Shown here piece after piece: positions 1 to 64,000 of a stretch of 64,000 bases of DNA. The notes under the pieces are model-generated. The model saw only the letters and a program-made list of their open reading frames with translations, did not search any database and was not told the DNA's origin. The position numbers and the translations under genes are program-made. The stretch's first letter is position 1. Every line of letters begins with the position of its first letter. Source of the stretch: Diplonema japonicum (Eukaryota > Protista > Euglenozoa: Diplonemea); the NCBI GenBank assembly GCA_964019335.1, contig OZ025709.1, positions 124,001 to 188,000 of the forward strand. The letters run 5' to 3'.

Positions 1-527
1 GGATTATCCGTTGATGTGTTGAAAGCTAACGATGTCAGTTGTAAGATCTCCACGAACATTGTGACGGCTGTTAAAATGGGGATCATGTCGAAACATATTA
101 CAGGGCAAGGGCTGCATAGTGAGGCTGGTCTTGTCAGCCACTTGCGTCTTACCATCACCACGGCGGCAACGCCTACGATGACGAGGAATGCGTAGAAGAG
201 GAGTAGCATGTCTACGACGATGGCGGTGGTGGAGGCCGTGATGCACAGAACGGGGAAGGTTGTTATGAACAGCCAGAAGAGGATCGCGCCCACGCCCCAT
301 CCTTCCACTTCCTTCACACCCCACCATGCCTCGCCCCCCAGTTCGCATACACACAGCGTGCTGTACATTCTGATGACATGGTAAGGGTGCGCCACAACCG
401 ATACCACTGTCCTTAGAACATTGCTTCCCACGCCCTTCACCGTCGCCATGGACCCGACGATCGACACATACGACGCGCTGTTGTGTACAGGTGGCTCTTG
501 GTCACCAGATCCCTTCCCGAAGTCCAT
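1..527 (-). CDS. Multi-pass membrane protein, unknown function (runs off the window start)
   Basis: Manual translation from ATG 527 is open to position 1 (MDFGKGSGDQEPP...GAILFWLFITTFPVLCITASTTAIVVDMLLLFYAFLVIVGVAAVVMV...), with hydrophobic segments. Absent from the ORF track because there is no stop in the window. Confidence 0.6.
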   Translation of the reverse strand, partial: MDFGKGSGDQEPPVHNSASYVSIVGSMATVKGVGSNVLRTVVSVVAHPYHVIRMYSTLCVCELGGEAWWGVKEVEGWGVGAILFWLFITTFPVLCITASTTAIVVDMLLLFYAFLVIVGVAAVVMVRRKWLTRPASLCSPCPVICFDMIPILTAVTMFVEILQLTSLAFNTSTDN

Positions 528-626
528 ATTTGTGCATTTACCTTTTTCCCCTCCTCCTTTTTTTTATTTATTTATTTATTTTTATTTTGGTGGAGTTGAA
601 AAAAGGAAAAAAAAAAAAAAAAAATC

Positions 627-944
627 TCAATGTACGCCGAGTTCCCGTAGAAGCTCCTTCGGGAGGGGGTTCCCCTCTTCTGTTCCGCACACCTTGCACC
701 ATCGCTTTCCAAAGAACACCCCGCACCCATACGGGCACACTTGTCTGCCGCACGTGTTGCACTGTGTTCCTATGCACAGAGACCGCGGCTCTTCTCTGTC
801 GGGGTCTTCAACGACCCACACGTCTTCTAGGAATTTTATAGAAGAGTGAAACGGAGGAGGGGTGCCGAGGGGCACCTTCAAAGCGGAGGGGACACGGAAC
901 CCGCAAATCGCGCAAACGAACTCTGCCATGTCGGCCCCCTCCAT
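627..944 (-). CDS. CDPF1: Cysteine-rich DPF motif protein (C6_DPF domain)
   Basis: FxCxxC...FLEDVWVVEDP...GTQCNTCGRQVC..GCGVFFGKRWCKVC matches the CDPF1 pattern. Confidence 0.75.
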   Translation of the reverse strand: MEGADMAEFVCAICGFRVPSALKVPLGTPPPFHSSIKFLEDVWVVEDPDREEPRSLCIGTQCNTCGRQVCPYGCGVFFGKRWCKVCGTEEGNPLPKELLRELGVH

Positions 945-995
945 CCTAAGCTAGAAGAAGATGAACAGCTAGAAAAAAAAAAAAAGAAAATGGTG

Positions 996-1553
996 TCAGG
1001 TTTCTAAAAAAAAAGCTGGTATTTGCTGTAAGGGGTATTTCCTTCCCTCCCAGTGGAGCATGGGCGGCTCCCCATCGTCTTCCCAAATGTTTTCCAACCC
1101 CAGCTGCAGGGCAAGGTGGCAGGATATCAAGCCCATAGTTCCTATCTTTGCCGGGTAGTAAACGCGGCCTGCAGAACAGACAGACAACTTCTCTGGCTCA
1201 AAGAGAGCTCGGAGACCCCCACCACCATAGGTGAGGTAATGTTTCCCTGCGGAGTCCTTAGTCAGTTCTGTGTAAGTGATAGGTCGGTCGGAAGGGAGCA
1301 GGAAGTTCAGCTCCCCTTTGCACTTCGAGACCCAAGGGAACTCTGGGTGGAGTCCGGTCTTGTTCTCTCTGACCATCCCGAAGAAAAAATCAAGGAACTT
1401 CTCACCCCGCATGTGTGCGGGTCCCCTAGGCGGTTCCTTCCCCCCTAAAATGTCCTCTTTTCTGATAAGGTGGTACAGGTTGCCGTGGTCATTAGAGTAG
1501 TAGAAATACTCTCTTGGACCCTGGGCAGCCAACGTTCTAAAGTGTCGTAACAT
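996..1553 (-). CDS. UPF0598/C8orf82-like protein (DUF4505), probably mitochondrial
   Basis: REYFYY...FLDFFF...N.TG..PEFPWVS.C.GE.NFL...DRPI.YT.L motifs, and an MLRHFR presequence-like start. Confidence 0.8.
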   Translation of the reverse strand: MLRHFRTLAAQGPREYFYYSNDHGNLYHLIRKEDILGGKEPPRGPAHMRGEKFLDFFFGMVRENKTGLHPEFPWVSKCKGELNFLLPSDRPITYTELTKDSAGKHYLTYGGGGLRALFEPEKLSVCSAGRVYYPAKIGTMGLISCHLALQLGLENIWEDDGEPPMLHWEGRKYPLQQIPAFFLET

Positions 1554-1757
1554 TTTTTTTTTTTTTTTTTTCTTAAAAAAAACCTTCTTCTCAAAAAAAA
1601 AAAAGTTTCAAATGCGGGTGGAAAAAAAAAAAAAAAAAAGTTAAAACCGTAAACACAGCCAGGGAGGGGGGGTGCATTTTTTTTTTTTTTTTTCCTTCTT
1701 TTCTTCTTATCTCACTTTTTCTTTTTTCCCTCTCCCAATTCTTTTATTTTACTACAG

Positions 1758-1795
<38 letters not shown>

Positions 1796-2132
1796 TAGGC
1801 GCCGTGTTCGTATATTCTCAAAAGCTGGCTGTACCAAGTGCATTGAGCGCGTGCAGTCTTGATAACTGGTGTGTGTGAAAAATGTGTTCCTACACCAAAA
1901 TAGGAGAGGGATGTAATTGGGGAGGGGGGAGAGCGGGGAGTGGGGTTTTCACTCAATTTCTTTTTTTTTTTTTTTTTTTTTTTTGAAAAAAGAAAAAGTG
2001 AGACAATAACAAATTTTCTTTTTTTTTTTTCTACCGTCAATAAAAAAAAAAAAAAAAATCTCTTTCTATTATTTTTTTTTCTTCTCTTTTTTTAAAAAAA
2101 AAAAAAAAGAAAAAAAATCTACTCCCTTATCA

Positions 2133-3677
2133 TCATGTCATCTTGACAGGTTTCGGCCGTTTCTTCACCTTCTTCTGCTTCTTATAACGCGTGTCCGTCA
2201 TCTCCGGAATCTCACCTATATAATGCTCGATCGTGCACCTGATACAAGGACCGCAAACCACCGGGAGACAGGAATAGAAACAAGAGAAAAGCCCGCACCT
2301 CCAAGAAGCACAACAACAAGCAGGCCGCTGTCGGTCCCACGTCCCGGTAACAGGCTCCCTCGTTGACGACAAAGCGATGTCATGTATTGAAGAGGAAAGG
2401 TGTTTAAAAGTAACGTTTTGCGGTTTTGCGGGGTGGAGGTGCAGCTCGAAATTCGTGTCTACATCAAAATCAGACCGGACGTTGGAAATTCCCTGATCTT
2501 GACACGACCAAGGACAAGGTATACAGCAACAGTTTAAAATTCTCCACCGCCAGGCAACAGGCGTCAGTTCAGCGTTGACTCTATTAAGGTTAAGCCGCAA
2601 CCCGGAATCGTGCTTCAAAGGTAGATCCCAAGAATTCTCACCGTGAACATCGAATTTTGTTACTTTAACTTGGGAGAGAAGCCCGAAAATACATGTTGCA
2701 CAACATAAGGCCCCGCCGGTGCTGCATGGTTCCGCAAGAACAACGACAGAGCTGTCGACCGATTTGTCCTCACCATCCGCACCTTCTTCGGCAAGCGGTT
2801 TTGTCTCGAGATGTTCCTTTGCTGCGAGTATTAACCTTTCCAGAACCTCTTTTTTTTCACGGTTGAATGTTTTTCGGTCTTTTCTGAGTTCCGTTCCAAC
2901 GTCCATTGTCTTGTTTTCAAATACGTCAGCATATGGGGACAAACGATTCCGCGTGATTAGAAGTTCATCGTCGTTGCTCTCCTCTTCCCAGTCTTGCGCC
3001 CACAAGGCAATTTCATCAGTTCTTGTGATTACAGGGGGTTGTTCGGTTTTTTCGTCGTTGGGCATGGTTTCGTGTCCGGTTATGTACCGTCTGCCTGTGC
3101 ACCATGTTGCACGGTCGCCTTGAGGGGTTATCCACGGGTCGTTGTAGGCAGTGTAGTATCTACGTTGTTCTTTTTCAGACTCGAAGTCGTCCTTGTCGTC
3201 GTCGAGGTCTCCTTGGATTACGCCGCCTTGCTGCCTCGCTTCGTTTCTTGCGGCTTTTGACTCTGCTTTCCATGATATCCCGTAAATATCTATCTCGTCC
3301 TGATCGATGTCTTGATATGTGAGGTCGTGTTTCTGTGGGGGGGGAGGGGAGAGGAAGTGAAAAAAAAAGAAAAAAAATTATTTTTTTTTTTTTTGATACA
3401 CACCTGGGGGTTTTCCGATCTTAAGGGTGGTCCCATGATTTGTATTTCTTCTTCTTCTGCTTCATGTTGGGCCAAACCTTCCTTTTTTTTTTTTTTTTTT
3501 TTTTTCCCCGAAAAAAAAAAAAAAAAAAACCTGCAGTAGATCTGGCTGCATCATGAACAATTCTACTATTTCGTTGCACCCCAAACCCTGTACAAGCAGT
3601 GCCTCCAGTAGCCGCTCATCTTCGTTCGGGAGGATCTCCTTGAGGATCAAGAGTTCTGCATCCAGGGCTCCTGACAT
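2133..3677 (-). CDS. Hypothetical protein with a CUE-like N-terminus and Cys-rich C-terminal segments; exons 3677-3531, 3481-3404, 3332-2133
   Basis: Two GT-AG introns join the 3677 ORF (LKEILPNEDERLLEALL, CUE-like) in frame to the 310-aa ORF with no stops. Confidence 0.65.
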
Positions 3678-3887
3678 TTTCTCCCCCCTCCTTTTTTTTT
3701 TTTTGTTATTTCGTGAAGGAACGGGGGAAGAAAAAAAAAAAGGGAAAGATTGAAGTTTGAGAGGGGGTTTCGGGCGAAAGAGATTCCTTTTGTTTCCTTT
3801 TCTTTTTTTTTTTTTCTCTTACCCATGGATTTTGCATTGTGATTCCTACTTATTCACTGCCAAAAAAAAACGGTCGACTAACTGATT

Positions 3888-3933
<46 letters not shown>

Positions 3934-4120
3934 CCTTCTCTCCTTCGGAGTACGTTGGGATGTAAAGCATAAAAATAAAATAAAATAAAATAAAAATAAG
4001 AAGAATAAAAAAAAATCTTTTTTTAAAAGAAAACCCCGAATAAACTTCGGTGTGCGGAGTGGGTGCTCACCGAAATCTAACAGAAAAAAAGAAAGAAAGA
4101 AAAGAACACTATGCTGGGGT

Positions 4121-4173
<53 letters not shown>

Positions 4174-4387
4174 AAAATGTCACCCTTTTCTTCCCCCAAT
4201 TTAGTATTTACTATTTTTTCCTTCTTTCTTACTTTCTTTTTTTTTTTTTTTTTCCTTCTCGTCATCGGAAAAAAAAAGAAAAAAAAAAAAAAACTGTTGA
4301 TATTCTTTCCTAGACAGCTTTTTTATTTTCCTTTTATTTTATAATTCCCCATTTTGAGAACTTCTTGCTATAGAAAAAAATTTTTTT

Positions 4388-4427
<40 letters not shown>

Positions 4428-4577
4428 CGACAATCCCACTTGAGGACAGCCTCTATGTAAAAAAAAAAAGAGATATAATACAACAAAAAAAAAAAACTAT
4501 TCTTGTTAAGGTATGCGTTTTTGCGCACCGGCCGGTGCTGCGCTTACGAAATATAAAAAAAGAATAATAAAAAAAAA

Positions 4578-4611
<34 letters not shown>

Positions 4612-4672
4612 CCCAGTTCAAATTGAGAAACGACAAATCACACTTTTTTTTTTTCCCCCCCACCTCTCTCAA

Positions 4673-5244
4673 TCACTTCCAAGGCCCCCATTTTTGCCTC
4701 ACCCCTTCATATTCCTGCCACCGTTGTGTCGGTTCACGGCTCCTATCCACCTTGTCCCCAAGAGGCATGACCCCAACTGAGGGGGTGATCCTGTAAATCT
4801 TGGCACCAAGACCTTCAACTGTGGCATCGAAGGTGGAGTTGAATGAACCAAGCGGCGTTTTTTCCGTCAGGTCCATTACATCAAAGAAGGAAGCAGTCGG
4901 AAGCCCCAGCGTTTTGAAGGACAGAGTGGACACAATTGTCCCGTTAAGGCAAGGCGGGTCGGCGACCCTAGGAAGCCCACACATAATGTTGAAAACGGAA
5001 ACGTAGCGGGAGGAAGACCCGTACGAGGCGGAGTTAGCGATCCAAACAATAGTGAAATTGTCGCGGAAGTGCTGCACAGGGTTGCGGATGTCCAAGTGAG
5101 CTTCGAGGAGGAAATCGTTCTAAAATAATAATAAATTTTTTTGTTTCCCCACACACATACATTCAACAGCCCCAATGTGTAATCACTCACACCGCACGCA
5201 AATTTCGAGTTCGGGTCACATGTTGCAGGCTGATGTGGGTATTT

Positions 5245-5275
<31 letters not shown>

Positions 5276-6265
5276 ATATACATTTCTTATATCCCCCCCG
5301 AACATCAACGGGGACTGAACAGTGATGTGCAGAGTGAGAATTGACATCTGGCAAGGGGGCCAGAATTTCCACCTGAGAGGCAGCTCCGCCTGACCATGCA
5401 TCTTACCAAACGGAAGCTTATCCATATTGATGTAGAAACCCTTGTCAGATCCCGCCAGATAGGCCAGATCAGCGGCGTACTGAAAATGCGGGAAAAACTC
5501 GTGCCAGTTCGCGTAAAAGTCAGTAGTGACGCGGGCCATGGTGGAAACGGTTTTTGCGAACTCGATTTTGTCGGCTGTGCAGCTGTCACCGGGAGAGAGC
5601 GACACAATAAACCCCCTTGAACTCGCGTTGAGCTCCTTTTGGAAGAGCTCCAAATCCTCCGGTGCCATGTTGTCCCCAAAAACACAGTCAATTGTCAAAT
5701 AGTCCAGCTCCCACTCTTCCCACAATTCCACCAATGACTTGTAATATGCCACACCACCAGGATGAGAAGTGTTAATTCTTGCCACATCAGGGTTCCACCC
5801 GCACGCAGGGAAAATGTGGCCTTTACCCCCAAACGCGATTTCGTCGGCAGTGTAAGAAGTTCCTTTTATGGGAACCTTTCGTACAATGGCTTCATTGGGG
5901 ATTCCTAATGTGACCCAAAGACCCATTTTTAAACCCCTCTGGTGGACTTGGTCAGATACGGGTTTCCAAGACCCCTTCAAAGAGGGGTACACCGACGCCA
6001 TTGGAACAGGCCTTCCGAACTCATCCATATCATTGACAGAGCCGTTCTGATACCACCCTCCATCAACACAGAAATAGTTGTACCCGTGGGGTAGTATATA
6101 CTCCTGCATGCCGTTCATCAGATTGATCAAAGTGGGGTAGTCGGGGGTGCCATACACATCTGTGCCATTCCCGAAGTCGTATGAGTTCCAGCCTTTAGGC
6201 GGCTGCTTCGGGTGTAGGATCACACCTATGGCCATGAGCAAGGCGCTGGTGGAGAGGGACAACAT
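4673..6265 (-). CDS. Glycoside hydrolase family 27 (alpha-galactosidase-like), secreted; exons 6265-5282, 5229-5161, 5119-4673
   Basis: Signal peptide, PPKGWNSYD, YFCVDGGW, VHQRGLKMGLW, LDYLTIDC and SPLMFGGD motifs. Two GT-AG introns restore the frame. Confidence 0.85.
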
Positions 6266-6333
6266 TTTTTTTTGTTTTTTTTTTTCTCTTCTCCTCCCCC
6301 CCCCCCCTACTTTGTTGTTGTCTTTTTTCTCTT

Positions 6334-6375
<42 letters not shown>

Positions 6376-6380
<5 letters not shown>

Positions 6381-6487
6381 ACTGGCCGTTGTTTGTACGT
6401 GCCGGGTAAAACCTGGAGAAGTTTTTGTCAACCCGAAACACGTTGCCAACGTTCCCCTTTTGTTTAGACAAGTAAAGACTCGTTCTT

Positions 6488-6489
<2 letters not shown>
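6376..6489. repeat. Short dispersed repeat (family D); internally deleted copy at 46319-46379
   Basis: GAGGAACTGGCCGTTGTTTG...TTTTGTTTAGACAAGT(T)AAAGACTCGTTCTTGC followed by an A-run at both loci. Imperfect internal inverted repeat 6378-6455. Confidence 0.65.
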
Positions 6490-6524
<35 letters not shown>

Positions 6525-6562
6525 TTCTGGTACAGGTTAGTAGTTATCGCTAGCGCTGCAAG

Positions 6563-6598
<36 letters not shown>

Positions 6599-6692
6599 TG
6601 AGATAAAAAAAAAAAGGAGGCTTCGTGTCTACCTGGGCCTTTTCTCTTCTTCTTTTTTTTTTTTTTTTTTTTTCCCCGGCTGTGTTCTTTAA

Positions 6693-8500
6693 CCATCTAT
6701 CAACGAGCGTCTATATATAGACGATTTGAAAAAAAATCTTTTACGCAAAGGGCTTTCAATGCAATACGGCCCGGCCCTTTCTTGCCGGCGGGGTCCTGCG
6801 CGGAAAATATGAAAAAAATAAACTAAATGCTGCCCTAACTTAACAAGAAAATGAAAAAATGAAAAAAAACGCCAGCCCAAATTTACCCTTAAAAATCACT
6901 TCAAAAAAAGGCGCCCGGAAAGAGGGCCGGAAGAGGACGTCATGAGTGATGGCAGCACTGATGGCTCATCCCTATTATGCAATTTTGATACAAACAGTGA
7001 TTCTGATACGAATTCGACCGATTCCTAGTCACAGCAGGGTGATTGGACGGCAAAGCCGGAGCAGTTGGAAGGCATCCGGTTTCGTGAAGATCGAAATCCT
7101 TGTGGACCCTGTTTTGACATCAAAGGCTCAATGCCATACCATATATTCTCCAAATGCTCGTCCCAAACGTTATTCGGGTCATAACTTGGAACAATGTGGC
7201 AAATGCGGCTAAAAAAGGTGTCTCCCTGGATCTCGATGCTGCTTCTCTGCATGCCTTCCTAGGTGTCCTTTTGTCGATGGACTTGGATATCAAGCCAGAT
7301 TATTCTGATTACTGGCACACTGGCTCCACGTCTCTCAACTACACCCCTGGGTACGCCAATGTCATGTCAAGAGACCGCTTTTTGACTATTCTGGGAAATC
7401 TGTGTTTCCACAGCGAAACAAACAAGCGTGCTGACTTCTACTTATCGCAAAGGCCTCCCGGAGATCATGGATGCCCCAAAGAAGCGAGGCCGCATGCCAA
7501 GGACGCGCATCCCGTGGGGACACCCAGTTCCACCAGCACGCGAGCATCCTTTGCACCACAACGTGGCATGACATCATGCCAGCGTGCTTTCTATCGACGT
7601 TGGATGTTCCGGTGAAGTCGAATTTGACGTGTCCGCCAAAAGAGAATGAAAGCCGGAAAGGACATCCCGCCCCCCACCAAGTGCATATTTACAACACCGC
7701 AATGGGCGGAACCGACGCTGGGTGATGCTGTGACAAAACACCATAAACGCTCCCTTATGACTTAAAAGTGGCCCCTAAAAGTATTTTTGTACTTGTTAGG
7801 TAAATCTCTGGCGAATGCTTGGCTTGTTTGGAAAGAAGCCTTGCCCCCCAACGCCCTGAGTACGAACGACAGTGGATTTACGCCTTTCAAAGAGGCAGTC
7901 ATCGAAGGGCTACTAGGGAGGCAGTCTAAACAACAGATAAAGTCAACTACAGAGCAGGCCGCCCCAATACCATGCCCCGAAACACAGAACGAGTGCTCTG
8001 AGACCCCAATGCGCCGTGACAGTACCTTCTGGGACCATTTCCCCGAAAAAGTAGTGCAACGTGCGGTGCAAGCATTGCAAGTCGAAAAGACCCCTATTTC
8101 AGTGTTCAGCCTGCTTGGTACAACTTTGCGTGACTCCGTGCTTCAAAGACTACCACCTTGCCGGGGATACCCCCCAGAAACCCCTCCCGGGGTCAAAAAA
8201 GAAGTCCCCCAGCCCTGGGGCACATACGAACCGCGTCAAGAAGGCCTTAAATAGCTTTTTATAGAATTTTACAGTCGGTTTTTTTTGACTTGTTTTTTGT
8301 ATCCCCTCTCGGGCACTTCAGGAACGATATTTTTGACAATGTTGTGGGGGTGGACCCTGCTGTGGGCACCCTCTCTCTAGAATTGGGACATCTGGAGGCA
8401 TTTCCGGGGGCATATAGCCCCGGCGTTGCGCTGGAATAGCTTTTTTTGAAGTTTTGAAAATTTACCCCCTGGTGGGCAAAAATGGTCCGTTGGTAGATGG
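6693..8500 (+). mobile_element. piggyBac-family DNA transposon, non-autonomous (decayed, internally deleted transposase), copy 1
   Basis: TTAA at 6689-6692 and 8501-8504; TIR CCATCTA(T/C)CAACG. Transposase fragments AFLGVLLSM..DYW..MSRDRFLTILGNLCF, YNTAMGGTD, KWPLKVFLYLL..NAWLVW and the C-terminal CxxC..CxxC..C..CF..YH domain, split by stops and frameshifts. Confidence 0.92.
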
Positions 8501-8585
8501 TTAAAAATAAAAAATAAAAATAAAATAAAAAAAACCCCCCCTTTCTTCAACGAAGGGGCGGTTCTCTTCTTTCTCCCCTCCAACA

Positions 8586-9386
8586 TCATTCTGTCCAGGG
8601 GTAAGACGGATGAAGGTTTCCACGAATCTCATGCTCCAGTTCAAGAATAGGTTCTTGCGTGTCCAAGTCTACAATTGAAAACGTTCTGAAAGCATGGGAT
8701 GAGGCCACATCGCCCTCTGAGAGGCTAGAGTCCACGTGTACAAAACGAGGATTCACCTCGACAAGCTTCAGCGCTTCGCAGCGCCGAAACGTATCTAGAA
8801 CATCAGGTGTGTAAAAACAAAAATGCTCCCCGTTTGTAGGGGCCGGGGAATCCGTTTCAAAAAATGTCAGGTTTTGACAATTGTGGGGTCCCGCCTTCAC
8901 ACAGCACCGCGCATCGGCCTCCTCGACCGCGAACCGGAAAACATTTTTGTAAAACCTTGCGATCTTCGGGCTTGTTCCCCACGGTACCTCAACCGTGCAT
9001 TGAACAATACCATGGGGATAGCCTTCTCCAGTTTTCGACCCTGTTCTGGTACCCTTGCTTTCCATTTCCCCCTTCGATACCATAAACTTGAATAAGTTAC
9101 CTCCCGGGCCTGTGACGCAGCCGTCATGGGCAACGTCGTACCCTTCAGATCGGACAGCTTCTGTTTTTTTTTCTATGTCGGCCTGGTTTCGGTATCCGAT
9201 CGCCACCGTTCCCCTCCATTTTTGTCCTTCGCCCACGGGGAGGTGGAATTGGGTCACCGCACCGCAGTTCATGTGAAGCGTGCTCTCGGGTCCCCTCGCC
9301 GCTTTGACACACCCGAGCAATTCGAAAAATCTTTGGGCAACCTGTGCATCTGTGACCTCGATGTTTACGTGTTCAAGGAGCAACAT
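8586..9386 (-). CDS. VOC/glyoxalase-fold protein (two-domain)
   Basis: LLEHVNI.V.D...A.RFF.LLG, QFHLP, IARFY..VF and GEHFCFY motifs; intronless. Confidence 0.7.
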   Translation of the reverse strand: MLLLEHVNIEVTDAQVAQRFFELLGCVKAARGPESTLHMNCGAVTQFHLPVGEGQKWRGTVAIGYRNQADIEKKTEAVRSEGYDVAHDGCVTGPGGNLFKFMVSKGEMESKGTRTGSKTGEGYPHGIVQCTVEVPWGTSPKIARFYKNVFRFAVEEADARCCVKAGPHNCQNLTFFETDSPAPTNGEHFCFYTPDVLDTFRRCEALKLVEVNPRFVHVDSSLSEGDVASSHAFRTFSIVDLDTQEPILELEHEIRGNLHPSYPWTE

Positions 9387-10874
9387 TTTTTTTTTTTTTT
9401 TTGGCCCTTTTTTTTTTTTTTTTTGGATTTTTCAAAAAAGTTCGAAGAAAAAAAAAAAGAAAAAAAAAAAACTCGATAAAAAAAAAATTCAGTGTGTGTG
9501 TGTGGGCATAGCAAAATGCCACATCCTCCACTTCACCCCCCCCCCCCCCCCCCCCCTCTCCCCCCACACACAATATCGGAAAAGCGAATAAAAAAATAAA
9601 GACTACAAAAAATTGTAAACATTGGGGAACTATTCATGTTCTTTCTTTTCCCTCCCCCCTTTTTTCTTTCCCTTTTTCACCTAACACGAGGTACTAAACT
9701 GGCCATATTGCACACATAATGAATGTCTTGTACCAAGGTGGGTCTTCCTCTGACCTACACAATGATTCAAAAAAAAAAAAAAAATTGCCTGGTGGGAAAA
9801 TGCAACATGAAACCTTTGTGAAGCATCGCCCCGAAGCCTCCCAAGCCCCCGTGGTCTGGTGAAGAGTAAATGGGGGAAGAAAAAAAATGATTTCTTTGTG
9901 TGTCTTTTTTTTTTTGTTGTTCGGCACTTAGTTGCATTAGGTAATATAAACCATTTTTTTTTTTTTTTTGAAAAAAAAGAAAAAAAAGGCCTCCAACCGA
10001 CAAAGGAGAGCAACACAAAAAAAAAAAAAAAAAAAAAAATTGAAGGAACAGAACAAGCAATTAAGAAGTTTGAAAATATCACAAAAAGAAAACTTTTTTA
10101 TTTCTTCTTCCCCGTGGTAAGCCAGTGATGACCGGTCTCAGGACGGGGAAGTGCAGCAAAAAGAACGCAACGACCTCTCTATATGTGGGTACCCTCGCGG
10201 TCCCTGAGACACCCACTAGTTCTCAAGTTATGTGGATTCCAAGCCAGCACTTGCCCTCTGAGACATTCTCTCGTTATTGCAGCTTCTCCTTCATTCCACT
10301 GGTATCTGATGTATTCTTTCTTTTTTTTTTCTTTTCTTTTCTTTTTTTTTTTCGTTATTTCTTCAGCTGACCTACCTTGGGTATGTCACTGGTATGCATG
10401 GGGAGTTCATTACCCATTTCTTTTTTGAGTGAAAGAGGGGGAGGGGAAAAGGGGAGGGGGAGGTAACAACCACAAACGTTTACAGTTTCTAAACTTTAAC
10501 AGTTTTTCTTTCTTTCTTTTTTTATTTTTATTTTTTTATTATTTATAAATATAAATATAATTGTTCACTACCCATTTAAAAAAAAAAAGAGGAAATTACT
10601 GTAAATCCAGGGGAAAAAAAAAATCAATCATTGTGCCCCAAGCCCATCGCCACCCGGCTGCCACATCAGCTCAAGTGCAGGGTGGCCTCAGTTTCAGCTG
10701 AAAAAAAGCTTGGCCATACACAAAAAAAAAGTTTTTTTTGGTGGATTACAGTACCCCCCTTTTTTTTTTCCTTATCGGGCTTTTATTCGTTTTTTTTTTC
10801 TTCCTCCTTTTTTTTTTTTTTTTTCTTCCTCCTTCAGTGTCGGTGGCGCACTGCACATAGAAAGAAAAAAAAAA

Positions 10875-10918
10875 GAGACATTTAAGGGTACCTGCGGTAT
10901 GTGACAGGACGCCTGAAG
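10875..10918 (-). repeat. Family A hairpin-oligo(T) dispersed repeat; other copies start at 42045, 45987, 47315 (variant) and 49477
   Basis: Plus strand (A)n-GAGACATTTAAGGGTACCTGCGGTATGTG(G/A)CAGGACGC recurs five times, with a CCTGC/GCAGG stem. Confidence 0.85.
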
Positions 10919-11241
10919 AAAAGAAAAGGAGAAAGAGGAGCCGCTATCTATAGAAAAGAAATATAGAGATAAAAAAAAAGGAGGCCAGTTGGTCAGCGCC
11001 CAGTTGAAAGAAATGTTTTTCCTTTTTTTTGCTTTTTTTTTTAAAGTTAGTATTCGCCTCTTAACGCAAGGGAGGCAGAATACGTTAGCATGAACACAAT
11101 ATAGAAAATGTGATGATTATATATAAATAAAAAAAAATTTCTTTTTTTTGTTAACCCCTAAAATTACATAAAAAAAGAGAAAACATACAATAAAAAAAAA
11201 GGGGGGGAAGAAACTTTTTTTTTTCTTCTTTTTTCCCCGCC

Positions 11242-14200
11242 TTAAATAGCAACATTATTACCATTCGTCATCTGTAAACATTTTTTTTTTTTTTTTTTTT
11301 GTTTAAATTCTTCCAAACCTGCTGTAACTGCTGCTCCAAAGCCGCATTCTGCGCGGAGATATCGTCCGCCCGAGTTTGCCGTACCTCAAGAAGTCTATGC
11401 AAGTCATGGGTATTCGCCTGCCCATAGGATAGTGGTGACGCGGCAAGCGGCGAGGCAGCAAGTGGACTAAGAGAACCCAAGACAGAAGGCAACTGCCCGC
11501 CCCCATAAAACAAAGGGTTCGGGCTTGGCACGAAGGCTAACGGGTCCACCTCTTCCTCTTCCTCCTCCTCTTCTTCATCTTCGTTATCACTAATCGGCCT
11601 CTCCGCTTTACTCTCTGGAACAGTATAATTCACGATAGATTGCTTCTTAACCCCATTGTATACAGCTTTTTCAAGTAAACCACCGAAACTGGAATGGCTT
11701 ACCAAAGGGGTCCCCTTGTCGGACCTGGTCAACCCCAAGGCAGCAGCGTCGATCTTGGTCGCCTTCAAGCCCTGCTGAGTGAAGGATTTAAATCCAGGCG
11801 CGTGGGATTTCCTCCTACGGTGCTGTGGAGAGATGAGGCCTTCATCAAGGACCTCGTTTTCTTCAAGACGTTTGTCAAGGTCCACCAGGTCTTTACGGGT
11901 AATAATCCCGAACACAGTGTAGTCGCTAGTGATGACACACAGGTGTCGCAGACCTAATGACTGAAACATGATGTAGACGAGGTCTAAGCGGAAGTCCTTA
12001 TGAACGATGAACGGGGAGGACGAATAGTAGTCTGACAAATCAACTTCTGTCTCCTCGTCCGCCGGCGTCAGCGTCTTCCTTAGCTCCAGCAGCTGTCTGA
12101 GGTGCTCGCCCCTCTTCGTCAGGGATGGTTCGTACGCTTCCCCAAGACCCCTCACCAGATCGATTTCCGTAATCGTGTCGAAAAACTTTTGGTACAAAAG
12201 CGTTTCTATCTGTATCCTCATCAGGATTCCCTTCAACCGCTCGTTCTCGTCCAATACCGGAAAACCATTGTGCGTTAGCACTAAAAGTTCCATGAGTTCC
12301 TTCACGGTGCAAGTCTCGTGAAGGGTTACCGCAGGGTTTGTGGCAATATCCGCTGCAGTATGAACCTGCAGATGAGGCGGCCGCGACCCCTCCGGTGTTA
12401 AAAACGGCATGTCACGCAAATGTATCAGAGAGTGGTACAACGAGTGGCAATGGTAGTCCGCCACCCATTTCGCCACCATGATCCCGCACATCATTGCCGG
12501 AAGCCAGTACAGTTCATTGGACAGCTCCACCATGATAACCGCCAGGGAAACTGTCAAACGAGAGACCCCTGCGAAAAAGGACGCGGCGCCTATTAACGCA
12601 AATATACCAGGGTCGATCCATGACATTGTCCCGAAGACTGCTGGTATTATCTCTTTAGCAAGCTCGCCAAGAAGTCTGCCTGTAACAGCTCCAATGACCA
12701 ATATTGGAACGACAAGACCCGACGCGTACGTGTTGCTGGCAGCGTACGCTGAGAACAGAAAGTACGTGATGAGGAATACGAACAAAACACCGCCCGGAAA
12801 CAGCGAACGCGTGCCTTTGCTGAACAAGTGTTTGATAACGGTCTCTCCGCTGTTCAAGGTAAGCGTTCCCAACGGTGAGAACTCACCCACTACTTCGCAG
12901 GGGAACGTCATGAAGCTCTTTCCATGGTCCGCTGTGTCCTCCAGCGACAACAACGCCTCAGAGCTGCTGGACGGAGTCTGCACTTTATCCGCGGGCATCT
13001 CATGGCAAGACGCGATCTTCGGCATGAAATACGTCACGGACCCGAACACGAACGCTAGCAGAAGCGGTTCCAACACTCTTAAGTGCCGTTTTGGTTTGAT
13101 CGTCTTCAGCCTCCATTTTGCGATAATTATGTTGAGCTTTGTAAAGTACACCGCTAGGAACCCGCACACCACTCCAACCAGCATGGCAGGGATGATGATA
13201 CCGATGTGAACCTCCACGTTCCGTAAGACGAGTTCAGGTTGGAACAAAACCTGCGCGGAGGGGGAGAGCTGCCCGAATGGGATGCCTGTTGGCTTCCACC
13301 CGTGGAACAGAGACATCAACACAGCAGAACAGAAGAACGCGATCATCGTCCCGAAAAAGATCAGCCACGTCAACGATGTGTCCCAATGTGTCGCCACCTC
13401 TTCCATTACGAAGAGGAGGCCTCCCAAAGGGGCTCCGAAGGCTGCTGAGACCCCTGCCGCGGCACCGCAAGCGATGAAATCTCTCCGTTCTCTCGTTGAT
13501 CGAAACTTTTTGTTGGCGCCTTCTGATATTAATCTCCGTCGGACGCCCCACGCACTGTCAGAGGACTGAGTCATCGCCGCTCCGACCATCGCGCCGAGAT
13601 GGATCATCGGGCCTTCAGGTCCTACAGGGAGACCGCTGGCAACCGCGCACAAACACGATAAAAACTTGCAAATTACAACCTTTCCCCCAAGACTCTTCGT
13701 CAACTGTACTCCGTTCAAATACGCCATGACCTCGGGCAATCCTGACCCTGACGCACGGGGTTCCAGAAGCACCACCAATGATGAGATCAACACCAATATA
13801 CAACTGCTCCCTGTCCAAAAAAACCAGCCTTTCGCGGTGTTCATTCCTGGAACGGCTTTTCTATACAACACCCGAACAGGCTCTGTCAGGGTGGGTGTTG
13901 GTCCCTCGGTGGAGTTGCAGGAGCAGGTTTTATTATCCGCCGTAGCACAAGACAACGCAACTGGACTGAAGCCAAGGATGCCCCCCGACCTTGAAAACGA
14001 GACCGTGTAGATAACACCCGCTCCTTTCTTGTAAAACTTCACGCCTGGCTGAAGGCAGTCCCGGTATGTTACTGGTTCCTCCGGGTTCGTAGTGAACCAA
14101 CCGAGATTGGTGAAGAAGGCTTCTGGATAAGCTGATTCTGGGTCGATCTTTGTTCCGATCTCGCCGAAGGGCCCGCCTGTTGCCACCCAGTTCCCGTCCA

Positions 14201-14648
14201 CCGTTATGGTCCGCTCCAAGAGGTATGGTTGAAAGGACAGGATCTCTGCTGCACGCGAGGCTGTTTTTTTCGCAGTGTCGGAAGATCCGTCTTGCGTCTC
14301 ATGAGGTACTTCGTCAACACCGTGCAGCACAATGTCACCTACCAGCTCCTCACGCTTGATGATGATGCCTTCGATGCTCTGTTTCATCGTGAAGCTAATG
14401 ATTGCCACTGCGAACCCTATGAACGCGAAGCACACCCACTTTGCCCTCAGGTGTTCGTCAGGTGTTTGGTTCTTCAGGGTCCCATCGTGGTACGTGTTCT
14501 TTGGGGGCCAGTAGTCCAACCCCTGGTAGTTTCTCAGGTCTGCCACCACCTCTGTGATCAGCTGCTCCTCTTCTTCATCGATTCCCAATGACGGGACCAG
14601 CGGGATGCTCCCTTCTCCTGTTGTGTGTGTCTCGTCTTCGCCTTTCAT
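11242..14648 (-). CDS. CLC-family chloride channel / Cl-/H+ antiporter (CLC-6/7-like) with CBS domains; exons 14648-11319, 11271-11242
   Basis: GSGLPE, GPEGPMIHLG, GAAAGVSAAFGAPLGGLLFVMEE, GLVVP and two CBS domains (HNGFPV; LRHLCV...GIITRKDL). A 47-nt GT-AG intron removes the poly-Lys end. Confidence 0.92.
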
Positions 14649-15139
14649 GTGAGCAGGGGGAGGTTGCCCCCCCCCCCCCCCCCCCTTCCCCCCTTTTTCT
14701 CCCCCCGCCTTTGTGTGTGTTGTGTCCCAACTTTTATTTTTTAACATTGCTTTTGTAAAGAAAAACAGAGGGGAGCCACCTCTCTTCTTGAGAAAGGGTG
14801 AGCCTCCAAGTCCCTACAGGGTACAGGGCATCACGATGTGAAGCCGACCAAGCCTTCCCCAACTTTTACTATTTGTCTGCGCAAAGTAGTTCAGGCGGGG
14901 AACCACGTTGCCTGTGTGTTGAGTGGGGGGGAGCAAAAAAAAACCAAGAAAAAAAAAAAAAAAAAAAAAAAAAAAAGCAATTACTAAACAGAGCGAAAAG
15001 GGGAAAAGATCGAAGTAGGAAAGGCGGGGGGAGGAAGGGGGGGAAAAAAAAACACTATTGAGAAAAGAAGAGAACAAAAAAAAAAAAAAAAAAAAAAAAA
15101 AAAGGAGGCAAGGTTTCTCGTTGTAACTCTCACTATCGA

Positions 15140-17888
15140 TCACTTAAACTTCCCTGCCTTGATATGGGCCCAGTCGCCGATCTTCCCCATGATGGAGTTG
15201 AGGGCTTCGTTTAAGATATCAAGGAAGTAATTTGTGGCTTCAGCGTCATTGAGGTCCAAGCGCATTTTGTCCTCAACAGACTGAATTTTGGAATAGGCGT
15301 TCTTCGTGGTGCGCACGTCGGAGGTGAGATCAGGGATGTTTGCGTCAACCATCATGGCCATGGAGTTGATGATGAGGGCCGCATGCTTTCGAATAATATT
15401 GAAGGAACCGCAGCACAGTTTTTTGAACTCATTGAAACGAGCGGACTCCGTCCCACCCATAGCGTCAACCATCTCCTTCCGAAGCTTCAAGGGAGGCGGG
15501 AAGGGTTTCGGGTCCCGTCCTAAAATGAAACCAAAGTCAATATGCACCATTCTCCCGTCATTTGTCACCAGCAGATTTTCCAAATGCCGGTCACCGATCC
15601 CCAGTACGAACGTTATGATTGCGTAGCCGGCATTGCTCTTCACCCACGTGTCCAGGCATTCTTTCGTTAGTTGGAAGTCCCCTTTTTCGTCGTAGTTATA
15701 TTTCCGGAGATGGCTTTGGATGTTGTTGCCATCAATGATATCCTGCAGTGGAACAACGTTCGGTACAATCTCCACCATCCCCTCTGAGACAGAGGTCGCC
15801 AGGCATTTGTAGGGCGTTAGCATGAGGTCTAAGCCGTCCTGTTTCAGGAGCTTGTCGATGAGCCCCACGATTTGCTGCACAAGCTGATCCTGCCTTATGT
15901 CATCACCAGCCTTGTACATCAACCTGCAGTTTGGATGCCCTGCTGGTCGAAGGAACGTCAAAGCTGGAGATTTTTTTTATAAAAGAATTATATAAAAAAA
16001 TTTTTTTTCAACATACCCATCGGCCTCTTTGCACTTTTGTAGAAATGCACATCGTCGTCCCTTATCCCCGTCAGATCGATATCAGGTAATATCGGTGGTG
16101 TGATCTGGTTTTTTTTTTTTAATATTTTTTTTTTATTCTTTTTTTTTTTTTTTTTTATACCTTTGCGGTTTCCGCGGTTTCCTCTTCAGGGTTCACGGAA
16201 TCCTCTTTCGGGTCTTCTTGTTGTTTGGTGTAGCCGAGGTTTGCCATGCTTGCTTTCAAGCTTTTCCCGATCCCCACCATGGAAGACAGCCCAGTTTTTG
16301 TTTCCTTAGCGGATGCGTCGAGGTGCCTGGACGCATTCTTCTTCCAAAAGAGTTGCGTGATACCGCCATGCCCGTCTTTGATTGTCTGCATCGCTGTGGA
16401 TTTCATCATTTTCTGCCGCACGGAGGCAGACTTCTCTTGAATGTTTGCAAGGACGGTCATGAACTCAGTTTGCTTGGCCAACCGCGCGTAAAAGAATGAA
16501 TTGGGCTCCGCTTTTATAACCTTCAACAACTGAGCCTCGACAGTTTTGAAGATGGCAGCGGTATCCGGAACAGGGTCCTCAGTTTCAACATGGAGGTACC
16601 AGTATAGGTAGCTGCATAGATCCCACGATGCTGACGCACGCTGGAGCAGCAAATCGAGTAAAGGACTCGACAGCGGGTCCGCCTCGTATCTGAACGCCTG
16701 CACAAGCTGCAGCAGGATCGATTTCAAAAAGTCGTTGTTCTCCTTGTCAAGCCTTTGAACTGCGTGGGAACGGACAGCCGAGATGCCCTTAAACGACGCC
16801 CCGAGGATCTCCAAACAATCCTCGACAATGAGCCCGCCCCACTTTGGTATCAGCCCCGTCGCGATGGCCTCTTCCTTCGGGTCCGTCCAGTCAACGCACC
16901 TCATAAACTTCGTGAACCCAATCTTGTTCTTCTGCAAAAAGTACCGAAACTGCCATAAGAGATGTGTGTCCTTCGGTGTGGGAGACATCAACGCTGAGTG
17001 TTTCAAAATGGACTGGATTTCTGTGTACTGCGCAGCGTTCGGTTTCAAATCGGGGTCCACCACAAGATGCTGCGACTTCATTATCCGTGCCGCCTCGACT
17101 TCGCACGGGTTGTCCGCAACATCAATCTCCGGGTCCCGCACGGTGACCAACCCCGACGAGGGTATCGCTGTGTACCCTTGCGGGATGGGCCCAGTGAGGG
17201 ACTGATGGTATATAGGAACCGGAAATATAGGGAACTCCATCACTAGAACAGGGGTGGACTCCTGGTGAATCATCGTTTTTTTCATGTTGTTGATCTCTTG
17301 GAAGGTGAGGCGGTCAAGCCACAGCACGTGCTTCATCTGCCGCAATGTGAACCTCAGCGTGGCCTTGTTCGTCCGTGCCATAAAGGAAGTGTCGGTGATC
17401 CTTCCTAACGTCTCAGAAGGCTCCGACCCGTCCGCTTGCACGGATTCGTGTAGTGCAAGACGGCGAGACCCACGTTTCAACTGCCCTACAGTGGAGAAGA
17501 CATATGTTGACGATCCTCCAACTGGGTGGCTGTAGGCGGATGACCATACTGTGCACAACAGCAGTGTGTCGAGAGGGAGGTCTCGGTAGGACATCGGGAA
17601 GACAACGACGTCATGCCATTTGAATGCGTTCGTGTGCCTGCACCTGCTCTTGCATTTTGCGCTGTACGCCCCGGGGCAGAGCAGCACACCGTTACTGCAG
17701 AGTTCCAACATCACGTAGATGTCCGTGCTTAGGTCCCCGTTCGCGTCCCCCAGCATGCACCCTTCAAGGTTGTCAACCTTCACTCTGAAAGGGATATCCA
17801 GGTCATGGCTGTATGCGAAGTCAGCCGCCCCCTCGTGTTGCGACGCGTTGCTCGTGGAGCTTGTGCTGATCAGGCCATCCGCGATCAT
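15140..17888 (-). CDS. VPS34: Class III phosphatidylinositol 3-kinase; exons 17888-16161, 16104-16017, 15963-15140
   Basis: C2, helical (PIK) and kinase domains: KSAKRP, YKAGDDIRQDQL, LGIGDRHLENLL, HIDFGFILGRDPKPFPPP. Confidence 0.93.
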
Positions 17889-18163
17889 TTGGTGTGTTTG
17901 TGTATGGGTCTTCTTTTTTTTTCTTTAAAGTTTCTCCTCCCCCCCCCCCTTCCCTCCACCCACCCCACTGTCTTTTTTTTTAATTTTTATTTTGTTTGTT
18001 GTGACGAGGTTTCAGAGAGGGCGAAGTTCAACCCAAAAAAAAAAAAAAAAAACCCCAAAAAAAATCGTTAAAACCGTGATCGGACGTTGCAAAAAAAAAA
18101 AAATATATATAATAATAAGAAAAACAAAAAACTCTATTAGTTTGTCTCCCCCCCCCCGTCTCC

Positions 18164-19786
18164 CTACTCATTCATAAACCCCTGCGTGTTGACCTCGATG
18201 TTGAAAAGGGCCCTGTCGATGAACAGACGCATGCCCGCTTCGTTCTCCTTCATGACACCAAGGAACAGCAAGAAATGCAGAATGATAAGAGGTGTGTGCG
18301 CGGCCGATGGTACAAAGGTGATGGGGATGAGGTACGACACGACAATGATGACCGAGAGGCACGCTGTGGACCAGAGGGAGTGGGTGTACATTCGAATAAG
18401 CTGCGAGGGCTTCGGCGTTGTAACAAGTGACGTCATCCCAACCAACCCCGCACAAACAATAATAGAAGCCATGAGAATGTCGACCGTTTTGAATTTGCGT
18501 TCTTCGTCAGCCTCGCTTAGACAGGGTCTTGAACTATCGACAGCAAGCCCAGTTAAAGTATCCTGTATTGCCACACAGACCCAGAATAAAATAAACACCC
18601 CTGGCAACCCCGCGCCTCTCCACGTGAATGAAAGTTGTGTCAACGACAGCACGGACAAGGTGAAGAACATCAACGAGAGCTCAACATTTCTCGGTTCCCA
18701 CCACCCGGAGGAGAATTTAAAAAGCCAGCAGAACGACATCATTGCGGAAGCGTTTGTGATGAAGTCGAGAGACAAAACCGACAACGCTGCGGGGAACCAC
18801 ACCAGCGTCAAGTACATCACAAGAATAACAACGAGCAGGGCGATGGTATTCGCGGACAACATGACCATTGAACACCCTAACATGAGGATCAACGGTTGTA
18901 ACAATAAAATTTTAAACCGGTTGGTGTAGATTACAACCATGTTCACGATGCTAAGCTCTTCTCGGTTCCAAGGAACGGTTTTCTCCTGCGGGTGGCCGTC
19001 TGTCACAGCCTCGGACTGATTCTGAAGGTTCACAATGACATGCACCACAATGGCCTTCGCGAACAGCAAAGCAGCAACGTGTCTAGATGCATTTAGGTAC
19101 GACCTATCTGTTGCTACAAAACCCCAGAACACAACCACCACCAACCGGCTTATCTGGAACGCGAGCATGAAATATCTGACACCGTAGTTGCCCGGGGCGT
19201 ACTGTTTTGTGTATAGCAGCACAACCGATCGATACAGCAGGGCAATCATCGAGCTGGGTACAATCTGCGCCAACCACCAGTTGGATATCAATGTAGCCCA
19301 CTTTATCGCTGGGGTTGCAAGGTTGTCGGTTGTACCCTTTGCGAGGTTCGGGATCATGTCCATCATAAGTTTCTTAGTAGCGAAGGACTGCAGGACGAAC
19401 AAAACCTCGAGCAAATCCATCGCTTGCAACACGTACCTTGCAAAGGCGTTCACCGTCAGCCTCTTAATAATCTGTTCTTCCTCTTTGCTGAACCTTCTCA
19501 GCACCACGAACACGCTTCCCAAGATCACCGTCCTCGCGATCATCAACATTTTATGCCGCAGCATCAGACCCTCGAACAGCTCCCTGTAGTCTGCTGAAAG
19601 GTACATGTCTATTGATAAAGCGTCGAAAATGGGATCTATAAAGACCTGCACGAAGCCCTTGTAAGGCGGGAAGGCTGCACTGACCTCCTCGTCATACCAC
19701 ATCAGCAACAACACCAAAGCTAGACAGGCGATCTGGTACCAGACGTGTAATTGTGCAACTCCATGAGAAAGGTGCTTACATTCCAT
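18164..19786 (-). CDS. Polytopic membrane protein, unknown function
   Basis: 540-aa ORF with more than 10 hydrophobic segments; no motif recognised. Confidence 0.7.
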   Translation of the reverse strand: MECKHLSHGVAQLHVWYQIACLALVLLLMWYDEEVSAAFPPYKGFVQVFIDPIFDALSIDMYLSADYRELFEGLMLRHKMLMIARTVILGSVFVVLRRFSKEEEQIIKRLTVNAFARYVLQAMDLLEVLFVLQSFATKKLMMDMIPNLAKGTTDNLATPAIKWATLISNWWLAQIVPSSMIALLYRSVVLLYTKQYAPGNYGVRYFMLAFQISRLVVVVFWGFVATDRSYLNASRHVAALLFAKAIVVHVIVNLQNQSEAVTDGHPQEKTVPWNREELSIVNMVVIYTNRFKILLLQPLILMLGCSMVMLSANTIALLVVILVMYLTLVWFPAALSVLSLDFITNASAMMSFCWLFKFSSGWWEPRNVELSLMFFTLSVLSLTQLSFTWRGAGLPGVFILFWVCVAIQDTLTGLAVDSSRPCLSEADEERKFKTVDILMASIIVCAGLVGMTSLVTTPKPSQLIRMYTHSLWSTACLSVIIVVSYLIPITFVPSAAHTPLIILHFLLFLGVMKENEAGMRLFIDRALFNIEVNTQGFMNE

Positions 19787-20083
19787 CTAATCCCCTCACC
19801 CTGGATAAAAAAAAGAAAGTTTTTTCGTGTCTCTTCAAAGGTCGGGGGGGGGGGGGGATATTAAGAAAACAAAAAAATATCTAATGACGGTGGTAAGGGG
19901 AAAAACGATGGGAGGGGGAAGAAGAGATAAAATGAGGGTTTCCTGTTTTTTGGAACGTTTCCCCCTTTGTCTCTACTAAATCGCTCTAATTTCTTTTTTT
20001 TTTAAAAAAAAAAAAGAGGGGGAGGGGGAAAGAAATTTTCAACTGGGATAAAAAAATCCCCCCCTCCTCTCCCCTTTCCATCT

Positions 20084-21166
20084 TTACAACCCACACACAA
20101 CGGACAGACAGTAACCCCCCAAGGAAAGAAGCTGGAGTTCTTCACTGCTGCCGTCTTGCAAGGGTTTCTCCAAGGCAGAGATTTTCAAGAGGATGTTCGC
20201 CTTCTGGATGTCGTTTAGCTTTGCTGTGTCCTCGGCTTCCACGACGTCTGTGAGCTGAGACAGCAGCTGAGCGGCCGAGTAGCCTCCCGATGTGAGCTCG
20301 TTCACCGCAGCCTGCATCACCGTGAAGGAATTGCTCCAGAACGAGGAGAAAAACTTCAAAACGGCCTCTTGGGGAACCCACCCGGCAAGCTCGTAAAAAT
20401 CACACTCTCGAAGGTCTTTGCCGTACGCTTTGAATGCTCCCTGTTTTTTTTTTTTTTTTTTCCCCCCAAAAAAAAAAACCTGTAAATACTGCACGGCCAG
20501 CCTGAGGTCCCCCTGCGAGACCTCGTCTAACTGTTGCATGTTTTTCTGTTCGATGTGCAGCCCCTCTGTTTTTGCGATGAACGCCACTCTGTCCGACATC
20601 GTCTCCCGCGTGATGGGCTGAAACCTGAACTTTGCGCATCTCGAGACGATGGGGTCGATGATTCTCGAGATATAATTGCAGATTAAACAGAAACGAGTAA
20701 CGGTGCAGTACTCCTCAATAACTCTTCGCAGCGCTGCTTGGGCGTCCGGGAGAAGCGCGTCAGCTTCGTCCAGAATAATAATCTTGTATGGGGGAACAGG
20801 GTAGTTTATTCCATTCTGAGTCTTTTCTGGGTTTGTGTTGACAGAAGACTGTGCAAACACCTTAACTCGTTCTCTTATCACTCTGATGCCTCTGTCGTCG
20901 CTCGCGTTCAGTTCCAGCACCCTGCTCTGCAAGTACTTGGGGCCGTACATTTGATTGCACATAGCAAGGATGGCGGATGTCTTCCCGCTGCCTGGTGGGC
21001 CGTAGAACAACATGTGGGGCAGGTTCGGTGTCTCGTCCTTCAAAACCTTTTTCATCACCGTCACCACTTCCTGTTGATGCTTCACATCGTCAACCTTCTT
21101 CGGCCTATATTTCTCGATCCATGGCAGCTCACCTTTTCGCTTCTGCACACTGTCCGAATCTTCCAT
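20084..21166 (-). CDS. RFC4: Replication factor C small subunit (human RFC4 / yeast Rfc2 type); 39-nt intron at 20479-20441
   Basis: PWIEKYRP, LPHMLFYGPPGSGKT, ELNASDDRGI, PPYKIIILDEAD and SRC motifs. Confidence 0.9.
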   Translation of the reverse strand: MEDSDSVQKRKGELPWIEKYRPKKVDDVKHQQEVVTVMKKVLKDETPNLPHMLFYGPPGSGKTSAILAMCNQMYGPKYLQSRVLELNASDDRGIRVIRERVKVFAQSSVNTNPEKTQNGINYPVPPYKIIILDEADALLPDAQAALRRVIEEYCTVTRFCLICNYISRIIDPIVSRCAKFRFQPITRETMSDRVAFIAKTEGLHIEQKNMQQLDEVSQGDLRLAVQYLQVFFFGGKKKKKKQGAFKAYGKDLRECDFYELAGWVPQEAVLKFFSSFWSNSFTVMQAAVNELTSGGYSAAQLLSQLTDVVEAEDTAKLNDIQKANILLKISALEKPLQDGSSEELQLLSLGGYCLSVVCGL

Positions 21167-21382
21167 ATTATATTTTGGTCCCACTCCCCCTCCCCTCTCT
21201 TTTTCTTTTTTTTCTTAGTTTGTTCAAATTGTTAAAAAAGGATATAAAACACCTGGGGGGGACAAAAAAGTGGGTGGGTGGGTGGGGGGGGGGGGGGTAC
21301 GGAGTTTTTTTTCCCGAGCGCTACACTTGATTGAAAAAAAAGAAGGGGGGGTCAAAAAAAAGAAATATAATTTTCTTCGACT

Positions 21383-21919
21383 CTAGAAGCGGAGCTTTTG
21401 GAAGAGCCACTTGTTCTTGCCCGCCTTGTAGCGGTCCTCGAACATGGTGCGCACTACTTTCTTGGAGGCTTCCTTCTTTGACTGCTCGGCGATGGACTAG
21501 GTTTTTTTTTTTTTTTTTTTCTTTTTTTTTAATTTGTGCCATACCACGCTCTTGACAGTGGAATCAAGGTCCATGTTGTACCTAGTGGGCATGACGTGGT
21601 TGTGGTTCACCACCTTAAGGAAGGGACGAACACGGCTCCGGAAGGCCCTCCTCTTCTTGCCCATGCTCTTGTTGATCTGTTTTCAGAAAGAAAAAAAAGA
21701 TTTTTTTTGGGAAAAAAGAGAAAAATCACCTTGAGAAAAAAAAAAAAAAAATCACCACCACACCTTAAGAGGGGTCTTGTCGATCCCTGCAACAAGCGCG
21801 TGCCCGTACGACCTCTGCTTGGTACCGGCATCGCTGTTCTGCACGATAACAGCCTTCCTACCAGCGAACCTACCGTGAAGGAGGAGCACCACCTTTCCAG
21901 TCTTCAGGAACTTGCCCAT
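21383..21919 (-). CDS. RPL27: 60S ribosomal protein eL27; exons 21919-21764, 21676-21545, 21496-21383
   Basis: Spliced product of 133 aa: [26 protein letters not shown]...[16 protein letters not shown]...[12 protein letters not shown]. Confidence 0.95.
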
Positions 21920-22158
21920 TTTTTTTTTTTTTTGTGTTTTGTTTAAACTCCTTCTGTAGTAATTGGAAGAAAAAGAATCAGCGAGGAAATGCAAGGAATT
22001 AGGGGGGAAAAAAAGGATATAAAAAACTTTTTTTTTTCCTATCACAAGGGCTAGGGGTTTTTTTTAGAGAAGAATAAAAGAAAAGAAGGGGGGGACACAA
22101 AAAAAAGCAACAAGGAAAGAAAGACAAAGAAATAAAAATTGCAGCGTTTGTTCTCTCT

Positions 22159-23376
22159 TTAGAACAGATCCTGGGAGTCCATGAAAAACTGTGCCACGAT
22201 GAAAAAGGTATCGTCGCAGAGCAGGTCCGCCTTCAGAACAGAGAACAGCAAAGCGACCAGAACGCTGTGTTTTTCTTTAGGGAAATATCTATGTGTGTTT
22301 CTGGTCCACTTCGCGGGACCAACCAACCTGTCCATAGACTGCTTGTACAGGTGCACAGCACGCATATCTGACGCAGCCACATAAACATTGGCCCCCGTCG
22401 ATATAAGCGAGTGTTTCTTAACACGAGGCGCATCGGGTGGGGAAGGGAGGGTTGCCCAGACCATAGTCCTTGCGTTGAGGACGTACATACAGTTCGAGGC
22501 ATTTGCATGTTCATCTTCACCGCCGTAGAAGTAAAGGCATTCGTTTCGTCTAAAGCATGGTTTGGCCGCAGCGGGGACCTGAAACGGTTTCGCAGGGGTG
22601 GAAAAACTCGGGAGCGGAGAGGGTGAGACATCAACCTCTGTCCAAGCCGACCCCCCCCACACGCCCTCAAGGGGACGCAGAATACAACACCAAACATCGT
22701 TGACCCTCACATCGTTGTTGTGCCTCTGCAGCATTCCCCCTACAATCACCGTTGTCCCGTCTGGTAAAATTGACAGAGAATGCTGTGCTCGACCTGGAGG
22801 CGGGTTTGCAGGTTGGATAACCTTGACCCAGTCCTTTACTGAAGCATCGAACACCTTAATATCATTGTAGTAAATGTACGGGCCGCCGCTACATGCCGCG
22901 CCTCCGTGAATGACCTTAACACCTTCTGAAGGTATGGTGTCGGCAGCGTGGCAGGATCGGTGTCGGGGGTCTTCTCTCCCACGGCTGACATGTGCCGTCC
23001 AGTGGTACGTGGTCAGGTCAAGGATGTAGGTATCGGAGTACTGGCATTGACTGTCCCACCCGCCGAAAACGATGACCTCGTTGCCCAGGCGGCTACAGGA
23101 TTGGCCTCTTCTTGAGCATGGTGGGGTGCCGGTGACGGGTTGTTTTGTGGCTTCGCCCGTGTCTACGTTCACAATCCAGTTTTCCCAGTCTGCCCTTGCC
23201 GCGCCGCCTATCAGCAAGATCTCGCTTTTCGAGATGGGGATCGCACCGTACCTATCCATCGCGATGCCGGAGCTCAGCCGCACCTCTTTGAACGGGAGCG
23301 TGCGGCCCTTCGGGGCCTGTGTTATTTTTTTCTTCGACGACCCCTTTTTTAGGAACGGAAAGGGCGCTTTCTTCAT
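22159..23376 (-). CDS. Kelch-repeat protein
   Basis: Repeated R..H/S....(I/V)xxGG...D....D....W units (VFGGWD, IHGGA, IVGGM, FYGGE). Confidence 0.8.
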   Translation of the reverse strand: MKKAPFPFLKKGSSKKKITQAPKGRTLPFKEVRLSSGIAMDRYGAIPISKSEILLIGGAARADWENWIVNVDTGEATKQPVTGTPPCSRRGQSCSRLGNEVIVFGGWDSQCQYSDTYILDLTTYHWTAHVSRGREDPRHRSCHAADTIPSEGVKVIHGGAACSGGPYIYYNDIKVFDASVKDWVKVIQPANPPPGRAQHSLSILPDGTTVIVGGMLQRHNNDVRVNDVWCCILRPLEGVWGGSAWTEVDVSPSPLPSFSTPAKPFQVPAAAKPCFRRNECLYFYGGEDEHANASNCMYVLNARTMVWATLPSPPDAPRVKKHSLISTGANVYVAASDMRAVHLYKQSMDRLVGPAKWTRNTHRYFPKEKHSVLVALLFSVLKADLLCDDTFFIVAQFFMDSQDLF

Positions 23377-23448
23377 TTTTTTCTTTTTTTTTTTAAATTG
23401 AGGGAACGGGGGGGGGGACCTGCCCAAACGTGTTTTTTTTTTTTTTAA

Positions 23449-25256
23449 CCATCTACCAACGGACCATTTTTGCCCACCAGGGGGTAAATTTTCAAAACTT
23501 CAAAAAAAGCTATTCCAGCGCAACGCCGGGGCTATATGCCCCCGGAAATGCCTCCAGATGTCCCAATTCTAGAGAGAGGGTGCCCACAGCAGGGTCCACC
23601 CCCACAACATTGTCAAAAATATCGTTCCTGAAGTGCCCGAGAGGGGATACAAAAAACAAGTCAAAAAAAACCGACTGTAAAATTCTATAAAAAGCTATTT
23701 AAGGCCTTCTTGACGCGGTTCGTATGTGCCCCAGGGCTGGGGGACTTCTTTTTTGACCCCGGGAGGGGTTTCTGGGGGGTATCCCCGGCAAGGTGGTAGT
23801 CTTTGAAGCACGGAGTCACGCAAAGTTGTACCAAGCAGGCTGAACACTGAAATAGGGGTCTTTTCGACTTGCAATGCTTGCACCGCACGTTGCACTACTT
23901 TTTCGGGGAAATGGTCCCAGAAGGTACTGTCACGGCGCATTGGGGTCTCAGAGCACTCGTTCTGTGTTTCGGGGCATGGTATTGGGGCGGCCTGCTCTGT
24001 AGTTGACTTTATCTGTTGTTTAGACTGCCTCCCTAGTAGCCCTTCGATGACTGCCTCTTTGAAAGGCGTAAATCCACTGTCGTTCGTACTCAGGGCGTTG
24101 GGGGGCAAGGCTTCTTTCCAAACAAGCCAAGCATTCGCCAGAGATTTACCTAACAAGTACAAAAATACTTTTAGGGGCCACTTTTAAGTCATAAGGGAGC
24201 GTTTATGGTGTTTTGTCACAGCATCACCCAGCGTCGGTTCCGCCCATTGCGGTGTTGTAAATATGCACTTGGTGGGGGGCGGGATGTCCTTTCCGGCTTT
24301 CATTCTCTTTTGGCGGACACGTCAAATTCGACTTCACCGGAACATCCAACGTCGATAGAAAGCACGCTGGCATGATGTCATGCCACGTTGTGGTGCAAAG
24401 GATGCTCGCGTGCTGGTGGAACTGGGTGTCCCCACGGGATGCGCGTCCTTGGCATGCGGCCTCGCTTCTTTGGGGCATCCATGATCTCCGGGAGGCCTTT
24501 GCGATAAGTAGAAGTCAGCACGCTTGTTTGTTTCGCTGTGGAAACACAGATTTCCCAGAATAGTCAAAAAGCGGTCTCTTGACATGACATTGGCGTACCC
24601 AGGGGTGTAGTTGAGAGACGTGGAGCCAGTGTGCCAGTAATCAGAATAATCTGGCTTGATATCCAAGTCCATCGACAAAAGGACACCTAGGAAGGCATGC
24701 AGAGAAGCAGCATCGAGATCCAGGGAGACACCTTTTTTAGCCGCATTTGCCACATTGTTCCAAGTTATGACCCGAATAACGTTTGGGACGAGCATTTGGA
24801 GAATATATGGTATGGCATTGAGCCTTTGATGTCAAAACAGGGTCCACAAGGATTTCGATCTTCACGAAACCGGATGCCTTCCAACTGCTCCGGCTTTGCC
24901 GTCCAATCACCCTGCTGTGACTAGGAATCGGTCGAATTCGTATCAGAATCACTGTTTGTATCAAAATTGCATAATAGGGATGAGCCATCAGTGCTGCCAT
25001 CACTCATGACGTCCTCTTCCGGCCCTCTTTCCGGGCGCCTTTTTTTGAAGTGATTTTTAAGGGTAAATTTGGGCTGGCGTTTTTTTTCATTTTTTCATTT
25101 TCTTGTTAAGTTAGGGCAGCATTTAGTTTATTTTTTTCATATTTTCCGCGCAGGACCCCGCCGGCAAGAAAGGGCCGGGCCGTATTGCATTGAAAGCCCT
25201 TTGCGTAAAAGATTTTTTTTCAAATCGTCTATATATAGACGCTCGTTGATAGATGG
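23449..25256 (-). mobile_element. piggyBac-family DNA transposon, non-autonomous, copy 2 (inverted)
   Basis: TTAA at 23445-23448 and 25257-25260. Same 1808-bp length as copy 1, and all ORF-track translations are identical. Confidence 0.92.
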
Positions 25257-25554
25257 TTAATTCATTTTGGGAGGGGAACAGTTTTCTTGACCTGGTCCCG
25301 TCAAAGGTTTTCATAAATCCCAAAAAAAAAAAAAACTCAAAGATCCCCCCTGTACTTTAGTTTCGAAAATGTTCGAAAATTCCCTTGATCACAAGAGTAC
25401 AACTGCACGTACCCTCACAAGAATATGCTGATGCCGGCTGATGCCACGAAGAAATGCACGTTGTGTAAATAACAAAAGAAACAGGGGGGGGGGGGGGGGG
25501 GGGAGATTCGAAAGGAAAGAGATAACACCACTATTCGGTGAAGGGGGGAAAAGA

Positions 25555-26667
25555 TTAGCCAATGGAAGAAAGATTGGTCATCGCTTTCAAATCGACGGTT
25601 TCTAGTTTTTTGCACCCTGACAAGAAGCGATGACCAATGGAAGAAAGATTGGTCATCGCATTCAAATCGATGGTTTTTAGTTTCACGCACCCTGACAAGA
25701 AGAGATCACCAATGGAAGAAAGATTGCTCATCGCTTTCAAATCGATGGTTTCTAGGTTTACACACCCTGACAAGAAGCGATCACCAATAGAAGAAAGATT
25801 GGTCATCGCATTCAAATCGATGGTTTCTAGTTTCACGCACCCTGACAAGAAGCCATGACCAATGGAAGAAAGATTGGTCATCGCATTCAAATCGATGGTT
25901 TCTAGGTTTACGCACTCTGACAAGAAGCAATGACCAATGGAAGAAAGATTGGTCATCGCTTTCAAATCGATGGTTTCTAGGTTTACGCACTCTGACAAGA
26001 AGCCATGACCAATGGAAGAAATATTGGCCATCGCTTTCAAATCGATGGTTTCTAATTTTACACACCCTGACAAGAAGCCATGACCAATGGAAGAAAGATT
26101 GGTTGTCGCATTCAAGTAGATGGTTTCTAGGTCTTCGCACCCTGACAAGAAGCCATGACCAATGGAAGAAAGATTAGCTATCGCTTTCAAGTTGACGCTT
26201 TCTAGGCTTCTGCAGCCAGCCAAGAATTCTGAATCAATACTTGTAACACAGCCTGTGGTGTCGGTGACAATGAGGAATCGAAATCCAATAGGAAAGTCCC
26301 ATGTTTTCATGGACAAGACATCGACAGCTGGAGCGTACCCCACCTCCACCACCAGAACCAGCTCAGGGTCAGCTGATACAAGACCCTCAAGCTCCGAAAC
26401 CACATCTGGGCTCTTAAGCTCCTCCAGCTGAACGGTTCTCATCTTCGCCTCCACATGGACCACGCTGCCCTCCACGAGCCCAAGTTCCTGAACTTCCTCA
26501 CCCCTGTTCCTGTCAAGGACCTTTCCCTCCCAAACCAATTTGAACTTGCCTTCGAGTAAACCAGCAGCACACCCCGCCTTCTTGTACAGGATCCCACTTG
26601 TTTCTGTCCCTGCCACTTCCACGTCGTGAACCCCAGCTTTCGTCTTCACAAACACTGTGATGCTCAT
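25555..26667 (-). CDS. Ubiquitin-like domain + leucine-rich repeat protein
   Basis: N-terminal Ubl-like (ITVFVKT...FKLVWEGKVL...LGLVEGSVVHV) followed by ~9 copies of NLSSIGxxFLSGCxxLETIDLxAMx. Confidence 0.8.
   Translation of the reverse strand: MSITVFVKTKAGVHDVEVAGTETSGILYKKAGCAAGLLEGKFKLVWEGKVLDRNRGEEVQELGLVEGSVVHVEAKMRTVQLEELKSPDVVSELEGLVSADPELVLVVEVGYAPAVDVLSMKTWDFPIGFRFLIVTDTTGCVTSIDSEFLAGCRSLESVNLKAIANLSSIGHGFLSGCEDLETIYLNATTNLSSIGHGFLSGCVKLETIDLKAMANISSIGHGFLSECVNLETIDLKAMTNLSSIGHCFLSECVNLETIDLNAMTNLSSIGHGFLSGCVKLETIDLNAMTNLSSIGDRFLSGCVNLETIDLKAMSNLSSIGDLFLSGCVKLKTIDLNAMTNLSSIGHRFLSGCKKLETVDLKAMTNLSSIG
25558..26230. repeat. 75-bp coding tandem repeat (~9 units) encoding 25-aa LRRs
   Basis: CCAATGGAAGAAAGATT...CTGACAAGAAG recurs with 75-bp period. 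Confidence 0.9.
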
Positions 26668-27096
26668 TTTCCTCGTTGTTTTTACTCCTCTTTCTATCCT
26701 CGTCCCCCCCCCCCCCCCCCTGAAATAATATTGAGGAAACCTTACCACCCCCCCCCCCCCCCCCCCCCAGGGCGGAAATATGCGAAAAATGAACTGGTAC
26801 GTTTTGAGTAAAACACGGAGAAAACTCAATTTCTTTTTTCACCAATCTTTTTCTGGCGGTACTTCTAAGGTAACACACGCCGGTTATTGGCAACAAGACC
26901 GTCCAGCAGCGGAATCTGCGAGACAGACGAGGTATGCATGCTTTAAGTAGTTAGGCCGAGAAGGGTGGATGTAAGAGATGACAGACACGAATACGTGGCT
27001 GCAGCTCAGAAGCAAAGGTTTTTTTTAAAAAAAATGACACTCGGAGGGGTTTCCCTCACCCCCGCTTTTTTTTCTTTTCTTTGTTTCACTACAACC

Positions 27097-28061
27097 CTAC
27101 ACCCTGGCCGCGACAACAGTGACGTCGTCAGGCTTGCGAGGCCGCGTGCTGCTTGCGACTACAATCTGGTGAGCAAACTGACTGAGGTCGGGGATATCCC
27201 TGGCTATCGGCTCGATCTATTTTATTTTTTGTTTCAACTAAAAAAAAAAAAAAATATTCACTATGACAAGAAACGAAGTGGTTGGCAACCCCCCACAAAA
27301 AAAAAATCACACCTGATCGAAATCCACATTGTCCCACACACCATCGGTAGCTAGCACAAGGATGTCACCCGGAAGCACCTCGAAGGCAGTGTTCGTGGCC
27401 TCGTACGGCTCCGTCTATAATTTTATTTTATTTTACCCCCGCCCTTTTTTTCCTCCCTTCTCTCTCATACCTGGATATAATTCTGGTCGGACATCGACTT
27501 CGGCACCACCGCCAACTGCATTGGAGCGTTGTAGCCTTGCCGTTGCGGGTCAGAGGATTTGATGATTTTGCCTTCTCTGAGAAGGATGAAACCAGAGTCG
27601 CCCACGTTGGTGGTGAGGATCATTTGTTTCGTAGTGTCATCTTCGTCGTGTCGGACTTCACGGAGAGAAGCAAGACAAGCAGTGGTGCTGCCTGCAGCCA
27701 CTTCTTTCCCGTACTTGACCTTCCAGTACCCTTCCGCGAGGAGCCATTGGGGGGTGATGTATTTTTGTTTCGAGATTTCGGCGCAGTTTGTCATGACGCC
27801 CCTTGCGATTTCACCCGGGTCGACCCCTGCGGACCTCCACCCACCCACACCGTCTGCCACCCCCACGCTAGACATCATGTCCTCGCAGATGAAGAAGCTG
27901 TCCTCCCCGCACTTTGCCGGGTCCGTAGAAAAGTCGGCCTTCCCCTTCCCCTTACCCCATCCCACCACCTGTGAGAACCTCGAGAACCCCAACAGCGTCT
28001 TGTCTTTTGACGCTTCCCGCGTGCTCCACCTCACGCCCACCCTCGTTACTCTGGCCAGCAT
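27097..28061 (-). CDS. PTC7: PP2C-family phosphatase PTC7 homolog, probably mitochondrial; exons 28061-27471, 27414-27313, 27216-27097
   Basis: GEDSFF, GVADGVGGW, GSTTAC, NVGDSGF, LATDGVWDN and KPDDVTV motifs after splicing; Arg-rich presequence-like start. Confidence 0.88.
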
Positions 28062-28143
28062 TATGTTTCCTTTTGTTAGTCTTTGTTGCGAATTTAGAAA
28101 GAAAAAAAAAATGAAATAGAAAGAAAGAAAGAAAAAAAACTGC

Positions 28144-31100
28144 TTACACAGTCGGAAACATAGGGAATTCTCCCTCTTCTTCCTCTTCCTCCGCGTGGGC
28201 CGTGTTCCCTTCTTCTTGAGACGGGAGCGTTGCAGGGGGGAACGGGAATAGTTCATCGTCGTACGTGGTAGTGGTTGTGGTAGGCACTTCTGCGGCAGTC
28301 GCCGCGGGTGCACCAAACAGGTCGTCCAGATTGTCGGTACTAGTTGCAGGAGCAGCAGGGGGTGCACTGAATAGGTCGTTGGCTGCAGGTGCTTGAGCGG
28401 ATAAATAACTTGGGGCACCAAACAAATCATCACCCGCCGCCACGGGTGCGTTACCGCTCGATGTTGGGCTTGCACTGTCACTCGCAGGGAACACAGGTGC
28501 CGCCCCGAACAAATCACTGCCTTCTGGTGACCCACTAGGGGCAGGCATCTGTGCTGTGAACAAATCATCAGCAGGTGCGCTGCTGCTAAATAAGTTCTCG
28601 TTGCCCGAAGCAACCGCTTGTGCCTGTGCCCCGAACAAGTCTGTCTCGGGCGGGATTCCGTCTTCGTTCACTGGCGCGGTTCCTACGGACTCCGCTTGGT
28701 ATGGTTTATCTTCTGTTGCTTCTGCGGAAGTTTCAACAAGTGCGTGCACACCATCACCATCTGCACCATGCAGATTTTCGCCATCTTCCGTTTGCGGCAC
28801 TTCCTCCAGCGTGCTTGCACCGTCGATCACAAAGGGCGCAGGTGCTTCAAACAAGGTCTCGTTGCCTCCACCCTCTTCTGGCGCAGCCTCCGGCTCCCGC
28901 CGAGGATTTGACTGAAAGGCACTGTCATTCACATCTGATGCAAGTTCTGCCTCTTCAGCAGGCAGCTCCATGGTAGGACTTTCTTCCTGTGCGAGTTTTT
29001 CATCTGCTTCATCTGCTTCCTCTGTTGTGTCGGTTTTTTTGGGGACCGCACTCTCTGCTTGTTCGGAAAGTGGGGCAGGAGAGGCTGAGTCATCATGCTG
29101 CGCAGGCGCACCAAACAAGTTTTCATTACTAGAGTCTTGTTCTGCTGGAACCGCTTGTGCCTCGAGTGATGGACCAGCGTCAGTGTTTGCGTCAAGCTCT
29201 TGGGGCTGCTGGATGTCCTCCACAGGAATAGGGGAAGCTGAAGGGAATACAGGTCCTGCTTCTTGTTGTACAGCATCGGATACCGCAGGAGCATCGAACG
29301 TGTTCTCCAGTGGACTCGCAGGTTCTTCTTGTTGCTCTTCTACAGGTGCAGGGAAGACAGGCACTTCTTCAGGTGGTGCACCAAACAGGTTCTCGTTACT
29401 AGTAGCTGAGGGGAACAGTACCCCTTCCTCAGCTGGCTCAGACTGCAGTGCAACGGCAGGAAACAGATTTTCAGGAACTGCTGATTCCCCGGCCTTGTCT
29501 TCTGCTGGGAACGAGGGGGGCTCACCGAACAAGTTCTCCTCAGCAGCTATCGCTGGCGAGCCGCCCGATACATCTGCCCCCTCAGCGGGGAGGGAAGCCG
29601 CACCAAACAAATCCCCTGTACCGAACAGGTTCGCATCCGGTGTGGGCTCCGGGAACAGCGACCCTTCCCCTGGTACTCCCTCGCTCTGAGTGAACAGGTT
29701 CTCGGCAGGTGGCGGAAAGGATGAGGCATCGTCATCTTCGGGCTTTACGTTCTCTCCGAATAAGTTGCTGTCCCCTCCCTGCCCCTGCCCCTGCTCCTGG
29801 GGTGCTGAAAACAAGTCTTGAGCTGGCTCTGGGAATTCAGGCTTTTTTTCCGCTTCACTAGAAGAATGAGAACTCGCGTCGTCACGGGGTGCCGCTGTTG
29901 GAACACCGAATAAGCTGCTGTCTCCCTGCCCCTCCTGGGGTGCTGAAAACAGGTCTTGAGCTGGCTCTGGGAATTCTGGTTTTTTCTCCGCTTCACTAGA
30001 AGAATCAGAACTCGCGTCGTCACGTGGTGCGGCCGCTGGAACACCGAATAAGTTGCTGTCCCCTCCCTGCCCTTGCTCCTGCTCCTGCTCCTGGGGTGCT
30101 GGAAAAAGTCCTTCGGCAGGTTCCGGGAAAGCAGGCACTTTCTCGGGTTCTCCTGAAGAATGAGAACTCGCGTCGTCACGGGGTGCCGCTGCTGGAACAC
30201 CGAACAAGTCGTTCCCATCTGTTTGTAGAGTCGCTGACGGAAACAGGTCATCAGACGGCGGCGGGAACGCAATGTCACCAGCGGGTGCTCCGAACAAGTT
30301 TTCACCGGGCACAACTTCCGGCTGTCCACCGAACAGATCGCTGCTCTTCTGAGGGGGGAACAGGTTCCCTGCCGGGAAGGCGGGTTCGTCGCCTGACGAA
30401 GAACTGTCATTGCGTGGTGCTTCTGCGGGTGCACCGAACAAATTAACGCCGTTGTCTTGAGGTGCTGAGAAGAGGTCCTCAGAAGGTGGTGGGAAGGAAG
30501 GCACATCGTGCGGTTTGCTCGCCGGTTCCCCGCTCGACGCGGAGCTGGCAGCATCACCCGCTGCGCTATTGAACAAGTTATTACCCTGAGGGGGTGCGGA
30601 AGAGAACAAGTTCTCAGAGGGCGGTGGGAAGGCTCCTGTGTCAGCGGGCTCACCAAACAAGTTAGGTTCGGCTGCAGGCGGCGCGGTGGAGAAGAGATTT
30701 TGTGAACGGGCACCAAACAGGTCGGGGTCTCCAGCAGGTATAGAAGACTGTGCACCAAACATATCGTTAGCAGGTGCAGGAACCGAACCCGTCAATATAT
30801 CTTTCTTCTCATCCTCTAAATTCGTTGTCCCAGTTCGTATGGCAGCCCATGGGTCGAACTCCGGAGTGTTCGCAACCGGTGGCACCCGGGTCGCCTGCAT
30901 GACATTGTTATGCCTGGCCTTTAGCGCCTTCCATTCAGACATGGCATCTTCACTCGATGGAAGGACGGGAGGGTCACGGAGGGCGTCCTCAGCAACGTAA
31001 GGATGAAGCTCTGTCGTGTCTGAGATCCTCGCAAAGAAAGAGTTGAACGAAGGGTGGCAGGTGACGAGGTCCGAGGAAAGTTGGCTGCTGGCCTGGATCA

Positions 31101-34100
31101 ACCAGGACAGCACAACGCAGTTTTTCTGCAAGGACGGGATAGATGCAGGGGTGCATTGGTACCCGCACGTGGATCCCTTCACGCATTGGCCTCCTACAGA
31201 CATGCTTGACACCGTTAGGGACAGGACTTCACTCCCGTCGTTGGGTTCCTCACCGCGCAGTCCGCAGAAAAATACACAAGAAATGTTCTCATCGGGTCCT
31301 GCGTCAACCGCGGTTGTGTACTGTGGTGTAATGTCAACGAAGGGGGTGTCACACATCTCCCAGTCGATGCGTTGCTTTATCGCAGCCACGTCTCCGTCCA
31401 CGTGAATGGTGTAGAATCTGCTCGAGACAGGGAGGTACGGGAGCAGCTGGTTGGCGTTTGCAGCGGGGTACGCCAGCAAGGGGTGTTTCTCAACCATCAG
31501 ATGCTGCAGCTGCAGCGGGACAAAATCGCAATGAAGCTGTTAATAAATATTTTATAAAAAAAAAAAAAAAAAGAAGAAAGAATCCACCACACCCTAACAA
31601 CGTTCCCTGTCGCTGCGTCTTGAATCATCCCGAACGCGTCGTTCTCCTCGCCCTCCCCATCACCATCCTCAGGGATCTCCAGATCCACCATCGTGCTGAA
31701 GCCCATCCCGACGGTGTGCGATGCAATCATGAATATCCGAACGATTTCAGTGGATCCCCCAGGAGGGAGCTGCGTTATTTTATTTTCATTATTATTATTA
31801 TTATCTTTTTTTTTAAATACCCTGGTGACCACGTCGGACCGATTTGTCGCCTTTACACCACCCTCTTGAGACTGCGATGAGAGCTGTGTCGTGATGGGTT
31901 TGAACATGGGCACCATGTGCCCCGTGCATCCGATCGTTGCCCGGACATTCTTCAATGTAATGTGGGTGGCGTTCGATATCGAAAGACACACATCAACCCG
32001 AGAGCCTTGCCAAGAGTACGTGCTGAGTATCTGAACAGGATCGTCCGGCGAGGTAATCACGGTTGAGTAAGTAGGGTGGACAACAGGGGATCTTGGGAGG
32101 AGCTCGGTGATGTTGGAATGTTTAAAAAACTTCAACCCGAAGGCACGGATATGCATTAGAATCTCATGGGTTTTCAAGTGCAGGTGAATATCAGCCGGGG
32201 AGAGGTCATGGTGCAGGGCAGGATGGTGTTCGCTGAAACCAGGGACTCCACACTCGGTCAACTCTTTCAAAGTCAAACACTTCGCACCGTTACGGACTTT
32301 TTCTCGGATTTTGTCCAGTTTGTGTTTGACCGACATCAAGACATGCGGCGCGGTGGCGGACTTCGTCCTGTCGCGCATTACGTTTTCGATTGCGGAGTCC
32401 GTCTCTTCCCAGATCTTCTCGCCTCGAATGGCGCCGAATGACATCAATGCGTGGAACAACGCGAGTGACAAGGTTTCCCTTTCGTCAACCATGTACTGAG
32501 CGCAGCCTTGCGAAAGCCTTTTTATGATGCCCGACTGAAGATACAGCCCCATTTCAACCATGGACTCCGGAAGCTCGGCGACAGTCGGCATTAGTGCTGC
32601 CGCGGTGCACAGCAGCCCCACCTTTGTTACTGTTCGGCATGCTTTCCCGATCTCCCCGTTTAAAAGTATCGAGCTGAATTCGTGCTGGGTGGCAATGTGT
32701 ATGTCTGTAATGGTTTCCACCCATTGAGCGTGTTGCTCTGTTGTGGCCGTTTGTTTCATGTTTTCAAACCGTTCAACAACTTTCAACATGCATTTCAACG
32801 CGTTGTGCAGGGGAGCGACGTGGCCAGCCTTGTCTTGACCCCATGTGAAGCATCTTATGACCATGCCTGTAACTACCATTCCTATAGCGATCCAAGCCGT
32901 GTTCATTTCAAGGTTTGTGCTAGGGATTGAATTGAGAATTTGCATCACGGTTGTGGTGATGGTGTAGACGGCCTGTTCCTTTACATTGTTCGTGCTCCAC
33001 ATCGGGTGCGCCTTCAGCGAGGACAGCTCCAGGTACAACGCAACTGACAGCGGTACCCCCTCGGAGAGAGCATTCGCGACATGCGCCAACGTTAATTTCA
33101 TAACCTTATCAAACCCGGCTACAAATACAGTGAGGCGAACCGCAGAATGCTGTTTGCCTTGATATGACAATGGGAGGTCAAGGTACCGTTTTACGCAGCC
33201 CCATTGAAGATGAGGAGGCAGTCGAGGCAACAGATCTGTTACACTTGACACGAGGCATTTTGTTGTCTCAGGGTCCATCCCGCCAAACGACAACAAAGCG
33301 ATGAACGCCTGCGCGGTTTCCCACAAAAGGTGCACGGGGAACCCAAACGATCTATAGTACGGTTGCAGGAGAAGCTGTTCGAAAGCAGTCGTGTGTCCTT
33401 CCATGCAAGGCTTTGAACAGAACTGCGCGATCTTCAAAATGCATTCTCCGGATGTGATTACCATCGACGGGACGTGTGCGTAGCTAAGGCATTTCTGAAG
33501 CTCTGTTTCAGCGAATGCGACCGGGGTTCGCTCTAGATTATTTGCTCTCTTGTGGATCTCAATGCATAAAACGGTTAATGATGATAAAGATGAACGTCTT
33601 GTTTTGACCGACATGTTCCCCATTCTGCGTGAAATTCTGAAGAAATCTGGGGCGACGGTGTTGATTACATGGGCGTTGATCTCCTCCTCACTGTTCGGAG
33701 AACAGATGAGCTGGTGCAAAGCTTGAAACGCGACTTCGCTCACAGCGTCAAGAGGGTCGAGGATCAGCTCCAAGATCGTTCTGTAGAAGTTTGACGTGAA
33801 ATATATCGACTGTACCGCTCGGATTTCCCGCGAGCCCCCTTCAGAGTGTCTGGCTGTCTTCATGAACGCAACCAGAACTCTGAGGATTTCCACCCGTACT
33901 TTGCAGTCTTTGTGTTTGAAACAGGAGTCGGATTCGGGTGATGTGAAAAAGCTTCTCAGCCGGGGTTCTTTCTGCGACATCATGTACCTCAATCCGTACT
34001 GCATGACGTCTACTCTGGCGGGTCTTTTCAAATCGGCCAGTACGGCTTTGTAAAGCTGGTCTTCTTCGCCCGACGAGAGCATCCCCGTGCACGCGCTGGC

Positions 34101-34343
34101 AATGGCGTACGCAAGCTTTTTTACCGCGTCGCCTGCCGTGGCAACAGTGCTCCTCGACAGTATCGCGGGCAGCCAGTGAACCACATCTCTTCCTAAATTT
34201 ATCTGGTGGATCACGTCAAGAAGTGCGGTGATCTGAATGGGAGTTTTTTTTTTTTTTTTTCCCCCAAATTTTTGTTGAAAAACCTGTTTTGCCTCGTCCG
34301 TCGAAGAAAGGTCCGACACAAGATTCGCGTATCGCAGATCCAT
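28144..34343 (-). CDS. TPLATE-like (TSET complex) large adaptin subunit with a long acidic DLF/NLF-motif tail; exons 34343-34284, 34232-31821, 31769-31593, 31509-28144
   Basis: The spliced N-terminus MDLRYANLVSDLSSTDEAKQITALLDVIHQINLGRD...KKLAY resembles plant TPLATE as I recall it (MDILFAQIQADLRSNDALRQ..ALLQALQQSAAGRD...KKLAF). A GT-AG intron joins the two long ORFs in frame. Confidence 0.65.
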
Positions 34344-34482
34344 ATATATTTTTTTTTAATTTTTTTTTTCCTTCTTTCTAGAAAGACTCCCCACACCCTC
34401 CTTGTTACACGTGTGGAAGTAGAATGAATGGGGTGGGGGGGGAACGAAAGAAAAAGGAGGGGGAGGGGGAAGGGGGAAGGGT

Positions 34483-34779
34483 TTACATATTCATTTTCTT
34501 CGCAACAGCTTGCATGTATTTCTCCATCATCTGGTTCCCCCGCATGATGCCCTCATGTATTCTTCTCCGTTCGTCTTCTTTCCGGGTTTCCCTCGTGCTC
34601 CCCAACAAAGGGTCATCGTGCTCTGCCGCAAGCGGGCCCACTGAACAATCAGAAGATATAGTGCTTGTCAAGGTGAGGTCTAAGGAAGAGGAGCTGGGAG
34701 AAGAGAGGTCTCTATCTGGCACAGGACTGCCAGGGGTGCTGAGGGGAACCAGCGATTTATGCCGGAGTAGCTGATTCAT
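34483..34779 (-). CDS. Small hypothetical protein (98 aa, Ser-rich)
   Basis: Mixed-composition ORF with the ATG just after an A-tract, like neighbouring genes. Confidence 0.5.
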   Translation of the reverse strand: MNQLLRHKSLVPLSTPGSPVPDRDLSSPSSSSLDLTLTSTISSDCSVGPLAAEHDDPLLGSTRETRKEDERRRIHEGIMRGNQMMEKYMQAVAKKMNM

Positions 34780-35175
34780 GGTTTTTTTTCTCTTTTTTTT
34801 TTTGTCCCTTGTGCAGGGCTCACCCCCTCCCTTCTCCAGCCTTTTTTTTGTATGTGGGGTTTGTGTTACAACAGTGAACATAGAAAAGAATTGCATGTGT
34901 AAAAAGAAAAAAAAAAGGAAAAAAAGGCGGTGTCTAAGGGCAAGAAGAAACACGAAGCAAGCTAAAAAGACCTTTTTTTTTTTTAAATTCCCTTATCACA
35001 AAACCCAGTCCTTCGCCAAGGACACTCCAATATATATCTAGGGAGTTTTTCTTCTTCTTCTTTCTCCTTTTGCTTTTTTTATTCCTCCCTTTCGCCTGTT
35101 TTCCCGATCGTGTTTCCTTTCCCTAAGTTAAAAAAAAAAAGATGGGGAGGGGGAATGGAAAGAAAGTGGGCAACC

Positions 35176-35209
<34 letters not shown>

Positions 35210-35308
35210 ATGGGAACGGTGCACAAGGACAAATAACATAATAAAGAAGGATAAAAAAAAGAAGAAAAAAACACTTCTTTCCCCTCCCTCCCCCCCCTGA
35301 AACTAAAC

Positions 35309-35523
35309 TCATCTGTTTCTTCTCCTGCGGCGTTGTGGCATCTCGTCATGACCAGCAGCGGCCTCCCATTGCTCTGTGCTTCCGTAGCACTCCATGAACT
35401 CCTTCTCCGTGTATGCCATGTTATCTGCTGGGTCAATCCGCTTCTCCTCCGCCTTTTCAATTTTTTTCATGCCAGCAGCGTCCCACTCTTTTGTGCCGTT
35501 ATACGCAGCAATGAAGTCTTCCT

Positions 35524-35571
<48 letters not shown>

Positions 35572-38500
35572 CCCTCCTCCTTACCTTGATGTACGCCAAG
35601 CCGTCTGCTGGGTCAACCCGCCTCTCCACGGTCAGAGGGGCTGCGTCCCACTCCTTTGTGCCTCCGTACTGAGCTATGAAGTCAGCCTGTAGAATGTGTT
35701 GTGGGAGAAAAAAAAGAAAAGAAAAGAAACATCACCTTTGTGTACAACAGCCCGTCGGTCAGGTCCACCCTCGTCTCCTCTTCTCGTGCCTCGAGGTCCT
35801 TTTCCTTCTCCTCGACACGGGTCGCCGCCAGCTGTTGCTTTTGCTTCTTCTTTTCTTGCAGGAGTTGCTTCTCCAGATCTTCGATCTACAAAAAAAAAAA
35901 AAGATTTTTTCCCCCCCTTTGCTAGAATGAAAGAAAAATATACCTCAACAATCGTCGTCGCTTTCTTGATCTTAAGCAAGAGGTCCACTTCGGTAGCGGT
36001 GGCACGGTGCTGCTCTTTCTACGTTTTTTTTTTTTTTTTTTTTTTTTTTTTTGTTTTCCCCACCCCCGCTCTTGTGAAGCTCAAAAAAAAAAAAAAAAAC
36101 CAAACCTGAGGTAACGGCTCAGATTCAACCCGTGTGAAGGAAGAAGACGCTCTTGGGAACCCTGATGGCTCTTCTTTTTTGACTTCTTTTTTGACTTCGG
36201 GTTTTTGAGGCTCCGCTTGAGGTGTCGCTGGAGTTGCAGGCTGCGATGCCACAGGCTGCGAGTAAGGCTCCGCTTCGTTCCATTGCGAATCGTTGCAGTA
36301 CGCATCAAGGAAGTCTTGCTTAGTGTAAGGCAGCCCGTCTGCAGGGTCCACCCTGCGTTCCTCAGGGAGGGCAAGACCGAGGGCTTTGGTAAGCTTTGTA
36401 ACCTCATTCCAATCCCCAACACCTCCCGAATCTTGAAGGGAGGCAAGACCGGTCACCCATGATTTGAATATACTGTCCTCGGTCTGAAGCACCTTGTGCT
36501 CCTTGTCGGCGACGGAAGGCTCGATAGCAAGCTTGGCTTTGTTGCCTCTTCTGCGGCGATCGATGTCCTTTTTAACCTCCTCTTTTAACATGGTGGACTT
36601 GACGATCATGCCAGGGTAGTCACCCTGCAACGGGAGGTCCTTTCGAACATCTTTAGCAGAGGATTCCGCGAAGCGAGCTTGGCAATAGTTAACAAGCTGA
36701 GCGAGGTGCGTTGTGTCCTCCATAGGGTGGAGGGAACCGTGTTTCCATGTACACCATGACAAGGTGTTTTTAGGAAGCGACGCGTGGAAGCCCAGCCAGT
36801 CTCTGAAAAGCTGATGTTGAGACAATGTCGAGACATCACCGAAGAGCAGGCACATCGTCTTCGCTCTTGTCAAGGAAACGTTGAGTCGCCTCCAGTCCTG
36901 AACGAAACCGATGGACCCAGTGTCGTTGCTTCTCACGAGGGATAGAAGAATGATGTCGTTCTCCTGTCCTTGGTACGAATCAACGGACGCCACAGATATC
37001 AGAGAATGTTCTGAAGGGAGGTACGCTCGCAACATTCTTTGAATTTCTCTGACCTGCCCGGCATACGGTGTTATAACGCACACTGTTGACATGTCGCAGC
37101 CCTTGGAGAATAACACTGCGGCTGTTGCCGCCACTGCGGTGGCTTCTTCCGTGTTATAGATTGTTTTCTCGGTTTTCGCTTCCGTGCCGTCGACGTGGCA
37201 GAACCCCAACGGGGAGTTCAGGATGGACTTGTAAGGATGTTCCCGTTCCTTGCATTCGACACCGGTCTTAAGCTCGCCTCTGTAAAACCTCCATGACGAG
37301 AAGTGCGCGATCAACGCGTGCATTCTGTATTGTATTCCAAGGATTTGCATGTCCATTCCGACTGCGAGCATTCTCTCGAACAGTGATACGCCAAGCCCAC
37401 CGTCTTCCGCATCTTTTGACAGAATCGTGCAAGGAAGCTGGCATTGATCACCCACCATTACACATTGCGACATTCCTTTAGAACAGGGAATCATACACGC
37501 TGGTTCCATGACCTGAGCAGCCTCGTCGATAACGACAAAGGGGAATACCTTATTACGGAGGAGTTTCATCCCTGCTCCGATGCATGTTACGGCGATGACG
37601 TCTGCGCGTTGGATTGCTTTATCTTCGTTCCCATCGACTCTCCATGGTGCGGGCATGCCAGCCCCGATTCTCGCAACCTTTATCCCCCTTTTGTACAGCC
37701 CTGCTGCGAGGTTGTCCGTTCCCTTGTTTGAAAACGCTGTGACGAGGACGGGGCCTTTCTTTTCACGCAGCCACCCGACCACGATCTCAATCGCAGTATA
37801 CGTCTTACCCGTTCCGGGAGGACCCTGAATAAACGAAAGCTGCCGTTTCTCATGAACCGCCCTGTTGTAAGCAACCATCTGAAACTCGTTCAACGGGTTC
37901 ATCTCGGGTATAAAGCTGAAGGGCTCCCGCTCCATGACGTCCGCATGCGGCTGCGCGGCAGCTTTGCTAATCGCAGATTCCGGATTCGGTATAGGACGCT
38001 TCGAGGGATCTCTGACAAGACCCATTTTCGACGACGCCTCGATATCGGCGAAAAGCGTGTTTGCCACAGGAGTACCAGGGTTGAATATCCCCATGCGGCC
38101 CCCCACGTGGACGGGTTCCTGTCGTTGAAGTCGGTTTAACGTGTCTTCTATTCTCTCATAAGTGGTAATGTGCGGACCCAAATCGCATCTGTACGTGCTG
38201 GTCGGGCTTTCAGGGATATAGTCGTACGAGGTGGACACCAGAATCGATGTCCGGGAGATTTCCTCTACCTCGCCTGAAATGGTTAACCTCGGGTTGTTCA
38301 TGTCCACCTTGCCGTCAACATCGCTGAGCAGAACGCACCGCCCGTAGCCTAGCTCCGCCATGTCCGGTATCCGTCCTGTTCGGGATGTCAACAGTAAGAG
38401 GTTCATATCGGCTCCGCGGATGGATTTCGTTCCCTTAACCTGTATACGCAGGTTGGAACACCCGTACCCTTGCTTCACAAGAACGGATTGCGGTTTTTGA

Positions 38501-39438
38501 AGGCGTCGGACGACCTGTTCTTTCTCGGCCAGCTTCTCCTTGGACAACACGTTCTGGAAGTGCCGCGCGTAGGAATCCACGTTGACCTTCCACTCCTCGA
38601 ACTGCTCACGGTGGCACGCTTGGTTTTTCGCCTTTGATTCCAACATTTTCGCCAATGCTGCTTTGGTTGCCTCGGCTGCTTCTGAAGCATTTACAATTTG
38701 AGGGCTCACAGCTGTTGTCCTTGGATTGGCGTGTAACACTGGAGCTTCAGAAATCCAAGTGTATCCAACAGGCAGTGTAGGTGGTGTGATGAAGATAGGA
38801 GGGGTTCCTTGAGACGGCCCGAAGTACACCTCGAACGTGGCTTCCTTGACCAACACGTGCGGGAACAACGGCATCCCCCGAACCTCCCTTGGGATGGTGA
38901 ACGCGTCCTTCGGCGCAATATGCTCGTTAATCATGAATTTGATGGTGTTTTTGTCGAAATCGACGAGCGCGGTCACAACGTCGTTCTTTCCAAAGGATTG
39001 ACCGTATTTGGTATATTCACCGTTGTGGGAGCAGGTTCCCGTTCCACCGAAACCAAAGGATTGCACGTCCATGCCAAGTTCTATGGTTGCTGTGATGGCC
39101 GACCACCCGAGCCTGATGTTTCCTCCTGTTTCGTTAAGGAAGCAGAAGGCTACTCTTCCGGAGCAAGCTCCTGCGTTGGCTCGTATTCCGATCCATGGTT
39201 TCTTGCTCTCCATCCGTCGGGCTCTTGTGAAGCTGTCGCCTATGAACCCGAAGCCCTCGTCAGAATCGGGGAAGTGCAACGTTACCAAGTTACCTTTTTT
39301 GAACTTTGGTAAAGGCCCGTCCCATGGTTTTCCTGGTGGTGCCGAGCTTTTCCCTCCCCCTTTCCCTCCCCCTTTTCCACCCCGGCCGCCGTATTTCCCT
39401 CCGTCTCCTTTGCCGCCACCGCCTTTTCCGCCACCCAT
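35309..39438 (-). CDS. SPRY-domain + UPF1/DNA2-like SF1 helicase with C-terminal repeats; exons 39438-36106, 36018-35944, 35885-35736, 35686-35585, 35521-35309
   Basis: GGKGG leader; SPRY domain (IRLGWS...LGMDVQSFGFGGTG...YGQSFGKNDVV); helicase motifs QGPPGTGKT, DEAAQ, VGDQCQL, QYRMH, VITPYAGQ, VDSYQGQE, RRLNVSLTRAK. Confidence 0.88.
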
Positions 39439-39864
39439 TCTCTTTTTTTTTTTTCTTTTTTTTTTTCCCCGCCTCCTTCCTGTTGTGTTGTAATGTGATG
39501 GAATGTTTTTTTGATGAGGGGTTGGGGGGGGGGGGGGGGAAGAATTGTATGCACATTTTTTTTTCTCATATTAAGTGTAATGAAAAAATAAAGAAGAGAA
39601 AAAAGTATAGAATTGCACCCCCCCCCCCCCCCCCCCCCTCCCCATCATTTTACTCTCCCTGGGCCCATCTTGCGCTGCGGTTTTATAACGGCTGCCCCTT
39701 TGAACGGCATGGCAGCACAGACCAGGTTGTCGCAGGTGTACTCGTCCACCTCTTTCGGGAAGGCCCCCGCGCACAGCCTCTGACATGTCTTGAAATCGGC
39801 TTTTTTTTCCATCAGCATCGGGTGGTCATATTGAACGCTATGAGTAGGCACCGTCGTCAACGGC

Positions 39865-39867
<3 letters not shown>

Positions 39868-39910
<43 letters not shown>
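39868..39910. repeat. (AT)n microsatellite abutting a T-run
   Basis: About 21 AT units read directly. Confidence 0.9.
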
Positions 39911-39944
<34 letters not shown>

Positions 39945-42520
39945 CCCTTGTGTCCGGTGGTATTAAGGAAATTGCCTCTTTTTTTGGAGGCGAATTCAAG
40001 TCGAAGGTGGGACAACTCCATGCCTGTCTGCACGGGGTAGGGCCTATGATCACGTGGCGAAAATAGAGCAAAGCACAGGAAGACCGGTTTTCTTAAGAAT
40101 GAATAAAAAAAAAACTGGAGGAAGAGAAAGAAGAAACAAAAGAAATCGATAAAGTTTCAGTGTTGCAGGGGGCACTCACTCGGCTTTGGAATACGACGCT
40201 TCTCCTGTCTTGATTTCACCCACAAGAAAAAAAGGGGAAAAAAAAAAAGAAAAAAGAGACATTTAGAAAAAAAAAGGGGGGGGGACAAAAAAGAATGAAA
40301 AGGGAGGAGGAAAGAGAGTTTGTATGTGTTTCTTCTCCGTCTTTTCTTTTTTCTTTTTCTTTTTCTCATCTTTTTTTTTTTTTTTTTTGTTCCATAGGCA
40401 GGTTTTCGTCCGCGTTTCTTTTTTTTTTTCTTTCATTTTTCTCGCAATTTTCGATTGTTGCAAAAAAGAGAAAAAAAAAAGGGGGGGGCGGAGCTTAACA
40501 AAAGCGTCTTTATGCAAAACAGCACAAAGAGGGGGGAGGAATGGGGAGCCTTAAGAAAGAGAAAAGGAGAAAGAAGAATAGAGAATTTTACAATGACGGG
40601 GGGAGAGTGCCTTGAGAGATCGACAAAAACCCATCAAAGGAAAAAGAAAGAAAAGAGAAAGAAAAACAGAAACACATACATATGAATGAATTTTTTTCTT
40701 TTTTTTAACTCAGACGGCGGTAGTAATCTCTTGGCGTCCTTAAATAAAAAACGGGGGGGGGGGAGAATCATGTGACTAAGTTACAAAAGAAAATAAATGT
40801 AACACAAGCCATGTAATTAAAATAACTCTTAACCCCCGAGACCAAGAACGTTTTGGAGTCTGATCCACACACTTCAACGGTAGAGGGTAAGAGGGATGTA
40901 CTGTTTGTTTTTTTAAATTTTGCTTTTTTTTTTTTTCCGTTCCTCTCGCACATCAAATGGGGAGAAAGGGGGGGGGGGGGGGGGGGAGGGGGTAAAATAG
41001 CAGATTTTGTCCTAAATGAATAAGATTTCTTTTTTAAAACTCTTTCTTTCTTGCAAAGAAAAACAAAAAAAAAACGGTCTTTTGTCAAATTCGGTATAAC
41101 AAGCAGAGCCTGCAAAGAAGGAAGAAAAAAAAATAAAAAAGAAATTTAAAAAAAAAAAAAAAAAGGAGAACAGGGGAACAGAGTTAAATTTCCAATCCTC
41201 TCCCCCCTCCTTTTTTTTCTTTCCTTCTTCTTTTTTTTATTTATTATACACTGTTGTTTGCTGTTGTTGTTGATTATTGTAAAAAAAAGAAGAAAAAAAA
41301 GATCATTTTTGAGTTTAATAATTATCTCAGTTACAGTAAAAAAAAGAGAAAAAAAGAAAAGAAAAAATAACTATTGATTTATGAAAAATAAAATGGACTT
41401 TATTTCCCGCGGCTGATAACCTGTCCCAGGGGGGGGAGGAGCCAAGGAAAAAGAGTAAAGTCCACTTTAATTCATGAATACGTAATTTTATTTATTTTCT
41501 GGTTCCCGATGGCCTCCCTAACCCCCTCCAAAGCCAGGATGTCCAGGATTTGATATAACATTAGGGTTGCTTGCACTGCTCGTCCACGCCTTCAGCATGG
41601 CAGTCAACCTACCCAAACAGCTCTCTACTTAGAGGGCTGCGAGCGATGCTCCTAGCAGCCGGTGTACCGCAGAATGGAGACAGGCACGTGACCGACCATG
41701 GCACAAATACAGCAAAAGATTGTTGATTTTCTGGCCTCTTTTCTCTGACTGAAGGGGGGGGGGGGAAAAAAGTACTTTATTTTTTTTTTCCCCTAGGGAA
41801 AATTTGGAAAACCTTATTTTTCCCGGGCTCTAGCCAAAATCTCCTTAGAGGGAATCCAGAAACTAAATATCACCATTCCTCTTCTTTTTTTTTCCCCCCC
41901 CCTCCACCCGCCCCGGGCCTCCGAGGCAGGCCAATTCAAAATAAAAAAATACTTAAGATAAAGCAGGGCAAGTGTAGGTGGCGCCCTGCATCGGGTGTAC
42001 CGCGAAGATCGCTCAAATCGCTCTATGGGGGGGGGAAAAAAAAAGAGACATTTAAGGGTACCTGCGGTATGTGGCAGGACGCCTGACAATAAACTAAACT
42101 AAGTACAAAAACTAATCTAACAAAACGCTGCTAGTCTCACCCCTAGATAAAAAGGTTTCCTCGCCTCCCCCCTCTTTTTTTTTTTTGTTCCCTTCCATTT
42201 TCTTTTTTCCTTTGTTCCTATCATTCAAATGATTTAATTAATAAACTTATAATGTGTGCCGGGCAAGGACTTACCTTCTCCCCCAACAAGTTTTTATCAC
42301 ATTATTTTTTTTTTTTTTTTTTCTCTCTCTCTCACTTCTATGCGTTCATTCCAATGATGATCAAATCCAAATTCGATGCCTCCAGAGGAGGCTTCTCACT
42401 AACGTTACGCTGATCTATAAGAACAGCACCTGTGCCTCCGAATTCCGGGATAATGCGCAGAGGTAGGTTACAACAAAAAAAGAAAAAAAAAAAAGAAAAA
42501 AAAAAAAGAGGACCCTCCAA

Positions 42521-44494
42521 CTAAGCTGAGAAATCGCTTGCCCTACGGGACGAAGGGTAGTTAGATGACCTCATGACACGGGTATCCCTCACAACTTGAT
42601 TCTTGTGCCAAAACACCACACCAGCCACTGCTGCACCGAGCACCACTGCCACAGCAACCACAACAAGTACAATTGTAAGCACTTTGCTGTCATCATCATC
42701 TCCGCTTCCGCTCTCGATTTGACTGTCGCTGCCGTCAGGTGCAGGTGAGGCGTTTTCATCCCAAAGCTGGATCACAGACATCCCCACGTCGGCTGTATAA
42801 GCCAGATTCCCTACGACGGTCATACCCCTCACAGATACGGAGCTGGTGTACCCGTCAAGGCGCTGCATCTTCAAAGGGTTCTGCACATCTATCAACTGCA
42901 CACCCTCACTGCCAGAAACTACCACTTTGTCTCCTGCCATCTTCACACTTTCGATCGTGCCACCCAATACCAGGGAACCAAGGATGGTGGGTTTTGATGG
43001 TGTGCTCACATCCACCGCGTGCAGGCTGCCTTTGACATCCGTCACATAAGCACGTGTTGCATTCGCCGTCACTGCCCGAGCATCGGCAGGAATCTTCACG
43101 CTGCCAATGAGAGTTGGTGTGGACTGGGCTACGTTCAGCAAGGTCAGGCCTTCCGCGTTCACAGCGTAGGCCGTGTCCTCCAACACAAAAATCCCATTGA
43201 CATGTGAAAGGTCGTACTTACCAAGACGGGTGATGTCCTCAGGGTCGGTCACATTGAGCATATGGAAGCCCTCAGAATGGTCGAATCCCAAGTAGGCTGT
43301 CGTCCCTACCACGTGCATGGAGAGGACGCAGTGTGACTGTGTAGGATCCGCGCGGTACGACCCTAGAACCTTTAATTTCCACGGCCTCGGCGCAGTGTAC
43401 ACGTGGAAGAACGGGCACGAGGCCACGTAACTGGTGATTCCTTCGACCTGCACGGCAGTCGCTTCGATCTTGATAGCTTTATCCACCCTCCACTTCTTGA
43501 TGTTGAATAGCTGCATCAGACCACGGCCAAGGATATACGCGTAATCACCAGAAACAGACAAGGCCTTTGCATCGCCTGGTTGGTCGAACTTCCCTAAATA
43601 ACCCGGGTTCGCGTCTCTCACGTCCAGCATCTTGAAACCAACACCAGCAAGGTAAGCTGCACCCCTCACCACCTGCACGTGAGGAGTGCCCTCATTGCTG
43701 TAGGAGTCAAGGAGTTTAGGGGTTGTAGTGCTCACATCGACGATCTTGAGGCCATCCATGTCGGAGACGTAAGCATTTCCGCCCGATACAATAACCCCAC
43801 CGGCACCGCTTCCCGTGAAGTTTGCCTTGAGGGAGGGGGACGAAGGGTCCGACACGTCGAAGATGAGGAGGCCTTCCGACGAGGTGGTCACGTAGGCAGA
43901 GGTGCCGGACACATAGAGACCGCCAACGGTGGTTGCTCCCGTGTTTACAGAACCACGAAGAACTGGTTCAGAAGGGTTGCTAAAGTCGATGATCTGGAGC
44001 TTCTTTTCGTTGTCGTTGCTCAAAATGTAGACGATAGCCCTGATGACGAAGGGTTTCCCTGTACTGCCGCCTGTGTAGGTGCCGAGGAGCTTGGGGGTAG
44101 TGGCATCAGTCGCATCGATAGCGAGGATCTCCCCTTTTGTGGACCTTATGTATGCGGTGTCCCCAAACACGTGCACTGCCGTGCAGGGCTCTGGGTACCG
44201 CCCCACAACGGTACCTTGTTTCACAAGCACCAGTCCACCTTTTCCGTCCGCCACGAAGACTGTGCCCCACACTTCGTCGACGCCACGAGCGTCCTTCCCC
44301 GTTTCTATCTCGTAGATCTTCTCCATCTCACTAAATTTCCTCAGGTCAAGTATGACAAGCCCGGAAACCCCAGCAGCGAAATAGGCCGTGTCTCTTGTCA
44401 CCCTCACGTCTGATATGTGGTCAATAGCCTCAGTTTTCCTCACCACTAATAGCTCTGCAGTTGCTGCCACACATAGTAAAGAAAGTAACGCCAT
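42521..44494 (-). CDS. LVIVD-repeat type I membrane protein (paralog 1)
   Basis: Signal peptide, repeated V.G..AYV....GL.I.DVS.PS.P units and a C-terminal TM helix. Confidence 0.85.
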   Translation of the reverse strand: MALLSLLCVAATAELLVVRKTEAIDHISDVRVTRDTAYFAAGVSGLVILDLRKFSEMEKIYEIETGKDARGVDEVWGTVFVADGKGGLVLVKQGTVVGRYPEPCTAVHVFGDTAYIRSTKGEILAIDATDATTPKLLGTYTGGSTGKPFVIRAIVYILSNDNEKKLQIIDFSNPSEPVLRGSVNTGATTVGGLYVSGTSAYVTTSSEGLLIFDVSDPSSPSLKANFTGSGAGGVIVSGGNAYVSDMDGLKIVDVSTTTPKLLDSYSNEGTPHVQVVRGAAYLAGVGFKMLDVRDANPGYLGKFDQPGDAKALSVSGDYAYILGRGLMQLFNIKKWRVDKAIKIEATAVQVEGITSYVASCPFFHVYTAPRPWKLKVLGSYRADPTQSHCVLSMHVVGTTAYLGFDHSEGFHMLNVTDPEDITRLGKYDLSHVNGIFVLEDTAYAVNAEGLTLLNVAQSTPTLIGSVKIPADARAVTANATRAYVTDVKGSLHAVDVSTPSKPTILGSLVLGGTIESVKMAGDKVVVSGSEGVQLIDVQNPLKMQRLDGYTSSVSVRGMTVVGNLAYTADVGMSVIQLWDENASPAPDGSDSQIESGSGDDDDSKVLTIVLVVVAVAVVLGAAVAGVVFWHKNQVVRDTRVMRSSNYPSSRRASDFSA

Positions 44495-44690
44495 AATAGG
44501 TTCTGAGAGATGCTAAGTAGTGTAGGAAATCCCCAACTGTTAAATACTATGAAATAAACTTTTCTTCTTCTTTCTTTCTTGAATGCGCAAAAAAAAAAGT
44601 CTCTCTCTCCCCCCCCCAAAAAAAAGATTAAAATTGATACAGGGGGGGTGAATGAAAAAGAACGAGAGAAAAGAAAATGAGAATGCTTTC

Positions 44691-45875
44691 CTAGGCGGAG
44701 TTCTGGATATCCTTCTTCCTGGTGCCCATGAACTTGGCGCGCTCTGCCTGGGTTTGGAAGTGGCCGTGACCCTGCTTGGAGCTGGTGTCGATGAATTTGA
44801 GAGAGACCTGCTCTTGGGCGGCCCTGCTGGTCTGGGGGGCGAGAGGGCGGCGCAGGGTAAGGACACGCTTAACAGGCCCTGGGACAGATCCCTTGAGCAT
44901 GACGTACTCATTGTTGACGACACCGTAGTGGGGGAAGCCGCCCAGGGGGGTGATGTGCTTCTCAGTGATGTCCATGGAGGTGGTGGCGTTACCCTTCTCG
45001 CATTTAGAGGCGGCTTCACCCATTTTGTAGATCTTCTTGTTGAGTTCTGTCCTGTGGTGGAACCCGTTCTGACCAGCACGTGCCACGGTGTAGGCCACAC
45101 GGGATGGATGCCAAGCACCGATACAAGCAACCTTCCTCAGACCTCTGTGAGACTTTCTAGGCAGACGGGACACACCCCACCTGTGGGTCACACCCTCCAT
45201 ACCGTGACCCTTGCTGACGGCGATGACGTCGCACCTCTCGGACTCCTTGAACACCTGTCCGACGGTCACCTGCTGCTCGAGGAGACCCTGGGCGAACTTC
45301 AGCTTGTCGGCCATGGACCCACCGTTGATCTGGATCTCAGCGACGTAAGCCTTCTTGCTGCCGAGCTTCAGCTTGTTGGGCTGAGTGTGGGCGAGTACTC
45401 TGAGGACGGTCGCGTTCTTCTCGATACGGCTGTACATCGTTTCTCTGGCCTCCTTGTTCTCCTCAAACTTGGATGTGTACTTCGTGAAGGCCTTCTTCTT
45501 GGCGGCGTACCAGGATTTGTAGTACCTCCTCAGCATGCTGTCGGAGAGCTTCTGTGCCCACAGAGTGGACACCGCCCTGAGACCCCTGGCGGTGGGCTTG
45601 TACCCCACAATACCTACCACAACCATTTCGGGGCAGTCCACGATGGTGACGGGCTCGCAGACCTCCTTCTTGTGCATTTTGGATCCAGCACGGTCGAGGT
45701 CACGTACGATGTGGGTCATGCCTGCCTTGTAGGCCATGAAGGCGGTCAGGTGGGGGGCTTGGGTGGCATCATCCACAGGGAAGGACCTGACACGGCCCCT
45801 GACGTGGCGGCACCTCTTGCGGGGAAGGTACCCCAAATGACCGTGACGGGGCTGCTCGAACTTACGATGAGACAT
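44691..45875 (-). CDS. RPL3: 60S ribosomal protein uL3
   Basis: [43 protein letters not shown] motifs; intronless. Confidence 0.97.
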
Positions 45876-45885
45876 TTTTGTGTGT

Positions 45886-45917
<32 letters not shown>

Positions 45918-46932
45918 CCCCTTGAAATAATGATGCTCATTAAGCGGACAACACAGCCAAAAAAAAAAAAAAAAAAAAAAAAAAGAGAGACATTTAAGGG
46001 TACCTGCGGTATGTGGCAGGACGCCTTAAAAAAAAGAATCAGAAGACATGGGGGGGGGGGGGGGGGGAAGCATTTCCTTTTTTTCTTTTGTATTATTGTT
46101 TTGGACCGGAAGACCGGCAATTCGCCAAGCTTATGCCAGGTTTCCTCACTACCCGCGGAAGGATAAGGGCCCCCCTAGGAAAAGATGCGTTTCAAAAAAA
46201 AGAAAAAAAAAAGAAAATTACATCGTAAGAAAGCACTATCGAAGAATAAGAAGAAGCTCGTTGATAAGGCTGGTTTTTGAGCTTGTTCTCCGTCTCCTAA
46301 GAGGTCACATCACCACAAGAGGAACTGGCCGTTGTTTGGACGTGCCTTTTGTTTAGACAAGTTAAAGACTCGTTCTTGCAAAAAAAAAAAAAAAAAAGCG
46401 GAAATTACATAGTGTGCAATTGGCAATTGGAGACTTTGCTAAGAATCCAGAAAAGAACGTACCCCCTCCAAGCTTTGTCTCTCTCAAAGAAAATACGAAA
46501 AAAAAAAAAGAAAGAAAAAGAAAATAAAAACATCAGTAAGGATGCAGGGGGGGAGGGGAACGAAGAACGGAAACATGAAAGAAGAAACAAAAAAAAAAGA
46601 AATACCCTACCGTTTGACCAGCAAAGACGCAATAAAACGGGCCAAGCCCGCAGCAGGAAGTCACGTAACGTATGCCTCTTTTTTTTTTTTGCAGTTCTTT
46701 TTTTTTTTTATTTTACCAACAAACAGAAACATAATTTTTTTTTTTTTACTGGGAAAACAATAAACAGTAGTCCCCAGGACCCCTAGAAAAGGTGTTAAAG
46801 AAAATTGCCCCGATATTCGAAAGGGAAAAATTACTGGAGCCCCGCAATTTTTCTTTTTTTTTTTTTCCCTTTCGATGGTTTTTTTTTCTTTCTTTCTCCC
46901 CTCCTTTGTTTTTAACAGTAAAAGAAAAAGGT

Positions 46933-46979
<47 letters not shown>

Positions 46980-47197
46980 TAATTGTGACTTGGGAAGGAG
47001 TGAGTGTCACCATCGGTCATTACTCTAGGTTTTGAAATACAGGAAAGCCAGCGACGTCCTTTACGGGCTGCACACTTTGACCCAGCGGTGTGGCAGTGTT
47101 TACTGCGGGGCCCTGAGGCTAGAGGGCGTTAACCCCTATGCAGCAACACTGGCCCCGACATTGAATAGAAGAAAAAATCGAAAGCAGCAGCATCAGC

Positions 47198-47239
<42 letters not shown>

Positions 47240-47686
47240 ATTTTCAGTTTTCGCAGAAATGCATGGGATAGAAAAAGTGATAAGGAACTAAAAAAAAAAA
47301 AAAAAAAAAAAAAAGAGACTATTTAAGGGTGCCTGCAGTATGTGGCAGGGCGCCCTGCACAAGTATCGTCTACTTGATTACAGGGGGCGCGCCTCGGCCT
47401 AGTTGTAGCTTCTTCTGCGTTCCGCGTCGTGTCCTTAATGCATGCGGTGTGCAACTCAACCCCAGCCATGGTGCCCCTGGTAACCAAGATTCTGAACCCG
47501 TGCAGTTTGCTGCCTGTTCGTCACCCTGAGCATCTGCGATACGTTCTTCCACTCGGGCGCTACCGGTGATGACCGACGTGGAGGTCAACAGCGAACAACA
47601 CATCTGATGTGCTTCTTTATATTTCCATATTTCTGTGTTATCCCCACTACCAATAAAGTACAGAAACTGTAGCTTTAGAATCGTTG

Positions 47687-47719
<33 letters not shown>

Positions 47720-48188
47720 AAAACTTTTTTTTTTTATTATTATTATTTTTATTATTATTATTTTACTTCTTCGGAAAAATTACTTACACTAAAGTCTTCA
47801 GAAAATGCCGAAGCAACAGAATGAGAAGAGCGACTGGCAGGAAAGGCAATCCTGATAGTGGCAGTGCCAGAGTCAACAAAGGGAGGGACATGTATTGCAA
47901 CCCCTCTCTTGTTGTACCCCTTGTCACCTCTTTTGCCTGTTGTAGTGAAGTATTTTCAGAGAGTCGTGGAAAATAAAACCACTTACCTGTCACCATGAAA
48001 GGACTTTTACCGCCTCTCCGGGCCCTCGGTGGAACGGGTTTGCGGTACAGAGTCATATACTTGTTGGTAGCAAGCAGCTATTTCTTTCTTTTTCTTTTTT
48101 TTTTTTCTTCTCCACAATCCTGTGTTTTTTTAATAAGAAAACAACCCGAGTAACAAGGGGTACTATATAGTGACAAAATTTTATACTC

Positions 48189-48220
<32 letters not shown>

Positions 48221-49299
48221 CACCCCCGATTGGTCTGAGAAGAGTAAACTATGCGCTTAGCCTGTGGTACCTTCACAGGTATCTCAACCATCCACAATTC
48301 GGAGTGGTTCGCCACCGTTAAAAGGGGGTAGGAATCTCTTGCCTCTTTTCTTCTCTCGTTTCTTTCCCCCCCCCCTTTTTTTTCTCTTTTTTTTTTTTTC
48401 TTCTTGCTATTTCATTTCATTTCATTGTGTGGTTTAACTCTATGTAACCAAAGGAACCATACATTTAATATGAAAGACGAAGCAGAAAAAACTCAAATTA
48501 ACATGCAAACTCCCAGAGCGAAAGCCGCATGCCCTAAAAAGGGAGGGGGTATGGTCAGTACTAGGTATCTCTCAGTTTCGAATTAATCTTGCGACTCCTC
48601 CAAGTGCTGATCTCTTCAGGCAAGAAGCACCCTTCATTGGCTCCCACTAGCGTCCCAGTGGGTTTGGAGAGTACTTTTCCCGACCACAAAAAAATAATAC
48701 CGGATTTGTATTTTATTCTGTTCAGTATTAATAATGTGCTGTATAATGCTGTTTAATTATGTGCCCCTTTTTTTTCGGAACCCCGACTTTGGACTTTATA
48801 CGGAACAATACAAAAAAAAAGTTATTTTCGTTTTCCCACTTATTTACCATCTCAAACAGTTCCAGGCCTAATTGTCGCTCCATGGCTTCCTGACTACTCA
48901 TTGCAGAGGTGGACCGAGGCAGAAGGAGGAGCTGGGACGCGGAAATGGACCCCAACAAGAGCACCTCGAAGCCGGTCGCTACGCAAGCGATGTGGGGTAT
49001 TTTGTTTTCTTGGATCTTTTTTTTTTTGTAAAATCTTATGTTCTCTTTTCCCGAAATTTTCTTTTTTTGCCCAAGTTTGGGACTTTTTTACATTATAAAT
49101 ACAAATCCGGTACGGGGAAAAAAAAAAAAAAAAAAAAAAACGAGACCAAGGTCAAAGTGCAATAAAAGGTTTTTTTCTTCTTTTTTATATATTATTTCGA
49201 CAAAAAAAAGAGGAAAAAAAAAGGGGGGGGGACGCTTCTGATAAACGAAACGGAGTTGAGGAGAATCCCCATTCAGAAAAAAAAAAAAAAAAAAAAAAA

Positions 49300-49429
49300 T
49301 CGATAAAGTTTCAGTGTGCATGGGGGTGCTCACTGTTCAGGTAGAAAGTCACACTAATCGACCACCGTTCTGCGGGTGCTGTCTGGTACCTGCTTGTGGC
49401 TGTGTGTCGCGATGAGATGGACGGCATCT
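49300..49429 (-). repeat. Family B hairpin-oligo(T) dispersed repeat; long copy at 61248-61373, short variants at 4037-4074 and 40146-40180, degenerate copy at ~9472
   Basis: Plus strand (A)n-TCGATAAAGTTTCAGTGTGCATGGGGGTGCTCACTG... is shared, with a CAGTG/CACTG stem. Confidence 0.8.
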
Positions 49430-49743
49430 GGGCGAGAAAGGGGGGCTGGAAGAAAAAAAAAGGAAAAAAAAAAAAAGAGACATTTAAGGGTACCTGCGGT
49501 ATGCGGCAGGACGCTTGAAGAGTCTCAACTTATCTCTTGGTCGAACCTTTTTGCTGTGGTGTGGCCTTCGGTGGCCCCTCGCTCAACCTTCTCGGTACCT
49601 TAGGTATAAAACCCTCAACCGGGTTGGTAAGGACACAATAGTTGTACAGTTGTTTCTCAAGGATATGGCGGGTTGCCGGGGAGTAGCCCCTTATGGAGCC
49701 GTAAATAGTAACCCAACATGCGTAGGGGAGGGAGGGGGGGGGA

Positions 49744-51825
49744 CTAAACGAGAACCTTTGTCAAAACATCTTCCCTCGTTGGTTGCATTAAGGTTTCTGC
49801 CAGCGTGTCTCCCGTTGGCCTACTATAATTTTTCCGCCAGCACCACACACCAAATGCAGCCATGACCAACAACACGGCAGCAGCGATAAGCACAATGACC
49901 AGAGTAGTGTGAGTGTTGCTGCCGCTCCCACTGGGGCTCCGAGGGTACTCTGGGGGTGTAGATCCCACGGTGTCGTTAATATATTCGATTCTAATAAGAG
50001 ACATCCCCGCATCCGCAACATATACCATGTCACCTACGCACGAAATACCACGAGCTTCGCCGCTTAATCTTGCTATGCTAAAGTAGTCGATGAAAATCGG
50101 TGACGACGGCGAGCTGATGTCCACCAGCTCCAGGCCGTATTGGAAGGAGATGACTGCGGAGTCCCCAATCAAATCAAGATCGTTGGAGCCCCCCCACAGT
50201 TCGCCTACACCTGCAGCGCTTGTCGTTCCCACCTTTAGAGTTCCGATTGTAACTGGGTGTCGAGGATTGCTCGTGTCCACCACGTACAAACCCTTGTTCC
50301 CCGTGACGTAAACAGTGTGGAGGCGTATTGCTATCGCCTCCGCCCTGCCATCAATATTCACGCTGCTGATAAACATTGGGGTTGAAGGCGTTTCAACATC
50401 AAGCAACACCAGCCCGTCGAAAAATCCTGCAACGTAAGCTATCTTACCGGACACTATCACATCGCTGGCGTATAGATCGGGGAAAGTGCTGATAAGAGAG
50501 ATTTTGGAGGGGTTTCTTATATCGAGTAGTTGCAGCCCGTCTGAGTTCGAACCCACGTAGGCGATGGTTCCTGATACGTGAACGGAGTGCGCGCAGTGCA
50601 CGAGGCCGCCTGGTTCGAATTTTCCGAGAATTGTTGGTCGATGCGGCACGCTCACGTTGAAGGCGTAGAAATAGGGACACGATGCCACGTATGCTATGCT
50701 GCCCACAACCTGAACCGCGTTGCTTTTCCCGGTTGAGCCCAGTATCGTTGCGACCTCGTCGTAGGAACCCACTACAGTCGGGGACACGGGGTTTGAGATG
50801 TCAATCACTTGCAATGTTTTGCTTCCTACAAGGTACGCGTAGTTTCCAGAGACAGCCACATCTCTTGCACCACACGGCTGGTTGAAATCTTCCAGCAGTA
50901 CCGGCGCCGATGAATTAGACACATCCAGCATTTGTATACCCGCCTTGGCCACGTACGCCGTCGTTCCCTCCACGCGGATACGTGTGTCGATTTTTCGTTT
51001 CGCGGAGGGTCTAGTGCTGAGGAGAATTGGTGAGTCTGGAGTGCTCACGTTGACCATCGTAAGGCCCAGATAATCTGCTATGTAAGCAGTGTTGTTCGCT
51101 ATGTAAACCCCTCCGTCAACACTGTCGGTGAAAGTTGTTATAAACGAAGGCGACAACGGGTCTTCCACACCGAAGATTAGAAGGCCTTCTCCTGTTGCGG
51201 CGTACGCCGTGGTACCTGAGACGAACAGCTCCCCCGCAAAGGTCACGTTGGTCTCGACAGAGCCCAGGGGGAGCGGAGTATATGGGTCGCTGAAGTCAAA
51301 AATACGAAAGGTCAGCTTAACGCTACCGGTTAAGCAGTACAAAATCGTGCCCGCAACGAAAAAATTCCGAACGGAACCTAGCTTCTCGTGGCTGTCGTAG
51401 AGCACCTCGTACACAAACGTGTCCACGAGGTCGGAGGTCATGTTCACGGCAAGAATCGTATTCCGTGTAGTTCTGGCGTAGGTAATACCCTCAGACACTT
51501 GCACTGATTCGCAATACTCTGGACACCACCCATCTACATACCCAGCAGTTATTCGAAGTACACCGGACTCTCTGTCCGCCACGAAGATGGTGTCCCCTAC
51601 CACGTCAATGCCACTTGCATAGCCTGTCCATACCCGGTATAGCTCCTGCGCGTTGCCGGGTTCCTTTACATCGATTGCTACAAGCCCCGAGGTGCCTGCT
51701 GCAACATATGCTATCCCATTCACCACCTTCAGGTCTCTGATCGTGTCGATCATGTATAATTCCCCCACTTGGATCCATGTTGTTGCCCCAACGGCCACTG
51801 CATAACAGAGAAAAAGCAGCGCCAT
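49744..51825 (-). CDS. LVIVD-repeat type I membrane protein (paralog 2)
   Basis: Signal peptide MALLFLCYAVAVGA, LVIVD repeats and a C-terminal TM helix. Confidence 0.85.
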   Translation of the reverse strand: MALLFLCYAVAVGATTWIQVGELYMIDTIRDLKVVNGIAYVAAGTSGLVAIDVKEPGNAQELYRVWTGYASGIDVVGDTIFVADRESGVLRITAGYVDGWCPEYCESVQVSEGITYARTTRNTILAVNMTSDLVDTFVYEVLYDSHEKLGSVRNFFVAGTILYCLTGSVKLTFRIFDFSDPYTPLPLGSVETNVTFAGELFVSGTTAYAATGEGLLIFGVEDPLSPSFITTFTDSVDGGVYIANNTAYIADYLGLTMVNVSTPDSPILLSTRPSAKRKIDTRIRVEGTTAYVAKAGIQMLDVSNSSAPVLLEDFNQPCGARDVAVSGNYAYLVGSKTLQVIDISNPVSPTVVGSYDEVATILGSTGKSNAVQVVGSIAYVASCPYFYAFNVSVPHRPTILGKFEPGGLVHCAHSVHVSGTIAYVGSNSDGLQLLDIRNPSKISLISTFPDLYASDVIVSGKIAYVAGFFDGLVLLDVETPSTPMFISSVNIDGRAEAIAIRLHTVYVTGNKGLYVVDTSNPRHPVTIGTLKVGTTSAAGVGELWGGSNDLDLIGDSAVISFQYGLELVDISSPSSPIFIDYFSIARLSGEARGISCVGDMVYVADAGMSLIRIEYINDTVGSTPPEYPRSPSGSGSNTHTTLVIVLIAAAVLLVMAAFGVWCWRKNYSRPTGDTLAETLMQPTREDVLTKVLV

Positions 51826-51938
51826 GTTACGGGGGGTAGGGGGGGAGGGACCTCTCCTGCAAGACGGCGTGAGGAGGGGGGGAAGAAGAAAAAATAGTTT
51901 TTGCACAATACACTTTTTTTTTTTTTTTTTTTTTTTTT

Positions 51939-52784
51939 TTAAGTTCGTGACCTCGGTGTCCTCGAACGAGCGGTGGACTTTTGGGAGGCGGAGATGTGCA
52001 GTTTTTGATTTTCCTGGATGAGGGCTGTCTCGACGGCCTCAAGGTGGGCAACGCGGTCGGACAGTCGTGCGATGGTGTACTCCTGTTCAGCGTTGAGGGA
52101 TGTAAGAGAGGCGTTTTGCAGCTCGAGGTCTGCGGTGTAGGTGTGATTCTCCCTGGTGACTTGGGAAAGCTTCGCTTCCAACCGCTTGAACTCCCGTTGT
52201 GAAGACTCCACGTGGACCCGCAGCGCCGCTTCCTTCTGCGACATTTCTACCGCGTGCAGACTGCATTTCTTCTCAAGAGTTTTTCGCCCCAGCTCCACAC
52301 TGTCCATGTCCGTTTGCAGGCCTCGTACTTCCGACTGCAAACCGGCAATTGTAACGTCACGTTCTGCAATGATGCCTTCGAGCCGTGCGGCTTCTTTGAC
52401 TTGATCGACTCGGGTGTGGGATTCGTCGATGGCTGAGGAGAGCTTTTCGTCCTCTCTGGTCTTGTAGGATGTCAGTTCCTCCTCCAAGGAAGCAATCTTC
52501 TTCAAGGCCTCTTTCAGCATGTTATCTGTGTGTGTGTTCAGCCCTAGCAGTGGGACGTCAGACACTATTGATGACCGTGCGCTGTCCAATCTGTGCGATG
52601 GTGAGACGGGCTGTACACTGGTGAAGTTTCCCAGTACCTTTGTTGAAACGCCTGCTGTGTCCTGCTCCGTGCTGCGCACCCCGATCATGGGCGGGGGGGT
52701 CATACTGCCTACCCTTGGTATCGCTACGATAGGAGGTTCCTTCTTTTTTTTTGTTTTCTTCCGACGCTCGCTCCCGGAGCGCAT
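51939..52784 (-). CDS. Coiled-coil protein (start uncertain; upstream exons possible)
   Basis: Heptad-rich E/K/L region of about 170 aa. Confidence 0.6.
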   Translation of the reverse strand: MRSGSERRKKTKKKKEPPIVAIPRVGSMTPPPMIGVRSTEQDTAGVSTKVLGNFTSVQPVSPSHRLDSARSSIVSDVPLLGLNTHTDNMLKEALKKIASLEEELTSYKTREDEKLSSAIDESHTRVDQVKEAARLEGIIAERDVTIAGLQSEVRGLQTDMDSVELGRKTLEKKCSLHAVEMSQKEAALRVHVESSQREFKRLEAKLSQVTRENHTYTADLELQNASLTSLNAEQEYTIARLSDRVAHLEAVETALIQENQKLHISASQKSTARSRTPRSRT

Positions 52785-52859
52785 TTTCTTTTTTATTTTA
52801 TTTTTTTTTTCTTTTTTTTATTTTTTCTTGTCATGAGGGGACCATACAATGCAAGAGGG

Positions 52860-52892
<33 letters not shown>

Positions 52893-52993
52893 GCAGCTAA
52901 TTTTAATGCCAACCCATGTAAGTAATGACTTAAACACCGCGAGAGGGAACCGAGAGTGGCGCTAAAGCATTACTTGGGAGGCATGTAAAGTGG

Positions 52994-53027
<34 letters not shown>

Positions 53028-53293
53028 TATTTCACGACACTCTTGAAAAAATTACTTTCACATACAATTCTTCCCAGTCCTTTTCTCTTTGCTTTGGCAT
53101 TTCACTTTGCTGGTGGGGGTCCAGAATGTTGGTCAACAGGAATCGAATCACACCTCACGAAAAAGCCAAAAAAAAAAACCTCATAGTGAAGGGCCATTAA
53201 TTCAACGTTGGGGGGGGGGGCAGCGTTTCATTAAAGAGCCCTCCCCGAGTGCGTGACGTAATTTCAGAAGAGTGGAACAAAATAAAAATAACC

Positions 53294-53338
<45 letters not shown>

Positions 53339-53587
53339 TATGGGGGAAAGAGGAAGGTTGAGGAACTAGTGAAGAATAATTATACTCGGCGAGCGCAAAA
53401 ACACAAAAGAGGGGGGAAGAAAAAAAATATGAGATAAAAGGAGGCTCCTGTTTTTGGAACGTCCCCCTTGTGTCTATTGGAACGTCCCCCTTGTGCCGCT
53501 TCAGCTTTTGATGTTCTCCTCTCGTGCCTCATCGGCCTCCCGTGCGTATCCTTCTTCAGCTCTTTCAGGTGGTGCATTACTTCAGGG

Positions 53588-53619
<32 letters not shown>

Positions 53620-54072
53620 GACGTTGTTCGTTTTTCGGTGCTTTTGTTCCCCCCTTGATTTCCTCACTTTCTTTTTTTTTTTTTAAACTCTCTCTCCCCC
53701 TGCTTCCTGACAAGAAAAAAAAAAAAAAAACAAAGAAGAAAAAAAAAAAACAAAGAAGGTTTTTTTTTTTGTTTCAGAACTATACACGCTTCTCCCTCTT
53801 TTTTCTTTCTCCCATCTCTTTTTTTTTCCCCCGCCCCTCTCCCTCTCCAAATTTTTTCCCCTCCACTTTTCCCTTCATGCATCATTTTTTTTAATTCAAG
53901 ATTTTCAAAAAAAAAAAAAAAAAAAAACCAGCCAGAGTATAGAAAAAAAAAAATGAAGAAGGGCACGAATACGGATATCTGGGAAAAAAAAAAGAGGGGG
54001 TGGGGGGGGGGGGAGAGGGTTTAAAAAAAAAAAAAAAGCAGAGTTTACACAATACAAAAAAAAAAAAAATTC

Positions 54073-55203
54073 TCATTCCAGTGCCCCGCCACAGCTTGAT
54101 CCACTCCCCGCGGTACATCCATAGCAGTGGGGTCCCATACCGATTTGCCTGCCGGTGATTTCGTTGAAGTTCGCGATGTCCCAGATGGACACGCGTTGCA
54201 AAGGCGAGGTATCACCAGCATGGCGGCCAAGAGGAAGCTGCAACTGTTGGTTAAAATCGCAATCATGTACATCCCCGTCCCATTTAATCGAAACGGTGTC
54301 GCGGCACATCAAAGAGGCTACGGTAGACGGGTTGAACGAGGAGACCAACAGCGACATATACCCAGCAAGCTTCCCTTCTTTTTTAAGATCGTCAGCGAAC
54401 CGCTTCACAGGAAGGTTTGTAATGGTGAACAACGACGTAAAATGAATACCGAAAACCTCTAAGAGCTTCTCTTTGTAGGCAACTTCCAAAACCTCCTGTT
54501 TCGGCGGGAGAAAGGGTCCCAACGGGTTGTAAACAAGGTTCAGAGTTAAACCGGTTCCTTCTTTACCGTAACCGACGGAGTTTAACTTTTTCAATCCATC
54601 GATGGAAAGATCAAAGACGCCATCACCGCGTTGGGCATCGACGTTATCATGAGAATAACACGGCATCGAAGCTATAACCATTACTTTGTTCGCAGCCAGA
54701 AACTCTGCTGTGTCCTCCTGGCCGTCTAGAGACAGAACTGTAAGGTTGCACCTGTCAATTATGGTCTCAACACCTGCTGCACGTGCTGAGGTCACTAACT
54801 TCCTGAAGAACGGGTTCATTTCAGGAGCACCGCCAGTGATGTCAAGGGTGGTGATGGTGTCGGTTGCTTTGAGAAGTTCAACCAGTCTGTCGATCACCCG
54901 TTCGTCCATGTTCTCTAAAACCCTCGCCGGGCTTGATTCGACGTGGCAGTGGGTGCAGGATTGGTTGCATAAAAGCCCGATATTGACTTGGAGTGTTTTC
55001 GTGTCGATTCTTTGCATCATCCCCAGAAGGCCGTGCTTTTTTAGTGTCTTGTCGAACCCAGGGAGATCTCCTTGGGCGTTGAGCAAGACCTTTTCCCTCT
55101 TGGCGCGCATTCTCTCCTCGCGGTTGCGCAGCCTCTCCAAGATGCCTTCTTTCTTCGCCTCCGTCATCACGCTGCGGAGCCCGCCTCTTACTGCCCTTCT
55201 CAT
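54073..55203 (-). CDS. Radical SAM / Cys-rich protein of the ArsS (arsenosugar biosynthesis, DUF3641) family
   Basis: TLQVNIG..CNQSCTHCHV, LDITGGAPEMNP, IDRCNLT, QRG.GVF, LNLVYNP, LMCR, DCDFNQ and HCYGCTAG.GSSCGG motifs. Confidence 0.88.
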   Translation of the reverse strand: MRRAVRGGLRSVMTEAKKEGILERLRNREERMRAKREKVLLNAQGDLPGFDKTLKKHGLLGMMQRIDTKTLQVNIGLLCNQSCTHCHVESSPARVLENMDERVIDRLVELLKATDTITTLDITGGAPEMNPFFRKLVTSARAAGVETIIDRCNLTVLSLDGQEDTAEFLAANKVMVIASMPCYSHDNVDAQRGDGVFDLSIDGLKKLNSVGYGKEGTGLTLNLVYNPLGPFLPPKQEVLEVAYKEKLLEVFGIHFTSLFTITNLPVKRFADDLKKEGKLAGYMSLLVSSFNPSTVASLMCRDTVSIKWDGDVHDCDFNQQLQLPLGRHAGDTSPLQRVSIWDIANFNEITGRQIGMGPHCYGCTAGSGSSCGGALE

Positions 55204-55301
55204 TTCTTTTTTTTTTTTCTTCTTCTTTTTTTTCCCCCTCCCTCTTTTTTCTGCGTGTATTATTAAGAATGGAAGAGAAAAGAAAAACGGGTGTTGAAAT
55301 A

Positions 55302-55337
<36 letters not shown>

Positions 55338-55441
55338 GAGAGAGAGAGAAGTTGGCGATTTTTATGCACATCCGTTCGGAAGAACGATGGCTCTTTTTTA
55401 TTTGTCTTTTTTTTTTTAATTTATTTTTTTTTTTTTTTTTT

Positions 55442-57346
55442 TTACTTTATCGGTGGCAGTTGTTGCTCGGTTCGTGCAACCAACGGTAGCTTGCAGGGTG
55501 TGTGGAAGCCTTTAGGCAAGGCGCGCTGCGTGCTGCAAAACGGGATCTTGGGGCGCAGCTTTCTCTTAGGAGACACCGCACTCGCATGCGAGACAAGCGT
55601 ATCGAGCCCAAAAACCTCACTGCATCTCTCGTCAGAGAGTGCTTTAGCGAGCTCACTCCAAAGTTCCTCGGGGTCCTTATTGATGGCCCTCCACTTGGTG
55701 ATATCCTCGTTCAAGAGGACGCGTGTTGCTACAGCTTGTTCCTTGCATGTTTTCATGTGGTCTTTGAGTTCTCGGAATATGGTTTTGACAAGCTCGCCTT
55801 TGGGATCGTTCGTCTCGTCACAGAACCGAATCTGGGATTCGCAACTTTCAAGTAATTCCTCTATATCAGTAATGGTGTAGATTAAGGATGAGCACAATGT
55901 CCCGTGTGTGATGAACAGGGGCAGCAAGCAGTCCCCGATTTGGTTTGTTTTGTCTTCGTCCTTGTCATTGAGATCCATGAGGTAGTCTCGCTGAGAGTTC
56001 ACCAGCGACAGAACGAAGGAATGGTAGAACGGTGTCGTGACGTTCTTCACGTACTTGACGCGGAGCTCGTGCCGAGATATTTTGTCTCGAAGCTGGAGGA
56101 GCGTGTCCTCCGCGGTTTGTATCAGATTCTTCATTTCTGAGGATCTCTCTTCTTCGTTGCGGAGCCTGTCCGTTTGTTTCTGCTCGTGGTCCATCAAGGT
56201 TTCCTGCTGCTTTATCTTGTTCTCCGCGATCAGTTTGCAGACCTCGTCCTTGCGGGTCCTGAACGTTTGTTCCAGCTTCGTGATCTCGGATTTGCATAGT
56301 TCCTGTTGTTTTGTGTTCTCCGCGAGAAAATTCTGGCTTTCCTGTAACGCTCGTGCGATTTCCGCCTCGCGTTCCGCGGCCAATTGTTGCAAACGTGTTT
56401 CCGGGACGGACGCCTCCGCGCGTTCCAAAGCCGGGAGCTGCTTTAGTTTATCTTGCAAGGAATCGAGCTCGAGCTGCAGCTGTACCATTGCCGCACCGCC
56501 GGACACCTCGTGTTCCTTAAAGTGGGATTCTTGTTGTGCTTGGGATGCGACGAGAAGTGACAATTCGTGTGTCAGGAGTTGCTTGTCTGCGAGGAGGTCC
56601 TTGATCAACACTGCTTCGTCTTCCATAACTGGGGAGATCTTCTTCTGGTAACCCCTCGGAGCAGCATTATCCGTTATCTCCCAGCACTTATTTGTTGCTT
56701 TCCTGCATGATTCGGCCGAACTTGCTACGACTTTCAGGTGCGCTTCAATACGATCTGCACGGGACTCTAAATTATCGTGGTACGTAATTTTCCTTACAAG
56801 GCCTTCACGGAGGGTTTCCAAGCCCCAGTTGAACTGGGCTCGGTTTCGCCATGTCCACTGTTGGTTCCATCCTTTTTTTCTGTCTTCGTCGGTGTCGGCT
56901 TCGATGAGCGGGCGGTCGTTTTCAATGATCTCTATGGGATTTGAGAGGAGTTTTTGTAGCTCCTTCCAGTCTTTCGCACGCACAGCGTCCTCCTTCATGA
57001 AGATGTTGACAGAGTCTAGTGCGGTGTCCCATGTCGTGTTCACTTGGTTCACAATTTGTAGCGCCAGCTCGTGGTTTGCAAAGGAGTAGTCGGCGGGTTC
57101 CTTGAGATACCCCTCCATGTTCGACACGGTTTCCTCAGCTACCTCTTTGAAAACACTTTTCTTCGGGTCCTTCATTATGGTGTCGAGCTTGGCCTTCAAA
57201 TCCTTCGCCCCTTTGGTGAACTCGCTTTTGTCCCCTTTCTCTTCGTAATCTGAGACCAACCTGTGTGCTCCGACCTTAAGCCTTCTTAGAAGGCCCGGGT
57301 CTGGGTAGGGTTGCGTCATAACTTCTTCGATCGTTGGGGTGCTCAT
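55442..57346 (-). CDS. Coiled-coil protein, divergent paraflagellar-rod (PFR) domain-like
   Basis: FLAENTKQQELCKSEITKLE and LFITHGTL...QIRFCDETNDP resemble PFR segments as I recall them (F..EN..KQ..C...I..LE; LYLTLG.L...QLEFC.ETFDP). Confidence 0.55.
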   Translation of the reverse strand: MSTPTIEEVMTQPYPDPGLLRRLKVGAHRLVSDYEEKGDKSEFTKGAKDLKAKLDTIMKDPKKSVFKEVAEETVSNMEGYLKEPADYSFANHELALQIVNQVNTTWDTALDSVNIFMKEDAVRAKDWKELQKLLSNPIEIIENDRPLIEADTDEDRKKGWNQQWTWRNRAQFNWGLETLREGLVRKITYHDNLESRADRIEAHLKVVASSAESCRKATNKCWEITDNAAPRGYQKKISPVMEDEAVLIKDLLADKQLLTHELSLLVASQAQQESHFKEHEVSGGAAMVQLQLELDSLQDKLKQLPALERAEASVPETRLQQLAAEREAEIARALQESQNFLAENTKQQELCKSEITKLEQTFRTRKDEVCKLIAENKIKQQETLMDHEQKQTDRLRNEEERSSEMKNLIQTAEDTLLQLRDKISRHELRVKYVKNVTTPFYHSFVLSLVNSQRDYLMDLNDKDEDKTNQIGDCLLPLFITHGTLCSSLIYTITDIEELLESCESQIRFCDETNDPKGELVKTIFRELKDHMKTCKEQAVATRVLLNEDITKWRAINKDPEELWSELAKALSDERCSEVFGLDTLVSHASAVSPKRKLRPKIPFCSTQRALPKGFHTPCKLPLVARTEQQLPPIK

Positions 57347-57418
57347 TTTTCTTTTTTTTTTTTTAAATTTTCTCACCCCCCCCTTTTTTTTTGTAAAGTT
57401 GTAAATTAAATTTAATTT

Positions 57419-57460
<42 letters not shown>

Positions 57461-57480
57461 TAGACATGGGGGGGGAAAAA

Positions 57481-58864
57481 TACGGCACTCAGGTTGGAAT
57501 GAGCTTCTAACCTGTGCGGCGCCACCTCTTAGAGATAAAATAAACTCAAATCGGCATGCAGTGGAGGGACATCATATTGGCTCCGCGTAATAGCATGGGG
57601 GAAAAGGAGATAGAAGCAGGGTTTTCTTTTTATTTTGGTTTTATTTTGTTCCTTGAAAACCATAAAAGGGAAAAAAGGGGGAGTTGGAATCGCAGTGCTA
57701 AAGGCCCGATAAGGGCTTTCTTCTCAGAAAGCACAGGAAAAGCAACAAAGAAACACAACAATACACTTTGGTTTTTTTCTTCTTCTTTTTTTCTCTGCCA
57801 GCTTTTTTTTTTTTTTTTCTTGGAAAAACTCTCGTCGGAGTGTATAAAAGTCGTTTCACGAAGAGTTTAAGAATCATCGTTGAAGAAAAAGAACAAGAAA
57901 AGAAAAACACAGAAGGGGAGGGGGGGGGGGGGGGGGGGGGGGGGTCCTCCTGGTCGTTGTCTTTCTTCATACAGCACATTCCTTCTACTTTTTCATTGTA
58001 TCATTTTTTTCTTGGGCAAAAGAAGAAAAAGTTAAAGAGAATGTGCAATCGCGTCAAGACAGGAGAGGAAGTAAAACAAGAAAGAGAGGGAAGCCAGCAT
58101 TCTGAGAAATGGGAGAAACAATAAAAAGAATTGTGACCTAATTTTATTGGGTATGTCACAGTGGACACCCGTGTTAAGCTTCAGAATAAAGAATAACAAA
58201 TGTGACCTTTTTTTGCATCGTTGTCAGCAAACAAACAGAAAACTAGAAAAGATCTACGAAAATAATAAAATAAGAAAAGAAATGGGGCTTTGGTTGCAAC
58301 ACTATTTGGCGTTAAGTGTGCAGCGTAAGAAAACAAAATAAAATAGGAAGCTCTTGTCTATCATAGCCATGCATTGCAGGTTACAAGACGCTTATAGGAA
58401 GAAATAAGAAAAATCCATTAATTCTACCTTGAACCCCCTTTTTTATTACAGTGGTTTCTCCTCCCCTTTTGTGTTGCTTCTTCTTCATCCCACGATGGAG
58501 ACCATCCATTTTACGGAAGAGGAAAGGAGAGAAGAGAAAGAATGAAGGGAGACAACATCATACACACAGTCAATAATATATAGTTAGGAGTGCAACATCA
58601 ACTGGGGGTGCTTACACCTGCCTCTCGGAGGGGAGAGTCTTGCTTGTCTCTCCCATGGCCCAATCGTTGGCACCGTTGACACCATCACCACCGTACTTGT
58701 TCTTCCACCACCACACACCAGCTGCCGCAATGATTGCCAGCACCAGTGCCACGCCCAGCACGATGAGCACAATGGTCAAGGTCTTCTTGTCGCCCCCATT
58801 GCCGCCAGCAGGAGACAGCGTGGGGGAAGTTGTTGCAGGAACAGAGGTGCCTGGCGCAGGGGTC
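57481..58864. repeat. Segmental tandem duplication unit (LVIVD 3' end + downstream spacer); partner at 62761-64000
   Basis: Long colinear near-identity at ~5.1-5.3 kb offset, e.g. 58551-58640 vs 63683-63772. Confidence 0.9.
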
Positions 58865-60915
58865 GCAGGAGAGGCTGTGCGAGGTGCTTCTGTTGCTGGT
58901 GCAGTGGTACGGGGCGCTGGTGTTCTCGGTGAGGGTGTGGGTGGTGCTGGTGTGGAGGGAGCAGGGGTTGCAGGTGCAGGGGTACGCGGGGCGGGTGTCG
59001 AAGGAGCAGGGGTGGGTGGGGCAGGGGTTGCAGGAGCAGGGGTGGGTGGTGCAGGGGTCGCAGGAGCAGGAGTGGGTGGTGCAGGGGTCATTGGAGCCAC
59101 AGTGGGCTCCGCAGTGGGAGGTGCAAGGGTCCCGTTCCACACCTCAATCACAGACATCCCCACCTCCGCCATGTATGCCAGATTCCCCATCACAGCGATG
59201 CCATTGAACGCTGACTTGCTGTACCCGTCGATGAGGGTGGGTGCCGAAGGGTTGCTCACATCAACCAGCTGCAATCCCTCGCTCCCAGAGATGAGTGCAA
59301 TCTCCCCCACCACCTTCACCCCCGTCGCTTGGGGCGTCGCGAAATTCCCGACGATGGACGGCGCCGATGGGGTGCTCACATCGACTATGGTCAGGCCTGT
59401 ACGACCCGCAACATAAATAGTGGTCCCGCTCCCTGTCACCCCTTGTGAGGTGCCGGTTCTCACGTTGCTGATGAGCATGGGGGCAGAAGGAGTTCCCACA
59501 TCGATCAGGGTCAAGCCCCTGCTGCTTACCACATAGGCCGTCGTCCCTGACACAAGCACCCCGTTGCAGCGTGAAAGGTCGTACTTGCCCACACGCTTGA
59601 TGTTGGAAGGGCTGCTGACGTCGAGCACTTCAAAACCATCCGAGTGCGTCCCCACATAGGCCACAGTCCCAATCACATCCATAGAGAGGGCACAGTATTG
59701 ATACTTCCCATTGGTTTCGTACGTCCCCAGAACCCTCGGCTGGTGAGGGGTGCTCACATCGAAGACGAAGAAGTACCGGCAGGAGGCCACGTACACAGTG
59801 CTCCCAACCACCTGCACGGCCTTGGCCCATGTGGCTTCTCCATAGGAGCCCACCACTGTCGGGGCAAGTGGGTTGCTGATGTCCACCACTCGCAAGACTG
59901 TCTTGTCACCGACAATGTATGCAAAGTCCCCAGAAACAGCAACGCCCCTTGTAAAACCACCAGGAGGCTTGAACTCTCCCAGCAGCGTGGGGTTGGAAGT
60001 GGTCCTCACGTCCAGCACCTCGATCCCGTTGCTGGCAACGTAAGCCACGCCGCCCTCAACCTGCACCAGACGGTTCTGCGTTGCAACGCGCTCGCCGAGG
60101 AGCAACGGGGGGTCACTGCTCACATCCACAATCGAAAAGCCTCTTTTACTGCTCCCAACGCCGTTGCAGGCCAGGTACGCCGTGTGGTTCGCAACGTAGA
60201 TATCCATCGTGAGGACGTGCTTGTACTCCAACCTGAAGGAAGGGGACGAGGGGTCCGCCACATCGAAGATCAGGAAGCCGACCCCCGTAGCCAGGTAGGC
60301 GGTGTCGTCGTCGACAAAGATGTTCCCTATATGGTAAGTCAAGTTGGTGCTCAGAGAACCGAGCAGGACAGGGGAAGAAGGGTTGCTGAAGTCGATGATG
60401 TTGAGGTCACGGGTAGCATTGGGTGACGACCCGTCAGGTGCAGTGGTGTAGACTGTGGTGTCCACAACGAAGAGGCTTTCAGCGAAGCTCTCATTGTACT
60501 TGCCAAGGAGCTCGGGGGTTGTGGGGTCGGCCACATCGATTGCAAAGACATCACCCAGATTGGACCGCAGGTAGGCAACACCCCCGGACACCTGCACCCC
60601 GATGCAAGGCTCCGAGTACTGCCCCACCACAGACCCCTTCTGTATGATCTGAAGCCCAGATCCACGATCCGCCACGTAAACAACGTCCCCTGCCACGTCA
60701 ACACCTCTTGCCCCTCCACCGGTCTCCACTCTCCACAGCTCCTTCGTTTCATCGGGTTTCTTCACATCCACTGCAACCAGACCAGAGGCCCCAGCAGCGG
60801 TATAAGCAGTTCCTCCCACAACCTTCAAGCCATAAATGACGTCTACCGCCTTTGTCTGCCCCAACAGTGATAGTTCTGCTGCCACAGACACATAGAGAAG
60901 TGAAAGAAGCACCAT
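58612..60915 (-). CDS. LVIVD-repeat type I membrane protein with a PxTPA mucin-like stalk (paralog 3)
   Basis: Signal peptide, LVIVD repeats, (P-x-T-P-A)n stalk at ~58850-59120 and a TM helix. Confidence 0.88.
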   Translation of the reverse strand: MVLLSLLYVSVAAELSLLGQTKAVDVIYGLKVVGGTAYTAAGASGLVAVDVKKPDETKELWRVETGGGARGVDVAGDVVYVADRGSGLQIIQKGSVVGQYSEPCIGVQVSGGVAYLRSNLGDVFAIDVADPTTPELLGKYNESFAESLFVVDTTVYTTAPDGSSPNATRDLNIIDFSNPSSPVLLGSLSTNLTYHIGNIFVDDDTAYLATGVGFLIFDVADPSSPSFRLEYKHVLTMDIYVANHTAYLACNGVGSSKRGFSIVDVSSDPPLLLGERVATQNRLVQVEGGVAYVASNGIEVLDVRTTSNPTLLGEFKPPGGFTRGVAVSGDFAYIVGDKTVLRVVDISNPLAPTVVGSYGEATWAKAVQVVGSTVYVASCRYFFVFDVSTPHQPRVLGTYETNGKYQYCALSMDVIGTVAYVGTHSDGFEVLDVSSPSNIKRVGKYDLSRCNGVLVSGTTAYVVSSRGLTLIDVGTPSAPMLISNVRTGTSQGVTGSGTTIYVAGRTGLTIVDVSTPSAPSIVGNFATPQATGVKVVGEIALISGSEGLQLVDVSNPSAPTLIDGYSKSAFNGIAVMGNLAYMAEVGMSVIEVWNGTLAPPTAEPTVAPMTPAPPTPAPATPAPPTPAPATPAPPTPAPSTPAPRTPAPATPAPSTPAPPTPSPRTPAPRTTAPATEAPRTASPATPAPGTSVPATTSPTLSPAGGNGGDKKTLTIVLIVLGVALVLAIIAAAGVWWWKNKYGGDGVNGANDWAMGETSKTLPSERQV

Positions 60916-61472
60916 ATTGGTTCTGAAAGGTGTTTTATTTATTTTTTATTTTCTTGTCTGTTGAATGCAAAACATGAAAAAAAAGGAAGCGGAAGGAGAG
61001 GGAGAAAGATAGGTTGGTAGGTAGAAGTCGAAAACAAGTCTTGGGGGAAAACAAAAAAGAAAAAAAAAAAAAAGAGTTCCATGTAGCTGCATGCAGATTG
61101 GCATTTCCGTCTTGTTGGCCACTACTTCTGCATGTACTTCCTTCTGTTGCACCTCCTTCGCCACACTGCATTCCCATAGTGCGTGTCGCAGCAAAAAAAA
61201 AAAAAAAAACTCGCCATAGTGCGTGTCGCAGAAAAAAAAAAAAAAAACTCGATAAAGTTTCAGTGTGCATGGGGGTGCTCACTGTTCAGGAAGTCACACT
61301 AATCGGCCACCGTACTGCGGTTGCTGTTTGGTGCCTGCGGTGGATGTTTGTCGCGATGAGATGATCGGCATCTAAAAAAAGAGAAAGAAAATACGGCGCT
61401 CAGGTTGGAATGAGCTTCTAACCTGTGCGGCGCCACCTCTTAGAGATAAAATAAACTCAAATTGGCATGCAT

Positions 61473-61550
61473 TGGTCAAGGTCTTCTTGGCTTCCTCATG
61501 GGGGTGGTTGTTGCAGTGTTGTTATAGTTGTTGTTCCAGGAACAGAGGTG
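61473..61550 (-). pseudogene. Decayed fragment of an LVIVD-gene stalk/TM-proximal region
   Basis: TGGTCAAGGTCTTCTTG...GTTGTTGTTCCAGGAACAGAGGTG matches 58773-58849 and 63900-63993. Confidence 0.6.
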
Positions 61551-62376
61551 AGCTCGCCTTTGCCTGTTTCTCTTCGTCGTTGTCCCATTGTTGATACGGA
61601 TTTACAATGCGGATTTCCACTGCATGAGGACCATCAGGAAAACCCGGAAATTGCTCCCAGAATACCCATTCAGTGTCAGCAAGTGTGTGGCAAAAAAATC
61701 TTGTCGAAAATATTAACGCAAAAGGTGGCACCCACATCAAGTGTTCCCCGCCGGAGCCAAAGATACCTACCCCTCAGGGTGCACCTTCACGTACCAAGGG
61801 TGCACCTTCATGTGTCCTGAAAAGATGCAAAAGGCATGGAATTGCACTGTGTGCAACAAATTAGAGAAAAAACGCACTCAGGCCCTCGTGCAGAGATTGC
61901 AACGTAGCAATGTGCCCTGTGCCCTGTGCCCTGTTTCGATTTTTTTCACACCAACGACACCTTAAAAAACCACCTGAAAACCTCTTGAAAACCACTTGAA
62001 AATAGAAATACGTTTAAATTGGACAAGTCGCATATCTGCGGCACCTCGGACCTTGTGTTCAAAGAACGGCCATAAGTGGTGAAAAAAAATAACCAGCCCA
62101 CCCTGTACGCTGAATAAGCGCTGCTTGCCGAAACCATGGAACCTCCGGATAGCATGTGCCCTTTGCAAGAGTTGTTTCTCTCAAATGCTGCTCTACCACC
62201 AAAGTTTGGGCGCGTCTGGGGCTGAAATGTAGGCCGCTTCGCGCTCCAGAAATGGGGTAGTGAAAATAATATAGGTACACACCCTCTAACTCCGCCCTCG
62301 CCATTTTATTTTTGGTATTTGAACGAAAAGTTCAAATAATCGACTTTTTAGACGAAAAATAGCGGTCATTTATGGG
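61551..62376 (+). mobile_element. 3' portion of a second piggyBac family (truncated, decayed)
   Basis: Frameshifted C-terminal Cys domain (NCTVCNK...CRDCNVAMCPVPC/FDFFH, 61810-61965). Terminus ...TATGGG|TTAA at 62376/62377-62380. Left boundary approximate. Confidence 0.65.
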
Positions 62377-63743
62377 TTAAGTAGAAAAAAAAAAAAAAAA
62401 AGAAGAAAAAAAAAAGGTAGACATGGGGGAAAACGAAATTCGATCCTTTAACATGAATGTGACAAGTCGAACATCGCTCCAGTGTACCCTAAGTACAAGG
62501 GGTGGGGGTGTTTGTAGACAAACGACACATTGGAACCTGTGCGGTGCCACCTTTCAGACATGGCGTGGCTGGGTAGGCATCTTTTTCTTTTGCCGAAGCC
62601 AAATGCAATCCATGTTACCCCCTGTTTTGAAAGGTCTGTTTGTACCTTCCCCGCCACATGGTTTGACACGCGTGACATGGGGAAGTGTCGTTACGCACCC
62701 GGACCCGGCCAAAAGTCTTGCTGCCCCAAACAAAACAAAACAACAAAACAAAAACAAAAATACGGCGCCACCTCTTTGAGATAAAATAAACTCAAATCGG
62801 CATGCAGTGGAGGGACATCATATTGGCTCCGCGTAATAGCATGGGGGAATAGGAGATAGAAGCTGCAGGGGGGGGTTTTTTTTTTGTTTTGTTTTGTTCC
62901 TTGAAAACCATAAAAGGAAAAAAAAGGGGGGGTTTTAATCGCAGTGCTAAAGGCCCGATAAGGGCTTTCTTTTACCAATCGGGTCTTTCTCAGAAAGCAC
63001 AGGAAAAGCATCAAAGAAACACAACAAAACATTTTTGAACATCGTTGAAGAAAAAGAACAAGAAAAGAAAACACAGAAGGGGAGGGGGGAGGTAAAGGGA
63101 GCGGCTGCTTCCCTTTCTCTTGGGTAGTTGTCTTTCTTCAAAATTCACTTTTTCATTGTATCATTTTTTTCTTAGGTTAAAAAAGAAAAAAGTAAAAGAG
63201 AATGTGCAATCGCGTCAAGACAGGAGAGGAAGTAAAACAAGAAAGAGAGGGAATCTAGCAAATTCTGAGAAATGGGAGAAATAATAAAAACTTGTGACTT
63301 GATTTTATTGGGTATGGGACCCGTGTTAAGCCTCAGAATAAAGAATAACAAATGTGACTTTTTTTTTCTTCTTTCTTTTGTATCGTTGTCAGTAAACAAA
63401 CAGAAAACTAGAAAAGTATTTTGTAAAGCCACGGAAGAATAAAATTTAAGAAAAGAAACAAAACAGGAAGCTCTTGTCAATCATAGCCATGCATTGCAGG
63501 TTACAAGACGCTCATAGGAAGAAGAAAAAATCGATTAATTCTACCTTGAACCCCCGTTTTTTTTATCAGTGGCCTCTTCTTCTCTTTTGTGTTTCTGCTT
63601 CTTCTTCATCTCACGATGGAGACCATCCATTTTACGAAGAGACGAAGGAAGAGTAAAGGAGAGAAGAGAGGGGAAGAAGGGAGACAACATCATACACACA
63701 GTCAATAATATATAGTTAGGAGTGCAACATCAACTGGGGGTGC

Positions 63744-64000
63744 TTACACCTGCCTCTCGGAGGGGAGAGTCTTGCTTGTCTCTCCCATGGCCACTTCGTT
63801 GGCACCACCACCACCACCGTACTTGTTCTTCCACCACCACACACCAGCTGCCGCAATGATTGCCAGCACCAGTGCCACGCCCAGCACGATGAGCACAATG
63901 GCCAAGGTCTTCTTGTCGCCCCCATTGCCGCCAGCAGGAGACAGCGTGGGGGAAGTTGTTGCAGGTGTTGTTGTTGTTCCAGGAACAGAGGTGCCTGGCG
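63744..64000 (-). CDS. LVIVD-repeat protein paralog 4, 3' end only (gene continues beyond the window)
   Basis: Near-identical to the TM/cytoplasmic tail of 58612-58860. Confidence 0.8.
   Translation of the reverse strand, partial: PGTSVPGTTTTPATTSPTLSPAGGNGGDKKTLAIVLIVLGVALVLAIIAAAGVWWWKNKYGGGGGANEVAMGETSKTLPSERQV

Follow-up and report, generated by a model that had tools for sequence, protein, structure and literature searches.

Hairpin repeats ending in T-runs in the Diplonema japonicum genome and their probable origin from LINE 3′ ends

A number of short repeats in the Diplonema japonicum genome carry a hairpin, a spacer, and a T-run at one end, which raises the question of what kind of element leaves such ends and how the T-run became joined to them. 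The repeats were examined within a window of 64,000 nt (GCA_964019335.1, contig OZ025709.1, positions 124,001 to 188,000), and all coordinates are those of the window. An initial annotation had sorted them into three families (A, B, and C), regarded as unrelated, and had offered truncated non-LTR retroelements and Helitron/Helentron termini among the possible sources.

Layout, orientation, and folding of the repeats

Profile searches bore out the claim of five minus-strand copies of family A, two of which are the terminal parts (47315-47356 and 49477-49518) of longer features, the copy at 47315 belonging to a different element. Family B, credited with 4–5 copies, has four minus-strand copies (the outermost at ~4031-4075) and a weak remnant at 9469-9501 (profile search, E 0.039), and family C has two minus-strand copies (Table 1). 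The profile search of both strands gave no plus-strand copy of A, B, or C except the self-complementary C hairpin, as the initial annotation had stated, and a reversed-window control gave no match below E 0.8. The LINE-related pieces lie in the sense of the host genes in 10 of 10 cases, counted in one window with one cluster strand. Non-coding runs of at least 10 nt are about equally frequent in both senses (68 sense-T and 65 sense-A), confirming that A- and T-runs abound on both strands. In an unbiased scan for T-runs sharing an upstream 14-mer, 9 pairs were found among 265 minus-strand runs versus 1 pair among 270 plus-strand runs; seven of the nine come from A and B, one is paralogous, and one is probably a chance match.

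Table 1 Repeats and LINE-related features in the window.
Feature	Position	Strand	Description
Family B tip, diverged	4031..4075	-	Profile E 8e-9; fold z -3.1; stem A-U to G-C change (n = 1)
Family A tip, 42 nt	10875..10916	-	Hairpin and spacer; T10 tail; pyrimidine-rich upstream flank
Family B tip	40146..40180	-	Degenerate hairpin; broken T-rich tail; profile E 4e-11; fold z -0.2
Family A tip, 42 nt	42045..42086	-	T9 tail; fold z -2.9
Family A tip, 41 nt	45985..46025	-	T26 tail; T8 upstream
Element S, SINE-like, 372 nt	47315..47686	-	Hairpin tail resembling that of A; flanked by T-runs
Family B, 140-nt copy	49300..49439	-	Final ~28 codons of the ORF2 of LINE family 2, with one frameshift
Family A, long copy	49477..49700	-	Last ~50 codons of the ORF2 of LINE family 1; 5′-truncated
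Family C	57477..57564	-	Hairpin within the duplicated 3′ flank of an LVIVD-repeat gene
Internal LINE ORF2 fragment	61078..61194	-	Zinc-knuckle region, between two T-runs
Family B, 126-nt copy	61248..61373	-	Last 25 codons of LINE family 2 ORF2; 3′ UTR hairpin; T16
Family C paralogue	61388..61475	-	Deletion-fused to an LVIVD gene fragment; a B copy directly follows

The shared order of stem-loop, 9–12-nt spacer, and T-run held for the spacer (10 nt behind the extended stem in A, 12 nt in B, and 9 nt in C) but not throughout for its neighbors. Of the five A copies, three were folded, and all three hairpins were better than shuffled sequences (z -2.4 to -2.9), as were those of two of the three B tips folded (z -3.1), whereas the B hairpin at 40146 is unsupported and that of C is marginal (z -1.85). 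Covariation amounted to one pair in four rows and did not exceed shuffles (136/500). All five A and S copies, including those with a mixed upstream flank, have T9–T26 at the fixed end, while the T-rich tails of two B copies are broken up. The copies span 35–224 nt, with stop codons 50–53 nt ahead of the tail in A and B. The other end is variably truncated, as claimed, but the lengths cluster: three of the five A copies are 41–42 nt long and start at the foot of the hairpin. Element copies are nested in one another's T-runs in repeat-rich gaps.

Although two copies of C were indeed found, they do not form a family comparable to A and B. Both belong to a stretch that was duplicated together with the LVIVD genes, and the hairpin has disappeared from a third paralogue (62761-62810); hence they are not independent insertions, and C is a set of paralogues rather than a demonstrably mobile family of its own. 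Sequence similar to the C hairpin is also present at 62531-62561. We also discarded the idea that this hairpin is a very small TIR element with a duplication of 8 bp, since the "empty" paralogue can equally be a deletion between short repeats. An additional repeat that the initial annotation did not list, family E (6376-6489), is flanked by T-runs and contains a long fold-back. No protein parent was found for C, E, or the insert at 62416-62727 by tblastn with 97 LINE proteins.

LINE parents of families A and B

Upstream of the hairpin, the long copy of family A encodes the end of a LINE protein. It is 90% identical to residues 372–420 of P0001, an ORF from a D. japonicum transcript, with the stop codon in common (49532-49530); a 53-nt 3′ UTR containing the hairpin and spacer follows, and then T13. 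This link was obtained solely by a representative-protein search. A separate contig carries an independent copy, P0002, whose truncation point lies further upstream and whose frame continues past the A terminus into consecutive Phe residues, the translation of a T-run. Contig coverage of the long copy is deep as far as 49640. In 19 contigs of sequencing run X1 a plus-strand A-run stands directly behind 49519, indicating a common class of short tips flanked by T.

Family B leads to a second parent, as both of its long copies encode the last 25 residues of the reverse transcriptase (RT) protein P0047. The 126-nt copy is identical to the P0047 C-terminus at 20 of 25 positions, scores 66 compared with 15 for the best unrelated peptide, and ranked 1 of 2078. 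The 140-nt copy, matched to P0047 by tblastn, ranked 2 of 2078 in the stop-anchored comparison; its stop codon (49351-49349) is followed by the hairpin, a 12-nt spacer, and T23. A 17-nt loose end in two contigs of X1, read by hand, continues the P0047 frame upstream of the B copy in the window. We dropped the idea that the two long copies represent a fixed 130-nt unit, as their starts are 7–10 nt apart within the parent ORF. The internal fragment at 61078..61194 shows 56% identity to P0016 (E 5e-10), and the reversed-window control of this search was without a match at E 0.02.

The class of these LINEs was judged from the parent proteins, which contain RT and AP endonuclease; the window itself holds only C-termini. 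P0010, a full-length relative with 47% identity to P0001 over 406 amino acids, has AP endonuclease, RT, and zinc-knuckle regions. Its RT matches RVT_1 (E 2e-22), with human L1 ORF2p and R2 as the best solved relatives, and residues 1–189 just miss the cut-off of Exo_endo_phos (21.4 against 24.5 bits, E 2e-4). PF03372 is precomputed for many homologues, and PF00078 for the clusters of P0047 (P0014) and P0056 (P0029). In a 17-row alignment, the GDxN, YADD, and CX2C...HX4C motifs are kept wherever the rows reach (GDxN in 14 rows, the other three being too short), and no PD-(D/E)xK motif of a restriction-like endonuclease was seen by eye. RNase H was not matched in P0010 at E up to 1 and occurs only in distant homologues. 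The P0001 model gave weak matches to R2/L1 at 23–231 (Z ~6) and to a winged helix at 249–366 (Z ~5), and Foldseek found no match for it at E 0.001; an Atlas search yielded nothing usable for P0001 and only generic RVT_1 clusters for P0010.

Judged by these sequence matches, families A and B are the 5′-truncated 3′ ends of two different LINEs, with a fixed 3′ end directly behind the ORF. They stem from two branches of one LINE group, so the description of the families as unrelated does not stand. The reading as truncated non-LTR retroelements with a T end on the coding strand is upheld, because A and B continue upstream, on the same strand, into the C-termini of APE-RT LINEs. The poly(A) or A-rich coding-strand tail of the L1 and ingi types is absent from A and B, whose T-runs lie on the ORF strand. 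Metagenomic relatives comprise 49 loci, 16 of which reach the C-terminal region, and most of the contigs do not extend beyond the element end. A hairpin-spacer-T end was found in none of these 16 loci, and four loci of one family, distant relatives within the same LINE group, end in an A-run; the T-tail is thus not a property of the whole group.

This parentage bears directly on the suggestion that the repeats are termini of Helitron- or Helentron-type DNA elements, which have a subterminal hairpin and insert in T-runs. The layout of the families resembles that of Helentron ends, and family E also has a form that would suit such an element. Helitron-like ORFs have been reported in D. papillatum (PMC10161547). 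For A and B this origin is refuted by their direct continuation into RT-protein C-termini, and Pfam detected neither RT nor Rep or helicase domains in 116 intergenic frames. The spliced-leader (SL)-like head of element S, described below, points to an RNA intermediate. As an explanation of the whole set, a Helitron origin is therefore highly improbable.

Element S

The copy at 47315, counted in family A, is a distinct full-length element with an A-like tail. Its first 36 nt (47651-47686) are SL-like, a motif that occurs once in the window against 0.02 expected, its body is non-coding, and its tail aligns with that of family A; a 106-codon open frame is present. Element S matches 3126 contigs of X1, and contigs sharing a variant at 47648 extend across the junction of head and body. 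Being short, non-coding, high-copy, and LINE-related at its 3′ end, it has the features of a SINE. Depth over the last 19 alignable bases is ~25-fold below that of the body, and many copies may therefore have another end; of the contigs listed, just one more per run joins the body to the A-like end.

No protein parent of element S was found among 464 candidates of 162–2000 amino acids, which is weak evidence, or by tblastn with 97 LINE proteins. Rfam had no match across the window at its gathering threshold, and when 45900-49800 was searched at E up to 1, nothing but A/T-run artefacts appeared; a head of the tRNA, 5S, or 7SL type was thus not found by Rfam. S was rejected as an SL RNA gene because it lacks a T-tract at +114 and does not adopt a clear SL-RNA fold. 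Probably S is a SINE-like passenger of LINE family 1, and its A-like tail would be recognized by the LINE enzyme. Its RNA would have acquired the spliced leader at the 5′ end either by trans-splicing or from a master derived from an SL gene, the latter being a possible origin of the element. A literature search for a printed diplonemid SL sequence found only a prokinetoplastid one, and the texts retrieved in a search for SL-headed SINEs concerned only L1Tc.

Proposed insertion at T-runs and comparison with known systems

LINE insertion is usually taught as the pairing of a poly(A) tail with a nicked T-rich strand. We consider it probable that A and B, as truncated APE-RT LINEs, used the opposite arrangement: the LINE protein would bind the 3′ UTR hairpin, which may be a "stringent" recognition signal, and start target-primed reverse transcription on a U-run paired with the nicked A-strand of a genomic T-run. 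The parts supported by sequence comparison are the LINE parentage, the common strand of ORF, hairpin, and T-run, the high abundance, and the variable truncation at the 5′ end. The LINE RNA would be made within host polycistronic transcripts, so that only sense copies act as sources, and would itself end in oligo(U), supplied by the genomic T-run behind the source copy and not by a poly(A) tail. Reverse transcription may often halt past the hairpin, leaving tips of 41–45 nt between T-runs. Strand-biased nicking, or loss of antisense copies by a process such as RNAi, could account for the sense-only orientation.

The T-run could instead be target only, with the RNA of the same LINEs stopping at the spacer and the endonuclease choosing the 5′ edge or inside of a pre-existing T-run. 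T-runs are very common in the window, and the upstream flank is at least 60% T over its last 15 nt in 7 of 11 copies (50% is reached by 20% of non-coding 15-mers). Trypanosomatid elements related to ingi also have a T-rich target motif upstream (PMC2323293). The target-site duplications (TSDs) that the initial annotation proposed to tabulate were uninformative in these 11 copies, the best matches being pure T-runs, absent, or low-complexity stretches of at most 8 nt, so that tail and target are indistinguishable by this test. Against a tailless RNA, the mixed-flank copies ending at 42086, 49700, and 49439 keep T9–T23 exactly at the fixed end, and tail and target base are coupled in RTE retroposons (PMC6007223). 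We regard this alternative as unlikely, though less so than the others considered.

Selection on tips domesticated as SIDER-like signals for RNA processing or stability might explain both the hairpin-only size and the sense orientation. Most A copies are exactly hairpin and spacer, every copy is sense and intergenic, and T-runs can act as polypyrimidine tracts in trans-splicing. The parents are nevertheless transcribed and have long intact ORFs, and the copies nest in each other's T-runs. Among the 23 variants of element S listed, 16 are C>T/G>A changes at CpG, and many deletions accompany them, as in decaying repeats. Domestication thus seems improbable.

If U-primed insertion is correct, it would represent the class postulated in a 2013 review for poly(T)-tailed plant SINEs (PMC3747384). 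With ORF-bearing LINE ends joined directly to T-runs and full-length proteins on record, it can be tested in vitro. Insertion in sense T-runs may lengthen or shift trans-splicing signals. A SINE headed by the spliced leader would do without a Pol III promoter and illustrate how polycistronic trans-splicing genomes generate short repeats of their own. Only tentatively do we extend this to a general scheme in which autonomous diplonemid LINEs prime on oligo(U), ride polycistronic transcription, insert strand-specifically in polypyrimidine-type T-runs, and mobilize an SL-headed SINE. A phrase search for T-tailed LINEs or SINEs had no match, but such a search cannot match the usual bracketed spelling, and the result does not show that such elements are undescribed. 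In the D. papillatum genome paper a rigorous survey of the transposable elements is left for future work, and Additional file 1 of that paper, covering repeats and SL RNA genes, may bear on the novelty of both the T-tailed LINEs and the SL-headed SINE (PMC10161547).

A similar layout is that of RTE LINEs and Au-like plant SINEs, which combine an APE-RT LINE, a hairpin common to LINE and SINE, T-rich tails, and insertion near T-stretches, the tail base being the first target base (PMC6007223). The likeness noted here is one of layout, and the diplonemid copies lack a clear TSD. Stem-loops occur at stringent LINE/SINE 3′ ends (PMC3747384), and p-SINE and other grass SINEs finish in poly(T), an end shared by 26 of the 61 SINE families of grasses (PMC3747384, PMC5585668). 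The grass SINEs have tRNA heads and, according to the 2013 review, unidentified partner LINEs (PMC3747384), whereas in D. japonicum the T tails are found on LINE ends and element S has an SL-like head.

Among Euglenozoa, the trypanosomatid ingi/RIME, L1Tc/NARTc, and SIDER are likewise APE-RT retroposons and short derivatives in polycistronic trans-splicing genomes, with T-rich sequence at the target (PMC12278014, PMC2323293). These trypanosomatid elements have RNase H, a 5′ signature of 77–79 nt, TSDs of 11–19 bp, and a tail that is poly(A) or A-rich (PMC12278014, PMC2323293), while P0010 has no RNase H match, the tail here is T, and no TSD was seen. SIDERs have an A-rich 3′ stretch, and the word "orientation" is absent from the available portion of their description (PMC2323293). 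CRE, SLACS, and CZAR resemble element S as non-LTR elements tied to SL sequence, but they have a restriction-like endonuclease, insertion in SL RNA genes, and a poly(A) end (PMC12278014); element S is dispersed and flanked by T-runs, and its tail resembles that of the APE-type family A. In dinoflagellates, a spliced leader fixed in DNA similarly marks reverse-transcribed RNA, in copies of protein-coding genes (PMC5585692, PMC6050394), whereas element S is a single short non-coding family with very many copies and a LINE-like tail.

Strand and surroundings of the repeat ends

The minus strand of this euglenozoan-type gene cluster carries nearly all recognisable genes; GT-AG introns are present in small number, and A- and T-runs crowd the intergenic DNA. 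For D. papillatum, unidirectional gene clusters, trans-splicing of a 39-nt spliced leader (SL) exon, 5mC and RNAi machinery have been described (PMC10161547). Self-BLAST and profile searches returned the copy numbers and strand listed by the initial annotation for three repeat families of hairpin-spacer-T-run layout (A, five copies; B, four copies and a weak remnant; C, two copies; all minus), and reversed-window controls of the repeat searches were clean. The proposed hairpins were upheld in part: of the copies modelled, all three from A and two of the three B tips were better than shuffles (z -2.4 to -3.1), whereas the B tip at 40146 was no better and C was marginal. Covariation amounted to a single pair, not above shuffles. 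Variable truncation likewise applies to A and B, whose 5' ends differ, but the C starts differ through a deletion in one paralogue. Three of the five A copies are 41-42 nt long.

As the annotation had it, A- and T-runs are abundant on both strands; they are about equally common (runs of at least 10 outside genes: 68 sense-T versus 65 sense-A). T-run pairs with common upstream sequence numbered nine on the minus strand (265 runs) versus one on the plus strand (270 runs). All 10 LINE-related pieces, counting an internal LINE fragment, are in sense orientation, with a probability of ~0.001 if the pieces are independent and the strands equally open. Because these data come from one window and one cluster strand, transcription, replication direction and selection are inseparable as causes of the bias.

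Coordinates of repeat ends and accompanying features in the window
Feature	Position	Strand	Remarks
Family A	10875-10916, 42045-42086, 45985-46025, 49477-49700	-
Element S	47315-47686	-	Fifth A copy; SL-like head 47651-47686
Family B	4031-4075, 40146-40180, 49300-49439, 61248-61373	-
Family C	57477-57564, 61388-61475	-
Family E	6376-6489, 46317-46379	-	Long copy T-run-flanked on both sides, long fold-back (z -3.2); second copy internally deleted, both ends retained
LINE zinc-knuckle fragment	61078-61194	-	Internal; 56% identity to database protein P0016; T-runs on both sides
Duplicated 18-nt stretch	61190-61250	-	Part of the LINE fragment, around B's last bases and T17; either tandem duplication or extremely truncated B insertion with target duplication starting in the T-run
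SL-like stretch	42087-42115	-	Adjoins the 42086 A tip upstream; degenerate SL 3' half by eye, possibly chance
310-nt insert	62416-62727	-	In T-run behind C; ends in hairpin, 12-nt spacer, T-run
Tip of the insert alone	57459-57475	-	Paralogous segment
Intergenic stretch, 1.4 kb	47730-49200	-	Ends in (TAA)n and A-run; resembles another LINE remnant with conventional tail; no Pfam or tblastn match
LVIVD-repeat genes	42521-44494, 49744-51906, 58612-60915, 63745-64000		Expanded family, duplicated 3' flanks; membrane anchor suggested by eye; gaps between them hold most retroposon pieces
75-nt tandem array	25484-26308		Leucine-rich repeats within a ubiquitin-LRR gene
piggyBac-like element, 1826 nt	6689-8514, 23435-25260	Opposite orientations	99.9% identical; DDE_Tnp_1_7 match, broken ORF; recent DNA transposon, no strand bias here

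Parent proteins and abundance of families A and B

One of the annotation's three suggestions was 5'-truncated non-LTR retroelements ending in oligo(U/T), and upstream extension bore out truncated non-LTR elements with a T-run on the coding strand for A and B. The proteins on record nearest to the repeats are from transcriptomes of Diplonema japonicum and D. ambulator, and also from D. papillatum. Upstream of the long A copy runs a frame 90% identical to the final 49 residues of P0001 (D. japonicum transcript ORF, 420 aa) and sharing its stop, which lies 53 nt from the tail. In a second genomic copy, P0002, the truncation point is further upstream, and the frame runs past the A terminus into a T-run. 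The single longer P0001 relative found, P0010 (D. ambulator, 1328 aa, complete), aligns over 406 aa at 47% identity, right up to its C-terminal residue. Its N-terminus is AP-endonuclease-like (E 2e-4, 3 bits below the Pfam cut-off), followed by RVT_1 (E 2e-22); a domain search gave no match to RNase H, and among solved structures L1 ORF2p and R2 are the closest. This layout is common to 35 homologues (E <=1e-10), many diplonemid, with GDxN, YADD and CX2C...HX4C motifs. The conserved C-terminal domain (P0001 residues 249-366) has no Pfam family; its model is winged-helix-like (Z ~5, weak), making it a candidate nucleic-acid binder only.

Both long B copies code for the C-terminal 25-28 residues of P0047 (D. 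japonicum, 868 aa), which belongs to an RT cluster; 20 of 25 residues are identical at 61371-61297. When 54 distinct C-termini were compared with 2078 stop-anchored window peptides, these copies ranked first and second (scores 66 and 58, next 15; top unrelated score 30). A 17-nt loose end, found in two contigs of sequencing run X1 and for 10 nt in one contig of run X7, extends the frame upstream (L-H-V-M-F versus L-Q-A-M-F, read by hand), so the B copy in the window is 5'-truncated. LINE parentage of A and B is nearly certain; RT, endonuclease and the way copies are truncated place them in this class.

The 401 bases with A and B aligned to 143-2583 contigs per run in all four runs. Summed X1 depth on this piece reached ~400,000, a sum and no copy number, versus 182 for a contig exactly matching the window. 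An A-run follows directly behind 49519 in 19 X1 contigs, and behind the B hairpin in several, which indicates that T-flanked tips of hairpin and spacer alone, with T on either side, are common. B forms with internal deletions are also present.

Element S and further candidate families

Element S (372 nt) begins behind a T-run with 36 nt resembling the SL exon. Judged from the 39-nt exon length and from euglenozoan SLs, 47651 is presumably the last exon base, and the first 3 nt of the exon are missing. The missing bases would fit a reverse transcriptase halting at the hypermethylated cap. The head 20-mer occurs once in the window, where 0.02 would be expected; 16 of 17 positions are identical to the prokinetoplastid SL motif given in PMC7859406. 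At 47648, which is 3 nt away from the head/body junction, 22 X1 and 20 X7 contigs have a variant in common; they extend at best 31 (X1) and 18 (X7) letters to the nearer end, so head and body are joined in other S copies as well. Copies of the entire body are very numerous (3126 and 873 contigs aligned), but where the A-like tail can last be aligned the depth is ~25-fold lower, so many copies may have other ends. Transitions listed for S are mostly CpG (7/12 C>T, 9/11 G>A). S has one open frame of 106 codons, stopping 55 nt ahead of the tail; tblastn and protein comparisons found no protein parent. S is likely an SL-headed SINE.

Family C was rejected as an independent family: both copies, and a third without hairpin, are paralogues, each in the 3' flank of an LVIVD-repeat gene. 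It may be an older LINE end, with no tblastn match to the LINE proteins. The 310-nt insert, for which no protein match was found, is probably another T-tailed family. Family E, for which no parent was found, is the window's best candidate for a Helentron- or MITE-like element.

The T-tail and known retroposons

ORF, stop, hairpin, spacer and T-run are all on the same strand, which is also the sense strand for the host genes. Insertion primed on poly(A) would leave A on the ORF strand, where the T-run is found instead. Given LINE parentage, we consider oligo(U) priming fairly probable: the LINE protein would recognise the hairpin and nick the A-strand of a genomic T-run, and reverse transcription would start from a U-run in the RNA, transcribed from the T-run that follows the source copy. 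Stringent LINEs are described as recognising a 3' hairpin (PMC3747384), and for RTE retroposons the tail base is reported to match the first target base (PMC6007223). Among 11 copies checked for target sites, none had an informative duplication and upstream flanks were T-rich in 7, so tail and target are not separable.

Poly(T) tails are reported for 26 of 61 grass SINE families (PMC5585668), and a 2013 review calls the partner LINEs of poly(T) SINEs unidentified (PMC3747384). Our literature search found no SL-headed SINEs; phrase searches gave no match for T-tailed LINEs, a weak result since bracketed spellings of tails escape them. Metagenome relatives comprised 49 loci, 16 reaching the C-terminal region; four of one family (L012, L017, L022, L023) have a 3' terminus in common, then an A-run. 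These A-ending distant relatives suggest that the T-tail of the A/B LINEs is lineage-specific. T-tailed APE-RT LINEs with a likely SL-headed SINE are a real feature, and probably a novel one. L1 and ingi have an A-tail, which the A and B ends lack, and ingi has RNase H, for which P0010 gave no match. RTE LINEs are described as ending in (GTT)n (PMC6007223); the present elements would work by analogy with the RTE/Au-SINE pair and with other stringent LINEs and their SINEs.
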